From an uncultured Nitrospiraceae bacterium (GTDB lineage Bacteria; Nitrospirota; Thermodesulfovibrionia; Thermodesulfovibrionales; UBA6898): 64,000 bases of DNA. The notes below the pieces were generated by a model. The model worked only from the letters and a program-made list of their open reading frames with translations. It had not been told where the DNA came from and ran no database searches. This document shows positions 1 to 64,000 of this stretch, in pieces; within the stretch, counting starts at the first letter, position 1; the number at the start of each line of letters is the position of its first letter. The position numbers and the translations under genes were made by a program. Location of the stretch: NCBI GenBank assembly GCA_963811165.1, contig CAWEQH010000004.1, forward strand, positions 224,001 through 288,000, written 5' to 3'.

Positions 1-1050
1 CCTGCTGTTTATGCGGATCGAAGGGAGATCACACACCGGCCAAACTGAGAAATGCGCGCCCCTTTTCTGTCCGACGCCGATTGCACCTTTGGTGAGGTAG
101 AGAGCCCACGCCCAGTCAGGTTCGAACATGCTCGTCGTTGAAGACCAGTATCCTTCCCTGACATCACTGAAGGGATGTTCATGAGGAAGCGCCGGGCTGT
201 GCGCGCTGCAATCCACGAGCGATTCCAGTTCATTGATGTTCGGCAGCCGCCATAAATAAGTCCCTTCCTGCCGCCGGTTGAGGGCTGTAGCTGCTTTGAG
301 CGCTTCCTGCCATGTCGACGGTCTTCCTAAGAGGTCGGCTGATGGGCGCCAGCAGAGGTTCGTGAGCCGGTCGACGACCATATTTCCCGCCTCCTCAAAG
401 CGGGGTTCAGGCCAACGCACCCCTGATCGGAACTCTCCGTCCTGTCCCGAACCTGTGCAGGAGATGGGTTGCCCTTTTGCGTCATAACACCCGGTTTGGC
501 CGGTAGCAGGGAGAATTGTGTCTCCCTTTCCCCGAACAGGCCATAACAGGAAAAACTGCTCCTTTCGGCCGTAAAACATTCGTGCGCCCTCCATATGGAT
601 ATACCACGCATAGGCAGTGTTGATCGCCGCAGTCGTAGACGTCCAGTACCATCCGCTGAATACTTTGACAAAGGGATGCCCCTCCGGTAAAGCTGGTTTC
701 CTGGTCTGGTGGCTCATAAGGCTTCGGAGTTCACGGCGGTTGGGAAGACGCCAGTCGGAAGAACCGAATACATTGTCACGATTCATCGTTGCGATGTAAT
801 CGAGGGCTTCCTTCCATGTCAGAGGCAATTCAGCTATATTAGCATTCATAGTCCAGATGAGCCCCGTCAGCCGATCGAGAACCGCATCGTCAAGGACCTC
901 GAATCGCGGTTCAGGCCAGGACACGCCGCTTCTGAAGTCCGCGTCCTGGCCGCTCCCGTCGCAATCGATCATGCGGCCGCTCGTATCGTGGCAGGTACTC
1001 TGCCCTGTCTGGAGAATATAATGCTTGTGCGGATCGCTTTTCCCGGGCAT
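1..1050 (-). CDS. Tandem DUF1566 (Lcl C-terminal-like) domain protein, 3' end runs off the window
   Basis: Not in the ORF track. Manual translation from ATG at 1050 (MPGKSDPHKHYILQTGQSTC...) is open to position 1 and has two repeats of TGQ..C..GSGQD...WPEPRF...DRLT.L.W...WRLPN..EL.SL...YW(T/S)STT...AW. Confidence 0.85.
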   Translation of the reverse strand, partial: MPGKSDPHKHYILQTGQSTCHDTSGRMIDCDGSGQDADFRSGVSWPEPRFEVLDDAVLDRLTGLIWTMNANIAELPLTWKEALDYIATMNRDNVFGSSDWRLPNRRELRSLMSHQTRKPALPEGHPFVKVFSGWYWTSTTAAINTAYAWYIHMEGARMFYGRKEQFFLLWPVRGKGDTILPATGQTGCYDAKGQPISCTGSGQDGEFRSGVRWPEPRFEEAGNMVVDRLTNLCWRPSADLLGRPSTWQEALKAATALNRRQEGTYLWRLPNINELESLVDCSAHSPALPHEHPFSDVREGYWSSTTSMFEPDWAWALYLTKGAIGVGQKRGAHFSVWPVCDLPSIRINSR

Positions 1051-1132
1051 CTCTTTTGTCTTTCCCTCTTTTTCGGAACTCGCCGATGATGGCCCTATCA
1101 TATCTTTCATCAACACCGTGTGCGCTGCCTTT

Positions 1133-1330
1133 TTACTTCCGTTTCATCATCATATAAACGACACCAAAAATCACGAGAATCGCGATAATGATCGTAAGTA
1201 CCCATCCGGAGTTCATTCCCCACCCCCAACTACCACCCATCATGCCATCACCTTGACCGGTGCCCATCTGGGCAAATGCTGCGGTACTAAAAACAAACAA
1301 AACCGTTAAAACAACCATTAATCTTTTCAT
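1133..1330 (-). CDS. Small membrane protein (signal peptide, Gly/Met-rich linker, C-terminal TM helix)
   Basis: 65-aa ORF with GGAGG RBS, AFA cleavage site and hydrophobic C-terminus. Confidence 0.7.
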   Translation of the reverse strand: MKRLMVVLTVLFVFSTAAFAQMGTGQGDGMMGGSWGWGMNSGWVLTIIIAILVIFGVVYMMMKRK

Positions 1331-1607
1331 CTTCTTCCTCCTGTCAAAGTTTAGTGTGACACGAGTCTTTGCTGTGCCGCAGGTTTCGTGAGTTGCGAAA
1401 TACTTGTTCTCATGCTAATGTCCCTTCTATCGCAGCATTGTATTCTCCACGCTGCGCGGCCCACCGCGCCGGACAATTGGATATGATATTCACAGTTTTT
1501 TCTCCGACCATATTCAGCCCTTTCTCAGCAGCAGGATCATACCGCCCAATGCCGCCAACAGTGTCACCCACAGCCCGATGGCGACGCGGGTGGCTTTCGA
1601 AGCGGCG

Positions 1608-4064
1608 TCACCCCTTCCATTTCCAGTTGCGGATTTCCGGCATGTCTTCGCCGTATTTGTCGATGTAGGCCTTGTGGTCCAGCAACTTGTCGCGCAGAAA
1701 CTGTTTGACGTACGCGGCCCTTGAACCCAAGCCAGGCACACGGTCGATCACGTCACCGACCAGGTGAAAGCGGTCGAGATCATTCAACACCACCATGTCG
1801 AAGGGCGTGGTGGTCGTTCCGTTTTCTTTGTACCCGCGTACGTGGAGATTCGTGTGATTGGTCCGACGATATGTCAGGCGATGAATCAACCAGGGATAGC
1901 CGTGGAAGGCGAAGATGATGGGCTTGTCCTTGGTAAAGAGGACATCAAAGTCTTTATCGCTCAACCCGTGGGGGTGTTCGATCTGCGGCTGAAGCGTCAT
2001 CAAGTCCACCACGTTGATGACACGGATCTTTAGTTCCGGAAAGCGCTGTCGCAGGATCTCGACAGCGGCCAGTGTCTCCAAGGTTGGCACATCTCCGCAG
2101 CAGGCCATCACCACATCGGGGTCGCCGCCCTCGTCATTGCTGGCCCATTCCCAGATGCCAAGCCCGGCCGTGCAGTGTTTGATAGCTGCATCCATCTCGA
2201 GCCATTGCAGTTCCGGCTGTTTGCCCGCGACAATAACATTTACGTAATTGCGACTGCGCAGACAATGGTCAGTGACGGACAGCAGGGTGTTGGCGTCCGG
2301 CGGCAGATAGACGCGGATGATTTCCGCCTTCTTGTTCACCACGTGGTCGATAAAACCTGGGTCCTGGTGGCTGAATCCATTGTGGTCCTGCCGCCACACG
2401 TGAGACGAGAGCAGGTAGTTCAGGGAAGCGATTGGACGGCGCCACGGGATGTGGTTCGCCACCTTGAGCCACTTTGCGTGCTGGTTGAACATCGAATCGA
2501 CGATGTGGATGAAGGCTTCGTAGCATGAGAAAAAACCATGTCTTCCTGTAAGCAGGTAACCTTCGAGCCATCCTTCGCATTGGTGCTCGCTCAGCATCTC
2601 CATCACCCGGCCATCAGGTGCAACATGGTCGTCGATGTTAATGATTTCCGCGGTCGAGCAACGGTTAGTAACCTCGAATAGGCTGGTCCAGCGGTTTGAC
2701 GCGGTTTCATCCGGGCTGAAGACGCGGAAGTTGCGTGCCTCGGCGTTAAGCGAGAGCACGTCTCGAATGAACTCACCCTGAAGGCGCGTGCTTTCTGCTT
2801 CCACGACGCCTGGCTTTGGCACCTTGACCGCGTAGTCGCAGAAATCCGGCAACTTCAATTCTTTAAGGAGGAGACCTCCGTTGGCATGAGGGTTCGCTCC
2901 CATACGCCGCTCTCCTTTGGGCGCTAGTTCAGTAAGTTCAGAAAGTAGCCCGCCGTTTTGGTCAAATAACTCCTCAGGCTTATAACTTTTCAGCCATTGC
3001 TCCAGGATCTTCAGGTGTTTCGGCTTCGCCACAAAATCTGTAATGGGCACCTGGTGCGCGCGAAACGTGCCTTCGATTGGCAGTCCATCAACCACTTTCG
3101 GACAAGTCCAGCCTTTTGGCGTACGTAAGATTATCATAGGCCATTGCGGACGCTTCCGGAATCCTTTAGCACGTGCCGAAATCTGAATGTCTTTAATCTC
3201 TGCAACGATCGTATCGAGCACAACCGCCAGAAGTCGATGGACCTTCATGGGATCGTCTCCCTCGACAAAATAAGGTTTGTAGCCGTAACCCTGGAAGAGC
3301 TGATCCAACTCTTCGTGACTTATGCGGCCCAGCACGGTGGGCCCGGCAATCTTGTAGCCATTCAGGTGCAGAATCGGCAGCACCGCCCCATCGGTGACGG
3401 GATTCAGGAATTTATTTGAGTGCCAGCTAGTGGCCAGTGGACCGGTTTCCGCTTCGCCGTCGCCGACCACGCAGGCAACTATTAAGTTGGGGTTATCTAA
3501 TGTGGCGCCATACGCATGCGACAGAGAATAGCCAAGCTCACCGCCTTCATGAATGGAACCAGGTGTTTCCGGCGCCGCGTGACTAGGGATGCCGCCGGGA
3601 AAAGAGAATTGGGTGAAGAGCTTTTTCATACCCCGTTCGTCCCGGGATATGTTCGGGTACAACTCGCTGTAGGTGCCTTCCAGATAAGTGTTGGCCACCA
3701 GTCCCGGCCCGCCATGTCCGGGTCCTGCGATATAAATCATGTTCAGGTCATACTGTTTGATGATCCGGTTGAGATGGACATAGATAAGGTTCAGCCCCGG
3801 CGTCGTACCGAAGTGGCCTAACAGTCGCGGTTTCACATGTTCCAGTTTTAACGGTTTTTTCAGTATCGGATTGTCATAGAGGTAGATCTGGCCGACCGAC
3901 AGGTAGTTGGCGGCGCGCCAATAGGCGTTCATCTTTCGCAGTTGCTCGGGCGACAATGGGTTGGCCGTTACATTCATCTTTTTCTTTTTCACGGCGAAGT
4001 TCTCCTCAAACCCTTTTTTTACGTTCACGACAAGGTTCTTTTTAGACACTTCTTTTACTTTCAT
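1608..4064 (-). CDS. xfp: Phosphoketolase (xylulose-5-P/fructose-6-P)
   Basis: [34 protein letters not shown] (TPP-binding) and [12 protein letters not shown] motifs. True start may be ~3976. Confidence 0.96.
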
Positions 4065-4067
4065 AAT

Positions 4068-5291
4068 CTATTCCTTTCCACGTGTAAGACCTAAAACTTG
4101 GCAGACTGTTTTAGCTATCATCAACTCCTCGTCCGTATGAATTACGCGCACCGAGACCCTGCTGCTTCCCGCAGATATTACATCCGCATTGGCCACGTTT
4201 TGTTTTTCTGCGAGTTCGATTCCAAGAAATCCAAGCCCTTCGCAAATCCGGGCGCGGACTTCCGGAGCATTCTCACCAATTCCGCCACTGAATACTAATG
4301 TTTCCACTCCTCCCAGTGCCGCTGCGAACGAGCCTATCCATTTCTTGGCCTGATAGCAGAACAGCGCGACCGCTTCAGCCGCCCGCACGTCCTGCGTTTC
4401 ACGGTCGAGCAAGTCACGCATGTCGGAACTGGTCTCCGACACGCCGAGCAGCCCGGACTGGAAATTGACCATCTCATTGAATCGTTTTGCATCGAGGCCC
4501 TCGGTGCGCGCAAGATACCAAACCAGTCCGGGATCGAGATCACCGGAGCGGGTGCTCATCGGTACGCCGGCTGTCGGGGTGAAACCCATGCTTGTGTCCA
4601 CGGATTTGCCGTCGCGCACGGCCGCCAGGCTCGCGCCATTGCCGAGGTGGGCGAGGATGACCCGGCCTTGTGCCGCTTTCGCTCCGGCCAGGCGGGCCAG
4701 CTCTCCCATAAGAAACGCATACGACAATCCGTGAAACCCATATCGTCGCACCCCCTGCGCTTCGTAACGGCGCGGGATCGGCAACAGTCGCGCCACGCAC
4801 GGCAGGTCATGGTGAAAAGCCGTGTCGAAACACGCCACTTGGGGCAGGGCAGGAAATCGGCGATGAAACGCCTCGGTCAACAGTATCTCCTCCGGCAGAT
4901 GCTCAGGATCGAATGGACTGAGCCGGTGCAGTTCCTCAACCATTTCTGCGGTGATTCGCTGCGGTTTGCTGTACTTCGGCCCGCCATGCACCACACGATG
5001 CCCCACCGCGGTCAATGCATCACGCCCGCTACGGTCCTCGATCCAATCCATCAGAGCGCCCACCGCCACCGTGTGGTCAGTCGCCGCCACCGGCCGCGAA
5101 AAGTTGTCCGCAGGCTCCAGGCCTTTCACCCGCAAGGCGGCCTCCGGCAGTCCAATACGCTCAATCCCGCCCTCCAGAATCCGTCGGAGCGGGTCACCGC
5201 TCTTAAACAGCGCGAACTTGATGCTCGATGAGCCGCCGTTGATCGTCAAAATGCTTGTGTTAGCTGACTTCATGGATGGCTGGTCCGTCAT
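4068..5291 (-). CDS. ackA: Acetate/propionate kinase
   Basis: INGGSSSIKF, GHRVVHGG, FDTAFH, YGFHGLSY, HLGNGAS, GGIGEN, TDEE motifs. Start taken at MTDQ, overlapping the HAD stop. Confidence 0.95.
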   Translation of the reverse strand: MTDQPSMKSANTSILTINGGSSSIKFALFKSGDPLRRILEGGIERIGLPEAALRVKGLEPADNFSRPVAATDHTVAVGALMDWIEDRSGRDALTAVGHRVVHGGPKYSKPQRITAEMVEELHRLSPFDPEHLPEEILLTEAFHRRFPALPQVACFDTAFHHDLPCVARLLPIPRRYEAQGVRRYGFHGLSYAFLMGELARLAGAKAAQGRVILAHLGNGASLAAVRDGKSVDTSMGFTPTAGVPMSTRSGDLDPGLVWYLARTEGLDAKRFNEMVNFQSGLLGVSETSSDMRDLLDRETQDVRAAEAVALFCYQAKKWIGSFAAALGGVETLVFSGGIGENAPEVRARICEGLGFLGIELAEKQNVANADVISAGSSRVSVRVIHTDEELMIAKTVCQVLGLTRGKE

Positions 5292-5932
5292 TCTGCTATC
5301 TCCAATCCGCGTGCGGCCAGTTGCCTGCACGTGGACTTGTAATCCGTATGAAGAATGCCGCTAATTCCGAGACCTTCTGCGACCTCGACGAACATCGGAG
5401 TGTTTTCGATATAGACTATTTGCCCGATCGGCACCTGGGCCATGTCCAGCGCAACCCGGAATATGTCCACGTCGGGCTTTCGGAGATGGACGAAGCAGGA
5501 GGAAATGAAAAAATCTACAAACCCATCCAGCTTGAACTTTCGAATTCGGTGGGCATTCAGTTCCCGCCCTTCGTTGCTGACCACGGCGATCTTAAGCCCA
5601 TACTTTACCTTGAGCTTGCGGACCAACTCGATCATCGGGGGATACGGCTTCGATTGCGCGAACATGAATTTTTGAAACTCAGCAGGAGTAAAAGGCCGCT
5701 CCTCGTAGAACACCACCCGACTCAAGTATTCCTCAATGGTGAGCTTGCCCAACTCGTAAGTGCCGAAGGCCTGGCTATGCCGGTTTTCCATTTCTTCCGG
5801 ATCCAGGTCGAACGCCTTGGCCGCCAGTTCGCGGGACGCGTGACCCCACCCGTCGGTGAGCAGGACACCGCCGACATCCACAAACAGTGCCGTAATGGGC
5901 AGCACTCCTTTTATTTGTTTCTTTTGTTTCAT
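5288..5932 (-). CDS. HAD-superfamily phosphatase
   Basis: DVGGVL motif I, SNEG motif II, RKPD motif III. Confidence 0.88.
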   Translation of the reverse strand: MKQKKQIKGVLPITALFVDVGGVLLTDGWGHASRELAAKAFDLDPEEMENRHSQAFGTYELGKLTIEEYLSRVVFYEERPFTPAEFQKFMFAQSKPYPPMIELVRKLKVKYGLKIAVVSNEGRELNAHRIRKFKLDGFVDFFISSCFVHLRKPDVDIFRVALDMAQVPIGQIVYIENTPMFVEVAEGLGISGILHTDYKSTCRQLAARGLEIAE

Positions 5933-5954
5933 TCCTCTGCCATCCGAAATGGAA

Positions 5955-8501
5955 TCATCGCTGCCACAGGATGTGAGCTTCTTCCAGGGGAACCGAAACG
6001 CCGTCATAATACGGGATTATCCGCGCTGTATAATCCTTCGCCGGGCGGCTCGCAGGCACCTGAGTATGATACACGTGACCGCTGTCTGCAGTCGCTTGTT
6101 GACGGGCGAGCGTCATCTCCTGTCGCACCGGGCCGCTGCCGTTAATGCCGTCGGCATAAAGCTCTACACGTACCGCCTTCGGTTCGAGCTCGTTGAGATA
6201 GACCTGGACCTCAAATACGTGCTGCTCGTCACGCGTCTCAACCTTCATTTCGCCAAAGTGGACTGCAGCCCATTTATGCTCAACCTTATGCCGCCAGTCG
6301 ATCACCTGTCGGCCCACGGCCCCTTTATTTTCAGCCCGTTTGCGATAGATCATAGCAGCCGGGAGGTAGAGTTGCTCGGTGTAGTCGCACACCGCGCGGT
6401 TGGCGGAGAAGCGCGGTGTCAATCGTGCCATGCTTTCCCGCATCCGCGCTACCCAGGCGGTGGGGATGCCCTCCCCGTCGCGCGTGTAAAACTCTGGGAT
6501 CACCTCTCGTTCGAGGAGGTCATAGAGCGCCGCGGCTTCGACAGCGTCCCAGGCGGGATCGTTATCATGTTCCCGCCCGTCCCCCAAAGCCCATCCCACT
6601 TCAGGGGTGTAGGCTTCCGCCCACCAGCCGTCCAATTCCGAAAGATTGATGCCGCCATTGACGAGCACTTTCATGCCGCTCGTTCCGCAGGCCTCCCAGG
6701 GCCGTCGCGGCGTGTTGATCCAGACATCCACCCCCTGCACCAGGTGCTCCGTCAGAAGCATGTCGTAGTCACTGAGGAAGATCACATGGGGCCGCGCCTC
6801 GGGCCGCCGGATAAAATGGGTCCATTCCTGAATCAGGGCCTGCCCTGCCTGGTCCGCCGGATGGGCCTTGCCGGCAAGAATGAGTTGCACCGGCCGCTCC
6901 GGATTGGTTAACAGGCGAAGCAGTCGCTCCTGATCGTGCAATAATAGATTTGGTCTCTTATAGGTTGCGAAGCGGCGCGCAAAGCCCAGGGTCAACGCAT
7001 TGGGATCAAGAAGATGCTCCGCCCCCTTGACCGCCTCGGTTGACGCGCCGGAGGCGGCCAGTTGCCGGGCCAATCGTTCGCGGGCGTATTCAATGAGAGA
7101 CCGGCCGGCGTCCGTACGAAATTTCCAGAGCCTGGCGTCAGAGATGCGGCGAATGTCATGCTCCAGGGTTTCCGTTGTCCCCATCCAGCGGTCTTTTCCA
7201 CAGGCCTCTGTCCAAAGATCGTCGGCCGGCGCCGAGTCCCAGCTCGGCATGAAAACTCCGTTGGTCACGTGTCCGACAGGCACTTCGTCTTGCGGCCAGC
7301 TCGGAAAGAGAGGCTCAAAAAGCTGACGGCTCACCTTCCCGTGCAAACGACTTACGCCATTCACTGCCCCGCTCCCACGAACCGCCAGATAGGCCATGTT
7401 GAAGCTTTCCGAGGAGTCATCCGGGTCCCGTCGGCCCAGGGCCAGCAAATCATGGAGTGTGACACCGAGCTTCTGCTCAGCATAACCGCCGAGGTAGTGT
7501 TCGATGAGGGCCGGAGCAAAACGGTCAAAGCCTGCGGCCACCGCAGTGTGGGTAGTAAAGAGGTTACCCGCCCGCGTTACAGACAGTGCGACTTCGAACG
7601 GCTGCCCTGTCTCTTTCATGAAACTCCGGGCCCGTTCCAAAATGGCAAAGGCCGCATGTCCTTCATTGAGGTGACAGACTTCCGGCCGGATGCCGAGCGT
7701 GCTGAGCAACCGCCACCCGCCGATCCCAAGCATGATCTCCTGTTTCAGCCGCAACTCCGGCCCGCCCCCGTAAAGCTCGCTCGCAATGCCCCGGTGGGCC
7801 GGGAGGTTCGCAAGGTCATTGCTGTCGAGCAGGTAAAGGTGCGCCCGGCCGACCTGGACCTGCCAGGCGCGCAGCCAGACCGGATAACCGGGCAGGTCGA
7901 GCTTCAGCCGCAACCACTCTCCGTTGGCCTGGCGCAATGGCGTTATGGGCAATTGGCCGGGATCGTTGTAAGGGAAAAGGGCCTGTTGCGCTCCGTCCTT
8001 GTCGAGCACCTGACGAAAATAGCCTTGCTGGTAGAGCAGCCCCACGCCGATTACCGGAACGCCGAGGTCGCTGGCAGCTTTGAGCTGATCTCCGGCCACA
8101 TTGCCGAGGCCGCCCGAGTAGATGGGCAGGGCTTCACTTAACATGAATTCCATGCTGAAATACGCGACACTGGTAAGAGGAGTCTGCGGATGTTCTCGCT
8201 GAAACCACGCGGGGGCTTTCGCCGCCTGACGCCTGGCCTGCACGAGGTCATCGACCTTCCTGCGGAATGCCGGATCGGACGTCACGCGCTGGAGCCGGTC
8301 CCGGGAGACCGTCTGCAGGACGGCCCAGGGGTTATACGTGAGGTCCCATAGCGCGGGATCGAGCTGTCGCCATACTTCGTCAGCAGCGTGGTTCCACGAC
8401 CAGCGCATATCCAGTGCAAGCTCGGCCAGGGAATCGAAACCCTCGATGTCCGTAGGTAAAAGGCTGTAGATCGGCTTGCTGACAAGTGTTTGTTTGCTCA
8501 T
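5955..8501 (-). CDS. glgP: Alpha-glucan (glycogen/maltodextrin) phosphorylase
   Basis: YFSMEF, YSGGLG, HLNEGH, FARRFATYKR, EACGTSGMK (PLP lysine). Confidence 0.96.
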   Translation of the reverse strand: MSKQTLVSKPIYSLLPTDIEGFDSLAELALDMRWSWNHAADEVWRQLDPALWDLTYNPWAVLQTVSRDRLQRVTSDPAFRRKVDDLVQARRQAAKAPAWFQREHPQTPLTSVAYFSMEFMLSEALPIYSGGLGNVAGDQLKAASDLGVPVIGVGLLYQQGYFRQVLDKDGAQQALFPYNDPGQLPITPLRQANGEWLRLKLDLPGYPVWLRAWQVQVGRAHLYLLDSNDLANLPAHRGIASELYGGGPELRLKQEIMLGIGGWRLLSTLGIRPEVCHLNEGHAAFAILERARSFMKETGQPFEVALSVTRAGNLFTTHTAVAAGFDRFAPALIEHYLGGYAEQKLGVTLHDLLALGRRDPDDSSESFNMAYLAVRGSGAVNGVSRLHGKVSRQLFEPLFPSWPQDEVPVGHVTNGVFMPSWDSAPADDLWTEACGKDRWMGTTETLEHDIRRISDARLWKFRTDAGRSLIEYARERLARQLAASGASTEAVKGAEHLLDPNALTLGFARRFATYKRPNLLLHDQERLLRLLTNPERPVQLILAGKAHPADQAGQALIQEWTHFIRRPEARPHVIFLSDYDMLLTEHLVQGVDVWINTPRRPWEACGTSGMKVLVNGGINLSELDGWWAEAYTPEVGWALGDGREHDNDPAWDAVEAAALYDLLEREVIPEFYTRDGEGIPTAWVARMRESMARLTPRFSANRAVCDYTEQLYLPAAMIYRKRAENKGAVGRQVIDWRHKVEHKWAAVHFGEMKVETRDEQHVFEVQVYLNELEPKAVRVELYADGINGSGPVRQEMTLARQQATADSGHVYHTQVPASRPAKDYTARIIPYYDGVSVPLEEAHILWQR

Positions 8502-8528
8502 AGTTTCTCCTTAGCAGTTTGGCGAGTT

Positions 8529-8996
8529 TCACCGCCCCTCTTTTGCAGGCCCCGGTTCCTTTTTCACCAGGAGCACCGAACAGGGCATTTTCCTGATAAT
8601 CTCTTCGTTGCTTCTGCCGAAAAGGAAGTGCTCAAGATGCCCCTCCTCATGGGCGAGCATGATGATGAGGTCTATATTTTCAGTCTTGACCGTTTTGAAG
8701 ATTTCCTTTTCAGGATCTCCTTCTGTCACCAACTGCTTCACCTTTATCCCTTTTTTTCTCTCCGAATTTATCAATGCAGCGAGCTCTTTTCTTGTATCTC
8801 GGACAAGTTTCTTATACTCTTTCACCAAAGAGGGTATCGGCAGATTCCAACCCTGAAGGTTGAAGGGATTATGCACTGCATGCATTACGTAGAGCTTTGC
8901 TCCATATTGTCTTGCAAGAGAGAACCCATAATGAACAGTTTTTCTGTCGTATTGAGTATCCCTGCTCACAACCAGAATCCGTTTAACGTCTTCCAT
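8529..8996 (-). CDS. Universal stress protein
   Basis: KRILVV...GDP...DLIIM...LFGRS...PCSVLLV. Start at MEDVKR with AGGAGG RBS. Confidence 0.9.
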   Translation of the reverse strand: MEDVKRILVVSRDTQYDRKTVHYGFSLARQYGAKLYVMHAVHNPFNLQGWNLPIPSLVKEYKKLVRDTRKELAALINSERKKGIKVKQLVTEGDPEKEIFKTVKTENIDLIIMLAHEEGHLEHFLFGRSNEEIIRKMPCSVLLVKKEPGPAKEGR

Positions 8997-9049
8997 GACT
9001 ACCCTCCTTATAGTTGGATTGATTGCTTTTTCGGTTTTATTTTCCAACT

Positions 9050-10540
9050 TCAACCAAGGCGTTTCTCGAAAACCTTCCGGAAATGAAACCCGTAGATTGA
9101 GAGGGTTACGGCCTGTGAAATCAGGCGGGGGCGGGTAAATATGGTCCAGAGCAAAAGTCTCCAATAATGGAACCGTTCTTTTCCAACGACCCCGAGGACT
9201 ACAATCGACCTGAAGAACGCGCCGATATAGTTAGGCCGAAATCGCAGGGCCTTTCTTTTTTTCTTGGGAGGAATGTATTCCCTCAGGAATGTCCTGACCC
9301 TTTCATAGTAGTGCCCGGGTGAATACAGGGTGCCGAGTACCTTTTTGTAGCCGCTGATCAACAGGTCATAGTCCATCCTGGGGATAAAATTTGTCGCGAA
9401 ATCCGTATTGTTCCCTGAGGTCTCCTTCAGCAGCCGCTGCTCCTTCTTGAGCCTTTCATAGAGCTGCGTGCGCGGAAGGGCAATGAGTACGCCTACCATG
9501 GCAGTGACGACCCCGCTTTTCTGGATGAACCTGATCTGGGTGTCGAAGATCGTAACAGGGTCGTTGTCAAAACCGACAATAAATCCTCCCTGCACCTCGA
9601 GGCCGGCCCTCTGGATATTCCTGACACTGGCGAGAAGATCGCGGTTTCTGTTCTGGAATTTGCTGCACTCCGCAAGGCTCTGCTCATGAGGGGTTTCGAG
9701 GCCGATGAAGACGACATCGAATCCTGCCGCGACCATCATCTCCATCAGGTCTTTATGGTCGGACAGTTCTATGGATGCCTGAGTATTGAAGGTAAAGGGA
9801 TGCCTTCTCATCTCCATCCATTCGATGATGGCCGGGAGGATCTCCTCCTTCAGTTTTTTCTTGTTCCCGATAAAATTGTCGTCAACAAAGAAAACCTGGC
9901 CTTTGAACCCTGTCGCATAAACACTCTCCAGTTCCCTGATGATCTGGTCTCTGTCTTTTGTGCGCGGCGTGCGACCGCAGAGCAGGGTAATGTCGCAAAA
10001 TTCGCAGTTGAAGGGGCAGCCCCGGGAATACTGGATATTGATCGAAGCATAGTGCTTCACCTTGATGAGCCCCCAAAGCGGAATGGGCGTCTCCCGCATG
10101 TCTGCCCACTGATCAGCGGTATAGAAATGACGGGCATCGCCTTTCCGAAAATCTTCCAGGAAAAGGGGCAGGGTGATTTCGGCCTCATTCAGCACCAGAT
10201 GGTCTACATCCCGGAACGCCTCATATTCGGTCGTGAAAAGAGGACCGCCGGCGACAATCCTGACACCAGCTGACTTGCATCTTGCAATCACTTCTTTTAC
10301 CGACTCTTTCTGGACGGACATTGCGCTGACAAAGACGAGATCAGCCCACTTCAGATCATCGTCATCCAGGCTTTCCACGTTCATGTCGACCAGTCTTTTC
10401 TCCCAGAATTCAGGGAGCATCGCTGCTATAGTCAACAATCCGAGAGGTGGACTGCTTGCCTTTCGGTGAATGAATTTCAAGGCATACCTAAAACTCCAGA
10501 AGGTATCCGGGAATTCAGGGTAAATGAGTAGCGCTTTCAT
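9050..10540 (-). CDS. B12-binding radical SAM protein (DUF4070/HpnP-like)
   Basis: N-terminal cobalamin-binding domain (PPLGLLT, GGP), RGCPFNCEFC, VDDNFIGN, GFIVGFDND. Confidence 0.92.
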   Translation of the reverse strand: MKALLIYPEFPDTFWSFRYALKFIHRKASSPPLGLLTIAAMLPEFWEKRLVDMNVESLDDDDLKWADLVFVSAMSVQKESVKEVIARCKSAGVRIVAGGPLFTTEYEAFRDVDHLVLNEAEITLPLFLEDFRKGDARHFYTADQWADMRETPIPLWGLIKVKHYASINIQYSRGCPFNCEFCDITLLCGRTPRTKDRDQIIRELESVYATGFKGQVFFVDDNFIGNKKKLKEEILPAIIEWMEMRRHPFTFNTQASIELSDHKDLMEMMVAAGFDVVFIGLETPHEQSLAECSKFQNRNRDLLASVRNIQRAGLEVQGGFIVGFDNDPVTIFDTQIRFIQKSGVVTAMVGVLIALPRTQLYERLKKEQRLLKETSGNNTDFATNFIPRMDYDLLISGYKKVLGTLYSPGHYYERVRTFLREYIPPKKKRKALRFRPNYIGAFFRSIVVLGVVGKERFHYWRLLLWTIFTRPRLISQAVTLSIYGFHFRKVFEKRLG

Positions 10541-10603
10541 GGAATATCCCTCGTCATTTTAGTTTTTCACATCAGCGGCTGTCAGGATCACTGCGCCGCC
10601 TTG

Positions 10604-11008
10604 CTATTTTTGAAAGTGCTTCCGAATTTTTGCCGCAATCTGACGACCCGTCATCCTGTCGACAGTCTCAATACCGGCGATTCGTCCACCGAGATTTTTC
10701 CCTTTAAGACGTTTTTTGAGTTCGTCCTTTGCGTCACCAGGCCCGAATATCAGAATAGATTCTGCATCGCCGATATTCGCAATTACCGCATTGTAGTAAA
10801 TGTTGAGATGTCCGGTTAACGTTCTCTGACGGCTGTCACTTGCTGGTACTTGCATTGAATCATAAGGGCCCTTAAGAGGGGAATCACCGGAACGGCGAAG
10901 CTGTTTTTCAACCTTCGATATGATAAGCGCTGTCTCTTCCCCTTTTTCCGTAATGGCCACGATAATAGCCTTCCTGTGGTCAATCCATAAACCCACTTTT
11001 GTTTTCAT
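10604..11008 (-). CDS. eRF1 middle-domain-like / host-attachment-like protein
   Basis: VGLWIDHRKAIIV...ILIFGPGDAKDEL...IETVDRMT pattern typical of small bacterial eRF1-related proteins. Confidence 0.6.
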   Translation of the reverse strand: MKTKVGLWIDHRKAIIVAITEKGEETALIISKVEKQLRRSGDSPLKGPYDSMQVPASDSRQRTLTGHLNIYYNAVIANIGDAESILIFGPGDAKDELKKRLKGKNLGGRIAGIETVDRMTGRQIAAKIRKHFQK

Positions 11009-11142
11009 AGTTTTCTCCTTTGGAGATCAGATATACCCCACTTTTTCAATATACCACCCATCAGAGCTCTTGAAAACTGCATTGCTGTTATTCTTCTTTT
11101 GCCCCTGCGATTTGTCCTCATTTTCACCAGGTGATGACTCTT

Positions 11143-13023
11143 CTATTCTTTCAAACTCTGTATTATTCGCTCCACATCAGCCCTCTCAAGCATCTCTTCC
11201 TTCATCAGTCCCTCGGCAAGGGCATCAAGCGTATGTCTTTTCCCTGCCAATATTTCAGTCGCCCTTGACTCTGCATCGATGATAATTTTCTGGATCTCCT
11301 GGTCCATGAGCCAGGCCATCTCCTCGCTGTAACGCTTCGGGAGAGATAACTCCCTGCCCAGAAACGGATGTTCTTCTCCGCGTCCGAGATTTATAGGGCC
11401 GACCCTGTCACTCATCCCCCACTGAGCCACCATCTTCTCGGCCAATGAAGTCGCCTCTTTCAGGTCGTTCTGCGCGCCGCTGCTGCTGTCGTTAAAAACG
11501 ATCTTTTCTGCAACCCTTCCGGCGAGGGCCACACTCAATTTGTTCATGAGGTAGGAGCGCGGATAATAATGCCTGTCTTCTTCGGGCAGCAGCTGAGTGA
11601 CACCCATCGCCATTCCGCGCGGGATGATGCTCACCTTGTATATCGGGTCGGCGCCGGGAAGTTCCCACGCGACAAGGGTATGTCCTGCTTCGTGATATGC
11701 CGTTATTCGCTTTTCCGTATCGCTTATGGTCTCTTCTCTCACCGCCCCCATAAGGATAATGTCCTCTGCCTCCTCAAAGTCGTGCATGTCTATTTTCGTT
11801 TTGCTCTTTCTCAAGGCAACGAGTGCTGCCTCGTTTGTTAGATTCTCAAGGTCGGCGCCTGTCATGCCCGGGGTGCCCCTCGCCAGAGTCTCGAAATCGA
11901 CATTGTCCGCCAGCAACTTGCCTCTCACATGGATTTCAAGGATCGCCTTGCGTTCCTTCCAGCCCGGCCTGTCGATAACAACATGCCTGTCGAACCTCCC
12001 CGGCCTCAAAAGCGCGGGGTCCAGCACATCCGGCCTGTTGGTCGCAGCCATTACTATCACCTCTTCATGAGGGTCGAACCCGTCCATTTCACTCAAAAGC
12101 TGGTTCAGTGTCTGTTCCCTTTCATCATGTCCGCCTCCAAGCCCTGTGCCGCGTGTACGGCCTACCGCATCGATCTCGTCGATAAAAATAATGCTCGGAT
12201 GGGAATCCTTTGCCTTTTTGAACATGTCCCTGACGCGCGAGGCGCCTACTCCTACAAACATCTCTATGAACTCAGACGCGCTGATGCTGTAAAAAGGCAC
12301 CGCGGCCTCCCCTGCGGTTGCACGCGCAAGGAGGGTCTTGCCTGTTCCCGGAGGCCCGATCAGAAGCACCCCCTTTGGGACTTTGGCGCCTATTTTTTCG
12401 AACCTGGAAGGGTCTTTCAGGAACTCTATCGTCTCCCTCAGCTCCATCTTTACATTGTCCATCCCCGCAACGTCTTTAAAGGTCACACCCGTATTCTTTG
12501 CAACAAACAGTTTGGCCTTGCTCGCCCCGAATGTAAAGAGCCCTCCGGGGCCGCCCTGGATCTGCTGATTCCTCTTCGTCATCATGACCCAGAACCCGAT
12601 GATCAGCACCCACGGCAGGATTCCGATCACCATCTGCCAGAAATATCCCTGTTCAGCGGACTCCACGGTGATAACCACTTTTTTTGCCCTTAGTTGGGGC
12701 AGGAGTCCTTCACCCTGAAAGGCAGGCAGAACAGTCTCAAAGTATTTCACCTGGGCGGGTTTCTTCTCTCCCGGCAACTGCATGCTTACTTCTTTAGACA
12801 GCTCCCCGCTTACAAGCAGCTTTTTTATTGAAACGGATTTGATATTGCCTGCGTCTAATTGCTCCATGAACTGACTGTAATTTATCGTATAATGAGGAGG
12901 AGGACCGACGTTGAAAAAGCTATTCCATACTAATATAACAACTGAAGCTAAAAAAACCGCTGCAATGTACTTCCAATAGATACTAGGTATACCGCCAATG
13001 TTGTCTTTCTTATCTTCAGCCAC
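11143..13023 (-). CDS. ftsH: ATP-dependent zinc metalloprotease FtsH
   Basis: Two TM helices, [28 protein letters not shown]. Confidence 0.97.
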
Positions 13024-13088
13024 GCTTCATACCTGTTTCCACCCTTTCTGAGGAGCTCTTTTCGACTGTTTCCCTTTTATCAGTGCCT

Positions 13089-14564
13089 TCATGGACCAAT
13101 TTTCCTGAAATCGATAAATCCCCGTTCAACGTCTACAGATGTCAGCTGCACCCGAATCCTGTTGCCGACATCGAGGTCCTCGAAACCATGGACGACTCTC
13201 CCTTCGACAGGGACCGTGAGAAGCCGGGCCCATGTACCCTTAGCGGATGCGCCGGTCACGATAGCGTCAAACTGTTCCCCAATTCTGTGTTCCAGCAGCA
13301 TTGCCGCCGCGGATTTGCCTACCTGCCGTTCCACTTTGTTGGCGGCGTCTTCTTCTTCCGTGCAATGTTTCGCCAGGGCCTCAAGCCCGTCATTGTTATA
13401 CGGCAAAGGACTTCCTTCTATAGCGGCCTTCAACAGGCGTTGTGTGATAAGGTCGGTATACCGGCGATTAGGGGCAGTTGAATGGGTATAGTCCCTGACC
13501 GCAAGACCAAAGTGTCCCGGGGCGGTATCTCCCGGAAGTTCTGCAATGTATTCGCCGGCCCCCATAAGTTTGATAACAGCGAGGGAGAGATCGGGGAATC
13601 TTACCGGATCGGCTGCCTTTGCCTTTGTCAAGAAATCCTCCAGCGCCTTTGAATCCGGCGTATAGGGGAGCTTGAATCCATGTTCAGCAGCAAGCTCGAC
13701 AATCCGCTCCCATCGTTTTGGAGTTCGGACTACACGGCGGATGGAAGGGAATTTTTTTGACGAGAGATACCGTGCGGTCACGCCGTTTGCCCCTATCATG
13801 AAATCCTCGATAATGTCTTTTGCCTGGTTCCTTTTTTCGACTTCGAGATCGCGGATTTCATCGCCGTCAAATACCGGTCTCGCCTCAACCGTTTCAAAAC
13901 TAAGTGCACCATGCACATGCCGGAGGTTCTTCATGCTTTGCGCTGCCTTGTTCTGCAGGCGCAGATTCTCCTCAAGTCCTTTTACCGCAGCAGCAGCCTC
14001 AGGCAGACTTCCAGTGCCTTCAAGCCATGCGGCAACGCTGTTATAGGCGAGCTTCGCACGGTTTCGGACACGCGCCCTGTAGATATCGGAATCCCCTAAA
14101 GACCCGTCCGCTTCGATCACCATTTCGACAACGATTGCCATTCGGTCCTCGTTGAAATTCAGGGACGTGAGGTCAGTCGAAAGCTTCTCAGGAATCATCG
14201 GAAACATACTGCCGGCGGTATACACAGAGGTAGTATTATGGCGGGCGTGCTCGTCGATGGCCGAGCCGTTATTAACAAGCGCGTCCACGTCAGCCACGGC
14301 AACAAGTATCTTTATTTTGTTTCCCGGCAATGCCTCTGCAACGGTAAGCTGGTCCAGGTCGCGGGAATCATCATTATCGATGGAGGCCCATAGCAGGTCT
14401 CTTAGGTCACGGACCTGTTCACCCTCCACTGATGCAGGCGCCTGAATCCGTCCAAGTTCCGCGATTGCTTCGCTTGAAAAGTCAGGGAGCAGTCCCCTCT
14501 GAAGCATGGCCCTGTGCGCGATTCTCTGTAAAATAGCACGGTGTTGCTTATCATCGCTTTGCAT
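13089..14564 (-). CDS. RNB-domain exoribonuclease (RNase II/R family, short form)
   Basis: SIDNDDSRDLDQ catalytic motif, HFGL, YTHSTAPNRRY, C-terminal S1-like region. Confidence 0.92.
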   Translation of the reverse strand: MQSDDKQHRAILQRIAHRAMLQRGLLPDFSSEAIAELGRIQAPASVEGEQVRDLRDLLWASIDNDDSRDLDQLTVAEALPGNKIKILVAVADVDALVNNGSAIDEHARHNTTSVYTAGSMFPMIPEKLSTDLTSLNFNEDRMAIVVEMVIEADGSLGDSDIYRARVRNRAKLAYNSVAAWLEGTGSLPEAAAAVKGLEENLRLQNKAAQSMKNLRHVHGALSFETVEARPVFDGDEIRDLEVEKRNQAKDIIEDFMIGANGVTARYLSSKKFPSIRRVVRTPKRWERIVELAAEHGFKLPYTPDSKALEDFLTKAKAADPVRFPDLSLAVIKLMGAGEYIAELPGDTAPGHFGLAVRDYTHSTAPNRRYTDLITQRLLKAAIEGSPLPYNNDGLEALAKHCTEEEDAANKVERQVGKSAAAMLLEHRIGEQFDAIVTGASAKGTWARLLTVPVEGRVVHGFEDLDVGNRIRVQLTSVDVERGFIDFRKIGP

Positions 14565-14652
14565 AAATTGCTTACCTCGTTCCTATTTTAACAGTCACTC
14601 ATATTACATATCAGCAAACTATACTCATCAAAAGCCTGAAGGCTCCCTTTCA

Positions 14653-15102
14653 TCACCTCCTCACAATAAGTATCGGGATTTTTGTTTCTTTGTGCATTAC
14701 GCCATAGGTGACACTGCCGAGGACCGCAACCGCCAGAGCGCTCTTCCCGTGAGAACCCATAATAATCAGACTTACCTTTGCCTTAGCAGCCTCTTTCACA
14801 ATACCCTCGACAGGGTGCCCAGCCGTTATAACAGTCTTTGATGAGACTCCATTTTTATCGCAGAGCTTCTTTATTTCTCCGGCATACCCTTCGGCAGCCT
14901 CTCTCAGATAATCCTCGATAGGCTCTATTACATGCCTTGCAGCCGTCCTCGCGGGGACTGTCTGGCCCATAAATGAGCGCTTATCAATAACGCTCAGGAC
15001 AATTACCGAGGCCTTTAACTGTTTTGCGAGGTCAACCGCATACTTGGCTGCCTTTTGAGCCGTCTTTGACCCGTCCGTCGGAACAAGAATCTTTGAAATC
15101 AT
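14653..15102 (-). CDS. Universal stress protein
   Basis: KILVPTDGS...GHP...IIMGSHG...LGSV...PILIV. Confidence 0.93.
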   Translation of the reverse strand: MISKILVPTDGSKTAQKAAKYAVDLAKQLKASVIVLSVIDKRSFMGQTVPARTAARHVIEPIEDYLREAAEGYAGEIKKLCDKNGVSSKTVITAGHPVEGIVKEAAKAKVSLIIMGSHGKSALAVAVLGSVTYGVMHKETKIPILIVRR

Positions 15103-15221
15103 ATGTCCTCCTTTACTACAGTGAATTCCTCAAGGATTGGTTCATAAAAAATATTTTTTGCCTTTTCAGCTTCTTACTATAGAAGTTTGTTTATTCTTAG
15201 ACAACCTCATTCTAAGGAGAG

Positions 15222-15255
15222 AGGTTGCTGCCCCGCCGTGGCGGGGCAGCAACCT
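15222..15255. terminator. Perfect 16-bp inverted repeat (terminator or mRNA-stabilising hairpin)
   Basis: AGGTTGCTGCCCCGCC-GT-GGCGGGGCAGCAACCT just downstream of the Q-rich gene. No clear U-tract. Confidence 0.6.
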
Positions 15256-15297
15256 AGAGCCTATTTGAACTCCTTGATAGTCAGCTGGCTACATACT

Positions 15298-16146
15298 CTA
15301 CTTTCTATCCTGTTTTTCTTCCTCTCCTCTTCCGGGCTTTCCCCCTTGAGGTTTGGATTGTCTCGGTTGCTGGCCCTGAGTTTTTTGCTCACGTTTTTGA
15401 ACTTTCTCCTGAGGCTGTCTTTGTTGCCGCTGGACTTTCTCCTGAGGTCGTATCTGTTTCTGTTGAACCTGAGGTCTTTGCTGTAGTCTCTCTTGCTGCT
15501 TTTGCTGCACCCGAGGTTGTTTTTGCTGCCGCTGAACTTTCTCCTGAGTTTGTATCTGTTTTTGTTGAACCTGAGGTTTTCGCTGTAGTTTCTGTTGCCG
15601 CTGTTGCTGAACCTGGGGTTGCTTCTGTTGATATTGCTGTTGCCTTTGTTGTCTTAGTTCCTGTCTCTGTTGTTGCGGGCGAGGTTGATAGCTCTGTACG
15701 CCCCAGGTTCCCTGCCTTTCCCAATGCCGGTCATTTTTCCAGCTCTTCCAGTTCCGTTGAAGTCCTCGGTAAGGAATCCGTTCATAGTTCCACCGGTGCC
15801 CGTGCCAATCATGGTCCCTGTAGTATCCTCTCCAACCCGGGTCTATATCAAAATAAAAGCTTGGGACATTGTTATAATAACCCCAGCCCCGGTCATAATA
15901 ATGTGAACGATACCAGCGACCTTCCCATAGACGCCACCACCAGCCATTCCAGAAAAACAGGTCTACATCAATGTCAGGATCAACGTACACATCGCTCGTA
16001 TCAGGCATCACTATCACATCTGGTGGTGCAGCAAATTCGATGGGCGGCAGAGAAATACCAACGTTTATATTTACTGCTGCCGTCGTTGGAATAGGAACTA
16101 CAATTAGCAATGCCAAAAGCAATATTCCCAAAAATAACTTTTTCAT
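15298..16146 (-). CDS. Secreted protein with W/Y/R-rich domain and Q-rich repetitive tail
   Basis: Signal peptide MKKLFLG..., VNINVGISLP, W/Y-rich core, C-terminal Gln-rich repeats. GGAGG RBS. Confidence 0.8.
   Translation of the reverse strand: MKKLFLGILLLALLIVVPIPTTAAVNINVGISLPPIEFAAPPDVIVMPDTSDVYVDPDIDVDLFFWNGWWWRLWEGRWYRSHYYDRGWGYYNNVPSFYFDIDPGWRGYYRDHDWHGHRWNYERIPYRGLQRNWKSWKNDRHWERQGTWGVQSYQPRPQQQRQELRQQRQQQYQQKQPQVQQQRQQKLQRKPQVQQKQIQTQEKVQRQQKQPRVQQKQQERLQQRPQVQQKQIRPQEKVQRQQRQPQEKVQKREQKTQGQQPRQSKPQGGKPGRGEEEKQDRK
15415..15630. repeat. ~102-bp imperfect tandem repeat encoding the Q-rich tail
   Basis: ACTTTCTCCTGAG at 15434 and 15536 (offset 102 = 34 aa), plus a partial third copy at 15401. 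Confidence 0.8.
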
Positions 16147-16184
16147 TTTGTTGCCTCCTTTACAGATCACTGTTTTGTCTCCCA

Positions 16185-16406
16185 TCAGCCCTTCTTGTTC
16201 CCCATGACCAGCAATAGAATGCCACCTACGAGCGCGGCCCCTCCTACGATTGGCGGCAGGGGAAGCGTTTTCGTCTTATCAGCAGTCACCTGGATCGGAC
16301 CGAGATCGACGACCTTCTCCCTGGTCGTGTAGGTGATGCCCTGATACGCGAAAGCGACGATTCCTATCACGATAAGGATGATGCCTGCCACCGTGTACGT
16401 TTTCAT
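16185..16406 (-). CDS. DUF3185-like small membrane protein
   Basis: GIILIVIGIVAFAYQGITYTTREKVVDLGP...LPLPP pattern. Confidence 0.8.
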   Translation of the reverse strand: MKTYTVAGIILIVIGIVAFAYQGITYTTREKVVDLGPIQVTADKTKTLPLPPIVGGAALVGGILLLVMGNKKG

Positions 16407-16458
16407 TTTAGCTCCCCTTTCCAGTTTGTCTTAAGTCCACTTGATCCAAAGTCCATGC

Positions 16459-17229
16459 CTATTTGGACTCCTCGATAGTCATCTGGTTCTCCACGTTCTT
16501 CACGCCCTTTATGTCTTTGACGAGTTTGGCGGCCAGGTCCCTTTCGGCTGCATTCCTCGCCTTCCCACTCAACGTGACCACGCCATGCATTGTCCTGACC
16601 TTGGTGTACAGTGCACTGGTCGAGCGATGGAACAGCAACGCCATTTTGACCTGGGCGGTAATGGAGGCGTCATCGATCTGTTCAATAAATGTTCGGGATG
16701 TGCTTCCCGAGGTATCTGACACTGTCATCTCATTTTGTACGTCTTTGACCCCTTCGACATCCTTGGCGTATTCGGTCGTCAGGTCCTTCTCTGCCTGGCT
16801 CGTTGCCTCGCCCTGCAGGGTCACGATTCCGTCTTTGGTGCTGACCTCCGTCTTGGCACTCACATTCTGATGAAGCAGGAGCGCGGCCTTAACTTTCGTA
16901 CTGAGCCACGCATCCGACTTCTCGGCGGGGTGATCACCTTTGACTTCCAGCTTGTTGTCCACGCTTTTCACGCCGGGCAGCTCCGCCACGGTCTCCTGGG
17001 CCAATGATTTATGGGATTCTTCCGAGACAGTGCCCGTCAAGGTGACGACGCCATCCTTAGAATGGATTTTAATGTCATCACCCTTGAGGTAGGTCTTGAA
17101 TACATACGATTTCTCGGCGGATGCCTGGATGCGATCATCCATCGTGGCCGCCCGCACAGGCACGCCGGTCACCAACAGAACGACCGCAGCCACCATAAGC
17201 GCGGCAGAATATATTGCTTCCATTTTCAT
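16459..17229 (-). CDS. BON-domain protein (3 BON domains, OsmY-like)
   Basis: Three DG/HG-V-V-T-L-x-G...GVKxVxN repeats and a signal peptide. Confidence 0.92.
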   Translation of the reverse strand: MKMEAIYSAALMVAAVVLLVTGVPVRAATMDDRIQASAEKSYVFKTYLKGDDIKIHSKDGVVTLTGTVSEESHKSLAQETVAELPGVKSVDNKLEVKGDHPAEKSDAWLSTKVKAALLLHQNVSAKTEVSTKDGIVTLQGEATSQAEKDLTTEYAKDVEGVKDVQNEMTVSDTSGSTSRTFIEQIDDASITAQVKMALLFHRSTSALYTKVRTMHGVVTLSGKARNAAERDLAAKLVKDIKGVKNVENQMTIEESK

Positions 17230-17271
17230 TGTACTTTCTCCCTTAATGTTGTTGCGTTTTGTGCCGGCTTA

Positions 17272-17784
17272 TCATTTTTTCATCTTCATGCCGCGCTCAT
17301 TGTCGTACTTCATTCCCATCCCTTCCATCATCGGCTCGCCCTCCATCATCTCTCTTAACTTCTGCCGCTGCTCAGGTGTCAGTTTGGCTTTGCATTCTTC
17401 CATGGCCTTTATGTGGGAAAGCTGCATTTCGGTCTTCATCGCCTCCAACTGTTTCACTTTTGCCTCAACTGCCTTCATATCCACGGTGTCCTGCATGAGA
17501 AGGTCCTTGAGCTCAATCTGGGCAATATGCATGTCTGCCTTTCTTCTGATTGTCTCTTTCATCATCCTGCTCTTGATCTCACGCATGAAAGCCTTCTGCT
17601 GATCATCAAGGTTCAGGTCCTTAATAATTTTCGACATGTGATGTTCGGCGTCCATCATCATCCCATCCATGCCGCAGCCACACATCATTCCTGCTCCCAT
17701 CCCACGACCGCCCATGTCTCCATAAGCAAGAGCTGCAAACGCAAGGATCGAAACTGCTGCAAATATTGCTGCAAACTTTTTCAT
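17272..17784 (-). CDS. Spy/CpxP-family periplasmic chaperone
   Basis: Signal peptide, Met-rich, LNLDDQQ and LTPEQR motifs. Confidence 0.88.
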   Translation of the reverse strand: MKKFAAIFAAVSILAFAALAYGDMGGRGMGAGMMCGCGMDGMMMDAEHHMSKIIKDLNLDDQQKAFMREIKSRMMKETIRRKADMHIAQIELKDLLMQDTVDMKAVEAKVKQLEAMKTEMQLSHIKAMEECKAKLTPEQRQKLREMMEGEPMMEGMGMKYDNERGMKMKK

Positions 17785-17910
17785 ATCAAATCTCCTTTTA
17801 ATTTTTCCGAGTGTCCGTTGGTAAATACGACGGAAGATCGAATGTATGTTATTCCCATTGAGTGCCTGTTCAGTCTCTTCACCTCTCCATATAAATCCAT
17901 GAAAGAGTTC

Positions 17911-18090
17911 CTACGACTTCGATTGTGATGAAATGGATTCCAAAAACCAGCACTCCTGCCAATTAAACCAATACTCTTTGTCCCCAGATGATATTTTAAT
18001 GATTGAACTATCTCCGCCTTTGTAGACCGCATTCCTGATTTCCATGTTTGGAATGTCCTTATCTTTCCAGTGGATAACCATGGTTGCCAT
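17911..18090 (-). CDS. Small hypothetical protein (59 aa, not in ORF track)
   Basis: MATMVIHWKDKDIPNMEIRNAVYKGGDSSIIKISSGDKEYWFNWQECWFLESISSQSKS, with GGAGAAAGGG RBS, in operon context. Confidence 0.7.
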   Translation of the reverse strand: MATMVIHWKDKDIPNMEIRNAVYKGGDSSIIKISSGDKEYWFNWQECWFLESISSQSKS

Positions 18091-18108
18091 CCCTTTCTCC
18101 TTTCGAAG

Positions 18109-18300
18109 CTACCTCCCAATACGAATCGTTGAGAGGTTTGATATGAGTCCGAAGACACTCAATAACCATATAATCACAACAATAATCACTACCACATTCA
18201 ATATTTTCTTTATGGTAGACTGCATCGGTATGTAGCTGTTAATCACCCATAGAATCACTCCAACGACAACCAACACAATGACTAATTGAATCAACGGCAT
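18109..18300 (-). CDS. Thivi_2564-like two-TM membrane protein
   Basis: MPLIQLVIVLVVVGVILWVINSYIPMQSTIKKILNVVV...WLL. Confidence 0.82.
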   Translation of the reverse strand: MPLIQLVIVLVVVGVILWVINSYIPMQSTIKKILNVVVIIVVIIWLLSVFGLISNLSTIRIGR

Positions 18301-18434
18301 GGTATTTCTCCTTTCATGCTGCGCATTGTAGGAAAAGAGATACTGTCCCTTCTCCACAGATGCAGTCTCATGTCACAAAACTCGCAGTTGAAGGGGCACC
18401 CCGGGAAGTCGGGATAAATGAGGAGTGCTTTCAC
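18291..18434 (-). pseudogene. Internally deleted remnant of a B12 radical SAM gene (47-codon mini-ORF)
   Basis: VKALLIYPDFP|GCPFNCEFCD matches residues 1-11 and the CxxxCxxC loop of the 9050-10540 protein. Confidence 0.8.
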
Positions 18435-18452
18435 GGAATGCCCCTTATCCAC

Positions 18453-18995
18453 CTACTTTTTCTCTTCGATCTTCAAGAGGCTCTTCACGGATTTCACACC
18501 CTTGATTTCCCTGATCTTTGCCACAAGCCGTGACTCGGTCTCTCTGCTGTTCACAAAACCCTGAAGAACAACATCTCCCTGTGTTGTCGTCACATCGATC
18601 TTGAAATAATGAGCATCCGGGTCTTTGATTATATCCGCATTAACCTTTGTGGTTATCATCGAGTCATCTATATATTCACCCGCTGTATCGCCCTTAAGCT
18701 TCAGTAGGCTTTTAACAGATTTCACGCCCTCGATTTGCCTGATCTTTGCTACAATCCGGTCCTCAGCCGTTCTGTCGTGTATGGAACCCTGGAGAACAAC
18801 GTTCCCATCTGTAGAGGTTACATCGATCTTTAGATACTTGGCGTCCTGGTCTTTGACGATTATGTCATTCACTTTCGTGGTAATGGTCGCGTCATCGACA
18901 TGTTCGCCTGCCGTCCTGCCCGTCATCGTGGCGCAGCCCGAAAACAAGGCCGATCCAATAACCATTAACATTGCCATAAAAATAACCTTCTTCAT
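18453..18995 (-). CDS. BON-domain lipoprotein (2 BON domains)
   Basis: LFSGC lipobox and two DD..ITTKV...G.VVLQG...GVKSVKS repeats. Confidence 0.9.
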   Translation of the reverse strand: MKKVIFMAMLMVIGSALFSGCATMTGRTAGEHVDDATITTKVNDIIVKDQDAKYLKIDVTSTDGNVVLQGSIHDRTAEDRIVAKIRQIEGVKSVKSLLKLKGDTAGEYIDDSMITTKVNADIIKDPDAHYFKIDVTTTQGDVVLQGFVNSRETESRLVAKIREIKGVKSVKSLLKIEEKK

Positions 18996-19110
18996 TTCTC
19001 TCCTCCTGTTTTTAGATGTGCAATCATCAGATTGCAATGTTATTAAATATAGCCAGGGCGAATTACTACCTTCACATCATTTACACAGGCCTGCGTCCCC
19101 GGCCGCAAAT

Positions 19111-19674
19111 CTACCTATACCGATCCAGATCCCTTTCCAATGAATCGAGCCTGCGGGAAGTGTCTGCGCTCTCCTCGTACGTTGGGTATCTGCCTCCTTC
19201 CGTCATCCGCAAATAATCACGCCGAATGGAGTCCAGTCTGGATTGAAATTCCCGCTCATCTGTCAGAGGCAAACGCCTGCTGATTCTTCCATCATCAATT
19301 CTCCTTTGGAGTGCGACAATCCTGTCCCCATTAGCTGGTTCTTCAATTCTTGTGGTCCGGGACATCGCCCTGTTGATCTCATCTCCAAGCGCATCAAGTC
19401 TTCCAAGAAGGCTTTCCCACTCGTTCCGGTAGACCCTTTTTTCTCTCAGCGCCTCATAGTCTGTTCGAATACCCTTCAGTCTCGTCAGGAATATCTGGGA
19501 CTGATCGGGGGTAAGCGCGCCGCTTTTCAGCCCGTCCCCAATCTTCTCCTGGATTACAACCATCTTGTTCTCCGCATTTCTTTCATAATCCGGCCATGTC
19601 TGGGTAGTAGCGCAGCCCGAAAACAGGGCCAATCCCAAAACCATTAACACTGCCATAAAAATGACCTTCTTCAT
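19111..19674 (-). CDS. Helical hypothetical lipoprotein
   Basis: LFSGC lipobox, two related helical halves (I.DG...G.L). Confidence 0.78.
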   Translation of the reverse strand: MKKVIFMAVLMVLGLALFSGCATTQTWPDYERNAENKMVVIQEKIGDGLKSGALTPDQSQIFLTRLKGIRTDYEALREKRVYRNEWESLLGRLDALGDEINRAMSRTTRIEEPANGDRIVALQRRIDDGRISRRLPLTDEREFQSRLDSIRRDYLRMTEGGRYPTYEESADTSRRLDSLERDLDRYR

Positions 19675-19737
19675 TTCTCTCCTCCCTTCTTTAGCAGGGG
19701 CGCATTGCAATACGCCCCTGCGGGTCTGTCTGCGTTT

Positions 19738-20520
19738 CTATTCCACAATTACTTCAAAGTGAACTCTCCGGTTATTCTTCATACACGTACTGTTCTTATT
19801 AGAGGGAGTAGGCTCCTCAACACAGAGCGGCCTTGTCTTACCATAGCTGATTGTCGTCATCTTCTCGGCAGCGATACCCTGATTTGCAAGGTACTCCTTC
19901 ACTGAATTAGCCCTTCGTTCGCCGAGTGCCATATTGTAGTCTTCGGACCCATGCGCACAGGTATGTCCTTCGATCTGGACCTTTATGCCCGGGTTTTCTT
20001 TCATTGTCTTTATGTCGCTGTCGAGAATACCCGTTGCGACTTTCGTAAGGGTCGCCTTATTAAAATCGAAATGTATGTCCTCAAGGGTTATCTTCACGGC
20101 CTCGACAACCGGAGCAGGCGGAGGCGGTGTAGGCTCTGGTGCCGGTGGCGGGGTTACAGGCTCAGGCTTGGGTTCGGGCTTTACCTCAGCGACCGGTTTG
20201 GCCGGGCAAAGTGCCTTAATTTTCGCAATTGCATCATTGGCCATATCGATCGCTTCCAGCGTATGGCACGACCTGTAGACATCATAGGCCTCGTCTACCT
20301 TGGCCTTAAGCGCATTAAATTCTGTCGGACATTCCTTATCTTTGCCCGCCGCGCGAGCTTCATCCAGGGCCCGGTCTGCTTTGACTAATGCCGTGGGATA
20401 ATACAAATAGCCATCTCTGTATTCCGGTCTTTTCTCCATACCGGAACACCCAACAATTAAACTCATGGAAAAAATTGCAATTACGAACATAAACACTCTC
20501 TTTACAGTTATTGCCTGCAT
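19738..20520 (-). CDS. OmpA/Pal-family peptidoglycan-binding lipoprotein
   Basis: IVGC lipobox, Pro-rich linker, IHFDFNK, EGHT, YNMALGERRA, NRRVHF. Confidence 0.93.
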   Translation of the reverse strand: MQAITVKRVFMFVIAIFSMSLIVGCSGMEKRPEYRDGYLYYPTALVKADRALDEARAAGKDKECPTEFNALKAKVDEAYDVYRSCHTLEAIDMANDAIAKIKALCPAKPVAEVKPEPKPEPVTPPPAPEPTPPPPAPVVEAVKITLEDIHFDFNKATLTKVATGILDSDIKTMKENPGIKVQIEGHTCAHGSEDYNMALGERRANSVKEYLANQGIAAEKMTTISYGKTRPLCVEEPTPSNKNSTCMKNNRRVHFEVIVE

Positions 20521-20641
20521 CCTTAGACCTCCTTCACAAAGTTTGTTGTTTTCACAGCCTCAATATGCCCCTAAATAATGCTTCTTCATTCACACCCCCT
20601 AGCACCAGCTTTTCCTCCTCTGCCCCAGCGGGAAAATAATG

Positions 20642-20782
20642 TTATCCTCTCCGAAAGAGTCCTACCACCAGCACAATGACTGCTACGACTAGCAAAATAT
20701 GGATGAATCCGCCCATCGTGTAACTGCTTACCAGCCCCAACAGCCAAAGTATCACGAGTATCACAAAGATCGTCCAAATCAT
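20642..20782 (-). CDS. lmo0937-family small membrane protein (46 aa, not in ORF track)
   Basis: MIWTIFVILVILWLLGLVSSYTMGGFIHILLVVAVIVLVVGLFRRG, with GGAGG RBS. Confidence 0.85.
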   Translation of the reverse strand: MIWTIFVILVILWLLGLVSSYTMGGFIHILLVVAVIVLVVGLFRRG

Positions 20783-20865
20783 AACAACCTCCTTTTGTTA
20801 TATGACATCATGCCTCACGCGTTTGCATCGAACCCGGTAGCATATCCTTCCCGCTCTCATAGCGA

Positions 20866-21207
20866 TCACCGTACCCTGCTGTCCAGGACGTCTTCTATGG
20901 CCTCCATCCCTGCCGTGTGTGACACAGTGTTGAACTGCAGTTCGGGTCGCTCGCTCAGGAGATCCATGAGCGCGAGCAACTGCCGCTGATTGTCCGTACG
21001 GAGGTGGCCCTCAAGATCTTTCTGTGTCTTCCATTCCTCCACCAGGACAAAGGTGTTTGCGTCTTCTACGTCTTCATAGAGACGATAACTCATGCAGCCC
21101 CTTTCGACCCGCACGGGTTCGATTATCCCCCGCATCGTTTCCAAAAGATCATTCCGCCTTTCAGGCCGGACAATCATTCTTAATGTTACAAGTATCTTCG
21201 TGTCCAT
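20866..21207 (-). CDS. ABM-domain protein (putative quinol monooxygenase)
   Basis: RVERGCMSYRLYED...FVLVEEW...HL pattern. Confidence 0.85.
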   Translation of the reverse strand: MDTKILVTLRMIVRPERRNDLLETMRGIIEPVRVERGCMSYRLYEDVEDANTFVLVEEWKTQKDLEGHLRTDNQRQLLALMDLLSERPELQFNTVSHTAGMEAIEDVLDSRVR

Positions 21208-21251
21208 CTGGCCTACTTTATACAGAGACCAGATCCAGATCTATTACCGGC

Positions 21252-21434
21252 TTAATGACGTTCTTCGTGCTCATTGTGTCCTCCGCGCTCTTGCTCGCCA
21301 TGCCCTCCGCGTTCCTGCTCACCTTGCCTCCCACGGTCATGCTCATCGTACCCGCCGCGACGGTCCCAAAAACAGCCTGACAGGGTCGACATACACATAA
21401 GAAGCACAAGAGATGCTGCGATCTTCCTTATCAT
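21252..21434 (-). CDS. Small lipoprotein with G/H/E/R-rich disordered tail
   Basis: LSGC lipobox and GEQERGGH repeats. First gene after sigma54 promoter 1. Confidence 0.75.
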   Translation of the reverse strand: MIRKIAASLVLLMCMSTLSGCFWDRRGGYDEHDRGRQGEQERGGHGEQERGGHNEHEERH

Positions 21435-21486
21435 TTTTCTCTCCTTTCGATAAGAACATGCGTTGGTGTTTGCTATCGTATTGAAT

Positions 21487-21503
21487 AGCAGAATGTGTGC
21501 CGA
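21487..21503 (-). promoter_or_regulatory. sigma54 -24/-12 promoter, copy 1
   Basis: Minus strand TCGGCACACATTCTGCT (GG-N10-GC). Confidence 0.75.
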
Positions 21504-21601
21504 GCCGTTGTTGACAGGGCAGGAGTCTCTATGATGTTGAAAATATTGAACTTTCAGCGAAAGCTACGACATGGGAATGATACTGCGAGGAGTCCCGACT
21601 T

Positions 21602-21632
21602 CTGATATATCAGGAGACTCCTGATATATCAG
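21602..21632. promoter_or_regulatory. 31-bp double palindrome (putative enhancer/UAS), copy 1
   Basis: CTGATATATCAG GAGACTC CTGATATATCAG, starting 101 bp from the -24 GG. Confidence 0.8.
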
Positions 21633-21735
21633 GTATTCTTCTTGCTATTTCGATGCCCAGTCTTTGCATCCTCGATTCAAGCGTTATGGGATTGATGTCT
21701 AAAAACATCTGCAGCACCGTTCTTTCCGCCTATTC
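21629..21735 (-). pseudogene. Remnant of sigma54-activator C-terminal HTH
   Basis: Aligns to ~28468-28575. Reads IGGKNGAADV/(frameshift)LDINPITLESRMQRLGI versus VSGKGGAAEVLGINPKTLGSRMQKLGI in the intact gene. Confidence 0.85.
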
Positions 21736-23007
21736 CTACTTTTCCGTTAGTTGCATATAAACTAAAATCACGGCAGCAAAGGTCATAAGAACTAATGTCG
21801 CAAATCCAAGAATATTAGAAGTTTTTCCGTTTGTATTTTTGCCCATTATTTTTTTGTTGTTGGAAATGTGAAGAATGATTGCAATTAAGACAGGTGCAGT
21901 CAATCCATAAAGAATGGCTGAATAAATCAGCGCCTTAATTGGTGAAATACCAATGTAATTCAACGATAGCCCCAAGATTAGTGAAATGACGATGATGATA
22001 TAAAATGCTTTTGCGTTGTGAAATTTTTTATCCAGTCCTTCTTTCCAGCCAAATGTTTCGGTGATAATATAAGAAAGTGAACCACTCAGAACGGGAATGG
22101 CCAAAAGTCCGGTTCCGATGACACCGACGGCAAAAAGTATATATGCTGAATTTCCCGCTAATGGTTTCAATGCCTTGGCCGCTTGTTCAACGGTGTCAAT
22201 CTGATGAATACCCCCTTTAAATAATACCGACCCTGTCGTAAGAATGATAAAGAACATGACAAGATTTGAAAATAACATTCCGAAATCGACATCTTCTTGC
22301 ATGTCTTGCATTATTCTTTTGTTTACTATTAAATGTCTTTTCTTCTTTTTCATATCTTCTACTTCCATCGTTGCCTGCCAAAAGAAAAGATAGGGTGAGA
22401 TGGTAGTCCCAAGGATGGCAACAAGAATGCTGATAAAGTCCTTGTCAAACTTTATTGTCGGGATAAACGCGGCTTTCAAAACTGCTACCCAATCTTGTTT
22501 ATATAAAAAAGGAACAATCAGATAGACTAAAAGAACGATGCAGAGATATTTCAGAACAGCAGCAATTTTTTGATAAGGCAGATAAATAATTAACACTAAA
22601 AGGATGATGGTGAAAACAATGCTGAAATACGTTGCCTGAATGGAAGGGAACAATAGATTGCCTACTGCTCCCATTCCTGCAATGTCGGCGCCGATGTTCA
22701 TTACAATGGCAGGAAAACTAAACAACAGCATTAAATACAAAACAGGTTTTGAATAATAAGTTTTAAGCGTTCCTGCCAAACCGTGAGAAGTAACCAGGCC
22801 AATTCTCGCACACATTTCCTGAATGGAAGCCATGAGTGGAAATGTAATAAGTGCAGTCCAGAGAGTTGAAAGTCCGTATGCAGCACCTGCCTGTGAGTAG
22901 GTTGCAATGCCCGAAGGGTCATCATCGCTTGCGCCTGTAACAAGCCCGGGTCCAAGTATTTTCCAAAAACGAAATAGTCTATTGGAAGTATTTTTCTTAT
23001 TGTTCAT
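21736..23007 (-). CDS. NRAMP-family divalent metal transporter
   Basis: GPGLVTGASDDDPSGIATYSQAG and GTTISPYLFFWQ motifs, about 11 TM helices, visibly AT-rich. Confidence 0.92.
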   Translation of the reverse strand: MNNKKNTSNRLFRFWKILGPGLVTGASDDDPSGIATYSQAGAAYGLSTLWTALITFPLMASIQEMCARIGLVTSHGLAGTLKTYYSKPVLYLMLLFSFPAIVMNIGADIAGMGAVGNLLFPSIQATYFSIVFTIILLVLIIYLPYQKIAAVLKYLCIVLLVYLIVPFLYKQDWVAVLKAAFIPTIKFDKDFISILVAILGTTISPYLFFWQATMEVEDMKKKKRHLIVNKRIMQDMQEDVDFGMLFSNLVMFFIILTTGSVLFKGGIHQIDTVEQAAKALKPLAGNSAYILFAVGVIGTGLLAIPVLSGSLSYIITETFGWKEGLDKKFHNAKAFYIIIVISLILGLSLNYIGISPIKALIYSAILYGLTAPVLIAIILHISNNKKIMGKNTNGKTSNILGFATLVLMTFAAVILVYMQLTEK

Positions 23008-24278
23008 TATTCCCTCGAAGAGTCAGACATGTCCGCAGCCTCGGACGGACTGCTCTCCTCCTTCCGCCGATCGTCCGACATCTCGACGGCGATCGCAGCG
23101 GCCTGTTCCACAGGCACGCCCTCTGTACGGCGCTCGTACTCATTCTCAGCGCGCTCGTCACCGACGCGCTGCTCCACATCTGCAACCTGCTCCTGCTGAC
23201 CAGGAAGTTCGACGCGAAGCTCCTCTATGAGCATCATGATCGCTGCTGCGACAGGAAGCGCCAGAAGTGCGCCGAGGATCCCCATCAGCGTCCCTCCCGC
23301 AAGGAGCGCGATGAGAACGACGGACGACGGAAGGCGAAGAGACCGTCCATAAATGCGGGGAACGAGAACGCGGCTCTCGAACTCCTCGTACGCGAGCATG
23401 GTCAGCAGGACGACGGCCACGACGACCGGGCCACGCGGCAGCGCCGCAAGGACCATGGGTCCTATCGAGAGGAAGGCACCGATGTACGGCAGGACATCTG
23501 CAATGCCAGCAAACACCGCAAGCGCCATCGCGTATGGCACACCGCACGCCACCAGGAGGACGAACGAAAAGGCCGCAATGAGAAAGCACGTGATCAGCTG
23601 ACCGCGCATGTAAGCGCCGACGATCGTCTCCAGATTCATCATGACGCGGGCGAGGCGGATATGGTGCGAGCGGGGGACGACCGAGAAAAGCGCGCCACGA
23701 AGCCGGTCGCGGTCGATCATGATGTAGAGGGCGAGAAAGATGGCGCTCGCCCCGTATGCGGTGATCTCGAAGATGCGCATCGAGAAGTTGAAGGCCGTTG
23801 AGCTGATTGCTCTCAAAAGAGCGTCGTACTTGACGTTCCGCAGCCATTCCGCGAGCGGCGCTGTCAGGTTGGAGAGGGCGAGATAATCCGCAAGGCGTGC
23901 GCGAAACTCGGGTTCCTGCTCGACCAGCGCAGAGGCCTGCGTCACCAGCGACGGGATTGTCAGCGTCAAGGCCAGAGTCGCGGCGACGAAGAGGAGTGTG
24001 AAGACGACGGCGATCGCAAGGCTGCGTCTGACACGCCGCGCCTCCATCCAGCTGACGGCCGGACTCATCGTCCCGACGATGAGAAGAGCGATGACGAGCA
24101 CCAGAAAGACCGGCCAAAGCCGGACCAGCAGCCACAGACAGGCCACGACGAGGATGAGCTGGATCATCGTCGCAAACGATATCTCGAAACGCACCACACG
24201 CGTTTTCTTGCCCGCCGAAGGCTGGCGCTCAGAGAGCGGCGGAACACCGGCCGCACCGGGCTTGATTTCTTTTTTCAC
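23007..24278 (-). CDS. AI-2E family transporter
   Basis: YMRGQL, LPYIG, ESRVLVPRIYG...L.LP, GILGALLALPVAA motifs. Visibly GC-rich. Confidence 0.9.
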   Translation of the reverse strand: MKKEIKPGAAGVPPLSERQPSAGKKTRVVRFEISFATMIQLILVVACLWLLVRLWPVFLVLVIALLIVGTMSPAVSWMEARRVRRSLAIAVVFTLLFVAATLALTLTIPSLVTQASALVEQEPEFRARLADYLALSNLTAPLAEWLRNVKYDALLRAISSTAFNFSMRIFEITAYGASAIFLALYIMIDRDRLRGALFSVVPRSHHIRLARVMMNLETIVGAYMRGQLITCFLIAAFSFVLLVACGVPYAMALAVFAGIADVLPYIGAFLSIGPMVLAALPRGPVVVAVVLLTMLAYEEFESRVLVPRIYGRSLRLPSSVVLIALLAGGTLMGILGALLALPVAAAIMMLIEELRVELPGQQEQVADVEQRVGDERAENEYERRTEGVPVEQAAAIAVEMSDDRRKEESSPSEAADMSDSSRE

Positions 24279-24318
24279 GTTCTCTTCCTCCGCGTCACGG
24301 TTGCCCAGCGAGCCCGGA

Positions 24319-24369
24319 TCACTCGTCCCTCAGGGCCTAGATCGGATTCAGCGCTGCTGGCTTCCGGGC
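24319..24369 (-). pseudogene. C-terminal scrap of a MacB/FtsX-type ABC permease
   Basis: Translates ARKPAALNPI*ALRDE*, resembling the ARKAA.L.PIEALR.E C-terminus, with an in-frame stop. Confidence 0.55.
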
Positions 24370-24370
24370 C

Positions 24371-24775
24371 TCAGGCTCCAGTAACCCAGCGATGTGCTGC
24401 AACCTCTGCGGCATCAGCGTCGGCTTTTGTCTTATGGACCGTTCCGTCAGGATGATTCGGAGGAGTGTAAATCGTGTATAGTTTGAGAGGTTTGTCTGAA
24501 GATGCATTGATTACATTATGGTATGTGCCGGCAGGCACCACAACCGCATCACCATCACCTATAACATGTTCCTCCTTGCCGTCAAAGACAAACTTAGCCT
24601 TGCCTTCTTCTACCCGGAAGAACTGATCAACGTTCTGGTGTACTTCGTTTCCGATTTCTTCCTTGGGCTGCAAACACATCACCACAAGCTGGCTATGCTT
24701 GCCCGTAAATAACACCTGCCGAAAATAACCGTTCTGGAGGGTTGTTTGCTCAATTGGTCCAACATAGGGTTTCAT
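24371..24775 (-). CDS. Cupin-domain protein
   Basis: FRQVLFTG..SQLVVM, EIGNEVH..VDQFF, VPAGTYHNV, YTPPNH. Confidence 0.92.
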   Translation of the reverse strand: MKPYVGPIEQTTLQNGYFRQVLFTGKHSQLVVMCLQPKEEIGNEVHQNVDQFFRVEEGKAKFVFDGKEEHVIGDGDAVVVPAGTYHNVINASSDKPLKLYTIYTPPNHPDGTVHKTKADADAAEVAAHRWVTGA

Positions 24776-24858
24776 TGTCCATGCCTCCTTTTTTTAAAAA
24801 AAGAATGGTTTCCATTCTCATGGCTTTTCTTTTCGAAGATTTATTCCATACTATTTAC

Positions 24859-24875
24859 AGCATGAGTTGTGCCAA
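24859..24875 (-). promoter_or_regulatory. sigma54 -24/-12 promoter, copy 2
   Basis: Minus strand TTGGCACAACTCATGCT. Confidence 0.82.
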
Positions 24876-24973
24876 TACCGGTAATGAAATAAAGGGTTCT
24901 CTAAGACCGTGAAAACATTGAACCTTCAGAGAAGACTACGATGGGGAAACGATACGGTGAAAGGTGCTGCCTT

Positions 24974-25004
24974 CTGATATATCAGGAGACTCCTGATATA
25001 TCAG
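24974..25004. promoter_or_regulatory. 31-bp double palindrome (putative enhancer/UAS), copy 2
   Basis: Identical to copy 1, 101 bp from the -24 GG. Confidence 0.8.
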
Positions 25005-25057
25005 GCATTCTTACTTATTCGGATGCCCAGTCTTTGCATCCTCTATTCAAGCGTTAT
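25001..25057 (-). pseudogene. Shorter remnant of sigma54-activator 3' end
   Basis: Reads ITLE*RMQRLGIRISKNA*, homologous to the activator tail KTLGSRMQKLGIQREKKNT*. Confidence 0.8.
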
Positions 25058-25163
25058 CGCGGCGCCCTTTTGTTTTCTCGTATACCACGGTCAATCAGCC
25101 GTAACCGGGGGAGAGTCAAAATAGACTCTTGATAAAATGAGTAATTTATTGTCCCCTGTAATA

Positions 25164-25319
25164 TTACCTGCCAATTAGGATAAAGGCGCCGGCAGCAATA
25201 GCGAGAATATCCAGCAAAGTACGTATCGTGAGAATTCCGCCTCCCAGCAGACCCGTCAGGCCGATCAAGATGAGCCAGATTCCCAGCAAAAGCATTCCAA
25301 TATTCTTTGTCACTGTCAT
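25164..25319 (-). CDS. Small two-TM membrane protein (51 aa, not in ORF track)
   Basis: MTVTKNIGMLLLGIWLILIGLTGLLGGGILTIRTLLDILAIAAGAFILIGR, with GGAGGTG RBS. Confidence 0.8.
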   Translation of the reverse strand: MTVTKNIGMLLLGIWLILIGLTGLLGGGILTIRTLLDILAIAAGAFILIGR

Positions 25320-25485
25320 GTTATTCACCTCCTAAAATAAATATATTTCGACCATGTCATCTTATGTGACTGGCTTACCTAACCTTTAATTAATTTATAC
25401 ACCAAAGAGCACGATTCGCCAACAGTTCGAGAAAAATTGTGACAAATGGTTTTTTCTTGCTACACTGAAAATATATTTGCTAACC

Positions 25486-25535
25486 CTCTTTTACAGGGAT
25501 AGGCAAAGCGCCTTTGCCTGTCCCTGGTAGAAGAG
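25486..25535. repeat. REP-like imperfect inverted repeat
   Basis: CTCTTTTAC-AGGGATAGGCAAAG-CGC-CTTTGCCTGTCCCT-GGTAGAAGAG. Confidence 0.6.
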
Positions 25536-25660
25536 TTTCCCGAGTGAAAGAGGCGCGTAACTGCATGATAAGAGTCGGGCCCGACATGGCGCTGAGCATG
25601 GCACCGCCAGAAATTCCCGCATGGCTTGCTCCAGGCGGCGAGCGAGCCCATCTATCCTGA

Positions 25661-27418
25661 TCAGTGACGGTCAGCACCGCGCCACTCAACAGCTCCGAAC
25701 CCAGGCTTGCCAAGCAAAGTGTAAACGAGGCTGACGGTCCCCGTCGTCTGGTGACTGGCAGCCCGGTCGGGATATCGCGCATCTCGTGAGGACGCGATGT
25801 ATTGGATCCCGAGGGCGTGACGTCCGTAAATGCGAACGGCAAACCCCGTGTTCAAGCGCTCGATGGTCTCCCTTCCCCCCGGGTCCGCGCCACCCACGCC
25901 AGTCACATAATATGCGCGTCCCGTTAAGTCGAACATGGCCCTGTCGCCAAGGATGAGGCGGAGCCCAAGGAGCCCCTGCGGGGCGACGCCGTAGTGGTAG
26001 TCGCGTTCACCCACTTGGGTGACATTACCTGCCGCACCGTACCCGACACCCCCGAGGACCGAGCCCTGGAGCGCTACCGCTCGCGCGAGCCACCATTGAA
26101 AGGTCGTACCGAGAGAGACGGAGGTGCTTGACACGCGGAAGATGTGCGGCGATATATAGTCATAGCCGCCATAGAGGCCCCATATCCCGCGATAGGAATT
26201 GCCGGCCTCGTAGTCCTTTCCGAGGAGGAGGCCCCGGATCATGACGTCATCAAAAGGGTTACGTGCGTTGCCGAGGCTGATGAACTCAAAATGGAAGTAG
26301 TCGAAAGGACGCGTGTAGTTATAGCCGGGCTTCCCGGGAAGCCCGTAGGCCATGGAGAAGTCCGCTGTCGCCTCGGTCTTTTCACCGGTGCCGGAGCCGC
26401 CCAGGTTATTCAGATGCGAATTCAGGCTTGCGCCGAGCTGCAGGCGCCAGAAGGTGGCCGGATTGTGGCTGGGAAAGACGGGCTTGAACCGGTCTCCAAA
26501 GACAAGGCGATTGAAACCCGTTGGTGGTGAGAGCACCGCCGCGCCCAGCTCGCGCCAGAGCCCGGGTTTGTCGCCATCGCCCTCGAGCACCAGGCTGGCC
26601 ATCCGGAAGAGCACCTCCCCGAAGAAGCTCCCGCCAATGCCGCTGGCGATCTGGTCATTGATGGATGGGTGCGTGGTCTCTCCTCCCGTTTCCCATAGAA
26701 AGCTGCCTGCGTTGCTGTAGAGGAGCGACTCCCAGTAGTTAAGACCCGCCGATCGCGCGAATCCATGATAAATGGATCCCTGATATGGATGCGCGAACTG
26801 GTTCATGGCGAAGGAGTCCTGATCAACTCCCCAAGAGCCGTGAAGGATGTGGTCCCGGAAGGTTGACAGGTTCGTGTCGTAGACTTTTTTCCCTCCCTCT
26901 ACAGAGTTAGAGTAGGCGAGCCGGTCGTACCCGTTGAGGAGAAGGATGAAGCCCGGGATTTCGAGGGCTGGGATGAGGTAGCTCCTGCGTGTCCCCCTCT
27001 CCCAAGACAGGGCCGATGTCGGCGCCTCAGGCTTTTCCTTCACCCACGCTTCCCCGCCCATAGAGATATTTACGGTCCGGTTCGGGTTCATATCGGAAAG
27101 CTCGATCGCATCCGGTGCCGACATATCCCTATATCCAGGGTTTGACGCTTCAAGGGTATAATTCCCAGGGGCTGGAATACCCACTGAATAGTTACCCAAC
27201 GCATCAGTAGTCCCTGTTCCTGCCAACTTACCGGTGCTTACATCTTTTACCGTGAAGATTACCCCTTGAATGTCCTGATTGTTTAACCTTACCGAACCTG
27301 AGATACCGCCTCCTTGGGCAAAGGCCGGGCTACTAACAGTGATTACTATACCCACGTGAAACGCCACAAGAATCGCCTTAAATATTTTTCTCGCACGGTA
27401 TAAGATTTCCTCAAACAT
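25661..27418 (-). CDS. DUF3943-domain outer-membrane protein with N-terminal carboxypeptidase-regulatory-like domain
   Basis: Signal peptide, TTDALGNYSV..PGNYTLEASNPGY, NQFAHPYQG...ARSAG...WE...PSINDQ, beta-rich C-terminus. Confidence 0.78.
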   Translation of the reverse strand: MFEEILYRARKIFKAILVAFHVGIVITVSSPAFAQGGGISGSVRLNNQDIQGVIFTVKDVSTGKLAGTGTTDALGNYSVGIPAPGNYTLEASNPGYRDMSAPDAIELSDMNPNRTVNISMGGEAWVKEKPEAPTSALSWERGTRRSYLIPALEIPGFILLLNGYDRLAYSNSVEGGKKVYDTNLSTFRDHILHGSWGVDQDSFAMNQFAHPYQGSIYHGFARSAGLNYWESLLYSNAGSFLWETGGETTHPSINDQIASGIGGSFFGEVLFRMASLVLEGDGDKPGLWRELGAAVLSPPTGFNRLVFGDRFKPVFPSHNPATFWRLQLGASLNSHLNNLGGSGTGEKTEATADFSMAYGLPGKPGYNYTRPFDYFHFEFISLGNARNPFDDVMIRGLLLGKDYEAGNSYRGIWGLYGGYDYISPHIFRVSSTSVSLGTTFQWWLARAVALQGSVLGGVGYGAAGNVTQVGERDYHYGVAPQGLLGLRLILGDRAMFDLTGRAYYVTGVGGADPGGRETIERLNTGFAVRIYGRHALGIQYIASSRDARYPDRAASHQTTGTVSLVYTLLGKPGFGAVEWRGADRH

Positions 27419-27525
27419 ATTCCTACGCTTTCTCCTTCCGCCATTACCGTCAATCCCATATATGCGACATGGTAATTATTGCGTTATGGTATTGTTATTT
27501 CCTTACAGTCCCTAACCATAATTCA

Positions 27526-27554
27526 GGAGGGGGCGACAAGTATTCACCCCCTCC
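27526..27554 (-). terminator. Putative terminator hairpin after CHRD gene
   Basis: GGAGGGGG...CCCCCTCC inverted repeat. Confidence 0.45.
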
Positions 27555-27582
27555 GAATATCATCAAGGACCGGTAATCGGTC

Positions 27583-28044
27583 TTATTTGATCTGCCCGCG
27601 TATCTCTCCGTTGGGATACTTATCCGTGTGAACATTAAGGTAGGCATTCCCCTTCTTTATTTGCTTAAAGAGATCTTCTACGGATTTGCCCATCATTGGC
27701 CCCATCAGTTCCTTTTTGGTAATAGTGCCCTCGGCGAGTGTGCCGCTGAATTTACCGGCTTTTTTATCGTTGGTAATAACAGCCACAGGCGGACCGTTTT
27801 CGCCCTTTTTCCCCAGATGGATATGTGCAGCGGTCACATTTTCGATATCGGAAACCGTTACATAGTAACTCAGTGCTTTTTCGTCTTTGATGAGTGTAAA
27901 AGAGGCATCGCCCTTCGCCATTGTCTCTACCGCGGGAACACTTTCGCTCCCTGATAGAATTGCCTTGAAGCTCTTGTCCTTTGCAAAGCTGGATGTTGCG
28001 AGGCCAACGACTAACAAGAATATGATCAAATACAGTTTTTTCAT
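27583..28044 (-). CDS. CHRD-domain protein
   Basis: LSGSESVP, AAHIHLG..GENGP, YLNVHT..YPNGEIRGQI. Confidence 0.92.
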   Translation of the reverse strand: MKKLYLIIFLLVVGLATSSFAKDKSFKAILSGSESVPAVETMAKGDASFTLIKDEKALSYYVTVSDIENVTAAHIHLGKKGENGPPVAVITNDKKAGKFSGTLAEGTITKKELMGPMMGKSVEDLFKQIKKGNAYLNVHTDKYPNGEIRGQIK

Positions 28045-28100
28045 AATTATCCTCCGTTTTATTTTCAAGGTGTGTTTAGATGCATACGTCCGCAAGCGGT

Positions 28101-28271
28101 CTACTGAACTTCGCCTGCGGGCATGGACTCTAATCTGCTTATCAGACCCGTGAGTGTCTTTTTCTCAATTTTGACGCCTTTTTCTTCGCCCATCTTCTCT
28201 ACTTCTTTCTGATAATGCTGCAGGGCGGTCATTATCGCAACAGCCTCGGAATTATTCAATTTCAGATTCAT
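28101..28271 (-). CDS. Small helical hypothetical protein (56 aa, not in ORF track)
   Basis: MNLKLNNSEAVAIMTALQHYQKEVEKMGEEKGVKIEKKTLTGLISRLESMPAGEVQ, with AGGAG RBS. First gene after sigma54 promoter 3. Confidence 0.7.
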   Translation of the reverse strand: MNLKLNNSEAVAIMTALQHYQKEVEKMGEEKGVKIEKKTLTGLISRLESMPAGEVQ

Positions 28272-28324
28272 CGTATTACTCTCCTTTCTCTTCGAACGTT
28301 TTATTTATTACACACTAGTTTAAA

Positions 28325-28341
28325 AGCATACGTTGTGCCAA
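28325..28341 (-). promoter_or_regulatory. sigma54 -24/-12 promoter, copy 3
   Basis: Minus strand TTGGCACAACGTATGCT. Confidence 0.82.
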
Positions 28342-28440
28342 GACCTGTGTTGAGAGAAAGGGTTCTCTAGGACTTTGAAATCATTGGAACTTCAGCGACG
28401 GCTACGATAAGGGGAATGATACTTTGAAAGGTGCTGCCTT

Positions 28441-28471
28441 CTGGTATATCAGGAGACTCCTGATATATCAG
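28441..28471. promoter_or_regulatory. 31-bp double palindrome, copy 3 (1 mismatch), overlapping the activator stop codon
   Basis: CTGGTATATCAG GAGACTC CTGATATATCAG. The activator TGA is at 28468-28470. Starts 102 bp from the -24 GG. Confidence 0.8.
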
Positions 28472-30099
28472 GTATTCTTCTTTTCTCTTTGGATGCCCAG
28501 TTTTTGCATTCTCGATCCAAGCGTCTTTGGATTGATGCCTAAAACCTCTGCTGCACCGCCCTTGCCGCTTACCCGCCAGCCCGTGGTGTTCAGCGTTTCG
28601 ATAATCTGCTGTTTCTCTGCCTCCTCGAGGGTTCTCAACTGGCCTGTCTTTGATTCCTCAATCTTAGGTACATCCACATGAAGCACCGGTCCGGTGGCTA
28701 TGATCATCGCACGCTCAATAATGTTCCTCAGTTCCCTTATGTTGCCCGGCCAGGGATAGGTTTGCAGGGTTTCAACGCCCTTCTGCGGTATCGATTCGAT
28801 CCGCTTGCCCATCCTCTTGCCGAAGTCCTGAACAAAAGACCATACAAGCGGCAATATGTCCTCCCGACGCTCACGAAGAGGCGGCACGATAATCTGAAAA
28901 ACGTTCAAACGGTAGTAAAGGTCTTCCCGGAATCCGCCCTTGCTGACCAACCCGGCAAGATCGCGGTTCGTCGCTGAAATGATTCTGACGTCGACCTTCA
29001 CGGTCCGGGGGCTGCCCAGGCGCTCAAACTCACCGCTCTCCAGTACCCGAAGCAGCTTGGCCTGGAGCTCAAGCGGCAGGGCGTCTATCTCATCCAGGAA
29101 AATCGTTGAAGCATCCGCAAGCTCAAAACGGCCTATTTGCTTCGATAGCGCACCGGTATAAGCGCCTTTCTCGCGGCCGAAGAGTTCACTTTCGATGAGG
29201 GTCGGAGGCAGGGCGGCACAGTTGACTTTAATCATAAGCCGCCCCTTGCGGGCACTCAGGCCATGGATCGCATGAGCGAGCAGTTCCTTTCCTGTTCCCG
29301 TCTCCCCCTGGATCAAAACCGTCGAGTCTGTCGGCGCCACTTGTTCTATCTGCTTCAAAACGGTCCTGATCGCTTCACTGTTGCCAACAATATCCTTATG
29401 TGAGTGTATCAGATTAATTTCTTCCCGAAGGTAGAGATTCTCCTCACGCAATTTGCTTTTTAGCTCCCTGATTTCGATAAGCGTTCCCCGGAGTGACTCC
29501 TCTGCCTTCTTGCGTTCCTCAATTTCCCTCAGGAGCTGCTGGTTTGCTTCGACTAAATCTTCAGTCCGTTCCTTCACGCGCAGGTCCATCTCATCATATG
29601 CCTTCCGGAGCGCCTCCTCTGCCTGTTTGCGCAGAGTGATGTCGCGGATGTTGCACTGGATAATTTTCTCCTTATCGACGAGGTAGACATTACTGACAAA
29701 TTCGACATCGATGAGATGACCATCTTTTGTTTCAAGCGGCAAATGTTCGTACCGCACATAACCTTTCGTCTGCAATTCTGTAAATCGGAGTTTGGATGCT
29801 GCGATGTCGCTGAAAGGCCCGATTTCCCAAAGTTTCTTCCCCAGAAAATCCTTATGCGAGTAGCCCAGCATCTCTAACAGGAATGGGTTAATGTCGAGGA
29901 TCTGTCCCGTGTCTGCATCGAGAAGAACTATCCCGTCTTGAGCGGTTTCAAAGAGCCTCCGGTAACGGGTTTCCGATCTCTTCAGCGCCTCATCTGCCTT
30001 CCTGCATTTGGCTGCTTCTGCTCCCAAATCCTCAATAGACTGATGCGGTTCTGCCGATTCATTTATCCGTTGCTCTTTTGTTTTGTCTTTATAATTCAT
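28468..30099 (-). CDS. sigma54-dependent enhancer-binding protein (PAS-coiled coil-AAA+-Fis HTH)
   Basis: PAS domain, GETGTGKE, ESELFG.EKGAYTGA, FLDEI, FREDLYYRL, WPGNIREL, C-terminal HTH. Confidence 0.95.
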   Translation of the reverse strand: MNYKDKTKEQRINESAEPHQSIEDLGAEAAKCRKADEALKRSETRYRRLFETAQDGIVLLDADTGQILDINPFLLEMLGYSHKDFLGKKLWEIGPFSDIAASKLRFTELQTKGYVRYEHLPLETKDGHLIDVEFVSNVYLVDKEKIIQCNIRDITLRKQAEEALRKAYDEMDLRVKERTEDLVEANQQLLREIEERKKAEESLRGTLIEIRELKSKLREENLYLREEINLIHSHKDIVGNSEAIRTVLKQIEQVAPTDSTVLIQGETGTGKELLAHAIHGLSARKGRLMIKVNCAALPPTLIESELFGREKGAYTGALSKQIGRFELADASTIFLDEIDALPLELQAKLLRVLESGEFERLGSPRTVKVDVRIISATNRDLAGLVSKGGFREDLYYRLNVFQIIVPPLRERREDILPLVWSFVQDFGKRMGKRIESIPQKGVETLQTYPWPGNIRELRNIIERAMIIATGPVLHVDVPKIEESKTGQLRTLEEAEKQQIIETLNTTGWRVSGKGGAAEVLGINPKTLGSRMQKLGIQREKKNT

Positions 30100-30331
30100 A
30101 TATATATTTTGTCAAGAGACTTATCGCCTGTCAATTCTCAGCGGAATGGCTCAATCTAAAACGGGAAGTGCCGCGCTCTTTTCCTATCTCAAATGAAATG
30201 GTACTTCTATATTAGAGGTGATGTCAAATATATATATATATCAAAACCTTCTTGTTAATCTGACCATTTTTGAAAGGTCATGAAGGATGAACATTGTGGA
30301 ACCAATAAAGAAATGGTAAGCTTGTTTAGAG

Positions 30332-31142
30332 ATGGAGTCGACGATAAAAGATAGTACCTTCCTGTCCTTCTTTCATTTTCTCGGCAAAAGGACAATGAAC
30401 ATAATCAACAATCTCGGTGGCATTGCCATCTTCTTGACCCTTGCCTTTCTGAAGATATTCCGGCCTAAACAGCTTCGGGAGATTATTCAGCAGGTCTATT
30501 ACATCGGCGCCAGGTCATCGACTATCGTGCTGCTCGTCGGCCTCTTCACCGGGATGGTCCTTGGCCTGCAACTCTACTATACCCTGGTAAAATTCGGATC
30601 TCAGGGGGTCTTGGGCTCTGTCGTGGCCTTCACGCTCATCAGGGAACTGGGGCCTGTCCTGACCGCTATCATGATAACCGCACGGGCGGGTTCTGCAATG
30701 ACAGCCGAAATCGGCATCCTTCGTATCTCCGAGCAGATCGACGCCCTTTATACAATGCGGATCGACCCTCAGCGGTATCTTATCAGTCCTCGTATCGCAG
30801 CCTCGATCATCAGCTTTCCCACTGCTGACAGCCTTCTTCGATCTGATCGGGATACTCGGAGGATATCTCACCGGCGTGGTCCTCCTCGGGGTAGATAAAG
30901 GCGCCTACTTTTATCGCATCCATTCCTATGTGGAGCTGGTCGACATCAGGGGCGGGTTTATCAAGTCACTCGTCTTTGCCGTGCTCGTCTCGACGATCTG
31001 CTGCTATGAGGGATATTTTACCCACCTCCGTACCGACAGCTACGGCTCAAAGAGCGTCAGCCTCTCGACCACCTCGGCAGTCGTATTATCCTGTGTCATG
31101 ATCCTGATCTCGGACTACGTCGTTACCTCTTTTCTTATGTAA
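30332..31142 (+). CDS. mlaE: MlaE lipid-asymmetry ABC permease (frameshift at ~30818-30820)
   Basis: RELGPVLTAI..ARAGSAMTAEIG..EQIDAL..PR, continuing in another frame to TTSAVV...DY. One extra C in CCC. Confidence 0.85.
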
Positions 31143-31149
31143 GGCCACT

Positions 31150-32401
31150 ATGGAAACGCCATTGATAGAATTCAGAGATGTCACCAAGCGCTTTGACGAA
31201 AAGACCATTCTCGACAAGGCGAATCTCTTGATTTATGAAAACCAGATTACTACGATCATCGGAAAAAGCGGCAGCGGCAAAAGCGTGCTTCTCAAACATA
31301 TCATCGGCCTCCTCTCTCCTGATGAAGGCAGCATACTCTTCAGGGGGAAGCCCGTCCATGACATGAAGAAAAAGGAATGGGAAGGATACAGAAGCAAGAT
31401 CAGCTACATGTTCCAGAATAATGCCCTCTTTGATTCCATGTCGGTTTTTGAAAACATAGCCCTCCCGCTCAGGCAGACAACGCACCTCAGTAAAAAAGGA
31501 GATCGAACAGAAGGTGATGTCACGACTCGAACAGATGGAACTCACCGATGTTGTCAAACAGTACCCGTCAGAACTCTCAGGGGGGATGCAGAAGCGGGTG
31601 GCCCTGGCCCGGTCCCTCGTAACAGACCCGGCCATCGTGCTCTTTGACGAGCCGACGACCGGCCAGGACCCTATCAGGAAAAACATCATCCTGAGCATGA
31701 TCGCCCATTACAGGAAACAGTTCGGATTTACCGCCATTCTTATCAGCCATGATATCCCCGATGTCTTTTTCATCTCTGACCGGATACTTCTCCTTTGGGA
31801 AGGGAAAATAGCTTTTAACGGGACCTATGAGGAGTTGACGAGATTTAAGCATCCCATGATCGACGAATTTCTCAGGAGCATTGAGGGCCTCCGTGACGAG
31901 CTCACCGGGCTTCTCTCAAAGGAGATATTTAGATCCAGGTATGACATGACACTGGGCGGAGGGCATGTCGACACTACAATCACGGCAGTGCTCTTCGGCG
32001 TCAGCGTTGACCAGATTACTGTTACGCTCGGGGCTCAAGCTGCCATAGAAGTCCTCAAGACGCTCGGTGAGCATGTCAATGAACATTTCGGTCCACTGGG
32101 GGGATTCTCATCCCGCCACAGAAGAGGCGAGATCCTTACGATACTGCCGCGGGTTAGCCTTGACGAAGCCGGGCAGTTAGTGCATGATTTTGCCCAGAGA
32201 CTCCAGCAAAAGGCCCTTCCCGGGATCCAGGCACTTACCAGGGTAAAGACGGGACCCAAAGAAGGTTTCGAAATATTTGTGACTGCAGGGATGACTGAGG
32301 GCAGTTCCTCTGACGACATTGATCAGATCATAGAAAAGGCTGAAGCGAATCAGAAGATAATCGCACGATACCAGTGGGATAAGGAGGGTGCTTCGAAATG
32401 A
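31150..32401 (+). CDS. mlaF: MlaF ABC ATPase with C-terminal degenerate GGDEF-like extension (frameshift in A6 at 31492-31497)
   Basis: GKSGSGKS and FQNNALFDSM in the first frame. PSELSGGMQKR, DEPTTGQDP, SHD in the second frame. Confidence 0.85.
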
Positions 32402-32871
32402 AAAAATACTCGCTCGAAACGGTTGTCGGCATTTTTGTAGTCATCGGCCTCCTCTGCGTGGCATACATGACGGTGAAACTCGGCAAGGTCTCCCTGTTCG
32501 GGGACAACTACTATTCACTCTATGCGCGCTTCGGTTCAGTATCAGGATTACGGGAGGGCAGCCCTATCGAGATTGACGGCATCGAGGTCGGGCGGGTGGC
32601 ACGACTGACCTTGGACCAGGAAAAACAGTTGCCATTGGTTGCATTGAAAATCCGGAAAGGCGTCAGGGTTTATGACGACGCCTCCGCGGCGATCAAAACC
32701 GCCGGTCTCATCGGCGACAAGTTCGTCAAGATCGACCCGGGAGGTGGTGGTGAAGTCCTCAAGCCTGGAGGGACGATCACCGAGACTACCTCCGCCACTG
32801 ATATAGAGGAACTTATCAGTAAATATGCGTTTGGAGACATCAAAAAGGACGATAAGAAGGAGACAAAATGA
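32398..32871 (+). CDS. mlaD: MlaD (MCE domain) protein
   Basis: ETVVGIFV, F.SVSGL..GS....GIEVGRV, IKTAGLIGDKFV.IDPGG. Confidence 0.93.
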   Translation: MKKYSLETVVGIFVVIGLLCVAYMTVKLGKVSLFGDNYYSLYARFGSVSGLREGSPIEIDGIEVGRVARLTLDQEKQLPLVALKIRKGVRVYDDASAAIKTAGLIGDKFVKIDPGGGGEVLKPGGTITETTSATDIEELISKYAFGDIKKDDKKETK

Positions 32872-32888
32872 GCTTTAAGGAAGAAGTC

Positions 32889-33483
32889 ATGAAGAAATAT
32901 CTTATAGACGTGATCCTTATTGTTTGCCTGCTTTGTCCGGTCCCGGCCCTTGCAGGCGTGCCGCTTGATACGGTAAAGGGCTATGCCGACAAAGTGCTTG
33001 ACGTACTTCGGGACCCAGCCCTCAAGGCCTGAAGCTGCAAAGAAGACCAAAAAGGAAAAACTCCGGGCCATTTCAGAGAAGATGTTTGACTTTACCGAAC
33101 TCTCCAGGAGGACCCTGGCCAATAACTGGAAAAAGCTCAGTCCGGAGCAACAGAAGGAGTTTGTCGAGCTCTATACTTCTCTCCTCGAGGATGCCTATTC
33201 CAAAAAGATCATGGCGTACAGTGATGAGAAGATCACCTTCACCAAAGAGGTTCCCCTCAGTGAAAAGACGGTTGAGGTCCAGAGTACGGTTTTGAAAAAA
33301 GGTGCTGAAACCCCGATATACTACAGAGTGATGCTGCAGGATGGAGCGTGGAGGGTCTACGATGTTGTTGTCGAAGGGGTAAGCCTCATCAATAACTACC
33401 GCTCTCAATTTAGAGAAATACTCGCAAACAAACCGCCGGAGTCATTACTCGAAACCCTGAGGAAAAAGGTGGGCAAAGCCTGA
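32889..33483 (+). CDS. mlaC: MlaC phospholipid-binding protein (frameshift at ~33026)
   Basis: Signal peptide MKKYLIDV... in one frame, then FDFTELSRRTL..W, W.VYDVVVEGVSL..NYRSQF in the next. Confidence 0.85.
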
Positions 33484-33518
33484 GCCCTGCGTAAAGAAAC
33501 CGCAAAAGAAGAAAATCC

Positions 33519-34423
33519 GTGAAGCTCATACGTGCTTTCATACTGATCTCTGTTCTTGTGCTCTGTCCGGTCCCTCTCTGTGCAGCTACTTCTTCAACGG
33601 TCCCGGATGTGGAGCACTCTCATGAACCGTCGCATATCTTGCGCGAATCACTTATCGATAAATACCATAAGGTCGAAAAAGAATTGGGGGAAAGTCCTTC
33701 CGCTATTCCTTTCTTCATAGAATCGGCGGTGAGCAAAAATGCCTCCCATGTCGATATTTACGGCACTGTTAAGTATCCTTTCGATATTGTGAAGGATGAG
33801 CTTCTGGTTCCGACTAACTGGTGTGATATTTTTTTGCCTCATATTAAGGTAGGAGCATGTACGTATAAGAAGGTGAATGATACATGGCTGCTCAATATCT
33901 ATAACGTCAACAAATTCTCCGAACCTATCGAGGATGCATATCAAATGAAATTCGAGTACCGCGTCAGTGAGCTGCAGGCGAGGTATTTTGATGTTTCACT
34001 CACTGCACATGAGGGCCCCTTTCATACAAAGGACCACCAGGTCGGAAAGGCACGACATTTATTCATTTACAGTATTCTTTTCGTTACAGTTCTTTCGCAT
34101 ATTTGCTTATGAAACTATTCGGCGGCAGCAAGGTCGGTTTCAGTGTTACCGGGACAGATAGCAGCGGCAACCCTGTTTATGTGGAAGGTTTAAGGGGTTC
34201 AGTTGAGCGTGATGTTGCATGTTATTATCTTGCAGTTCTGGCATACCTGGACACGCTCAAGATTCCTGCTGAGCAACGCTTTGAGAAACGAATCAGTTAC
34301 TGGTATGATTTGGCGGCCCGTTTCAAAAAACAGCTGCTCGAAATGGAAAAGGAAGAATATCTCATCCAGAAGAGAAAGGACCGGGAAAGTCAACAAAAAC
34401 TTCAGGAAACTTTGGGCAAATAG
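33519..34423 (+). pseudogene. Secreted hypothetical protein, disrupted at ~34040 (paralogue of 37473-38403)
   Basis: Shares HVDxYG..YPF, P.NWCDI, ACTY, EGPF.TKDH, KVGF.VTGTD..GNPVY..G.RG..ER. About 8 codons missing plus a frameshift after KDHQ. Confidence 0.7.
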
Positions 34424-34480
34424 AGATATCCTGTTGAACGCGACGGCCGGCGTGGATACTCCTTCCCTTCTTTTGTGCCT

Positions 34481-34777
34481 TTATTCTTTATAGACCCTTT
34501 TCTCAACGTGGGCCTCTTCTTCAGGGGTCGAATCCGACAAGGTTTCACGTACTACTTCAACAGGATTTTTCCCCTCTTCTTTCATGCTGCTCAGGAAAAG
34601 TTCTATCTCCTTTTCAGCTTGTTCCCTCGTGTATCCGTATCTCGCCTGAAGCAGGCCCGGCAGCTGGTCCAGTTTTCCATCGACCGTATCTAGGTCTTTG
34701 TCAGTGAGAACTCCCCATCGCTGTCTTACTGCATCTTTTAATTGTTTCAACTTGTCTTGCATCATGTCTTTACTCAT
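34481..34777 (-). CDS. CsbD/YjbJ-family stress protein
   Basis: KQLK..VRQRWG.LTD.DL..VDGK.DQL.GLLQ.RYGYTREQAEKE. Confidence 0.88.
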   Translation of the reverse strand: MSKDMMQDKLKQLKDAVRQRWGVLTDKDLDTVDGKLDQLPGLLQARYGYTREQAEKEIELFLSSMKEEGKNPVEVVRETLSDSTPEEEAHVEKRVYKE

Positions 34778-34832
34778 CTCGTCTCTCCCCCTTTATAGAA
34801 ATTCATAGTGATTTCCCATGCTCTGAATCTCT

Positions 34833-34985
34833 TCAGATCCTCCCAAGCAGCAGCAGGATGAGCAGAATCAGAAGTATCAATCCGAGTCCGCCGCTGGGAT
34901 AGTACCCCCAGTTCCTGCTGTGGGGCCATGTGGGAAGCACTCCGACCAACATGAGGACCAGGATGACAATCAGTATAGTTCCCAT
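34833..34985 (-). CDS. DUF3309-family small membrane protein (50 aa, not in ORF track)
   Basis: MGTILIVILVLMLVGVLPTWPHSRNWGYYPSGGLGLILLILLILLLLGRI. Confidence 0.9.
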   Translation of the reverse strand: MGTILIVILVLMLVGVLPTWPHSRNWGYYPSGGLGLILLILLILLLLGRI

Positions 34986-35014
34986 GACTTTTCTCCTTTC
35001 CTGTCTTAACTTTA

Positions 35015-35194
35015 CTAACTCCCCAGAACCTTCTTGACCTGGCCGATCTTTTCCTGAGCTTTGCCGGCTATATTTTCTACTTTGCCTTTGGCCTGCAACT
35101 TGGGATTATCGGTGATTTTCCCGGCCATTTCCTTGACCTTACCCTTTGCTTCGTGAAACGTGCCTTTCACTTTGTCCTTCGTGCTGGATTTCAT
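35015..35194 (-). CDS. CsbD-family protein (59 aa, not in ORF track)
   Basis: MKSSTKDKVKGTFHEAKGKVKEMAGKITDNPKLQAKGKVENIAGKAQEKIGQVKKVLGS. Confidence 0.9.
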   Translation of the reverse strand: MKSSTKDKVKGTFHEAKGKVKEMAGKITDNPKLQAKGKVENIAGKAQEKIGQVKKVLGS

Positions 35195-35244
35195 GGTATT
35201 CCTCCTTTAGGATTTCAATTTGAGGGCTGGTACTTTATGGGTGG

Positions 35245-35328
35245 CTAATGGCGCCGCCCCCTCCAGTAGAATCCACCACCGCCGAAGATCAAAAACAAAA
35301 CAAGTATTATAAGGATGGTTTCCATCAT
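35245..35328 (-). CDS. 27-aa single-TM microprotein
   Basis: MMETILIILVLFLIFGGGGFYWRGRRH, with AGGAGA RBS, directly after sigma54 promoter 4. Confidence 0.7.
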   Translation of the reverse strand: MMETILIILVLFLIFGGGGFYWRGRRH

Positions 35329-35373
35329 GACTTTCTCCTTTCTCTTTGAACTGTTACTACATAACTGTATAAC

Positions 35374-35390
35374 AGCATACCTTGTGCCAA
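35374..35390 (-). promoter_or_regulatory. sigma54 -24/-12 promoter, copy 4
   Basis: Minus strand TTGGCACAAGGTATGCT. Confidence 0.82.
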
Positions 35391-35489
35391 GACCTGTGTT
35401 GAAAGAAAGGATTCTCTAAGACTTTGAATACATTGGAACTTCAGCGAATGCTACTATGGGGGGAGTGATACTTTGAAAAGTGCCGTCTT

Positions 35490-35520
35490 CTGATATATCA
35501 GGAGACTCCTGATATATCAG
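35490..35520. promoter_or_regulatory. 31-bp double palindrome (putative enhancer/UAS), copy 4
   Basis: Identical to copies 1 and 2, 102 bp from the -24 GG. Confidence 0.8.
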
Positions 35521-35785
35521 GCAAGCACCATAAAGATTAGCACGCCCCACTCGTTAAGCGTGAGGACAGACGTGGCGGAGACGGGCTGGTTGACAGTCAA
35601 GGTCGAGCTGGTCGAGGCTGAGTTGATACCTTGGTCTGTCTCTGTAGGGAGCCGACTGAGCGCCAGTCGTTTGACGTGTATACCCCTTTGTGATATCTTG
35701 AAATCAAGATTTGCAAATTGAATGGACGCTGCATTGCTCGGGGAGGACCGGAATTTTTGTGGCCGGACAGTATAGTATTCCTCTA

Positions 35786-37447
35786 ATGACTGCGAAGAAA
35801 AAAATAGTCCTTTTTGTCCTTGGCGGCGGGGTGGTAGCCCTTGTTCTGGCAGCGGTCGTTTTCGCCCTCACCTTCGACATAAATTCCTACAGGCCCCGCA
35901 TCGAGGCCGCCGCTTCTAAGGCGACCGGCCTGGAGGTCAGGGTCAATGGGAAGATGGGGCTCTCTTTCTTTCCCTTTGGCATATCGGCCAAGGATATTCA
36001 TGTTACCGGCATGGGAGGCGAAATCCTTTCCCTCGAAAACCTGAAGCTCGGGGCGGAGTTGATGCCCCTGCTCAGGAAGCAACTCAAAGTCACCGGTTGC
36101 GAAATAGTCAAGCCGGTTGTCACGATCGTCAAAGACGCGGATGGGAAATATAATTTCGAACGCACTGAAAAAAAATCCACTGAAGAGGTGGGCGGAGCAG
36201 CCTACAGGTTGAATAATTTCAAGGCGTCCAAAGGGGTAATAGTCTATCTCGACAAGAAGACGGGGGAAAAGACGGAGTTTAAGGATTTCAATCTGGCTAT
36301 CAAGGACCTTTCGATAGCAGGGGACGTCATAAAGAACACCTCGTTCACGGGAAACTTCGACTGCAAGGAGGTGCTGCAAAAGGACTTCAGAATCGAGAAC
36401 CTCAAGACGCCTGTGAAGGCGGTCAGGGGGACATACAATTTGGAACCTCTTGCCATCGGGGCCCTCGTCTACGTTGACAAGAAGGCGGGAGAAAAGACCG
36501 AGTTGAAAGAAATCAAGCTGGCGATCAAGGACCTTTCGGTAGTGGATACCTCGGGGGCCATTATAAGGAACATCTCATTCACGGGAAACATGGACTGCAA
36601 GCAGTTACGGAAAGGGGACCTTAAGATCGACAGTATCAAGAGTCCTGTTAAAGTGGAGAAGGGAGTAATCTACTTTACGTCCCTGACCATGGACATCTTC
36701 GGCGCGAAGGCTGAAGGAGATGCCGTGGCGGACAAGTCGGAAGCCGATGCTCTGTATAAAATCAATCTGAAGGTATCGAAGCTGGACTTCGAAAAACTTC
36801 AGGAGTCCTTCGGCACAAAAAAGGTCATCGGCGGGAAGGGTGATCTCTATGCATCCCTGACGATGAAAGAAAAAGGAAGTCGTAATCTGATGAGCAGCAT
36901 GGACGGTACTCTTTCACTTCGGGGTGATAATCTCGTCATTTATACGATGGACCTCGACAAGGTCCTCTCATCATATGAGACAAGCCAGAAGTTCAATCTC
37001 GTCGACGTCGGCGCTTTCTTCATCGCAGGCCCTCTCAGTACGGTTGCGATCAAGGGGTATCGTTATGGGGACGTTTACAACCAGGTTCGCGGAGGGCGGG
37101 GCGCCATCGCACAGTTCATCTCCCACTGGAAGATCAGGGACGGCGTAGCAGACGCTTCGGACTGCGCCCTCGCGACGCACCATAATCGGGTCGCACTTAA
37201 AGGCAAACTCAACCTTGTCAGCGAGCGATATGATAATGTAATAGTGGCGCTTCTCAATGACAAGGGTTGCGCAAAATTCAAACAAGGCATCAGCGGTCCC
37301 TTCGGTAGTCCCAAGGTCGGCGCGGTAAGCGCGGTCGAGTCCCTTGCCGGCCCAATCTTCAATCTTTACAGGAAGGCAAAACGCTTTGTTCAAAGCGGCA
37401 AGTGCGAGGTCTTTTATAACGGCGCGGTACAGCAACCTCCAAAATAA
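35786..37447 (+). CDS. AsmA-family protein with internal duplication
   Basis: N-terminal TM, FDINSYRPRIEAAASKATGLEV.V.G...SFFP, L.PLL...L.V, DG.YNF. Confidence 0.85.
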   Translation: MTAKKKIVLFVLGGGVVALVLAAVVFALTFDINSYRPRIEAAASKATGLEVRVNGKMGLSFFPFGISAKDIHVTGMGGEILSLENLKLGAELMPLLRKQLKVTGCEIVKPVVTIVKDADGKYNFERTEKKSTEEVGGAAYRLNNFKASKGVIVYLDKKTGEKTEFKDFNLAIKDLSIAGDVIKNTSFTGNFDCKEVLQKDFRIENLKTPVKAVRGTYNLEPLAIGALVYVDKKAGEKTELKEIKLAIKDLSVVDTSGAIIRNISFTGNMDCKQLRKGDLKIDSIKSPVKVEKGVIYFTSLTMDIFGAKAEGDAVADKSEADALYKINLKVSKLDFEKLQESFGTKKVIGGKGDLYASLTMKEKGSRNLMSSMDGTLSLRGDNLVIYTMDLDKVLSSYETSQKFNLVDVGAFFIAGPLSTVAIKGYRYGDVYNQVRGGRGAIAQFISHWKIRDGVADASDCALATHHNRVALKGKLNLVSERYDNVIVALLNDKGCAKFKQGISGPFGSPKVGAVSAVESLAGPIFNLYRKAKRFVQSGKCEVFYNGAVQQPPK

Positions 37448-37472
37448 TTCTCTTCTTGGAGTGTCCGGGCAC

Positions 37473-38403
37473 TCACTTAAGAGCCAGTTGAATCCGCCGC
37501 TGGAGTATCACCTGGTTCATATGCTCCTTTGCCTTGAATGTGAGGTAGTCCTTCTTGTCCAGATCGAAGAGCTGTTTCCTGTAGCGGCTCGTAAGATCAT
37601 ACCACTTGATGGTCCTCATGCTGAAACGACTTTCTTCGGGATAGGGCAACGTATTCATAAAGGACTGGATCGCGAAATAGTACCGGACAGCGTTGCGCTC
37701 GATCGCGCCGCGGGGCCCGCCGATATAGACGGGATTGCCCTTTCTGTCTGTTCCGGTCACCGTGAACCCTACCTTCCCCCACCCGAGTGTCGCAAAATAG
37801 GCCTTTTCCGCGAGGCGAAGTGGAACACTGTCGCTGTATTCATAACTGACGTGGACAAAAGTCTTTCCCACATCAAGGGGCAGGGCCTCGAACCTCATCC
37901 TGTGGTCTTTCGTGCCGAAAGGGCCTTCATCTGCACTGAGAATGATATCCAGATACCCTTGCTGCTGATCAACATTCCGGTAATGGTAAATGACTTGACG
38001 CGCGTCTTCCGGAGGTTGATAGACTTTGCGGCCGATGTAAAAGGTCAGCAGCCATGCTCCCGGCAGTTCCCTGTAGGTGCATGCCTTGACATTAGGATGG
38101 AGGGATACAATATCGCACCAGTTTGCCGGAACCTTGAGCACGTTGACAACGCTGCTGAAGGGATAATCGAAGATCCCGTAGACATCCACATGCACTCTGT
38201 CATCTCGCTCAAAAGACTCCAGACAGAGAGGAAGGCCGAAGCTGTTTGTCTCCAACTTGGCCAAGTTCCTGTGATAGGTGTCGAGCAGGATGTCTTCGCC
38301 CTGCCGGGGCTTTTCAACAGCTGAAGCCGGAGCCGGCAGAAAAAAGAATCGCAGCTGCGACCATGAACAGGAAGAATTTCGGAAGGTTTCCGATCTTATG
38401 CAT
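37473..38403 (-). CDS. Secreted hypothetical protein (frameshift near 38335-38345 in the signal-peptide region)
   Basis: MHKIGNLPKFFLFMVAAAILF joins LPAPASAVEKPRQG... if one T is removed from the T6 run. Paralogue of 33519-34423. Confidence 0.72.
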
Positions 38404-38565
38404 CTGATTCATATATACAGTACTCAGGTTGATAGACTGAAGACTGTAAGTAACATAATGTCACAGTAAAAACTTTCAGAGCAATTTAATTTTGTGACTA
38501 AGTATTGCTTTATTGAATGACCTTCAGCCTTCAACCTAAACACCTGAGTAGTTACGTTCAATGTT

Positions 38566-39958
38566 TTACATCCATCGGGAAAATAGATGCGCAAACCACT
38601 CCCTGATCCTTGGGAACAAAGGCCTTTTCTTCCAATCTTCCCATTTAATCTGGTCGGACTCGGCAAGGTCCTTGGCAAACATCTTCTCCATTTCGACGGC
38701 AAACTCGTGACTCAGGATAACCGCATTCACCTCGTCATCGCTTAACAGGCTCCAGGAGTCCATGTTGGTTGAACCGACTGTCGACCAGACTTCGTCAATC
38801 ACCGCAGTTTTCGCATGCAGCAGGGCGTTGCGGCGTTCGTATATCTTCACCCCCGCTTTCAAAAGCTCGGAATAATTATACCGCTGTGCCTGCAGTGCCA
38901 GGTTAGAATCGGTGATTGCGGGAACAATAATCTTTACGTCAACGCCGCGTCTGGCGGCATCGGTGAAGGCATCCAGTATCTGGTCGTCGGGGATAAAATA
39001 GGCATTCGTCAGATGGATCGAATGCTCTGCAAAAGTGATGGCGGACACATAGACAATAAAAGTGATCCGGTTGTCCTGCCCGGGCGTGCTGCCGACCACC
39101 CGCACCAGGGCATTCCCCACTTCTTTCAGATCAGGGAAATAGTTCCGTCTCCGAAAGTTCCGGGCCCTTCTGCTTCTGCCAGGTATCAAGAAAGAGTTTT
39201 TGGAATTCAGCCACGGCAGGGCCTTCAATTTGAACGTCTGTGTCACGCCAGGGCAGTGGCGCCTTTTCATCCTTGTCCCTGCGGAAGGGCGTGCTCGAAT
39301 AGACCTTACTGATATTGATACCCCCGGTAATGGCAACTTTGCCGTCGATGATCAAAATCTTGCGGTGGTCCGGATGCGCAAGTAGCCATTTCCCGTGGGC
39401 CTTGAACGGATTTAGCGGATTGAATTCGACCACCTGAATTCCCCCGTCCCGCAAGCGCTGGAAAAAGGGGGCGGGTGTACTGAAACTGCCGATGCTGTCA
39501 AAAATGAGATTTACCTGGACACCCTCCGCCTGTTTTTGCAACAGCAGATCGGCAAATTTGCGGCCTGTTTCATCATCTTCGATGATAAAGGTTTCAAGGT
39601 TGATATGGTCTTTGGCATTCTGTATTGCTTTGAACATTGCGGCATAGGCAGCCTGACCATCAACGAGCAGAGTGACTTTGTTCCCCTTCGTCAGCGGGCT
39701 TTCGGTGACCGATTCTACCACGGCATTGTGGCGTTCCAGAATGTCCGTCGGGTCGACCGATCTCTTCAGCCGTTCCATGATAGCCTTGCTTTTTTGGGGA
39801 GATAACAGTCCTTTGGACGAAACGATTTGAGGAGGTTTCTGTTCAGCCGGCGCCTCATCAATCATTTCAGAGACGTTCGGCAAGGTCGCACATCCATTGC
39901 TGAGGCCCAGGATGGATGCGAGCAGAAAGAATAAAAAGAAAGGCTTGGCTCTTTTCAT
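38566..39958 (-). CDS. cls: Cardiolipin synthase / phospholipase D family (frameshift at ~39145-39152)
   Basis: Two HKD motifs (HRKILIID, HAKTAVID) in different frames. Lipoprotein-like N-terminus LSNGC. Confidence 0.88.
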
Positions 39959-40141
39959 GGTCTCTTCATTAACTTTAGCACGAACTTTAACACGAATTCA
40001 GAAATCTTCAAAGAGAGCCCATGTAGCATGTCTATGCGCATCATTATGCCGACGGTCACAAATGCATTACAGAGAGAGTCTACCTCTCCAATTATGGAGC
40101 GACATTATGTGACACAAAACTATTTTGTTATAATAGCTACT

Positions 40142-41266
40142 ATGACCGGCATAGAGATTATTGCTGTTGAAGGGAGATCGGAACTAAGAAACTTCATTGA
40201 CCTGCCGTGGAGGATTTATGCTGAGTACCCCAACTGGGTCCCCCCCCTAAAGAATGAGGTCCGCCGGATGCTGGACCCCCGCAAACACCCCTTCTGGGAA
40301 TTTTCCGAGCGCATACTCTTCCTGGCGCGACGTGGTCCGGAAACGGTCGGAAGGATCGCAGGCATTGTAGATCGTAATTATAACAAGTGCCACGGCGAAA
40401 AGATGGGCATCTGGGGATTTTTCGAATGCACTGACGATACGGAGGCCGCAGCCGCCCTCTTCTCTTCCGTTGAGACGTGGGTCGGCCAGAAGGGGATGAC
40501 TTTCCTGAGAGGCCCGCTCAACCCGTCGATGAATAACGAGTCGGGGTTGCTCATCGAGGGGTTCGATTATCCGCCTGCTGTGTCGATGACTTACAATCCA
40601 CCGTATTACCTCAGGCTGATCGAATCGTGCGGCTTCACCAAAGAGAAGGACCTGCTGGCCTTTCTACTGGATGGAGGCGATTACCGGCTGCCTGATTGGA
40701 TGGACCGTCTTGCTGAACGGACCGCCCAAAAAAAAGGTGTCCGCATCAGGCACGTCGATCCGAAGAATCGGGATGCCGAGTTCGCCCTGATCAGGGAGAT
40801 CTACAACGACTCCTGGGCCGGCAACTGGGGTTTTGTCCCCCTGACGGAAAACGAGATGAAGGACATTCAAAAAAGTGTAAAGCCCTTCGCGGACCCGGAC
40901 CTGGTGTTCTTCATCTATTATGAGAATGAGCCGGCGGCGGTCTGCGTGATCTTTCCCGACATCAACCCTTTGCTCAAGCGCCTCAACGGCAGGATAGGCC
41001 TGCTTGGTCTGTTCAAGGCGCTCATCTATCGGCGGGAGATCAACGGATTGAGGTTGTTGATGTTCGGAATCAGGGAGAAGTATCGACAACTGGGGCTTCC
41101 CATGCTGGCGTTCCGGCATATATATAAGATTGCGAGGGAAAACAAGAACTATCAGCATCTGGAGATGGGCTGGACCCTGGAGGACAACGAGTCGATCAAC
41201 GCATTGATAGAGGAAGCCGGCGCTAGAATATACAAGAAATATCGCATATTCAGAAAGTCGTTATAA
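40142..41266 (+). CDS. Two-domain GNAT acyltransferase (YghO / bacterial ceramide synthase-like)
   Basis: FIDLPWRIY...WVPPL, HPF, GRIAGI, GFFEC.DD, GPLNP, YNPPYY, IYNDSW..NWGFVP, WTLEDN. Confidence 0.8.
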   Translation: MTGIEIIAVEGRSELRNFIDLPWRIYAEYPNWVPPLKNEVRRMLDPRKHPFWEFSERILFLARRGPETVGRIAGIVDRNYNKCHGEKMGIWGFFECTDDTEAAAALFSSVETWVGQKGMTFLRGPLNPSMNNESGLLIEGFDYPPAVSMTYNPPYYLRLIESCGFTKEKDLLAFLLDGGDYRLPDWMDRLAERTAQKKGVRIRHVDPKNRDAEFALIREIYNDSWAGNWGFVPLTENEMKDIQKSVKPFADPDLVFFIYYENEPAAVCVIFPDINPLLKRLNGRIGLLGLFKALIYRREINGLRLLMFGIREKYRQLGLPMLAFRHIYKIARENKNYQHLEMGWTLEDNESINALIEEAGARIYKKYRIFRKSL

Positions 41267-41270
41267 TTTA

Positions 41271-42107
41271 ATGAATTGGAAAGTAGCCGAACGAGTATAT
41301 AGAGCGTGTCTCCTCGTGGGAGTGATATTACTCACGGGGGTTTCGGCAGGTTGCGCCCACAGGCTCTATGCTCCGATGCAACCCACCGGCTGGAGTGCCC
41401 AGCCTATCGTGAACGCCTGCCGCTTTGCCCCTGACGCCGACCTGGACCCTGCCACCGGAACGCCGGTCGGGGACGAAGGGTATTACCTTTATATCCTGAC
41501 CGAATCTGCCCATTGGGACTTCAGCTATGCGCCGGGACTTCTCTTTTCAATTTGGCGTCAGCCTTGGGCGCATAGCTGGATCATCCTCGAAAGTCCCGGG
41601 GACCGTCTGGAATTCGGCCACACCGGCGACTTCGGGCTGGAGAAACCGCGTTACCATTTGGGGGTGATACAAAGAATTCGGGAGGGAGACCCCAATCCTA
41701 TCGCTTATTTGTGGCAGACGATGTCCGACGGAGAATTCCAGATCGGCAAGCCCCCCCGCCCCCCCACATTCGTCTGGAGAATGCCGATTACACAGCGACG
41801 GTATCAACTGATATATGAATACGCGATGCACCGGAAGTATGACCAGTTCGGATTGAGGAGCAACAATTGCACAGACATGGTGGCGGAGATAGCTGCGATG
41901 GCGGGCATCAACCTGATCCACCGCATTCGCCTCACCCTGCCGCCGGAAACAAAGTTCTTGGGCAAGAAGGCGCGTATCTGGACGGACCCACAATACCGCA
42001 TACTGGAGTTCAGCACACCCGAAGTTCTTGAGGTGGATCTGCGGCAGCTTGCCCGGATGGGAATCGGGAGTGATGTCACTGAGTGGTATCTGTCTTTGCA
42101 ACACTGA
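41271..42107 (+). CDS. Lipoprotein with permuted papain-like (NlpC/P60) His...NNC motif
   Basis: SAGC lipobox, AHSWIIL before Y..F...SNNCTD. Confidence 0.55.
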   Translation: MNWKVAERVYRACLLVGVILLTGVSAGCAHRLYAPMQPTGWSAQPIVNACRFAPDADLDPATGTPVGDEGYYLYILTESAHWDFSYAPGLLFSIWRQPWAHSWIILESPGDRLEFGHTGDFGLEKPRYHLGVIQRIREGDPNPIAYLWQTMSDGEFQIGKPPRPPTFVWRMPITQRRYQLIYEYAMHRKYDQFGLRSNNCTDMVAEIAAMAGINLIHRIRLTLPPETKFLGKKARIWTDPQYRILEFSTPEVLEVDLRQLARMGIGSDVTEWYLSLQH

Positions 42108-42186
42108 AGATCGAGCTGTTATTTGGCCGTATCGGACCCGATTGATCGACCCGGCGAATTACGGTAAAATTTCTGTCAAAAGGTGA

Positions 42187-45100
42187 ATGTGTAAATTGAA
42201 GCATAAGAAGTCTGTTATATTGGCCGAGCATCGGGACCCAATTATTGCTTTTGTCTGGCGGCCCGAGGAGGTCATCCCACCTGTGATCCAGATGGCTCAC
42301 AGAACAGGGAGCAGGGCCATCTTCGACTTTTGCTCGATGGGGGCGGAAGAGTTGCGTTCTTTCTTACGAAAGGCCGATCCTACCGGCCACGTTAGGGATA
42401 TCAAGATTTCTGCCCCTGCCTTGATCGATCCATCTTTTGGGCGGTTCCTTCAGGAAACAGGGGTCCAGGACATCTGGGTAGAATTCCACCCCCGGTTTTC
42501 CCAGGGAGATCCTTCAGTCTTTCTGCAGAGATTTAAAGAATTGTCGGAAGACCACCGTTGCTTTCCGATCGTCGGGGACCCGAATCTTCTCACAGCGATT
42601 TTGAAGGACAACCCGGAAATCGGGCGCATCGTATTGAAAGGATGCGAGGCCTCTGGATTCGTGAGCGGTGAGACGACCCTGGTTCTCTATTCGGCGCTCA
42701 AGGAAATGCTGCGCACCTCCTCGAAGTCTCCGGATATCCTCATCTGGGGAGGCATCTGCACCCCTGAGGCGGCAGCGGCATTCCTGTCCACAGGGGCCAC
42801 CGGGATCGTCTTTGAGAGCGTCCATTGGCTGACAGATCTGGTTGCTGTTGATCACCTCCAGCGGCAGCTGCTCGCCGGGCTTCGTATGGATTCTACCGAT
42901 CTGGTCGGTCTGGACCTGCAGGCCCCTTGCCGCCTTTTCAACAAAGGGAACTCGCTTGCGTTCAGGGAGATTAAGACGTTCGAGAACTCGCTGTGCGGAG
43001 CAGAGATCACGGATGAAAGCCGCCGTTCCTTTATAAGCCAACTGTATGCCAGGGCCCTCCACCCTCTCGATAGCCGTTTCAGTCAGGACGAGGTCATCCC
43101 CATGGGTGTAGAGGCCGCCTTTGCCGCGTCTTTCGTTGAGCGTTTTGGGTCTGAAACCCAGGATGCCGTGCAAGCCTTCATGGATGAAATTCGAACCTTA
43201 TGCCGTTCGACAGAGGTGAAAAGGGATTGCTTTTTGGACAGCCCCGTAGCCAAAGAGATGGGAACCATGTATCCCTTTATCCAGGGCGCCATGTCTTCCA
43301 TCACAGATGTACCCGAATTTGCCTCAAAGGTTGCGGATGCCGGTGGACTGCCCACCATCGCCCTTGGCCTGATGGACGATCAGGCCCTTGACCGGAGGCT
43401 GGGACCTTTACCTGAGATCATGGGAGGTCGCCCTTATGCAGTGAATGTCGTTTCCTTGGCAGAGAACCCTCTGCGGGGGACGCATCTTGCCTGGATAAAG
43501 AAACACAGACCCCGATTTGTGGTGATCGCAGGGGGTGACATATCCCCCCTAAAAGAATTGGCAGAATGCGGCATGGAGGTCATCTATATCGCTCCTGATG
43601 AGGCCATGATGAGGCTCGCCCTTGAAGCCGGCGTCCGGTATTTAGTCTGCGAGGGGTACGAGGCCGGGGGCCACGTCGGGCGACAGAGCACGCTCACCTT
43701 TGCTCAAACGGTGCTGGATCTGAAACGGCGCAACCCATTCCTCTTCCAGGACCGACGCGTGATCCTTGCAGGGGGAATCTTCAATCGGGAGACAGCATTC
43801 ATGGCCGCCATGCTCGGTGCGGACGCTATCCAGATGGGGACCACATATCTGGCCACCCGGGAGATCGTCGAGACCGGCGCATTGACGGAACTTTATCAGC
43901 GCATGATCCTGGAATCGCCTCCCGGGGGCACCATCATTTCAGGGCAGGGCACCGGACTTCGGGTCCGCTCCCTGAGGACCCCGAAAGTGGCGTCTCTAAT
44001 CTCCCTGGAGAGAGAGTTTGCAGCGGGCCGCCAGGACGAGCGTTCCTTCCGCGCAAAGATAGAAGAGATGTCCGCTGGGAGCCTCTTTGCCGCGGCCCGG
44101 GGTCTGGACAAGCCGGGAGGGGCGCCACTTGATGAGCGGGCCTGTCTGCAGCGGGGGCAATTTATGAGCGGGGCATGCGCGGGCCTCATCGGTCGGGTCC
44201 GGACGCTGCAGTCATTTCACCGCGAGCTTGCCGAAGGCCCCCTTGAGCTCTATCAGCCTTTTGGAGAAACCCCGTCCCCGCAAATTCGCCACAGCCTCAC
44301 CCGGGTCGCCCCGTCTAAAGACTATCCAGAGAGGATTGCCATCACAGGGATGAGCATTGTTAATGCCTTGGGGAATGGACCGGAGGAGGTCTGGGCCGCA
44401 AGCCTGGCAATGAAGAGCGGGATTACATTGGTCCCGCCATCGCGGTGGGACCACGGGCGTTTTTATGATCCCCGGCCGCACGTTCCTGACAAGACCTACT
44501 GCCAGGTGGGCGCCTTCCAGGATTTTCGTATTTTCCGCAATGATCTCGGGATCTCCCCGCAGGATTTCCGGACCATGACCCGGGCCACAAAGATCACGCT
44601 GTGGCTGGCAGAGAGGGCCATCCGGGCCTCGGGCATCCTGGAGTCGGACATTCCGCGCGAGCGAATCGGGGTCCTCATCTCCCAGAACTCGGGAGAGGCG
44701 GCGGGGACACTTTCCAATATTCACATCAGGGCGTATGTTCACGACATCCTCGCCGACATCAAGAAGGCCGTTCACCTGACACCGGGTCAGTTTAACGCCA
44801 TCGAACAGGCGGTGAAGTCAGGGCGCATGGCCCCGGACGACACCACACTCCTCGGCAGACTCAACTGCGCGACGGCTGGTTTCATCTGCAATCGGTATGG
44901 GTTCATGGGGCCGAGCTTTGCAGTCTCCGCAGCCTGCGCGACCGCGCTGGTCGCACTGCACAGCGCCATTCAGATGATCAGAAACGGCATCATCGATGCT
45001 GCCATTGTGGGAGGGGCCGAAGAAGACCTTACCCACCTGCATTTTCTGGAATTCTCCGCACTCGGCGCACTTTTTGGGCTGTCCGGACAGGAAAGGCCTC

Positions 45101-48100
45101 CTCGCGAGACCTCCCGTCCCTTCGATGCCGAACGAGACGGCATGGTGCTCGGCGAAGGCGGGGGAATGATCGTCATCGAGCGGGAAAGCCTGGCCCACGC
45201 AAGAGGGGCGCTTGTCCAATCAGTCATCACCGGCATCGGGGCGAGCAACAACCATATGGGTATGGTGGAGTCCTCCAGTGTCAGTCAGGAAATGGCCATC
45301 CGCGCCTCTTTCCGCGATACACCCTACGGGCCTGATGCAGTGGACCTCGTGGAATGCCACGCCACGAGCACCCGGCAAGGGGACGTGGAGGAGGTCCGTG
45401 CCCTGAAGGCAGTATTCGATTCTTCAAGGCGCACGGTGATTACCTCATTCAAATCCCAGATCGGACACACACTGGGCGCCTCGGGTATTAATAGTCTTAT
45501 TCGGGGGATCATGGCTATGAAGTCTGAGGTTTTCCCTGCCACCCTCAATTATACGCATCCGGACCCGGAAATCGACTTGAAAGGATCGGGTCTACTCATC
45601 ACCCGGGAACCGCTCGGGTGGAAGTGCAGGGCCGGACAGCCGAGGAGATTTCAGGTCAACGCATTCGGGTTCGGAGGTTCCAACTACGTTGTACAGGTGG
45701 AGCAGGCCATGGATGAAGTGGATACGGTCCTGGTCTCCCCGGAAAGAGAATACGGTTTTGACAAAGAACCCGATCTCCGTAGAGGGAAGGGAGGTGGCTC
45801 TCCGACGCTCCAGGGCGTCTCTTTCTTCCGGACTGAGATAGACGGCCGGAACTTCCGGACGGCAGTCGTGGCGCGATCCGAAGAGGAGGCGATCACGGTC
45901 ATCGAGAGGTCGGCTTCTTTTGCCGAAGCCGGAATCGATTCAACCAAGGCAGTAAGGTCCCTGGCGCAGCAGGGGATCTTACTGGGCCGCGAAGATATGC
46001 CAGTCTTGCCCCTCGCCTTTGTATTTCCGGGGCAGGGGGCACAGTATGGAGGAATGGGGCGGGATCTCTACGAATCCTTCCCCGTCATTAAGGAATGGAT
46101 GGATCGGGCTGCAGCTGCAGCTGACTTCGACCTCCTTCACTTATTGTTCAGCGATCGAGAGGAAAATCTTGCAAAAACCCGTTGGCAGCAACCCGCCATG
46201 TTCGCCATTGAACACGCCATGGCCCGATACCTTACCACCCTGGGTATCCACCCCGTGGCGATGGCCGGCCATAGTTTGGGCGAACTGACCGCCCTGTGCC
46301 TGGCCGGTGTCTATTCCCCGGAGGACGGGTTTCGAATCGTGAACAAGAGGGCCCTTTGCATGGACAAGGCCGCTGCTATGCACGTGGAGCCCGGAGTTAT
46401 GGCGGCCGTGGACGTCCCCCTTGATCTGCTTAAAGAGATGATCAATGGACTGGAGAATGTCCACATCGGCAATATCAATTCACCGAACCAGGTTGTCCTG
46501 AGTGGCAGCACCGGGGCGGTCAAGAATCTTGGTAATAAAATAAAGGGAATGGGGTACCGGGCCACCCTGTTGCCGGTCAGCATGGCTTTTCACTCTCCTA
46601 TCATGAGGGTCATCCATGATGAGCTCGCGGCGTACATTGACTCCGTTCCATTTCATGCCCCGCAGATCCCCGTCATCTCCAACACGACCATGGCGCCGTA
46701 TCCATCAGATCCCGACGAGATCAGGCGAATCCTGATGGCCCATCTGGAATCTACCGTCCACTGGATGAATAACGTGCAGACCCTTTGGAATGACTATGGA
46801 TGCCGGCTCTTCGTGGAGGTGGGCCCCGGCGATATATTAAGCAATCTCATCACAGACGCGCTTCCCGAACCGGCATGCATCCAGACCTGCCTTCCTTCTA
46901 CAGAGGGTCTGACCTACAAGACCGCTCTTGCTCAGCTCTTCGTCCAAGGGCATCTGAAGGTTGAAGGAGAACCGAGGTTTGTTTCCCTCTCTGCATTCGG
47001 GAAGACTCCTGCATCGGGCCGCAACAACCCGGACGGACAAGCCTCCTCCGCCCTCGCCGAAACATCTGAGCATCAGCATCATATAGAGGCGCTCGTTCAA
47101 ATCATCATGGACGCTACAGGATTCAACAGGGATGAAATCAAGCCCGATATGGATCTCAGAAGGGACCTCTCCATCCGCTCCAGCCGTCTTCCGATAATCA
47201 TGGATGCAGCCGAACGCCATTTCGGAATCACCATCGAACTGGAGGATTTTATAGGTCTTCGTACTGTCAGGGACATCGCCGAAAAGATTTCCGGACTGGT
47301 CGCTGCAAAAGATGGTATCGACCTGCCGCCGGCCGCAAGGTCGGCCAATGTGGGCCCTGCAATCAATGAGGGGCAGGCTTCCCAAACTTCTGCGCATCAG
47401 CACCATATAGAAACGCTTATTCAAATCATCATGGACGCTACAGGATTCAACAGAGATGAAATTCAGCCTGATATGGACCTCAGAAGGGACCTCTCCATAC
47501 GCTCCAGCCGTCTCCCGATAATCATGGACGCAGCCGAACGCCATTTCGGGATCACTATCGAACTGGAGGATTTTATAGGTCTTCGTACTGTCAGGGACAT
47601 CGCCGAGAAGATTTCCGGACTGGTCGCTGCAAAAGATGGTATCGACCTGCCGCCTGTCACCAAGACAACTGAACCTGGCTTAGTGCAAGACGAAACCTGG
47701 AAACCCTTACAGGATGAGGCGAATCTGAAACGGCTCGTATTCAGGACCGTTGCTGTGGAGCTATCGGCATCTGCTCCAATAAAATTGAGCCCAGGCGAGT
47801 CAGTCCTCCTTCTGTCACTTGACAGGGATGACGGGATTGCAAAAAATGCCGGAGATATATTCCGGCAGGCTTACGGTGTTGTCACAATTCCCATGCCATT
47901 TATGAAGGTTAACGATACTGGACAAGAAGGCTATGATATTTTTACTGATGAAGGGTCTTATAAGGTATCAGAGAGAATATCGGGGTTGGCGTCCCTGGCC
48001 GGGATGGTTATCACCTTACCTGAAGACTGGGCAGGAAGGTTAAAAGGCGTCGCGGATGTTTCGCGGTTTGTGGGGGGACTATTTCTACCACTTAAGGCAT

Positions 48101-50133
48101 TTCTCCGTTCACCGTCTAAAAAATTCGTGGTTCTGATCCATTCCAGGGAGGATACCGAAACTCCCGGCCGGCTGGTGGCGGAAGGGATGCTCGGACTTTT
48201 TCTGAGCGCAGCGCAGGAACACCCATCGGTCCAGTTTCGCACATTGGAAATCGGGAGGGATACTGAACTTCGCCTTGCGCTGCGTGGCGCTCTGGATAGA
48301 GGATGCACTGTGGTGGAGATGATTCATCGTGACGGAAGGGTCTTCACATCTGAGGGACACGTCGCCCCGTCGGTCTTCGGGGATTTGTCAGGTCTGAATC
48401 TGAGTCCTGGAGACGTTGTAGTTATGTCTGGTGGCGCAACCGGGATCAGTTCCCACCTTGCCCGCAGTCTGGTGCCCTTCCTGCCCCGTCTGGTCTTCCT
48501 GGGGAGGACCCCTCTCGATCCGGGCAACCCCAGGGCATCGGAGATTGCCCGGACCCTGGCGGATTTGCACTCCTCAGGGATCGAGGCAACGTACCATATC
48601 TGCGATGTGACCGACCCTGAGGCGGTCCGCGCGATCATGGGCGATGTGATAACCCGGTATGGCAGGATCGATGGGATCATTCACGGCGCCGGAGTCCTCA
48701 GAGACGGCCTCTTAAGCCAAATGACCCGGGATGATTTCTCGGTGGTCACGGACATCAAATTTCTCGGGGCCTGGAATCTATTCTCAGCTGCGGAGGAGGC
48801 CGGGTTGAGGTTTTTCGTGGGCCTCTCTTCGGCGGCCGCGATCCAGGGGAATCCCGGTCAGGCCAACTATGCTGCAGCCAATCGGATGATGTCTGCGTTA
48901 ATCAGAACCCTCCACCGGAAAAACAGCGCTATCAGGTTCAAGGCTTTGATGCTTCCCCCAATCGAGGGTGCGGGCATGGCCGAGGACCCGGAAGTACGCG
49001 AAATGTTGAAGCGAAAGGGCGTGGGTTACATTCATGTAAATGAGCTTGCAGGGCTTTTCTGCCGGGAGCTCTTTGTGGCCCCGGCCGACGACGATTGGGT
49101 GATGTTCATGAGGAGACTGCCATCAGTGAGGACGTCACTACTCAACGACACAATCCGTCCTTCGCTCAGCGAAGAATTGGATGGAGGCGCAGTGTCTTTC
49201 AGCCCGGAGGACTTCCCCATGATAGAAGAGATCGTCTCCCTGGACATCCGCCGGGGACAGCTGGAGGCCTTGAGAACCTTTTCCATGGAGAAGGACCTTT
49301 GGATCGCGGACCACAGGCCTTTGAGGTTCGTAAAGCATCCTCTGATTTCAGCCTGTATGGTCCTGGAGACATTCATGGAAGCCGCGCGGATCCTGTTTCC
49401 CCACCTCACGGTGCGGGGAGTTCGCAATGTGCTGTTCATGGACATGATCCAATGTCCCCCCGGCGTTCCCCGGCTTTCCAGGATCTCCTGCCGCCGGGCC
49501 GGCACAGGTCTTCGGGAGATAGTATGCGAGGTCTCTCTGGCGGCACGGGAGATCTCCCCGTCCGGGAGATTGACGGACCGCTTCACCCCGCATTACAGGG
49601 GCCAAGTAATCCTCGCCGGCGTGGATACAGGGGGAGGATCTATAGGGGAGGAGCTCCCGGATTTTCCTGTCCGGCCGGACGAACTGCGAACGAGGTCCCT
49701 GGATCATAAAAAGGTGCTTCAATGGTACAAAGACCTCAGCGGCCTCAAAGACAGGTATCGCGTGATAGAGGTTATTGACGGTGCAGGGCCAGGAGTGGTG
49801 CGGGGCCGGACTACCTACCGGCAGACAAGTGATTTCGTAAATCTGCGCGACACAAGATACCAATACTCTCCCTACCTTTTCGAGGCCCTTTTGCAGTTGG
49901 TCGGATTCCACATCGCTCTGGCGGACCCATCGGAACAGAGATCGATGGTTCCGATGGAGATCGGGGAGATGAGGTTTTTGCGCACCTGCCGGGCAGGGGA
50001 ACAGATAATACTGGAGGCTCGCATGCGGGCGCAAGACGCGGAAGGCCTCGTCTGGGACGCCAGAGGGATTGACGATCAAGGCCGCATAATCATGCAGGTG
50101 CATAATATGCGCATGCACTGGGTTTCCGCCTGA
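42187..50133 (+). CDS. Iterative type I PKS/FAS (PfaA/Hgl-like) with N-terminal FabK/PfaD-like domains: ER'-ER-KS-AT-ACP-ACP-KR-DH
   Basis: EAGGHVG and AGGI (FabK-like), SAACATAL/ECHATST/KSQIGH (KS), FPGQG/GHSLG/AFHS (malonyl AT), two ACPs, HGAGVLRD/GQANYAAAN (KR), WIADHRP (DH). Confidence 0.9.
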   Translation: MCKLKHKKSVILAEHRDPIIAFVWRPEEVIPPVIQMAHRTGSRAIFDFCSMGAEELRSFLRKADPTGHVRDIKISAPALIDPSFGRFLQETGVQDIWVEFHPRFSQGDPSVFLQRFKELSEDHRCFPIVGDPNLLTAILKDNPEIGRIVLKGCEASGFVSGETTLVLYSALKEMLRTSSKSPDILIWGGICTPEAAAAFLSTGATGIVFESVHWLTDLVAVDHLQRQLLAGLRMDSTDLVGLDLQAPCRLFNKGNSLAFREIKTFENSLCGAEITDESRRSFISQLYARALHPLDSRFSQDEVIPMGVEAAFAASFVERFGSETQDAVQAFMDEIRTLCRSTEVKRDCFLDSPVAKEMGTMYPFIQGAMSSITDVPEFASKVADAGGLPTIALGLMDDQALDRRLGPLPEIMGGRPYAVNVVSLAENPLRGTHLAWIKKHRPRFVVIAGGDISPLKELAECGMEVIYIAPDEAMMRLALEAGVRYLVCEGYEAGGHVGRQSTLTFAQTVLDLKRRNPFLFQDRRVILAGGIFNRETAFMAAMLGADAIQMGTTYLATREIVETGALTELYQRMILESPPGGTIISGQGTGLRVRSLRTPKVASLISLEREFAAGRQDERSFRAKIEEMSAGSLFAAARGLDKPGGAPLDERACLQRGQFMSGACAGLIGRVRTLQSFHRELAEGPLELYQPFGETPSPQIRHSLTRVAPSKDYPERIAITGMSIVNALGNGPEEVWAASLAMKSGITLVPPSRWDHGRFYDPRPHVPDKTYCQVGAFQDFRIFRNDLGISPQDFRTMTRATKITLWLAERAIRASGILESDIPRERIGVLISQNSGEAAGTLSNIHIRAYVHDILADIKKAVHLTPGQFNAIEQAVKSGRMAPDDTTLLGRLNCATAGFICNRYGFMGPSFAVSAACATALVALHSAIQMIRNGIIDAAIVGGAEEDLTHLHFLEFSALGALFGLSGQERPPRETSRPFDAERDGMVLGEGGGMIVIERESLAHARGALVQSVITGIGASNNHMGMVESSSVSQEMAIRASFRDTPYGPDAVDLVECHATSTRQGDVEEVRALKAVFDSSRRTVITSFKSQIGHTLGASGINSLIRGIMAMKSEVFPATLNYTHPDPEIDLKGSGLLITREPLGWKCRAGQPRRFQVNAFGFGGSNYVVQVEQAMDEVDTVLVSPEREYGFDKEPDLRRGKGGGSPTLQGVSFFRTEIDGRNFRTAVVARSEEEAITVIERSASFAEAGIDSTKAVRSLAQQGILLGREDMPVLPLAFVFPGQGAQYGGMGRDLYESFPVIKEWMDRAAAAADFDLLHLLFSDREENLAKTRWQQPAMFAIEHAMARYLTTLGIHPVAMAGHSLGELTALCLAGVYSPEDGFRIVNKRALCMDKAAAMHVEPGVMAAVDVPLDLLKEMINGLENVHIGNINSPNQVVLSGSTGAVKNLGNKIKGMGYRATLLPVSMAFHSPIMRVIHDELAAYIDSVPFHAPQIPVISNTTMAPYPSDPDEIRRILMAHLESTVHWMNNVQTLWNDYGCRLFVEVGPGDILSNLITDALPEPACIQTCLPSTEGLTYKTALAQLFVQGHLKVEGEPRFVSLSAFGKTPASGRNNPDGQASSALAETSEHQHHIEALVQIIMDATGFNRDEIKPDMDLRRDLSIRSSRLPIIMDAAERHFGITIELEDFIGLRTVRDIAEKISGLVAAKDGIDLPPAARSANVGPAINEGQASQTSAHQHHIETLIQIIMDATGFNRDEIQPDMDLRRDLSIRSSRLPIIMDAAERHFGITIELEDFIGLRTVRDIAEKISGLVAAKDGIDLPPVTKTTEPGLVQDETWKPLQDEANLKRLVFRTVAVELSASAPIKLSPGESVLLLSLDRDDGIAKNAGDIFRQAYGVVTIPMPFMKVNDTGQEGYDIFTDEGSYKVSERISGLASLAGMVITLPEDWAGRLKGVADVSRFVGGLFLPLKAFLRSPSKKFVVLIHSREDTETPGRLVAEGMLGLFLSAAQEHPSVQFRTLEIGRDTELRLALRGALDRGCTVVEMIHRDGRVFTSEGHVAPSVFGDLSGLNLSPGDVVVMSGGATGISSHLARSLVPFLPRLVFLGRTPLDPGNPRASEIARTLADLHSSGIEATYHICDVTDPEAVRAIMGDVITRYGRIDGIIHGAGVLRDGLLSQMTRDDFSVVTDIKFLGAWNLFSAAEEAGLRFFVGLSSAAAIQGNPGQANYAAANRMMSALIRTLHRKNSAIRFKALMLPPIEGAGMAEDPEVREMLKRKGVGYIHVNELAGLFCRELFVAPADDDWVMFMRRLPSVRTSLLNDTIRPSLSEELDGGAVSFSPEDFPMIEEIVSLDIRRGQLEALRTFSMEKDLWIADHRPLRFVKHPLISACMVLETFMEAARILFPHLTVRGVRNVLFMDMIQCPPGVPRLSRISCRRAGTGLREIVCEVSLAAREISPSGRLTDRFTPHYRGQVILAGVDTGGGSIGEELPDFPVRPDELRTRSLDHKKVLQWYKDLSGLKDRYRVIEVIDGAGPGVVRGRTTYRQTSDFVNLRDTRYQYSPYLFEALLQLVGFHIALADPSEQRSMVPMEIGEMRFLRTCRAGEQIILEARMRAQDAEGLVWDARGIDDQGRIIMQVHNMRMHWVSA
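47071..47654 (+). repeat. Tandem near-identical ACP-coding duplication (260 bp x2, offset 324 bp)
   Basis: 47071-47330 versus 47395-47654. Confidence 0.92.
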
Positions 50134-50150
50134 GCCATGGGTACAGACAG

Positions 50151-50885
50151 ATGAGAGTGAATTTGGCAAAGGACCGCGAAGAAGTAACCGTCCATACGAT
50201 GAATCCCGTTCATCGAAGGGGACCTGTCTTTTATGCCTCCCTCCAATGTGGCACGGAAATTCGCAAGGGTCATGGTACGAACGGAGAAGCAGCGAAACAC
50301 CGCCTCGTCTCTATCCTATGGAACCACCTTGTGGCGAGGGAAAGTCCTCTTTGGAAACGATCTCAATCTTCATGCAGAGATGCTTTCCTGATTCGTGTGG
50401 TCCACGACCAGCTTGGCAAGCCCCATCTCCTGTTGGGAGAGCATCGGGGGCCAGCTGTTTCCTTCAGCCAGGGTGGAGGAAGAGTCTGGGCCGCCCTCTG
50501 TGCAGATGCGTCTGAGATCGGCATGGATGTGGCGGTGGCCGATGAATTCCAAGGAGAATACCCCTTTCAACGGGTATTCCATACAGAAGAGCTTCAACAT
50601 GCCCTAAGGCTGGAGGGTGCAGATGTTGCAAAGGCGTCCGCCCTGCTCTGGTCCATCAAGGAAGCCGTTGTCAAGGCCCTCGGATGCGGTTTCCATCTTG
50701 TGGATCCGAGGGAAATCTGCGTCCATCCTTCAGGAGAAGTGGGCGGCGGGTATACCTTTTCCGTGTGTATGTCAGGGAAGGTCCTGGCGCGGTTTCCCAA
50801 AAGCGCCGGCCAGTCCTTATGGGTACGATCTATTCCCCAAGGGAATATGCGGCTTTCGATCGCCCTTTTAAATCAACAACCATGA
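50151..50885 (+). CDS. 4'-phosphopantetheinyl transferase (Sfp-like)
   Basis: LGKP, VSFS, IGMDV, WSIKEAVVKALG.G. Confidence 0.85.
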   Translation: MRVNLAKDREEVTVHTMNPVHRRGPVFYASLQCGTEIRKGHGTNGEAAKHRLVSILWNHLVARESPLWKRSQSSCRDAFLIRVVHDQLGKPHLLLGEHRGPAVSFSQGGGRVWAALCADASEIGMDVAVADEFQGEYPFQRVFHTEELQHALRLEGADVAKASALLWSIKEAVVKALGCGFHLVDPREICVHPSGEVGGGYTFSVCMSGKVLARFPKSAGQSLWVRSIPQGNMRLSIALLNQQP

Positions 50886-52123
50886 ATAACCTTACCTGCA
50901 AGTGCGTATCTCGGTTAGACGGAGTATCGTCGGCAGAACTTGGACGGCTTTTCCAGGAGCCTTCTATCACGGCCCCATTACTTTCTCTCTTGCAGGAATC
51001 GGGTATTGACGGTTTCAATCTGCGGAGCATAGTAGTCTTAAAAGATGATGTTCCTGTTCTTTTGTTGCCGTTGTTTGAAACACGTTTTGACCTGTCCAGC
51101 TTTGTGAATGGATGGCTCAAGAGATCGCTTAAAGTGGCGGGCCGCCTCATCCCCCCTGTTTTTCAACCCCGTATTTTAAGCGTGGGACTGCTGGTAGGGG
51201 AATGGAGTGAAATAGGGATTGATCCTCAAATTGATGAGGGCACCCTCGAAGCGGCATGCAAAACGGCCCTTGATGCCTTGCAAAAGCTCGGATCCGAACT
51301 TAAAAGCGACATCGTGGCTTTTTACAACTTTAATCATTACGGCAAACTTCCCGGAGAAGTATTCGAGAAATTCAACCGGGTGCAATGTCAGTCCTGCGCC
51401 CGACAGCCTATCGATTTTAACAGCATGGAAGAATACATGGGCCGCCTTTCAAGGGCCGCGAGAAAAGACCTGCGCCGCAAAATGCGCGCATCCGACGAAG
51501 TCAGGGTGATTCGAAGCCGCACTATTTCTCCTTTTCTGGACAGGGTCTACAAGCTTTATCTGGAAACAGTGGCGCGGAGCCCACTGGCGCTTGGCGTGCT
51601 CAACCGTTTATTTTTTGAAAAAATCTGTGAGAGAGTCCCGGGCGCCGAATACACGCTTTATTTTGTGCAGGACGAACTCGTTGCTTTCAACCTTCTTGTG
51701 GTAAATAAGGAAGCGATGGTGGATAAATATTTCTGTATGGATCAGGAGCTCGGCCGCAAGTACAACCTTTATGCTTTGTCCTGGCTTGAAAATGTCCGCA
51801 CCTGCGTGGAGCAAAAAATACCTTTCTATTACGCCGGTCAGGGCGCGGAAAAGACCAAAGCGCATCTGGGTGCGACGTTGATCCCGAGCTTTATTTTATT
51901 CAAACACCGCTGGCCGGTGTTTGACCGTTTTCTTGACGGGCAACCGGCGGTGATCCAGAAGGTCCTCAGCGACCTTGGATTCTGGCACAGGACCGACAGG
52001 AGCACCCCCTCTTCAGATATTCCGGTACCTTGTAACCTTCAAAAGCAACCCCCCTCGCTCCCCCCTTGTCAGGGGGGAAGCCTCCAAACCTCCCCCGATA
52101 AGGGGAGGTTTGGAGGGGTTTGA
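50882..52123 (+). CDS. FemAB-like / GNAT-fold protein
   Basis: F.S.EEY..LSR..RKDLRRK, LY.ET, FF.KI, LVAF, GQG..KTK..LGA. ATGA overlap with the PPTase. Confidence 0.72.
   Translation: MNNLTCKCVSRLDGVSSAELGRLFQEPSITAPLLSLLQESGIDGFNLRSIVVLKDDVPVLLLPLFETRFDLSSFVNGWLKRSLKVAGRLIPPVFQPRILSVGLLVGEWSEIGIDPQIDEGTLEAACKTALDALQKLGSELKSDIVAFYNFNHYGKLPGEVFEKFNRVQCQSCARQPIDFNSMEEYMGRLSRAARKDLRRKMRASDEVRVIRSRTISPFLDRVYKLYLETVARSPLALGVLNRLFFEKICERVPGAEYTLYFVQDELVAFNLLVVNKEAMVDKYFCMDQELGRKYNLYALSWLENVRTCVEQKIPFYYAGQGAEKTKAHLGATLIPSFILFKHRWPVFDRFLDGQPAVIQKVLSDLGFWHRTDRSTPSSDIPVPCNLQKQPPSLPPCQGGSLQTSPDKGRFGGV
52047..52120. repeat. Composite palindromic (REP/MITE-like) element inside the 3' end of the GNAT ORF
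   Basis: CCCCCC-TTGTCA-GGGGGG and CCTCCAAACCTCCCC-CGATAA-GGGGAGGTTTGGAGG hairpins, flanked by AACCCC/GGGGTT. Confidence 0.75.
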
Positions 52124-52129
52124 TGAGAT

Positions 52130-53077
52130 ATGACCAAAGAAACAGAATACGCAATCGAAGTCGAGAAACTGACGAAGAGTTACGGGGATTTACTGGCGGT
52201 CAACGACATATCGTTCGCCGTCAGAAAGGGCGAGGTGTTTGCCTTCCTGGGCCCAAACGGCGCCGGCAAAACTACAACGGTCGAGATCATCGAGACGATC
52301 CGTCCTCCCACTTCCGGGAAGGTGACCCTTCTTGGCATGGACGTTACGAAGAAGAAGCATGACATCGTCCACCGCATCGGCGTCCTCCCGCAGGGGTTCA
52401 GTTCGTTCGACAGGATAACGGTCAGGGAGACCCTGCAGTACTACGCGCGGCTATTCAGCGTGAAAACGGATATCGACGGATTGATTGAGCTCGTAAACCT
52501 CAGGGACAAGACCAAAGAGCAGTACAAAAACCTCTCCGGTGGCTTGAAACAGCGCCTCGGAATTGCGATTGCCCTCGTAAACGACCCGGAGGTCGTGTTC
52601 CTCGACGAGCCGACGACTGGGCTCGACCCCCGCGCCAGACACGAGGTATGGGAGGTCCTGCTTGGCCTTAAAAAGAAAGGGAAGACTGTATTTCTCACCA
52701 CACACTATATGGAGGAAGCGGAGCTTCTTGCAGACACGGTCGCCATAATCTCGAAGGGGAAGGTAATCGCCACGGGCTCGCCACGTGAACTCATCGAAAG
52801 CAATGCGAATTACCTGGCCCTCACGCTAAAGCCGGTCGATGGAAAAGTCTTTGAAATAATCCGGACGATGGGCTTCGAGCCGGTCCTTGACAACCACAAC
52901 GACATCAAGATCAGGGTAGAGCACACAGACGATGTGCAGAAGATACTGAATGCCATCAGGGATGCAGGGGCCTTGTACCTCGGTCTGGACGTTCGGAAAC
53001 CCAACTTTGAAGAGGTATTCCTGAAGCTCACCGGCGAGGCGCTGCGGGAAGATTCGCCCGAAATGGTGGCGAAATGA
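52130..53077 (+). CDS. ABC-2 exporter ATP-binding protein
   Basis: GPNGAGKTT, LSGG, FLDEPTTGLDP, TTHYMEEAE. Confidence 0.95.
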   Translation: MTKETEYAIEVEKLTKSYGDLLAVNDISFAVRKGEVFAFLGPNGAGKTTTVEIIETIRPPTSGKVTLLGMDVTKKKHDIVHRIGVLPQGFSSFDRITVRETLQYYARLFSVKTDIDGLIELVNLRDKTKEQYKNLSGGLKQRLGIAIALVNDPEVVFLDEPTTGLDPRARHEVWEVLLGLKKKGKTVFLTTHYMEEAELLADTVAIISKGKVIATGSPRELIESNANYLALTLKPVDGKVFEIIRTMGFEPVLDNHNDIKIRVEHTDDVQKILNAIRDAGALYLGLDVRKPNFEEVFLKLTGEALREDSPEMVAK

Positions 53078-54189
53078 AACCGCGGATCATCAGTGCAAAT
53101 CTTGTTGTGAAGCTCATGGGATTCTACCGCGAGAAGACCACCATGTTTTTCACGTTTGCGTTCCCGATAGTTCTGATACTCGTCTTCGGCACGATATTTA
53201 TGAGCCAGGACAGCATGGAATACCGCCTTAGCGTGCAGGACCTCGACCAGACAAAGGCGTCCGCAGAATCCGTCAAGACCCTGGGGCAGAAAGGGAAATT
53301 CAAGATAACAAGCGTCGACCCTGCCGTCGACGCCACGCGGTACGTCAGGGACAGCAAGGTGAACCTTGTCCTCGTTATTCCGAAAGGCTATGAAAAGTCT
53401 CTCGTGCAAAGAATGATGTTCAAGGAATATAACTCATCCGTAACCATTACCTATATATACGACCCCAGCTCCTCTTCGGTCATGACGAAGATTCAGATCC
53501 TTAATGCAGTGTTGGCCGGGATAAACCAGGGGATATCCGGGGTTCCGCCTTTCATCAGATCGGCCGAAAGATCGATACTCGCCAGGAAATACCGGTTCAT
53601 CGAGTTCTTCGTCCCCGGTATCATCGCGATGTCGGTGATGACGCTGAGCCTTTTCGGCACCGTGGACTCTGACACGGAACTGAGGCAGAAGGGTGTCATC
53701 AGAAAGTTGTCCACCACGCCTATCACCCGCACCGACTGGATACTTTCAAACATCCTTTACCATTTCATCCTTGCGGTCATATCCACTATTTTGATGCTGC
53801 TGGTGAGCTACGCCGTGTTTGACGTCAGCCTGCATATCGACGCCTGGCTCCTTGCGTTCGTTTTGCTTGACGTCTTCGCGTTTGTCGGGACCGGCATGAT
53901 ACTCACCCGTTTCGTTAAGGAGGCGCAGAGCGCGGCAGCCGCCGCAAACGCCATCAGTTACCCGATGATGTTCCTCTCTGGGAGCTTTTTCCCTATCGAG
54001 CTGATGCCGGGGTTCCTGCAGAAGATAGCCAGGACACTGCCTCTTTATTACGTAAACGAGGGGCTCCGGGCATCCATGGTATTTCGGGACAACATGGCCG
54101 CGCTGAGGTCCTCCGCAGTCATAGGGGTTTATGCGGCCGCGGTCTTTATCCTGGGGATCATGGCCACCAGATGGGAAGAGGGCCGGTGA
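53074..54189 (+). CDS. ABC-2 exporter permease
   Basis: FFTFAFP, FFVPGIIAM, FLSGSFFP..LMP. ATGA-coupled. Confidence 0.92.
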   Translation: MKPRIISANLVVKLMGFYREKTTMFFTFAFPIVLILVFGTIFMSQDSMEYRLSVQDLDQTKASAESVKTLGQKGKFKITSVDPAVDATRYVRDSKVNLVLVIPKGYEKSLVQRMMFKEYNSSVTITYIYDPSSSSVMTKIQILNAVLAGINQGISGVPPFIRSAERSILARKYRFIEFFVPGIIAMSVMTLSLFGTVDSDTELRQKGVIRKLSTTPITRTDWILSNILYHFILAVISTILMLLVSYAVFDVSLHIDAWLLAFVLLDVFAFVGTGMILTRFVKEAQSAAAAANAISYPMMFLSGSFFPIELMPGFLQKIARTLPLYYVNEGLRASMVFRDNMAALRSSAVIGVYAAAVFILGIMATRWEEGR

Positions 54190-55955
54190 CGGCAAAGGAC
54201 TCCCTTCGCGCCGTCACTCAGACACACTATCCCCGCGCCATCAGCGCCTTGCTTTTAGCGACGCTCGCGGTACTCATCGATCTCATAGTGAGGTCCGGCG
54301 CTTACCGGGACCTGCTCCTTCTCCTGCCTGTCGGCGGCATCATGAAATTATCGGCCGGCCTCGCGCTGGCCTTCCTGCAGATGGTCGCGCTCTTCTATCT
54401 CGTTGTCCTTCTCCCCGCAATTTTCCGCCTGGCGACCGTCCTTTTTTCTTCCTTCGTCATAGTCGTACAGTGCTCATACTGGCTGACTCTGAAGCAGTTC
54501 ATGACCGGCACCGACCTGCTTTTAGCCCTGACCGTAAGCGGTGAAAACCGGGCAGACGCCATCTCAAGCTTCTTTCAGCCGCTCGTATTCCTGTATGCTC
54601 TCCCCTACGCACTGGTTCTGTCGGCACTGTTGTTCGTCCGCCCTGTATCCACCTTCCGCAAAAACTTCGTCCTCGGCCTTCTGCCGGTGCTCTTTCTTCT
54701 TACTTCCAATTACGCTCTCTTCCTCCACGTGCCTGAACGCAGCTTCCATCTGAACCCCCTGACATCCTTTGTCCGTTTAACGCTTCATTACGGGTTTGAA
54801 AATCTGCGCGCCTATCATGGACCACGCGATGAACTGCCTCCGTTCCACGTCTCCCAACGGCCGCCCGACAGCATAATCTATGTCATCGATGAGTCGGTCC
54901 GGGGCAGCAATCTCAGCCTGAATGGCTATCCGCGGGCCACCACACCGTTTCTTCAATACCTCGAATCACGGGGACGCCTGAAAAATCTCGGCATCTGTAT
55001 CGCGGCCGGTTCCTTTACCCACATCAGCAATGCCTATCTCATCAGCGGTCACAACTCTCTCCCCGACAACGACTTTCGCACCGACAGGAACCCGACCATC
55101 TTTGACTACGCAAAGAAAATGGGCTACGAGACGATCTACATTGATATCAATCAAGCCTACCTCCCACAACTCATGAAAGCGGCCGGGGATGCTCCTGTTC
55201 GGTCCCTGGACCGGTGGATGAACGAGCAGTCGTTTACGGAGCGCCACATCGACCTTGAGACCACGAAGGACCCGGGCATAGCCCGTTTTCTCAGCGGTCT
55301 TCTGAATGCGCGGGGCGGCTATTTTATCGTCGTCAACAAAAAAGGTCTCCATTTCAAATATCACTACAGATACCCGGACGAACCGGCCTTTACGGTCTGG
55401 AGGCCGGTCATGAAGGCTTCGGACCCCATTGACATCAGCGCGGCCGGACGCGAGAAGCTCGTCAATACCTATGACAATGGGATCCGCTTTCAGGTTGATG
55501 AATTCTTTCGGGTGCTTATTTCCGAAACGACGAACCAGAACTATGTTATTCTGTACACCTCGGACCATGGACAGACCTTGTCTGAGCATGGGCAATTGTA
55601 TACACACATGAAGCCTGAGAAGGTTATCGTCGATGTTCCCGAGTTCCTCGTGTCAGGCGAGCGGTATGCAAGGAAAGGGCTCTTGGCCGGCATTGCCCTA
55701 GGCATCAGGATTTCCCATCTCAACAATTTCGCGACCCTTCTCGACCTGATGGGAGTACCGATGTCTTTGAGGGTCCGTCCTTACGACAAATCGATTTTCT
55801 CTTTGACAGCCGGGGACAACAAAGTGCGCTACTTTATGAGCGGCTCTCTTCATGGGACCGGTGATTACGTGGTGAAGATGATACCTACGCCACCTGATGT
55901 GCACCTGGCTGTTTCGAGACCTTTCGGCAATGGGGCCAGGGCTGACGGACAGTGA
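54186..55955 (+). CDS. EptA/LtaS-like membrane-anchored phosphoform transferase (sulfatase fold)
   Basis: About 5 N-terminal TMs, IDESVR, GYPRATTP, catalytic-type Thr in GSFTHIS, NTYDN, YTSDHGQ. Confidence 0.82.
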   Translation: MTAKDSLRAVTQTHYPRAISALLLATLAVLIDLIVRSGAYRDLLLLLPVGGIMKLSAGLALAFLQMVALFYLVVLLPAIFRLATVLFSSFVIVVQCSYWLTLKQFMTGTDLLLALTVSGENRADAISSFFQPLVFLYALPYALVLSALLFVRPVSTFRKNFVLGLLPVLFLLTSNYALFLHVPERSFHLNPLTSFVRLTLHYGFENLRAYHGPRDELPPFHVSQRPPDSIIYVIDESVRGSNLSLNGYPRATTPFLQYLESRGRLKNLGICIAAGSFTHISNAYLISGHNSLPDNDFRTDRNPTIFDYAKKMGYETIYIDINQAYLPQLMKAAGDAPVRSLDRWMNEQSFTERHIDLETTKDPGIARFLSGLLNARGGYFIVVNKKGLHFKYHYRYPDEPAFTVWRPVMKASDPIDISAAGREKLVNTYDNGIRFQVDEFFRVLISETTNQNYVILYTSDHGQTLSEHGQLYTHMKPEKVIVDVPEFLVSGERYARKGLLAGIALGIRISHLNNFATLLDLMGVPMSLRVRPYDKSIFSLTAGDNKVRYFMSGSLHGTGDYVVKMIPTPPDVHLAVSRPFGNGARADGQ

Positions 55956-55973
55956 TTTTTGGGAAATGAAAAC

Positions 55974-57326
55974 ATGAACATAAAACTTATCGCACCGCGC
56001 GAGCAGCGTGAAGACACTTTATCCAGCTCTCTTAAACTACAGAGGGTAAATCTTCCGCTTCTTGCAGCGCTTGCGCCGCCCGGGCACAGGGTCACAATCG
56101 TCGATGAGGCCTTTGGACCCGATGACACTAACCAAGATGTGGACTTGGTGGGTATCACCGTCATGACTGATGTTGTGCCAAGGGCCTATGATATCGCTGC
56201 TGCCTATCGCCGGAAGGCCGTGAAGGTGGTGATGGGAGGGATACACCCCACGGTATTGCCTGACGAAGCTTTAGAGCATGCGGACTCTGTAGTCGTGGGA
56301 GAAGCGGAGGGTATCTGGCCACAACTTATATCTGATGCGGCCTCTGGGCAGATGCAAAGAATATATCGGGCCGATAAAATGACCGACCTCCAGGGCCTGC
56401 CCAAACCCCGGCGGGATCTCTTCCCCGGAAGCAAAGGTAAAGGCTATATCCCGATCCCGATCGGCGTCGAGACATCCCGGGGATGTCCGAACGATTGTGA
56501 ATTCTGTTCTATCGGACGGACATTGGGGCGTCAATATCGGGTCAGGCCGGCTCTGGAGGTGATTGCCGAGATAGAGGCCATTGATTCCCGTCACATTTTC
56601 TTTGTCGATGACGCCCTTGCGCTGAACCGGAATGAAGCAAAAAAGCTCTTTACTGAAATGATACCTCTTCGGCGGCTATGGCTGGGGCAGGGGACGGTGT
56701 CGTTGGCTGAGGATGTGGAACTGCTCAGGTTGATGAGACGTGCGGGGTGCATGGGGCTTTTGATCGGATTCGAATCTGTACAGAAAGCAACCCAGAATGA
56801 GGTGAAGAAAATAAAGAACCTGAGGATCGATTTTTATGAGGCGATGCGTCGGTTCCATGACGAAGGTTTCGGTATTCTTGGCGCGTTTGTTTTTGGCTTT
56901 GATTACGAAAACAAGGACGTGTTCGACCAGACCCTTGAGTTTGTAATGAGGAGCCGCATGGATTGTGCCGAGCTAAGGATTCTCACTCCGTATCCGGGGA
57001 CCCGGCTATATGATCGCCTCTTAAGCGAAGGCAGGTTGTTCGAGCGTGACTGGTGGCTCCGTGGATATCCTCCTGATACACTTCTTTATCAACCCAGGGG
57101 CATGACTACTGAGGAGCTCATTAAGGGTTTCGCCCGCTTGAACAGACAAGCATATTCCTTCGGAGCAATAACAAAGCGATTCTTTGGCATGAGCCCGTGG
57201 AAACGGACCCTGTTCGGTTGTCAGGTGTACGCCGGGATCAATCTTTCTACCCGTAAGCGTTATTTCAATGGTCTGAAGAGTCCACAACCATTTGCAGGGG
57301 CTTCCGACTCAACAGTAGAGCGGTAG
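55974..57326 (+). CDS. B12-binding radical SAM protein
   Basis: GGIHPT, GEAE, SRGCPNDCEFC, IGFES, LTPYPGT. Confidence 0.92.
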   Translation: MNIKLIAPREQREDTLSSSLKLQRVNLPLLAALAPPGHRVTIVDEAFGPDDTNQDVDLVGITVMTDVVPRAYDIAAAYRRKAVKVVMGGIHPTVLPDEALEHADSVVVGEAEGIWPQLISDAASGQMQRIYRADKMTDLQGLPKPRRDLFPGSKGKGYIPIPIGVETSRGCPNDCEFCSIGRTLGRQYRVRPALEVIAEIEAIDSRHIFFVDDALALNRNEAKKLFTEMIPLRRLWLGQGTVSLAEDVELLRLMRRAGCMGLLIGFESVQKATQNEVKKIKNLRIDFYEAMRRFHDEGFGILGAFVFGFDYENKDVFDQTLEFVMRSRMDCAELRILTPYPGTRLYDRLLSEGRLFERDWWLRGYPPDTLLYQPRGMTTEELIKGFARLNRQAYSFGAITKRFFGMSPWKRTLFGCQVYAGINLSTRKRYFNGLKSPQPFAGASDSTVER

Positions 57327-57414
57327 AGATTACCTATGAAAAGACGGGCAAATATATGATCGTGTGGTATGACGTTGCATTGAAGGGTTTTCTGAAATAG
57401 AATTTTATAGAAAT

Positions 57415-58797
57415 ATGGTTATCAGAAGAATTTCATTTATCGAAGCGGGCTCACCCGGCCTGCATATTTTCAGCAAATTTCCCATACCGCGGCTTGGCGC
57501 CGTGTTGCTTTCTACTATCCTCAAGGCAAGTGGATACGAAGTAAAGGCATTTATTGAGGACGTTGCCGAACCCGATTGGTCATTCATTGAGAACTCCGAC
57601 ATCGTCTGCATCTCGACCATAACGTCGACAGCGACAAAGGCGTACAAAGTAGGGAAACGGCTAAAAGCACTGGGGATGCCGGTGATTATGGGTGGGGCAC
57701 ATCCTACGTTTATGCCCGATGAGTCCCTGGAATATGCCGACTTTGTCATACGGGGGGAAGGAGAGCATTCCCTTGTGGAACTGCTTGAGCACCTGGTGAC
57801 CGGTACCCCGGCATTAGCGGGTATCAAAGGGCTTTCGTACAGGGACAGGGACGGGAGGAATGTTCACAACCCCTCCAGAGAATTTATCGAAGACCTCGAC
57901 AGCCTCCCCGAGCCTGACTTCTCCCTTGTCCATAACTGGACCCCGTCAAATACCTATCCTGTTTCGACGTCGAGGGGCTGTCCCTATGACTGCAAGTTCT
58001 GCTCAGTCATCCAGATGTTCGGAAGAAGCTACCGTTTTAAATCCGTTGAGGCAACGCTGAGGGAATTGAAATATGTAGCATCAGCGTCCAAGGCGACCAA
58101 GTTCATTGTTGACGATAACTTTGCGGCTAATAAAAGAAGGACCAAGGAAATCCTCAGGGGGATGATTGCAGAGGGAATTAAGACGCGATGGTCTGCCCAG
58201 GTAAGGACAGATGTTGCCAGAGACCCGGAACTTCTCCGCCTGATGGCTGACTCGGGCTGCCATACTTTGTACATCGGCTTTGAATCCATCAATCCCGCGA
58301 CGCTTGAAGACTATAATAAAAGGCAGGGACTGCAGGATATTATTTCCTGCATAAGGACAGTAAGGGAACACGGTATCCATATCCACGGAATGTTCGTCCT
58401 GGGGGCGGACACTGACGATGTGGAGACCTTCCGCGGGACTGCTGATTTTGCAAGAGACCATGGGATTGACACGGTACAGTTCCTGATTCTTACACCGCTG
58501 CCGGGAACACCGTTCTTTCACGACATGATGGAAAGCGGAAGACTTCTCCATAGGGACTGGAGTAAATATGATGTCCAGCATGTAGTTTTCAGCCCCCGGC
58601 TCATGTCACCGGCCACGCTGCAGATAGAGACCTTCAGGGCAATGGGTCGTTTTTATTCATGGAGATATATTTTCAGGCATCTGGCCAGATTGGACTTCCA
58701 CTACGCAGCGATCGGACTCTTTGGCAAGACAGCCGTTCATAAATCCCTGAAGGCGTCTTCCGTCTATCTTGCTGACCTCGGCCTCAGCGCCGGTTAA
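57415..58797 (+). CDS. B12-binding radical SAM protein
   Basis: GGAHPT, GEGE, SRGCPYDCKFC, VDDNF, IGFES, LTPLPGT. Confidence 0.92.
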   Translation: MVIRRISFIEAGSPGLHIFSKFPIPRLGAVLLSTILKASGYEVKAFIEDVAEPDWSFIENSDIVCISTITSTATKAYKVGKRLKALGMPVIMGGAHPTFMPDESLEYADFVIRGEGEHSLVELLEHLVTGTPALAGIKGLSYRDRDGRNVHNPSREFIEDLDSLPEPDFSLVHNWTPSNTYPVSTSRGCPYDCKFCSVIQMFGRSYRFKSVEATLRELKYVASASKATKFIVDDNFAANKRRTKEILRGMIAEGIKTRWSAQVRTDVARDPELLRLMADSGCHTLYIGFESINPATLEDYNKRQGLQDIISCIRTVREHGIHIHGMFVLGADTDDVETFRGTADFARDHGIDTVQFLILTPLPGTPFFHDMMESGRLLHRDWSKYDVQHVVFSPRLMSPATLQIETFRAMGRFYSWRYIFRHLARLDFHYAAIGLFGKTAVHKSLKASSVYLADLGLSAG

Positions 58798-58845
58798 AAG
58801 AAAGCCGTCCGGAGCATTTTTTTTCGCATAGGCACGACCTCTTCT

Positions 58846-59754
58846 TCACGTCTCAAACCCTGATAGTTTCTCCTCAGCCGATTCGTCGGTCTTGCGCTCA
58901 AGTTCTGCAATAACCTGCGCACCTAATAAAAGGATTAATGCTACAGCTTCCACACTGAGAAGGGCGACCACTACCGTGGCGATAGAACCATAAATTAAAT
59001 TTACCAAAGATACGACCGCGTAATACCATACCAGTATACGGCGGGCGATCTCCCATAAAATCGTTGCGGTCATCCCTCCGACCAGCGCGTGACGAAAGGC
59101 AATACGTACGCCGGGCATCACCAAATATATGGAAGTGAGCATAACCACCTCACCAAGTATCCCCAGCATATGCAGGGCGACCCTGGAAGTATCTTCAAGA
59201 CTTAAACTCCATCCAAACAATAGCAATTGCCTTTTTTCAAGTATCTCCAAAGCTCCTGAAATAAACGACACCAGCACTATACCCAGCCCCATTAACAAGA
59301 TATACACATACGGAATAATTGCGGAGATGAGAAAGTTGCGGCGCTGAATCCTGACACGTTGAAAAAAGATCACTGACATCGCGTTTTCAAGCATTGAAAA
59401 AGCTATGGAGCTGAAAAACAACATAACAACGAAGCCGATAATGCCAATCACCTTGCGATGCCCAAGAAATACCCGCACCTGTTCAGTCAAAGTTGCTGCA
59501 TAGCCGGGTATCAGCATTCCTATATATGTTGACAGGGTGTCAAACAACTGTCCCTCTCCTATAAAATGCGACAACACAATTAGGGCGAGGATTGACATGG
59601 GAACAATTGACAACAGGGTATAATAAGCTATAGCGCCGGATAACAGCAGCCCCTGATTGCGTTTAAAGGCGCGCAATACCCTTAGCAGGAAGCTCAAGAG
59701 CCGATCCAGTCTCCAATTTGCATTTTGTTGTTTCATCAAGGAATAAGAAATCAC
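58846..59754 (-). CDS. YihY/BrkB-family membrane protein
   Basis: AIAYYTLLSIVP, IYGS, LLGAQ. Confidence 0.9.
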   Translation of the reverse strand: MISYSLMKQQNANWRLDRLLSFLLRVLRAFKRNQGLLLSGAIAYYTLLSIVPMSILALIVLSHFIGEGQLFDTLSTYIGMLIPGYAATLTEQVRVFLGHRKVIGIIGFVVMLFFSSIAFSMLENAMSVIFFQRVRIQRRNFLISAIIPYVYILLMGLGIVLVSFISGALEILEKRQLLLFGWSLSLEDTSRVALHMLGILGEVVMLTSIYLVMPGVRIAFRHALVGGMTATILWEIARRILVWYYAVVSLVNLIYGSIATVVVALLSVEAVALILLLGAQVIAELERKTDESAEEKLSGFET

Positions 59755-59915
59755 ACAAAAAGTATTGTCTTTATAAAATCATCTCATAAAATATGCCGAC
59801 TTCAACATAAAAACGTTGCCGCCGAGGACAAGGCACAACAGGAACACCTTCACACCTAAGCCGGGTGAATATTCGATGGCACAACGAAGCGCTGAAAGAC
59901 GCACTTATTTTCTCC

Positions 59916-59944
59916 TTGCTAATTATGCGTAGGCATGCTATTCT
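59916..59944 (+). promoter_or_regulatory. sigma70-type promoter of the csp gene
   Basis: TTGCTA-N17-TATTCT with extended -10 TGc. Confidence 0.55.
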
Positions 59945-59978
59945 AGAAATAGAATTTTAGAAGTTTTTGCCGTTTATG

Positions 59979-60014
59979 AGGCCACAAAGACTCTTGATCT
60001 TTGCGGCCTTTTTT
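59979..60014 (+). terminator. Terminator-like hairpin in the csp 5' leader
   Basis: AGGCCACAAAGA...TCTTTGCGGCCT followed by a T-tract. Confidence 0.55.
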
Positions 60015-60067
60015 ATTTGCCGAGACCTTCTAGATTTGAGTCTATAGATAAGGAGGTAATAAGGAAA

Positions 60068-60268
60068 ATGGAACAAGGAACAGTGAAGTGGTTTAATGAC
60101 AGCAAGGGTTTTGGATTCATCGCGAATAGCGATGGAAGCGAAGCTTTTGTGCATCATACTTCCATCCAGGGTAATGGCTTTAAGAGTCTTGCTGAGGGTG
60201 ACAAGGTCAGCTTTGATACCGAAAAAGGCCCGAAAGGCCCCAAGGCAATCAACGTCGTCAAACTGTAA
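60068..60268 (+). CDS. Cold-shock protein (CspA family)
   Basis: [15 protein letters not shown] (RNP1), AFVHHT (RNP2), GFKSL.EG, KGP.A.NV. Confidence 0.96.
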
Positions 60269-60323
60269 TCAGCGGGAAGAAGGCCTCTTCACGATGAAGG
60301 GGCCCTTCTCATTAGAGGAGAAG

Positions 60324-60695
60324 ATGAACACCAGTGCGAACAGCAAAAAGAATGCAGCAAGGATTGAAAGGCAGCAACGGAAGCTCGACGCAGGTTCTAT
60401 GGTTGCCCAATTCCCAGAGGTTAAGGGCATCGCCATCAACATGATATACAGCCAGAGGGGCATACTGAAATCAGTGCCCAGGGTTGTTAATTTCTTTCCC
60501 GGCAGTTCTGCGTTGTTCAGGATAGACTGCCTGAAAAAGGAATGTACCAGCGGAGGGTTTGATCTCACCCAGGTCATCACCGGGATGATCAAAAACCGCA
60601 AAGAGGCCGCCAAAGGAGATCTCAGTTGCGAAGGCGTCGGTCCTTCTGCCGACCACTCAAATATTGCCTACGAAGTTGCCATACAATACGCATAG
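60324..60695 (+). CDS. Hypothetical Cys-motif protein (paralogue 1)
   Basis: FPEV..I.I.M...R.VNF.P.S.A.F..DC...EC..GGFDL..VI..MI.N....G.L.CEG...I.Y...IQY. GAGGAG RBS. Confidence 0.75.
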   Translation: MNTSANSKKNAARIERQQRKLDAGSMVAQFPEVKGIAINMIYSQRGILKSVPRVVNFFPGSSALFRIDCLKKECTSGGFDLTQVITGMIKNRKEAAKGDLSCEGVGPSADHSNIAYEVAIQYA

Positions 60696-60792
60696 AGCCG
60701 CTGCCCTTTAATCGGCAATCAACGTAGTCAAACTGTAACCGACCTGAGAAGCCGCTCCGTAGTGCAGCGGGACTTCATCTGAAAGGTGAATA

Positions 60793-61170
60793 ATGACATA
60801 CCGCGAAAAGTGCGATGAACGGACCGAAAGAACGCATCAGATGCATGCAGCAGACCTCATTTCCAAGCGCTTCCCCGAAATTTCGAGCATAGTCGTTGAC
60901 ATGGAACACCACAGGAGCGGAATAAGCCCGATTCTTATATTGCGGACTCTCAATTTTTCATCCGGAAGTCATGCTTATTTTCATGTCGAATGCCTGAATA
61001 GAGATTGTAAAGATTGTACAGAGGGGTTTGAGTTGGACCAGGTTGTTTCTACGATGATCAGGAACCATTCATCATCAACAGAGGGGCGGTTGAATTGTGA
61101 GGGGAACAGTCTTACTTCCGGTCATGTGAATATCAGCTATAAGGTCACAATACAGTATTATGAAAATTAA
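60793..61170 (+). CDS. Hypothetical Cys-motif protein (paralogue 2)
   Basis: Same pattern: FPEI...R.LNF..GS.AYF..EC...DC..C..GF.L..MI.N...G.L.CEG...ISY...IQY. Confidence 0.75.
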   Translation: MTYREKCDERTERTHQMHAADLISKRFPEISSIVVDMEHHRSGISPILILRTLNFSSGSHAYFHVECLNRDCKDCTEGFELDQVVSTMIRNHSSSTEGRLNCEGNSLTSGHVNISYKVTIQYYEN

Positions 61171-61621
61171 AAAAGACTTACGAAGTATCCGGCGGTGGCA
61201 GGATTACAATTTATCCCCATTATATGAGAACAAAGAGGAGGGGCCCTCAAAGTTGAAAATAAACTGTGCATAGATTGATGTGCAGTCATTCGTGCGATAT
61301 ATAGGGAAAAATTACCGTCAGCTCTAATTTCCCCATTCTGAGGGTAGGAAAGGGAAGAAACAGGTTCAGAAAATCGAATCTGTCGCGTTCTTTTCATGTC
61401 TAACGGGTCGAATCCTGCCCTTTATAAATAATTCTGCCTTAGCTATTTGATATAATTTAGTCATGACATACAGAAATTATGAACGCGACAAGGACGGCAG
61501 TATACTTATCGCAGTTTTTAAAGAACAATCCGATGTTTATTTGTACAGTGCGCACTCATGTAATCTGGGAACTGCTATTGATGGCAATGGATCATTCTGA
61601 TAAAATTATGGTAGGAAAGTT

Positions 61622-62782
61622 ATGATCGAAAAGAACGTAGCAAGTGATAATTTAATCGAGGTCGAGAACGGTTATCGTGCCTTCTCCGAAGAGTCCCCAG
61701 ACGGTATGTTGCTTTTCGATACTACTGGGAACATTATTAAATTCAATAAAGCTGCCCACCGACAGTTAGGTTACTCGCGAAAGGAGTTTGGAAGGCTGGG
61801 TATCCATGATATCGATCCCTTCGAAAGCGATGAAGGGATAAGGGCTAAAGTCAGTAAAGTGCTGGAGGAGGGTAAAGCAAAGTTCGAAGTAAGGCAGAAG
61901 ACGAAGAGCGGGGATTTAAGAGATGTTTACGTGGATGCGCGGATGGTTATTGTATCCGGGCGTACAGTTCTTTATACAACCTGGCGCGACGTGACTGATT
62001 TCAAACGATCGAGAGAATCGCTGAGAGATGCCATGAAAAAGGTCGATAACAAAAAAATCGACGCGGAGGCGATTATTGCAGCAATGGGTAACGCAATGGG
62101 CATGATGAGCCCAGATTTTAGGGTATTGTATCAAAACCCTGCGAGTATCGAGCTTATTGGTAACCATGTCGGCGAGTATTGTTATTCTGCGTTCGAAAGC
62201 AAGAATACTATGTGTGAGGGATGTCCTCTGGCTGCATCTTTCAAGGATGGAAAAATCCACACATCGATAAGACGCTTAGAGACCGACAAAAGAGTAAGAT
62301 ACTTCGAGAATACCGCGTCAGTAGTGAGAGATGCCGAGGGAAAAATCGTGGCGGGGGTCGAGGTGTGCCGTGACATTAGCGAACATAAAAGGGCTGAGAA
62401 TACACTTCTTCAGAGGATCGATCCATTTCAGCCCCCTGCCGAGGGGCCGATTTCGGCATCAAGAAAAATCTATGGCAGAGGCAAACGTAAGAGTTCCTCC
62501 CTTTCCATCCCCTTTAGTGTCGATATGAAGAGAAATAAAAAGATACCTCCTCGCCTGAACCTCTCGCGCAGGGAATATCAAGTGCTATGCATGATTGGTT
62601 CGGGAAAAAGGAGGAAGGAGATTGCGGAGGAGTTGTCTGTCAAACCTAAAACCGTTAGCACTTTTCAGAGCCGCATTCTTGAAAAGATGCAGTTGAAAAG
62701 CAACGCAGAGCTTATGCGCTTTTTTATAGAAAACAGATTAGCAGACTGGACTTACGATAAGATTAAGACCAAAGTAAATTGA
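61622..62782 (+). CDS. PAS-PAS-LuxR HTH transcriptional regulator
   Basis: Two PAS domains (second with CY...C..CP), LSRREYQVL..IG.G...KEIAEEL....KTVST...RI.EK. Confidence 0.88.
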   Translation: MIEKNVASDNLIEVENGYRAFSEESPDGMLLFDTTGNIIKFNKAAHRQLGYSRKEFGRLGIHDIDPFESDEGIRAKVSKVLEEGKAKFEVRQKTKSGDLRDVYVDARMVIVSGRTVLYTTWRDVTDFKRSRESLRDAMKKVDNKKIDAEAIIAAMGNAMGMMSPDFRVLYQNPASIELIGNHVGEYCYSAFESKNTMCEGCPLAASFKDGKIHTSIRRLETDKRVRYFENTASVVRDAEGKIVAGVEVCRDISEHKRAENTLLQRIDPFQPPAEGPISASRKIYGRGKRKSSSLSIPFSVDMKRNKKIPPRLNLSRREYQVLCMIGSGKRRKEIAEELSVKPKTVSTFQSRILEKMQLKSNAELMRFFIENRLADWTYDKIKTKVN

Positions 62783-62965
62783 CAAACGTAGTCGGACTAA
62801 TACGCAATTAATTTTGGCCATTGATTGTGAGTTTTTCCAGTAACTCCTCAGCAACACTCCTTTCGATTTTGCGTGAGAGGAGGTACTCAACATTTTCAGA
62901 TGCCTATCTTTCATTCCGAAATTATTAAGTAAAGCTCCTGAAAGTTACCGGATGCAGCGGGATCG

Positions 62966-64000
62966 TCAGGAAGCTTTGCGTCTGAGTTCGTCCGCGGCAG
63001 CGGCGATTATTCCGGCCGCACTGATAATTTCCTCTTCGGTATTGTCTTTGCCTACGCTTAGCCGTACCGAAGAGAGCGCGGCTTCATCGGACAGGCCCAT
63101 ACTTTTAAGGACAGCGGAGGGGACCTGCTCGCCGGAGTGACAGGCCGACCCGGTTGAAATGGCGACCTGGTCCTTTATCTTTTCGACGAGTTCATGTGAG
63201 GATATCCCCGGTATCGTGACGTTTGCCGTATTCGGAAGTCTTCGGGTTTTATGACCGTTAAGGGCCATCCCGGGGACAAGGGACCGCAGGTTGTCAAGGA
63301 GGAGGTCCCTGAGCCGGAGTGTGTGGGCAACGCGCAGTTTGATGTCCCTTTTGCCGATCCAGCATGCCTTGCCAAGACCCGTGATGCCGGCCACGTTTTC
63401 AGTGCCGGGCCTCAGTCCTTTTTCATGGCCCGCACCGAAGAAAAGGGGAAGGACCTGAGAGCCGGACCTGGCATATAAAGCACCCACGCCCTTTGGGCCG
63501 TAAAATTTGTGTGCCGCCACTGTGGCGAAATCTATCACATCGCCTGTGAGGCTGAACTGTAACTTCCCTAAAGACTGGGCCGCATCGATATGAAACGCAG
63601 CCCCATGGGCTTTGGCTATCGCGCCGATTTCCTCAATAGGCTGCAAGACGCCTGTCTCATTGTTTGCGTGCATGACTGAGACAAGAAAAGTGTCTTTTCT
63701 AAGTGAGCGCCTTACCTCTTCCGGGTCCACTATCCCGTCAGCGTCGACGGCCGCGTACGTGACCTCGAAGCCCAGGGACTCAAGATGACGACAGGTATTG
63801 GAGACGGACGGATGCTCTATAGAGGAGGTGATGATGTGCCCTTTTTTATGGAACAGGGCGCTCCCGATGAGGGCGAGGTTATTGGATTCGGTGCCGCCGG
63901 AGGTGAAATACACTTCATCAGCGCCGCACCCGAGGAAGTCGGCAACGTCCCTCCGGGCGTTCTCTACTGCTTCTCTTGCCTTTTTCCCTGCAACGTGACT
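62966..64000 (-). CDS. Cysteine desulfurase (IscS/NifS family), 5' end outside the window
   Basis: FTSGGTESNN, EHPSV, MHANNETG, HKFYGPKG, STGSAC. Confidence 0.93.
   Translation of the reverse strand, partial: SHVAGKKAREAVENARRDVADFLGCGADEVYFTSGGTESNNLALIGSALFHKKGHIITSSIEHPSVSNTCRHLESLGFEVTYAAVDADGIVDPEEVRRSLRKDTFLVSVMHANNETGVLQPIEEIGAIAKAHGAAFHIDAAQSLGKLQFSLTGDVIDFATVAAHKFYGPKGVGALYARSGSQVLPLFFGAGHEKGLRPGTENVAGITGLGKACWIGKRDIKLRVAHTLRLRDLLLDNLRSLVPGMALNGHKTRRLPNTANVTIPGISSHELVEKIKDQVAISTGSACHSGEQVPSAVLKSMGLSDEAALSSVRLSVGKDNTEEEIISAAGIIAAAADELRRKAS

Follow-up and report, generated by a model that had tools for sequence, protein, structure and literature searches.

The closest described systems to the locus analysed here are the sigma-54 regulons of NtrC, NifA, NorR, PexR and NmpR, with which it shares a -24/-12 promoter motif, tandem palindromic sites 80-150 bp upstream and an AAA+-HTH activator whose gene lies beside its targets, and perhaps also an IHF-type bend; the part of PMC4987338 available to us also gives 80-150 bp as the usual distance of sigma-54 upstream sites. 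In the available parts of the respective papers, PexR (PMC12754779), NmpR (PMC11841059) and Desulfovibrio DVU3305 (PMC4641369) likewise activate stress or low-oxygen genes through sigma-54. Myxococcus PexR and NmpR act there via tandem dyad sites (CACCG-n6-CGGTG and GCGCA-N5-TGCGC), the NmpR text makes no mention of CsbD, and the table row for DVU3305 lists only its own two operons; as far as those texts go, the sites, sensors and targets of all three differ from the present ones. In gene content the locus resembles the RpoS, SigB and EcfG regulons, with which it has in common CsbD, BON/OsmY-like proteins, universal stress protein (USP), MscS, an entericidin-like peptide, YflT and SOD, whereas it differs from them in its sigma-54 motifs and enhancer and in its patchy, island-like distribution. 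The accessible portion of PMC7083833 includes csbD, ecnAB and mscS in the EcfG general stress regulon.

The window (the whole stretch of 64,000 nucleotides analysed, from a 3.66-Mb genome) carries four copies of a 31-bp palindrome, and sequence comparison makes it likely that this palindrome serves the adjacent FhlA-type activator as its enhancer; the activator would drive a likely general stress gene set that has apparently spread by duplication (Table 1). Sequence search recovered the four elements where the earlier note had placed them, copy 3 with one mismatch, and these are the sole copies in the genome. The 12-mer half-site, allowing up to two mismatches, gave nine matches in the window against 1.75 expected, eight of them inside the four elements, and all seven exact genomic matches fall within these elements as well. 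Scored with a matrix derived from other genomes, the four elements reach 51-59 and the next genomic site about 0. A lone half-site 3' of rpoN falls inside a coding sequence resembling hpf and was attributed to chance.

Table 1. Positions of the module components and associated genes in the window.
Feature	Position	Strand	Remarks
Element copy 1	21602..21632	.	14-3-14 palindrome of 31 bp; tandem binding sites predicted for the activator
Element copy 2	24974..25004	.	
Element copy 3	28441..28471	.	one mismatch; its TGA (28470-28468) is the activator stop codon
Element copy 4	35490..35520	.	without activator-tail scar
Scar upstream of copy 1	21633..21732	-	100 nt of activator 3' coding end; starts right after Nramp stop
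Scar upstream of copy 2	25008..25054	-	about 50 nt of activator 3' coding end
Sigma-54 -24/-12 motif 1	21487..21503	-	GG at 21501; 100 bp from element
Sigma-54 -24/-12 motif 2	24859..24875	-	GG at 24873
Sigma-54 -24/-12 motif 3	28325..28341	-	GG at 28339
Sigma-54 -24/-12 motif 4	35374..35390	-	GG at 35388
IHF-like site, spacer 4	35417..35429	-	one mismatch to an IHF consensus
Equivalent IHF-like sites, copies 2, 3, 1	24902-24914, 28368-28380, 21530-21542		two mismatches
Activator gene	28468..30099	-	PAS-AAA+-HTH sigma-54 activator, 543 aa; FhlA-type HTH (helix NPKTLGS); GAYTGA loop
Sigma-70-like promoter	30106..30134	-	ends 6 nt before activator ATG; predicted leaderless mRNA
Genes behind copy 1	15298..21434	-	small lipoprotein, ABM, lmo0937/DUF5670, OmpA lipoprotein, 187-aa lipoprotein, 2xBON, Thivi_2564, LTXXQ/Spy-like, 3xBON, two unnamed proteins
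Universal stress protein	14653..15102	-	co-oriented, behind hairpin; membership uncertain
Genes behind copy 2	21736..24775	-	cupin, AI-2E transporter, Nramp-like transporter
Genes behind copy 3	25164..28271	-	56-aa protein, CHRD, DUF3943 protein, 51-aa membrane protein
Genes behind copy 4	34481..35328	-	27-aa membrane peptide, CsbD, DUF3309, second CsbD

All four copies are followed by a GG-N10-GC motif co-oriented with the genes, although a strict promoter pattern misses promoter 1 (TCGGCAC). Between element and GG lie 100, 100, 101 and 101 bases in copies 1-4, so that the constant spacing described earlier holds and its figure of 101-102 bp proves to be a coordinate difference. Pairwise identity among the copies is 97-100% in the element, 66-86% in the spacer and 71-94% in the 17-nt promoter. 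The scan of relatives that the earlier note had proposed, for the palindrome with a sigma-54 motif about 100 bp away, found GG-N10-GC beside 115/121 elements, in one of them on both sides, at a distance of 98-103 bp in 115 of the resulting 116 modules. An IHF-like site with at most one mismatch to the consensus is present in 56/116 spacers, in most of these at -40 to -42; shuffled spacers have one in about 13% of cases, a roughly fourfold difference. In the window, the two-mismatch sites of copies 1 and 3 were read off the alignment. The genome encodes RpoN (TIGR02395, 442 bits, above cut-off); of its IHF-like genes, the IHF-alpha match passes one cut-off and the IHF-beta match is slightly too low.

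The input of E. coli FhlA consists of GAF domains, whereas the window activator carries a PAS domain and its orthologues PAS or receiver domains. FhlA is the best NCBIfam model for the window protein, at 400.5 bits and below the cut-off of 830; the AAA domains of the two are 59% identical and their HTHs 46% identical over 46 aa, and the FhlA recognition helix is KRTTLLS as compared to NPKTLGS. The FhlA site given in the accessible part of PMC4987338 is CATTTCGTACGAAATG, which the window site does not match, the targets are not hydrogenase genes, and a search 3' of E. coli fhlA detected no tandem site of this kind. With 400.5 of 830 bits, no GAF domain in Pfam and other sites and targets, identity as an FhlA equivalog was rejected. 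Pfam matches of the activator are PF00158 and PF02954, its N-terminal 180 aa matched only generic PAS structures, and its Walker A and B motifs are intact. Its GAYTGA loop, a variant classed as functional in the available text of PMC6615313, contrasts with GAFTG[AS] in 10/10 other intact orthologues. Across orthologues the AAA+ and HTH output half is conserved, whereas the sensor varies among PAS types and receiver domains; one orthologue lies behind kaiC-kaiB-kaiB, and others follow CheB-CheR-PAS fusions or hybrid kinases. Neither KaiB nor KaiC was found in the present genome.

All CsbD and BON matches of the genome fall within the four operons, and in a sample of 151 genomes of the class 8/9 csbD genes lie 190-720 bp behind an element. 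The targets named earlier (CsbD, BON, USP, DUF3309, lmo0937, cupin and CHRD genes) were correctly identified and recur behind the element elsewhere; in the window, the membership of the USP gene is uncertain, since it lies 6.4 kb from promoter 1 and behind a hairpin visible in the sequence, and thus may not share the transcript. The set behind the modules as a whole includes the general-stress markers CsbD, BON/OsmY-like proteins, USP and MscS, along with YflT, SOD, PRC, an entericidin-like peptide and a haloperoxidase-like hydrolase. A marker stress gene occurs in the called chain of only 42/80 modules with long flanks, and a CsbD search of 11 element genomes gave no match in seven. The same enhancer might serve instead one specific cue, be it an oxygen or redox shift, the onset of stationary phase, a remodelling of the envelope or a state timed by Kai proteins, which we regard as possible though somewhat doubtful. 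Many targets are indeed envelope or secreted proteins (OmpA, BON, LTXXQ, MscS, lipoproteins), the sensors of the orthologues and the genes preceding some of them differ as described above, and occurrence in 11/151 genomes is unlike that of a core stress sigma factor. Against a single cue stand the overlap with the EcfG regulon as far as PMC7083833 was available, the further presence of USP, YflT, SOD, PRC and the haloperoxidase-like hydrolase, and the scores of the usual regulators in this genome (95% complete, with two unassigned ECF sigmas also present): RpoS reaches at best 289.5 of 378.7 bits, SigB/F/G 138 of 234, and no NepR rises above cut-off.

Conservation includes the inner spacer bases GGA..TCC of the element, which makes the motif a palindrome of 14-3-14 form, refined to CTGAYATATCAGGA-NNN-TCCTGATATRTCAG. 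It had been described as two perfect 12-bp palindromes within a 31-bp one; the 31-bp palindrome stands, but perfect self-symmetry of the 12-mers is no requirement, as 23/116 modules have a C5/G27 form. This paired T5C/A27G change arose at least four times on the spacer tree, single-sided forms are rare, and protein binding alone does not explain its recurrence. Conservation of the palindrome mainly as an RNA hairpin, an antisense terminator or a DNA cruciform where the activator gene ends, with the promoter as a passenger, would account for that pair (UA 32/45, CG 12/45, recurring on the tree), for the 14-bp stem fold of -20 kcal/mol, for the terminator-like appearance of three copies on the + strand and for an A-rich stretch just upstream in 88/115 modules. 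We nevertheless judge it very unlikely: the A-rich stretch encodes the Lys/Asn tail of the activator, 13 of the 14 stem pairs lack two-sided change, suggesting that sequence rather than pairing is conserved, a sense-strand U tract occurs in 2/116 modules, and a hairpin needs no promoter at 98-103 bp. Furthermore, most sites of sister clades are imperfect as whole palindromes, Rfam gave no match, and the only conserved structure besides the palindrome was a 3-pair invariant stem within the promoter motif.

Copy 3 overlaps the stop codon of the activator gene, and in copies 1-3 the homology reaches upstream into the activator coding tail. Excluding three modules with less than 120 nt of flank, 24/113 modules are preceded by an intact activator or by a tail running off the available sequence, 37 by partial tails of 18-183 nt (a score matched by 0/510 shuffles) and 52 by no scar. 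The scars suggest that the regulon grew by duplicating tail, enhancer and promoter jointly, and in the window the four-copy switch of about 150 bp was apparently copied from the tail of the neighbouring activator gene. The founding module would be the one that overlaps the stop codon of the activator gene itself. New operons would have been recruited when the block of activator tail, enhancer, spacer and promoter was duplicated locally, and later deletions may have left the ragged scars at module 5' ends. An ORF ending in copy 4 resembles an IPTL-CTERM tail; its NCBIfam search gave no match. Strong palindromes can promote rearrangement, and the element reaches seven copies per genome and adjoins unrelated genes, as expected of a miniature mobile element or recombination site carrying the promoter passively. 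This is less likely still, as the 5' ends are not fixed but include anything from 0 to 183 nt of tail, the homology is one-sided and at a fixed distance, the annotated window proteins include no transposase or integrase, and all but three of the sampled genomes without the activator gene lack the element. No tRNA bordering a putative island was found at the locus, and GC there is only mildly lower.

Co-occurrence of element and activator, which the earlier note had suggested checking, was borne out: of 151 class genomes 11 have the element, 10 the HTH at 100 bits or more, 10 both and 140 neither, and site and HTH are found together in four families. As the genomes are related and the modules are duplicates, these counts are not independent. 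Two-mismatch matches in G044 and G027 were left out of the element count, as they lack both the GGA/TCC spacer and a promoter at the expected distance. Elements without an HTH match occur in G012 (70% complete), G031 and G035; in G391, with four elements, the activator gene ends before the recognition helix, and G006 has the HTH and degenerate sites only. Neither element nor HTH was found in 300 Desulfobacterota searched. Among non-typical matches, 18 of the 20 examined had no adjoining activator or promoter, and a DNA-only scan of distant records gave two matches that likewise lie directly 3' of an activator gene of the FhlA type. Other FhlA-type HTH genes have tandem 12-mer palindromes of their own, 97-104 bp before a sigma-54 motif, in 25/76 cases as compared to 31/2000 random windows; three of the 25 (L243, L254, L233) look like chance. 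Binding by a different regulator, either another of the genome's 23 AAA-domain activators or a repressor, could explain the elements that persist in G391, G031 and G035, but is just as improbable as a mobile element, since only the adjacent activator has the helix NPKTLGS, site and HTH go together across the four families, and the sister-clade palindromes change along with the recognition helix.

That the palindrome acts as enhancer for the neighbouring sigma-54 activator is the reading that passed every comparative test run, drawing on fixed spacing, stop-codon position, HTH co-occurrence, helix-tracking sites, and the presence of rpoN and of candidate IHF genes. In the predicted mechanism, each 12-bp half of the palindrome would be occupied by one activator dimer, a possible IHF-type bend would loop the dimers onto sigma-54 polymerase at a distance of about 100 bp, and hydrolysis of ATP would turn on genes such as CsbD, BON, lmo0937 and DUF3309. 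In biochemical terms, this would be ordinary sigma-54 activation. The locus differs from NtrC-type systems in its stop-codon overlap, its 98-103-bp spacing and its multiplied module with activator-gene scars, and its site is unlike every consensus compared in the texts available. No description of the site or regulon was found in a literature search that covered passages of mainly openly accessible papers; in the text searched, the sole match to the 12-mer was a primer.

For the control of CsbD- and BON-type genes in bacteria without RpoS, SigB or EcfG, a defined activator, site and promoter are now offered, all testable in E. coli as well as in cultured carriers such as Hydrosulfovibrio ferrireducens CB1MN. 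A series of helices and palindromes at a fixed 100-bp geometry could give orthogonal sigma-54 parts, and the coding-tail scars document with unusual directness how a regulon gains members. The joint presence of switch and activator across anaerobic Nitrospirota suggests that general stress genes are likely controlled there via sigma-54 and not via the usual stress sigma factors. It may even be, as we propose tentatively, that anaerobic Nitrospirota and Desulfobacterota possess a fourth general stress response beside those of RpoS, SigB and EcfG, built on sigma-54 and an FhlA-type activator. If so, genes would be recruited by copying the end of the activator gene as a portable enhancer-promoter cassette, input would be rewired through swaps among PAS, receiver, KaiBC-linked and CheBR-linked sensors, and sister regulons would be kept apart by a helix-to-palindrome code that can be read from sequence.

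Our search recovered the four copies of the element, a 31-bp 14-3-14 palindrome, where the earlier note had placed them in the window, one with a mismatch. The exact 12-mer occurs seven times in a scan of the 3.66-Mb genome, always within these elements, which score 51-59 against about 0 for the next site under a matrix trained on other genomes. A minus-strand GG-N10-GC motif accompanies all four as claimed, the distance being 100-101 bp and not 101-102 bp. Between copies, identity is 97-100% for the element, 66-86% for the spacer and 71-94% for the 17-nt promoter, in agreement with the proposal that spacers drift more than motifs. Not mentioned in the earlier note, the TGA within copy 3 terminates the 543-aa activator gene; activator coding tail precedes copy 1 (100 nt) and copy 2 (about 50 nt), and about 13 nt are common to copy 2 and the start of a 27-aa ORF behind copy 4. 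This previously unlisted membrane peptide has a good ribosome-binding site and is the first ORF past promoter 4, and a scar of its start lies behind promoter 2. Copy 4 likewise supplies the TGA that closes another open frame, whose C-terminal residues look like an IPTL-CTERM sorting tail, although NCBIfam gave no confirmation.

Elements and other features of the window
Feature	Position	Strand	Remark
Element copy 1	21602		sequence match
Element copy 2	24974		sequence match
Element copy 3	28441		one mismatch
Element copy 4	35490		sequence match
Activator gene	28468-30099	-	
Promoter-like sequence before activator	30106-30134	-	
27-aa peptide	35245-35328	-	
Open frame ending at copy 4	35520-35867	-	
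mlaE, mlaF, cardiolipin synthase-like genes	30332-33483, 38566-39958		apparently frame-split
Polyketide synthase-like gene with its neighbours	42187-57326		synthase-like gene of 2648 aa
Leftward co-oriented run	1608-15102	-	

An exact motif scan across one genome per species, with the nine central bases free, returned at least 122 stretches. Among the matches listed, most titled records are Thermodesulfovibrionales-type Nitrospirota, a smaller group is Desulfurivibrionaceae/Desulfobulbaceae, and the window's genome probably falls in the Nitrospirota group; the free bases of promoter-bearing matches are almost always GGA-NNN-TCC. The element consensus is CTGAYATATCAGGA-NNN-TCCTGATATRTCAG; at least 121 distinct elements with up to five mismatches to it come from roughly 40 genomes (a rough count), and 115 of 121 among the matches listed have a promoter motif beside them. 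One element has motifs on both sides, giving 116 modules (element, spacer and promoter), and in 115 of these the distance is 98-103 bp; the spacing of about 100 bp given in the earlier note is seen in other genomes too. The two-sided element (locus L088, 1195), with motifs at 99 and 100 bp, may be active in both directions. Positions 5/27 read T/A in 91 modules and C/G in 23, the remaining 2 having mixed or other pairs; on a quick spacer tree the C/G form implies at least four changes over well-supported branches, and its recurrence may reflect palindrome self-correction. IHF-like sites with at most one mismatch to a general IHF consensus occur in 56 of 116 spacers, compared with about 13% of shuffles; most of them sit 40-42 bp ahead of the GG.

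The activator carries PAS, sigma-54 AAA+ and Fis-type HTH domains, and it is alone among the 23 activator AAA domains of the genome in having the NPKTL recognition helix. Its loop, GAYTGA, is a functional variant according to a passage of PMC6615313. Element and activator co-occurred, as had been anticipated: among 151 class genomes, 11 hold the element, 10 the HTH (at least 100 bits), 10 both and 140 neither. The exception, genome G391, has, directly before an element, an activator gene whose frame ends ahead of the recognition helix. A second sample, of 61 relatives and overlapping the first, gave 10 genomes with the element, 8 with the HTH and 7 with both; genome G006 has the HTH and only degenerate sites. 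A motif spread widely without its activator was not seen in the class sample (1 of 11), and among the relatives the element stood without an HTH hit only in G012 (70% complete), G031 and G035. Both features were absent from all 300 sampled Desulfobacterota, the centre genome of that comparison (G061) being the sole one with both. Carriers belong to four families, and kin genomes make these counts non-independent. The element is probably the enhancer of the adjacent activator, and the system shares the features compared with classical sigma-54 enhancer systems, as portrayed in parts of PMC4987338 and PMC6615313; an involvement of IHF is possible.

Known systems were compared. E. coli FhlA, the best model for the activator and 59% identical in the AAA domain, was rejected as its identity because the model score is under the cut-off, the helix differs and no tandem palindrome site lies behind fhlA. 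PexR (PMC12754779) and NmpR (PMC11841059) were rejected on comparison with portions of those papers, and the portion of PMC4641369 covering D. vulgaris regulons offered nothing matching. No description of site or regulon appeared in the open papers searched.

Outside the clade, a pair of 12-mer palindromes separated by 6-8 bp and located 97-104 bp before a sigma-54 motif accompanies 25 of 76 related FhlA-type HTH genes, a layout also met in 31 of 2000 random windows; three of these genes resemble chance cases. Site sequence varies with the helix: KGTTLQS, KPTTL and RPTTL go mostly with CGA-A/T-TCG cores, HPSTLRA with TCAATATATTGA, NPNTLVS with TTGATATATCAA, and NPSTLRA with GCCATATATGAC-like sites in three genes and the HPSTLRA-type site in two others. 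The NPNTLVS case and one more were recovered blind by a DNA scan, adjoining activator stop codons. The HPSTLRA/NPSTLRA clades stand before similar genes (lmo0937, BON, CsbD, USP, ABM, PRC), and two of five such genomes hold a second copy of their own site. Two distant records, L127 and L154, carry tandem 12-mer palindromes directly behind FhlA-type genes; in L127, where the promoter motif was not found, the 12-mer is identical to the clade's and the helix differs (NRSTLWS).

Among 113 modules with enough flank, 11 lie behind an intact activator, 13 behind a tail reaching the end of the fetched DNA, and 37 behind partial tails between 18 and 183 nt long; the other 52 have no tail, and 0 of 510 shuffles reached the tail threshold. 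Because the tail ends are ragged, duplication followed by deletion would suit them better than transposition.

Receiver domains (10), the window's PAS type (9), a CheBR-linked PAS type (6), Kai-linked (2) and other (2) N-termini, typed by motifs devised here with Pfam run on 10, are interspersed on a partly resolved tree of the 29 clade activators. Upstream of clade activators lie, among others, CheB-CheR-PAS fusions, hybrid kinases and, in genome G062, kaiC-kaiB-kaiB; Kai genes had no match in the window's genome. Loci L041, L077 and L085/L297 hold two clade activators in tandem, a receiver type followed by a PAS type, whose helices are identical and of which only the second has an element behind it; the L041 pair are close sisters on the tree. 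A TTGACA-N17-(T/C)AAAA(T/A)-like promoter ends 6-9 nt before the activator ATG, a ribosome-binding site is absent, and of the 20 orthologue starts listed about 10 match this layout, which suggests a leaderless, sigma-70-driven mRNA.

Around these genes, the apparent splits in the mlaE, mlaF and cardiolipin synthase-like genes would be assembly error or decay; several relatives have an mla/asmA/cls block in divergent orientation ahead of the activator. The polyketide synthase-like gene (NMO-KS-AT-ACP-KR-DH) neighbours PPTase, ABC transporter, sulfatase and B12 radical SAM genes, and fragments of a comparable gene occur close to the activator in locus L292. The leftward run holds two USP, RNase II-like, FtsH, radical SAM, glycogen phosphorylase, acetate kinase and phosphoketolase genes, and no additional element.

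Domain searches behind the window's elements found CsbD, BON, DUF3309, lmo0937, cupin and CHRD, all named earlier as targets, together with Thivi_2564, OmpA and ABM. These families also predominate behind other copies, joined by USP, PRC, SOD, YflT, MscS and DUF2934 (87 of 103 listed representatives scanned), with at least one marker gene in 42 of 80 long-flank modules. A search independent of the element found CsbD in 5 of 151 class genomes (nine genes); eight lie 190-720 bp behind an element, and the remaining gene has its start 226 bp away from the end of a contig. All CsbD and BON matches of the window's genome fall inside these operons. That genome has rpoN, two ECF factors, one FliA and five RpoD-like paralogues (contigs C1, C8 and C10; L185-L189); RpoS and SigB/F/G gave nothing above cut-off, and NepR was not found. 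In Sphingopyxis, EcfG general-stress targets include csbD, ecnAB and mscS, according to part of PMC7083833. A general-stress role has about an even chance of being correct, and the comparisons point to a sigma-54 regulon that is real and apparently undescribed, whose genes are of the general-stress type and whose copy history is visible.

Follow-up and report, generated by a model that had tools for sequence, protein, structure and literature searches.

A large iterative lipid synthase coupled to its own ceramide-synthase relative: a conserved gene cluster of uncultured bacteria that likely directs an exported ceramide-type lipid

Ceramide synthesis in bacteria was reportedly solved only recently. 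The described pathway comprises Spt, bCerS and CerR (partial texts of PMC11087976, PMC11324152 and PMC9386255), and the known bacterial CerS has been described as an acyl-CoA N-acyltransferase (PMC9386255). A second relevant group of systems is that of the Type P synthases, which make C22-C26 chains (partial text of PMC3098273) and include ArsA of the Azotobacter arsABCD system; ArsA hands its ACP-bound chains directly to acceptor enzymes (PMC6274091). In full-text searches for a PKS with a ceramide synthase or Spt, only SgaAB and fungal clusters proved relevant, and none of the papers found concerned the cluster type reported here. The sole bacterial case found, PfSgaAB(C) of Pseudomonas fluorescens MYb115, likewise has an iterative type I PKS that feeds sphingolipid synthesis, and it feeds the base, not the acyl chain (partial text of PMC12134224).

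Here, we have analyzed a window of 64,000 nucleotides (that is, the whole stretch of DNA under study) from an uncultured Nitrospiraceae bacterium, in which a giant synthase is coupled to its own relative of bCerS. Because of this coupling, the product is likely to be a membrane lipid of the ceramide type that is exported and whose fatty chain is predicted to be extra long. Our main reading, to which we give a probability of about 0.55, is that the long acyl chain of the synthase would be amide-linked to a sphingoid base by the dedicated bCerS; that a sphingolipid of any kind is involved appears clearly probable. As the first-pass annotation had described, all ten genes run co-directionally on the + strand of 40142..58797 around an intact 2,648-aa synthase, and its gene labels beyond the synthase agreed with Pfam/NCBIfam, sequence and folds. 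The features are as follows.

40142..41266, + strand: paralogue of bacterial ceramide synthase (bCerS/YghO) dedicated to the PKS, 374 aa; core gene, N-acyltransferase proposed to off-load the chain
41271..42107, + strand: predicted lipoprotein of permuted NlpC/P60 (papain-like His/Cys) fold, 278 aa; accessory
42187..50133, + strand: one-polypeptide iterative FAS/PKS, 2,648 aa; core gene (Pfam, motifs, collinearity with the Beijerinckia ArsA-type synthase)
42187..43221, + strand: degenerate first ER barrel, EASGF replacing EAGGH, without the catalytic His (boundaries approximate)
43258..44229, + strand: active-type FabK/PfaD-like FMN enoyl reductase domain (EAGGH, His496; PF03060 E 1.6e-18; TIGR03151 E 3e-35)
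44329..46869, + strand: KS (Cys917, His1058, His1094) and malonyl-type AT (GHSLG Ser1363, MAFHS)
47074..47631, + strand: two near-identical ACP domains, unusual DLSIRSSRLP replacing DLGxDS
48418..50124, + strand: KR (Tyr2228, LRD motif) and C-terminal PKS-type dehydratase (His2376, Glu2566)
50151..50885, + strand: 4'-phosphopantetheinyl transferase (PPTase); core gene (PF01648)
50882..52123, + strand: FemX/aaPGS-fold tandem GNAT (PF04339/PF13480; the PF04339 match is below curated whole-family strength); accessory
52130..53077 and 53074..54189, + strand: ATPase and permease of an ABC-2 exporter; core genes (Pfam, NCBIfam)
54171..55955, + strand: EptA/MCR-like membrane phospho-group transferase, start probably GTG 54186; accessory
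55974..57326, + strand: B12-binding radical SAM 1; accessory, tied to the cluster (Pfam)
57415..58797, + strand: B12-binding radical SAM 2; neighbour (Pfam)

The synthase has the domain order ER'(degenerate)-ER-KS-AT-ACP-ACP-KR-DH, which in Pfam reads as NMO-type FMN enoyl reductase, KS, AT, two ACPs, KR and PS-DH. Its catalytic motifs are all intact and kept among 38 full-length homologues, which rules out a pseudogene or relic. The His of xEAGGH, the proposed catalytic residue (PMC13311796), is missing from the first ER barrel in 37 of 37 aligned sequences covering the motif, and the EAGGH of the second ER occurs in 39 of 39 aligned synthases. The variant ACP motif is equally constant (39/39), DLGxDS being carried instead by the FAS II ACP of this genome and by ArsA-type ACPs; most homologues have a single ACP, rather than two. 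Pfam revealed neither a thioesterase nor a terminal reductase in the synthase, as already remarked in the first-pass annotation, and hence no release domain. A second PKS family in relatives, of ∼2,520 aa, is 29% identical and yielded no ER motif; it was set aside as a separate system.

The synthase had at first been compared with Pfa/Hgl-type enzymes, but its closest annotated match is of the ArsA type, not a Pfa/Hgl set. In a comparison made via the Beijerinckia homologue BIND_RS19780, the two proteins are collinear (E 4e-127), although just 28% identical over 1,534 columns; no phenolic lipids have been found in that organism (partial text of PMC3098273). The synthase shares with ArsA/ArsD the Type P order of tandem N-terminal FMN ER followed by KS-AT-ACPn-KR, a first ER without the His and the lack of a thioesterase; in both systems PPTase and ABC permease genes come after, and the logic of direct hand-off would be common to both. 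On the other hand, the DH is fused to the synthase here and to the PPTase in the Ars system, the ACP motif is RSS here and DS in ArsA-type proteins, and bCerS occupies the place of the Ars type III PKS. No type III PKS (ArsB/C) was found by Pfam in the window's cluster or among the recurrent neighbour families of homologous loci, which rules out an alkylresorcinol cluster, and no similarity to the ArsD-type DH-PPTase fusion was detected. With PfaA-E and Hgl (partial text of PMC3098273), the likeness extends to the KS-AT-ACPn-KR-DH core, an FMN-type ER and a dedicated PPTase. The best lipid-synthase model match is in fact TIGR02813 (PfaA), at 459 bits vs a cut-off of 1,010; however, the cluster holds no PfaB or PfaC (the KS-CLF and FabA-type DH pair), and the ER is an N-terminal fused tandem whereas Pfa has a separate PfaD. 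A Pfa/PUFA synthase was thus ruled out by the missing CLF and FabA-type DH and the score below cut-off. The architecture may equal the uncharacterised Type S or T of PMC3098273.

The first gene of the cluster, which matched nothing in Pfam/NCBIfam and gave nothing meaningful in a PDB sequence search, aligns over its full length with E. coli BL21 YghO (ECD_02850; 32% over 382 columns, E 3e-70). YghO is the listed orthologue of Caulobacter cerS CC_1154 (PMC9386255), an assignment by orthology, YghO itself not having been assayed. This homology lends support to the earlier suggestion that the chain is off-loaded by an acyltransferase instead of a thioesterase. In our trees, which were quick or FastTree builds without bootstrap, the paralogue forms its own clade apart from housekeeping bCerS (SH-aLRT 100), on a long stem branch. 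Since the identity to YghO is just 32% and the branch is long, the amine acceptor may differ from that of known bCerS; and since the known enzyme is an acyl-CoA N-acyltransferase, the use of acyl-ACP by the paralogue is an assumption. Of 47 loci anchored on the PKS, 43 have the paralogue upstream of it at a distance of at most 2 kb, and a reciprocal search starting from bCerS in metagenomes found linkage to the PKS in 44 of 47 loci. Among 60 relatives, the full paralogue is limited to the four PKS carriers; housekeeping bCerS and spt each occur in 55. In 18 of 50 PKS-bearing genomes, one of them the single-chromosome genome G104, no bCerS was found besides the PKS-linked copy. What differs from the described ceramide pathway is that bCerS occurs here as a second, separate clade, linked to a type I synthase, PPTase and ABC-2 exporter of its own; this linkage was not found in the partial texts of PMC11087976, PMC11324152 and PMC9386255.

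Other genes of the same pathway are present as well. Although the window's cassette contains no spt, an epimerase(cerR-type)-spt-bCerS locus lies elsewhere in this genome (C8:531164-534410), and the best PDB match of its Spt is Spt (E 3e-136). In homologous loci, an spt/AOS or cerR-like gene is found in cis in 30 of 68 (18 of the 31 with full flanks) and in several gene orders; spt/AOS accounts for 24 loci and cerR-like genes for 23. By our reading of the matches, an Spt-type enzyme is encoded in 43 of the 50 genomes with the PKS, and no clear Spt was seen in the other seven, for genomes whose completeness is not given. These genes, in cis or in trans, together with the bCerS homologue, support the first proposal of a conserved lipid cluster with an amide-linked, ceramide-like product. 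The AOS of 13 loci is part of a fusion protein with a FAAL and an ACP of its own, and its acyl supply is therefore apart from the PKS; the fusion resembles AasR-AcpR-Spt of the bacterial ceramide pathway in one chain and pairs with the PKS at three places on the PKS tree. It should be noted that the identity of the fused AOS as an Spt is not clear-cut, NCBIfam scoring BioF (348 bits) above Spt (313) whereas PDB puts Spt first.

The in-cis spt/AOS genes and the P. fluorescens precedent could also fit an SgaAB-like route, in which the PKS chain would pass through Spt into the long-chain base and the linked bCerS would then add an ordinary fatty acid; a special base would equally need a special bCerS. 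The paralogue is not upstream of the PKS in four of the 47 loci, two of which (L083 and L086) carry spt there instead, and the PKS clade of L072, L083, L085 and L086 has three loci without the upstream paralogue and two with spt upstream. However, the invariant neighbour of the synthase is bCerS, not spt, which is not the fixed neighbour; the adjacent PKS and Spt core of SgaAB is lacking in the window's cluster. The Spt of this genome is a housekeeping enzyme, present in relatives irrespective of the PKS, and the FAAL-ACP-AOS proteins have their own loader. The fixed partner is a ceramide synthase here and Spt there, with SgaA compared by description only (partial text of PMC12134224), and we consider this route rather unlikely.

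The nature of the amine is also touched by the second GNAT, found in 22 of 47 loci. The best Foldseek matches were FemX (E 1.5e-5), Sbb17 and DUF2156, all at E about 1e-5 to 1e-4, for a model whose pLDDT is only 61, and CoA-dependent tandem GNATs match too. R194, K195, R199 and K200 are invariant in its alignment and may belong to a basic tRNA-binding helix; judging from the model, the protein is a candidate aminoacyl-tRNA-dependent transferase. The paralogue might then acylate a non-sphingoid amine (an amino acid, an amino alcohol or the aminoacyl product of this GNAT), giving an aminolipid rather than a ceramide. The window's spt-free cassette and the paralogue's long stem branch would agree with this, and the GNAT and the FAAL-ACP-AOS fusion (11/47) never occur together (0/47), like alternative amine sources. 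Nevertheless, this exclusivity is confounded by descent, stand-alone spt accompanies the GNAT in cis in five of its 22 loci (L046, L047, L065, L083 and L086), and cerR-like genes recur in the cluster family, making a non-sphingoid acceptor distinctly unlikely in our opinion.

For the ceramide-type reading, we propose the following pathway. The PPTase, whose gene lies immediately downstream of the PKS in 57 of 58 loci, would prime the atypical ACPs, and KS, AT, KR, DH and FMN ER would iterate on malonyl units to give a mostly saturated long chain; the domain set for iteration is complete and intact, and the chain length is presumed from ArsA. The sphingoid base would be supplied by the housekeeping locus with cerR, spt and bCerS (contig C8) and, in other genomes, by the spt or FAAL-ACP-AOS gene inside the cluster. 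The PKS-linked bCerS would then take the chain directly off the carrier domain and release it in amide linkage, in place of a thioesterase, and the ABC-2 transporter, judging by its family, would carry the ceramide-type lipid out. Family membership suggests further, optional steps: radical SAM 1 may methylate the product or carry out other radical chemistry, the FemX-fold GNAT may aminoacylate it, the EptA-like enzyme may add a phospho head group and the NlpC/P60 lipoprotein may remodel acyl groups.

The lipoprotein has no Pfam family match in any of 125 members and none in NCBIfam for the window's copy. A Foldseek search with its model (pLDDT 95) gave no match at E <= 0.001, and a wide search matched TseH (Z 11.1, rmsd 3.9, 141 aligned) and YiiX (Z 8.0). 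As in the permuted NlpC/P60 enzymes (TseH, YiiX, PPPDE, RID, PLAAT4 and CLN5), the His precedes the Cys in the same permuted papain-like fold, although identity to those structures is 10-16%. H101, W103 and C200 are invariant in the 125 aligned sequences, 110 of 120 close homologues have a lipobox-like motif, and among the 60 relatives the gene occurs only in the four PKS carriers; the model makes it a candidate periplasmic transacylase or amidase. The EptA-like enzyme (16/47 loci) aligns over its full length with MCR-1/EptA (E 5e-16) and has the same architecture, a membrane part with an alkaline-phosphatase-superfamily domain in which the position of the Thr nucleophile and the metal-ligand motifs E, H and DH are retained. 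It is predicted to work like a phosphoethanolamine transferase, although it scores 88 vs 500 bits for the lipid A transferase family (NF028537). Both radical SAM proteins have a B12-binding domain and a CxxxCxxC radical SAM domain and fall far below the NCBIfam cut-offs of named methylase families (HpnR, PhpK, BchE and others). Of the two originally assigned to the cluster, the first tracks it (24/47 loci; close orthologues of 84-86% among the 60 relatives only in three of the four PKS carriers). The second is probably not a member and was excluded: it lies near the PKS in two of 68 loci, and of the 20 relatives (among 60) that have it, 19 lack the PKS.

The ABC-2 exporter (43/47 loci) scores best against DrrA/NodI-type ABC-2 systems, and the cluster family is patchily spread over several phyla at high identity, a pattern typical of secondary metabolism. 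Both would suit a secreted small molecule, for example, a surfactant or antibiotic lipo-amide, in place of a membrane lipid. But no NRPS, thioesterase or reductase is present, the accessory genes are of membrane-lipid tailoring types (EptA-like, PAP2, lipid kinase and lipoprotein; PAP2 and lipid-kinase genes are also recurrent neighbours in homologous loci), and ABC permeases close Ars-type lipid clusters too. We regard a secreted product as very improbable.

The synteny on which the first proposal of a cluster depended was found in 68 homologous loci, far beyond chance. The conserved core consists of bCerS, synthase, PPTase and ABC-2 exporter, and the NlpC/P60 lipoprotein, FemX-fold GNAT, EptA-like enzyme and radical SAM 1 are optional. 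Its members come from uncultured bacteria that avoid oxygen and belong to many phyla, among them Nitrospirota, Desulfobacterota, Acidobacteriota, Planctomycetota and Verrucomicrobiota, and taxonomic mixing on the trees suggests horizontal transfer. Because it spans so many phyla, at 54-90% identity and with all listed loci coming from MAGs, the family offers gene-level candidates for the orphan sphingolipids of anoxic waters and peats. If our reading is true, such a pairing of synthase and dedicated ceramide synthase would give iterative type I synthases a new mechanism of chain release and would also provide a way to make long-acyl ceramides. Euxinic Black Sea water contains orphan (1-deoxy)ceramides whose fatty acids exceed C31 (C31-C39 acyl); no producer of them is known, and their occurrence correlates with Desulfobacterota or Bacteroidota (partial text of PMC11334938). 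The family could supply the route, so far missing, by which bacteria of anoxic habitats make ceramides with very-long-chain acyl groups, with C26-C39 chains from the ArsA-like synthase installed by the private ceramide synthase and odd carbon numbers arising from a methyl added by the B12 radical SAM. We offer this tentatively and hold it to be doubtful: ArsA itself stops at C26, and many of the Black Sea lipids bear sulfur groups (partial text of PMC11334938) that no gene here explains.

Three of the nine junctions overlap (ATGA at PPTase/second GNAT and at ABC ATPase/permease, GTGA at permease/EptA-like gene), the others having gaps of 4, 79, 17, 6, 18 and 88 nt; the coupling first called frequent is therefore confined to these three. 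A promoter scan gave nine sites vs 11.4 expected, and a terminator scan 26 vs 18.3 +/- 4.3, none at the cluster end. GC content is 52-60% in the cluster and 45-56% in the window flanks, which is not a clear island signal. The flanking cls, AsmA and mla genes, previously thought to fit a lipid role, accompany just 5, 4 and 4, respectively, of the 41 loci having at least 9 kb upstream and were rejected as members; in the present assembly, a frameshift splits cls.

The co-directional run of ten genes proposed by the first-pass annotation was borne out, all of them lying between 40142 and 58797 on the + strand. Its often ATGA/GTGA-coupled junctions proved less frequent, overlap being observed at three of nine (ATGA, ATGA and GTGA) and gaps of 4 to 88 nt at the others. 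Scanning GTDB produced 117 matching stretches; the 80 best of these were retained and correspond to 68 loci (a few from one genome). These span many phyla at 54-90% identity, their record titles being mostly peat, soil and sediment bins, and a core of the gene set was conserved across them, as the synteny check suggested earlier had asked. The cluster is real, conserved, widespread and uncharacterised, and it is most likely a megasynthase-fed ceramide pathway.

The first GNAT gene (40142..41266) had no match in Pfam or NCBIfam. Its product could be aligned end to end with YghO from the spt locus of E. coli BL21 (32%, E 3e-70); yghO is given as an orthologue of Caulobacter CC_1154 (PMC9386255), which has been named cerS (PMC11324152). 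Judged from sequence, it is a homologue of bacterial ceramide synthase (bCerS), and in a quick tree the PKS-linked copies (39 rows) formed a separate clade with an SH-aLRT of 100. This fits the acyltransferase off-loading envisaged earlier, with an amide-linked, ceramide-like compound as the predicted product. A second, housekeeping sphingolipid set (epimerase, spt and bCerS) is located on another contig (C8) of this genome. Its Spt had an Spt as top PDB match (E 3e-136) but scored 590 against the NF047600 cut-off of 640; the epimerase is 26% identical to the candidate cerR product of E. coli. A fabF-like gene (G000:C8:529886-531127, +) converges on this cerR-spt-bCerS operon, and fabF with acp and spt also adjoins several PKS clusters (loci L046, L047 and L092). 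A natural Spt-bCerS fusion of 786 aa was found at L097:5426-7786 (-), on contig G110:C38, and some genomes carry the PKS-linked bCerS or the whole cassette in two copies (L030 and L091; G073).

In loci with enough flank (from the best 80 of 117 stretches), bCerS lay within 2 kb upstream of the synthase in 43 of 47, the PPTase was present in 57 of 58 and the ABC pair in 43 of 47. Less constant were radical SAM 1 (24/47), the FemX-fold GNAT (22/47) and the EptA-like gene (16/47). Radical SAM 2 occurred in 2 of the 68, so that, of the two B12 radical SAMs counted as members, the first holds its place in about half of the loci and the second does not. The reverse search took the paralogue as its anchor in 80 metagenome loci; after removal of 33 with <1.5 kb downstream, the synthase was found within 2 kb in 44 of the remaining 47. 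Among 60 relatives, the synthase occurred in only 4 (75-91% identity), and the full bCerS paralogue and lipoprotein in exactly the same 4, with a 37-residue fragment of the paralogue in one more; housekeeping spt and bCerS were each present in 55. Close orthologues of radical SAM 1 were restricted to three synthase carriers, and radical SAM 2 occurred in 20 relatives, 19 of them lacking the synthase. The neighbouring cls, AsmA and mla genes, previously taken to fit a lipid role, flank just 5, 4 and 4 of 41 loci and are not conserved members.

The synthase has the following organization:

Synthase, +, 2,648 aa: NMO-type enoyl reductase (ER), KS, AT, two ACPs, KR and C-terminal PKS-type dehydratase (DH)

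As first annotated, its Pfam domain order includes no thioesterase or terminal reductase. Comparison with its 38 full-length homologues by alignment showed the Cys/His/His of the KS, the AT Ser, the ER EAGGH His and the ACP motif DLSIRSSRLP (or a close variant) in all 39 sequences; all variants listed (top eight of each) retained the Tyr of the KR and the His and Glu of the DH. The xEAGGH motif bears the proposed catalytic His (PMC13311796). The N-terminal 345 aa form a degenerate ER copy, whose His was missing in all 37 sequences covering the motif. Likewise, the first ER lacks this His in the Beijerinckia ArsA-type synthase, which aligned at 28% over 1,534 columns (E 4e-127). Azotobacter and Beijerinckia are assigned to Type P, with C22-26 chains as products, although Beijerinckia is not known to produce phenolic lipids (PMC3098273); transfer from the ArsA ACP to ArsB/C was reported as direct (PMC6274091). 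On the basis of gene order and the 28% identity, the cluster may be read as an ArsA-kind synthase with a ceramide synthase in place of the type III PKS. A second family of ∼2,520-aa KS-AT-KR synthases, 29% identical to the window synthase, exists in relatives (G025:C4:37826-39190, also G003, G004, G006 and G030), in which neither the ER motif nor any of the cluster's genes alongside could be found.

Sphingolipid genes enter the cluster repeatedly. Within the fetched flanks of the 68 loci (best 80 of 117 stretches), spt/AOS was identified in 24 and an epimerase resembling cerR in 23, one of which is just 26% identical, in several gene orders; one or the other was present in 30, and in 18 of the 31 loci with full flanks. 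By chance, a lone spt in a 4-Mb genome would be expected within a given 20 kb of flank in ∼0.5% of cases, kin not being independent. The same loci contained a PAP2 gene (12), a lipid kinase (3) and the following fusion:

L049:22128-25667, -: FAAL-ACP-alpha-oxoamine synthase (AOS) fusion, ∼1,180 aa; plus 12 other loci (13 in all)

The fusion resembles AasR-AcpR-Spt joined in one chain; its AOS is ambiguous, with NCBIfam placing BioF above Spt and PDB placing Spt first. By our reading of a whole-genome search of 50 genomes from the 68 loci, 43 had an Spt-type enzyme and 7 showed none. Of these 43, 24 were ⩾55% identical to the Spt of this genome, 14 were fusions (one severed by a contig end) and the other 5, at 45-48%, adjoined bCerS or lay within the cluster. 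The PKS-linked copy was the sole bCerS found in 18 of the 50 genomes (completeness not given), including a single 4.97-Mb chromosome (G104) whose best Spt-model match was the fusion within the cluster. A 324-aa conserved protein (L049:6282-7256, +, and 8 other loci), often directly upstream of the cerR-like gene, is weakly similar to UDP-GlcNAc 2-epimerase/GT-B and is possibly a glycosyltransferase for the cluster's lipid.

In the predicted pathway, to which we assign a probability of roughly 0.55, the synthase would build a long acyl chain on its own ACP, the dedicated bCerS would move it onto an Spt-made sphingoid base, CerR would carry out the reduction, accessory enzymes would tailor the lipid and the ABC-2 pair would export it. 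The order of acylation and reduction in bacterial ceramide synthesis is debated (PMC11087976). That the chain instead feeds Spt, for which SgaAB offers a precedent (PMC12134224) and L083 and L086, with spt and no paralogue upstream, are suggestive, appears unlikely, because the constant neighbour is bCerS rather than spt and the fused AOS enzymes bring their own loader; both points argue for the N-acyl assignment. Still less probable is a non-sphingoid aminolipid, and a secreted metabolite is very improbable. L072, L083 and L086 represent a PKS subclade without linked bCerS upstream, where a 1,430-aa CoA-enzyme-activase gene (BcrAD_BadFG/DUF2229) is found; two of these loci carry spt, two have a bCerS that is distant (27-31%) and lies downstream, and the ACP segment of L072 and L083 is altered (EMKDFF for ELEDFI).

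Each part of the cluster has a known relative; the coupling of synthase and ceramide synthase was absent from the papers returned by our literature searches on PKS with ceramide synthase or Spt. Ceramides with fatty acids >C31 and up to C39, over half odd-numbered, have been described as lacking a known producer, together with Gly-Cer and Lys-Cer classes, in passages that make no mention of polyketide synthases (PMC11334938); the Lys-Cer head group is given as lysine (PMC8311935). The cluster might be a plausible source of long-acyl or aminoacyl ceramides such as these Black Sea orphans, an attribution we make very tentatively and against which the mostly peat, soil and sediment record titles weigh.

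With regard to accessory genes, the lipoprotein model (pLDDT 95) adopts a permuted NlpC/P60 fold with invariant H101 and C200 among aligned homologues, and matched TseH (Z 11.1), YiiX (8.0) and, lower, RID, PLAAT4 and CLN5. Enzymes such as RID, PLAAT and CLN5 act in lipid acyl transfer. A weak structure model of the second GNAT matched the folds of FemX and aminoacyl-PG synthase. BioF2, a mycobacterial AOS with Spt as closest validated relatives (PMC12910592), has also given its name to the domain family of this GNAT. The GNAT co-occurred with the fusion in none of 47 loci (best 80 of 117 stretches), a pattern confounded by descent. In alignment, both the position of the nucleophile and the metal ligands are retained by the EptA-like protein, and radical SAM 1 scored above cut-off with none of the named NCBIfam families.

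Elsewhere in the window, a frameshift near 39147 breaks the cardiolipin synthase gene (38566-39958, -) into two ORFs. One base is missing at this point in contigs from two public runs and the reading frame is intact in the relative G002, so the split probably reflects misassembly or a strain-specific break. The mlaE/F/D/C genes (30332-33483, +) include MlaE and ABC ORFs that look fragmented, MlaE (188 aa) covering half its profile and the ABC ORF matching the profile end only. Two hypothetical proteins with no Pfam or NCBIfam match (33519-34112, +, and 37473-38264, -) are paralogues of each other (∼40% alike) and turn up again next to a few of the homologous clusters. Another pair of paralogues (60096-61170, +), small, hypothetical and likewise matching no Pfam or NCBIfam family, has several further copies in the genome.
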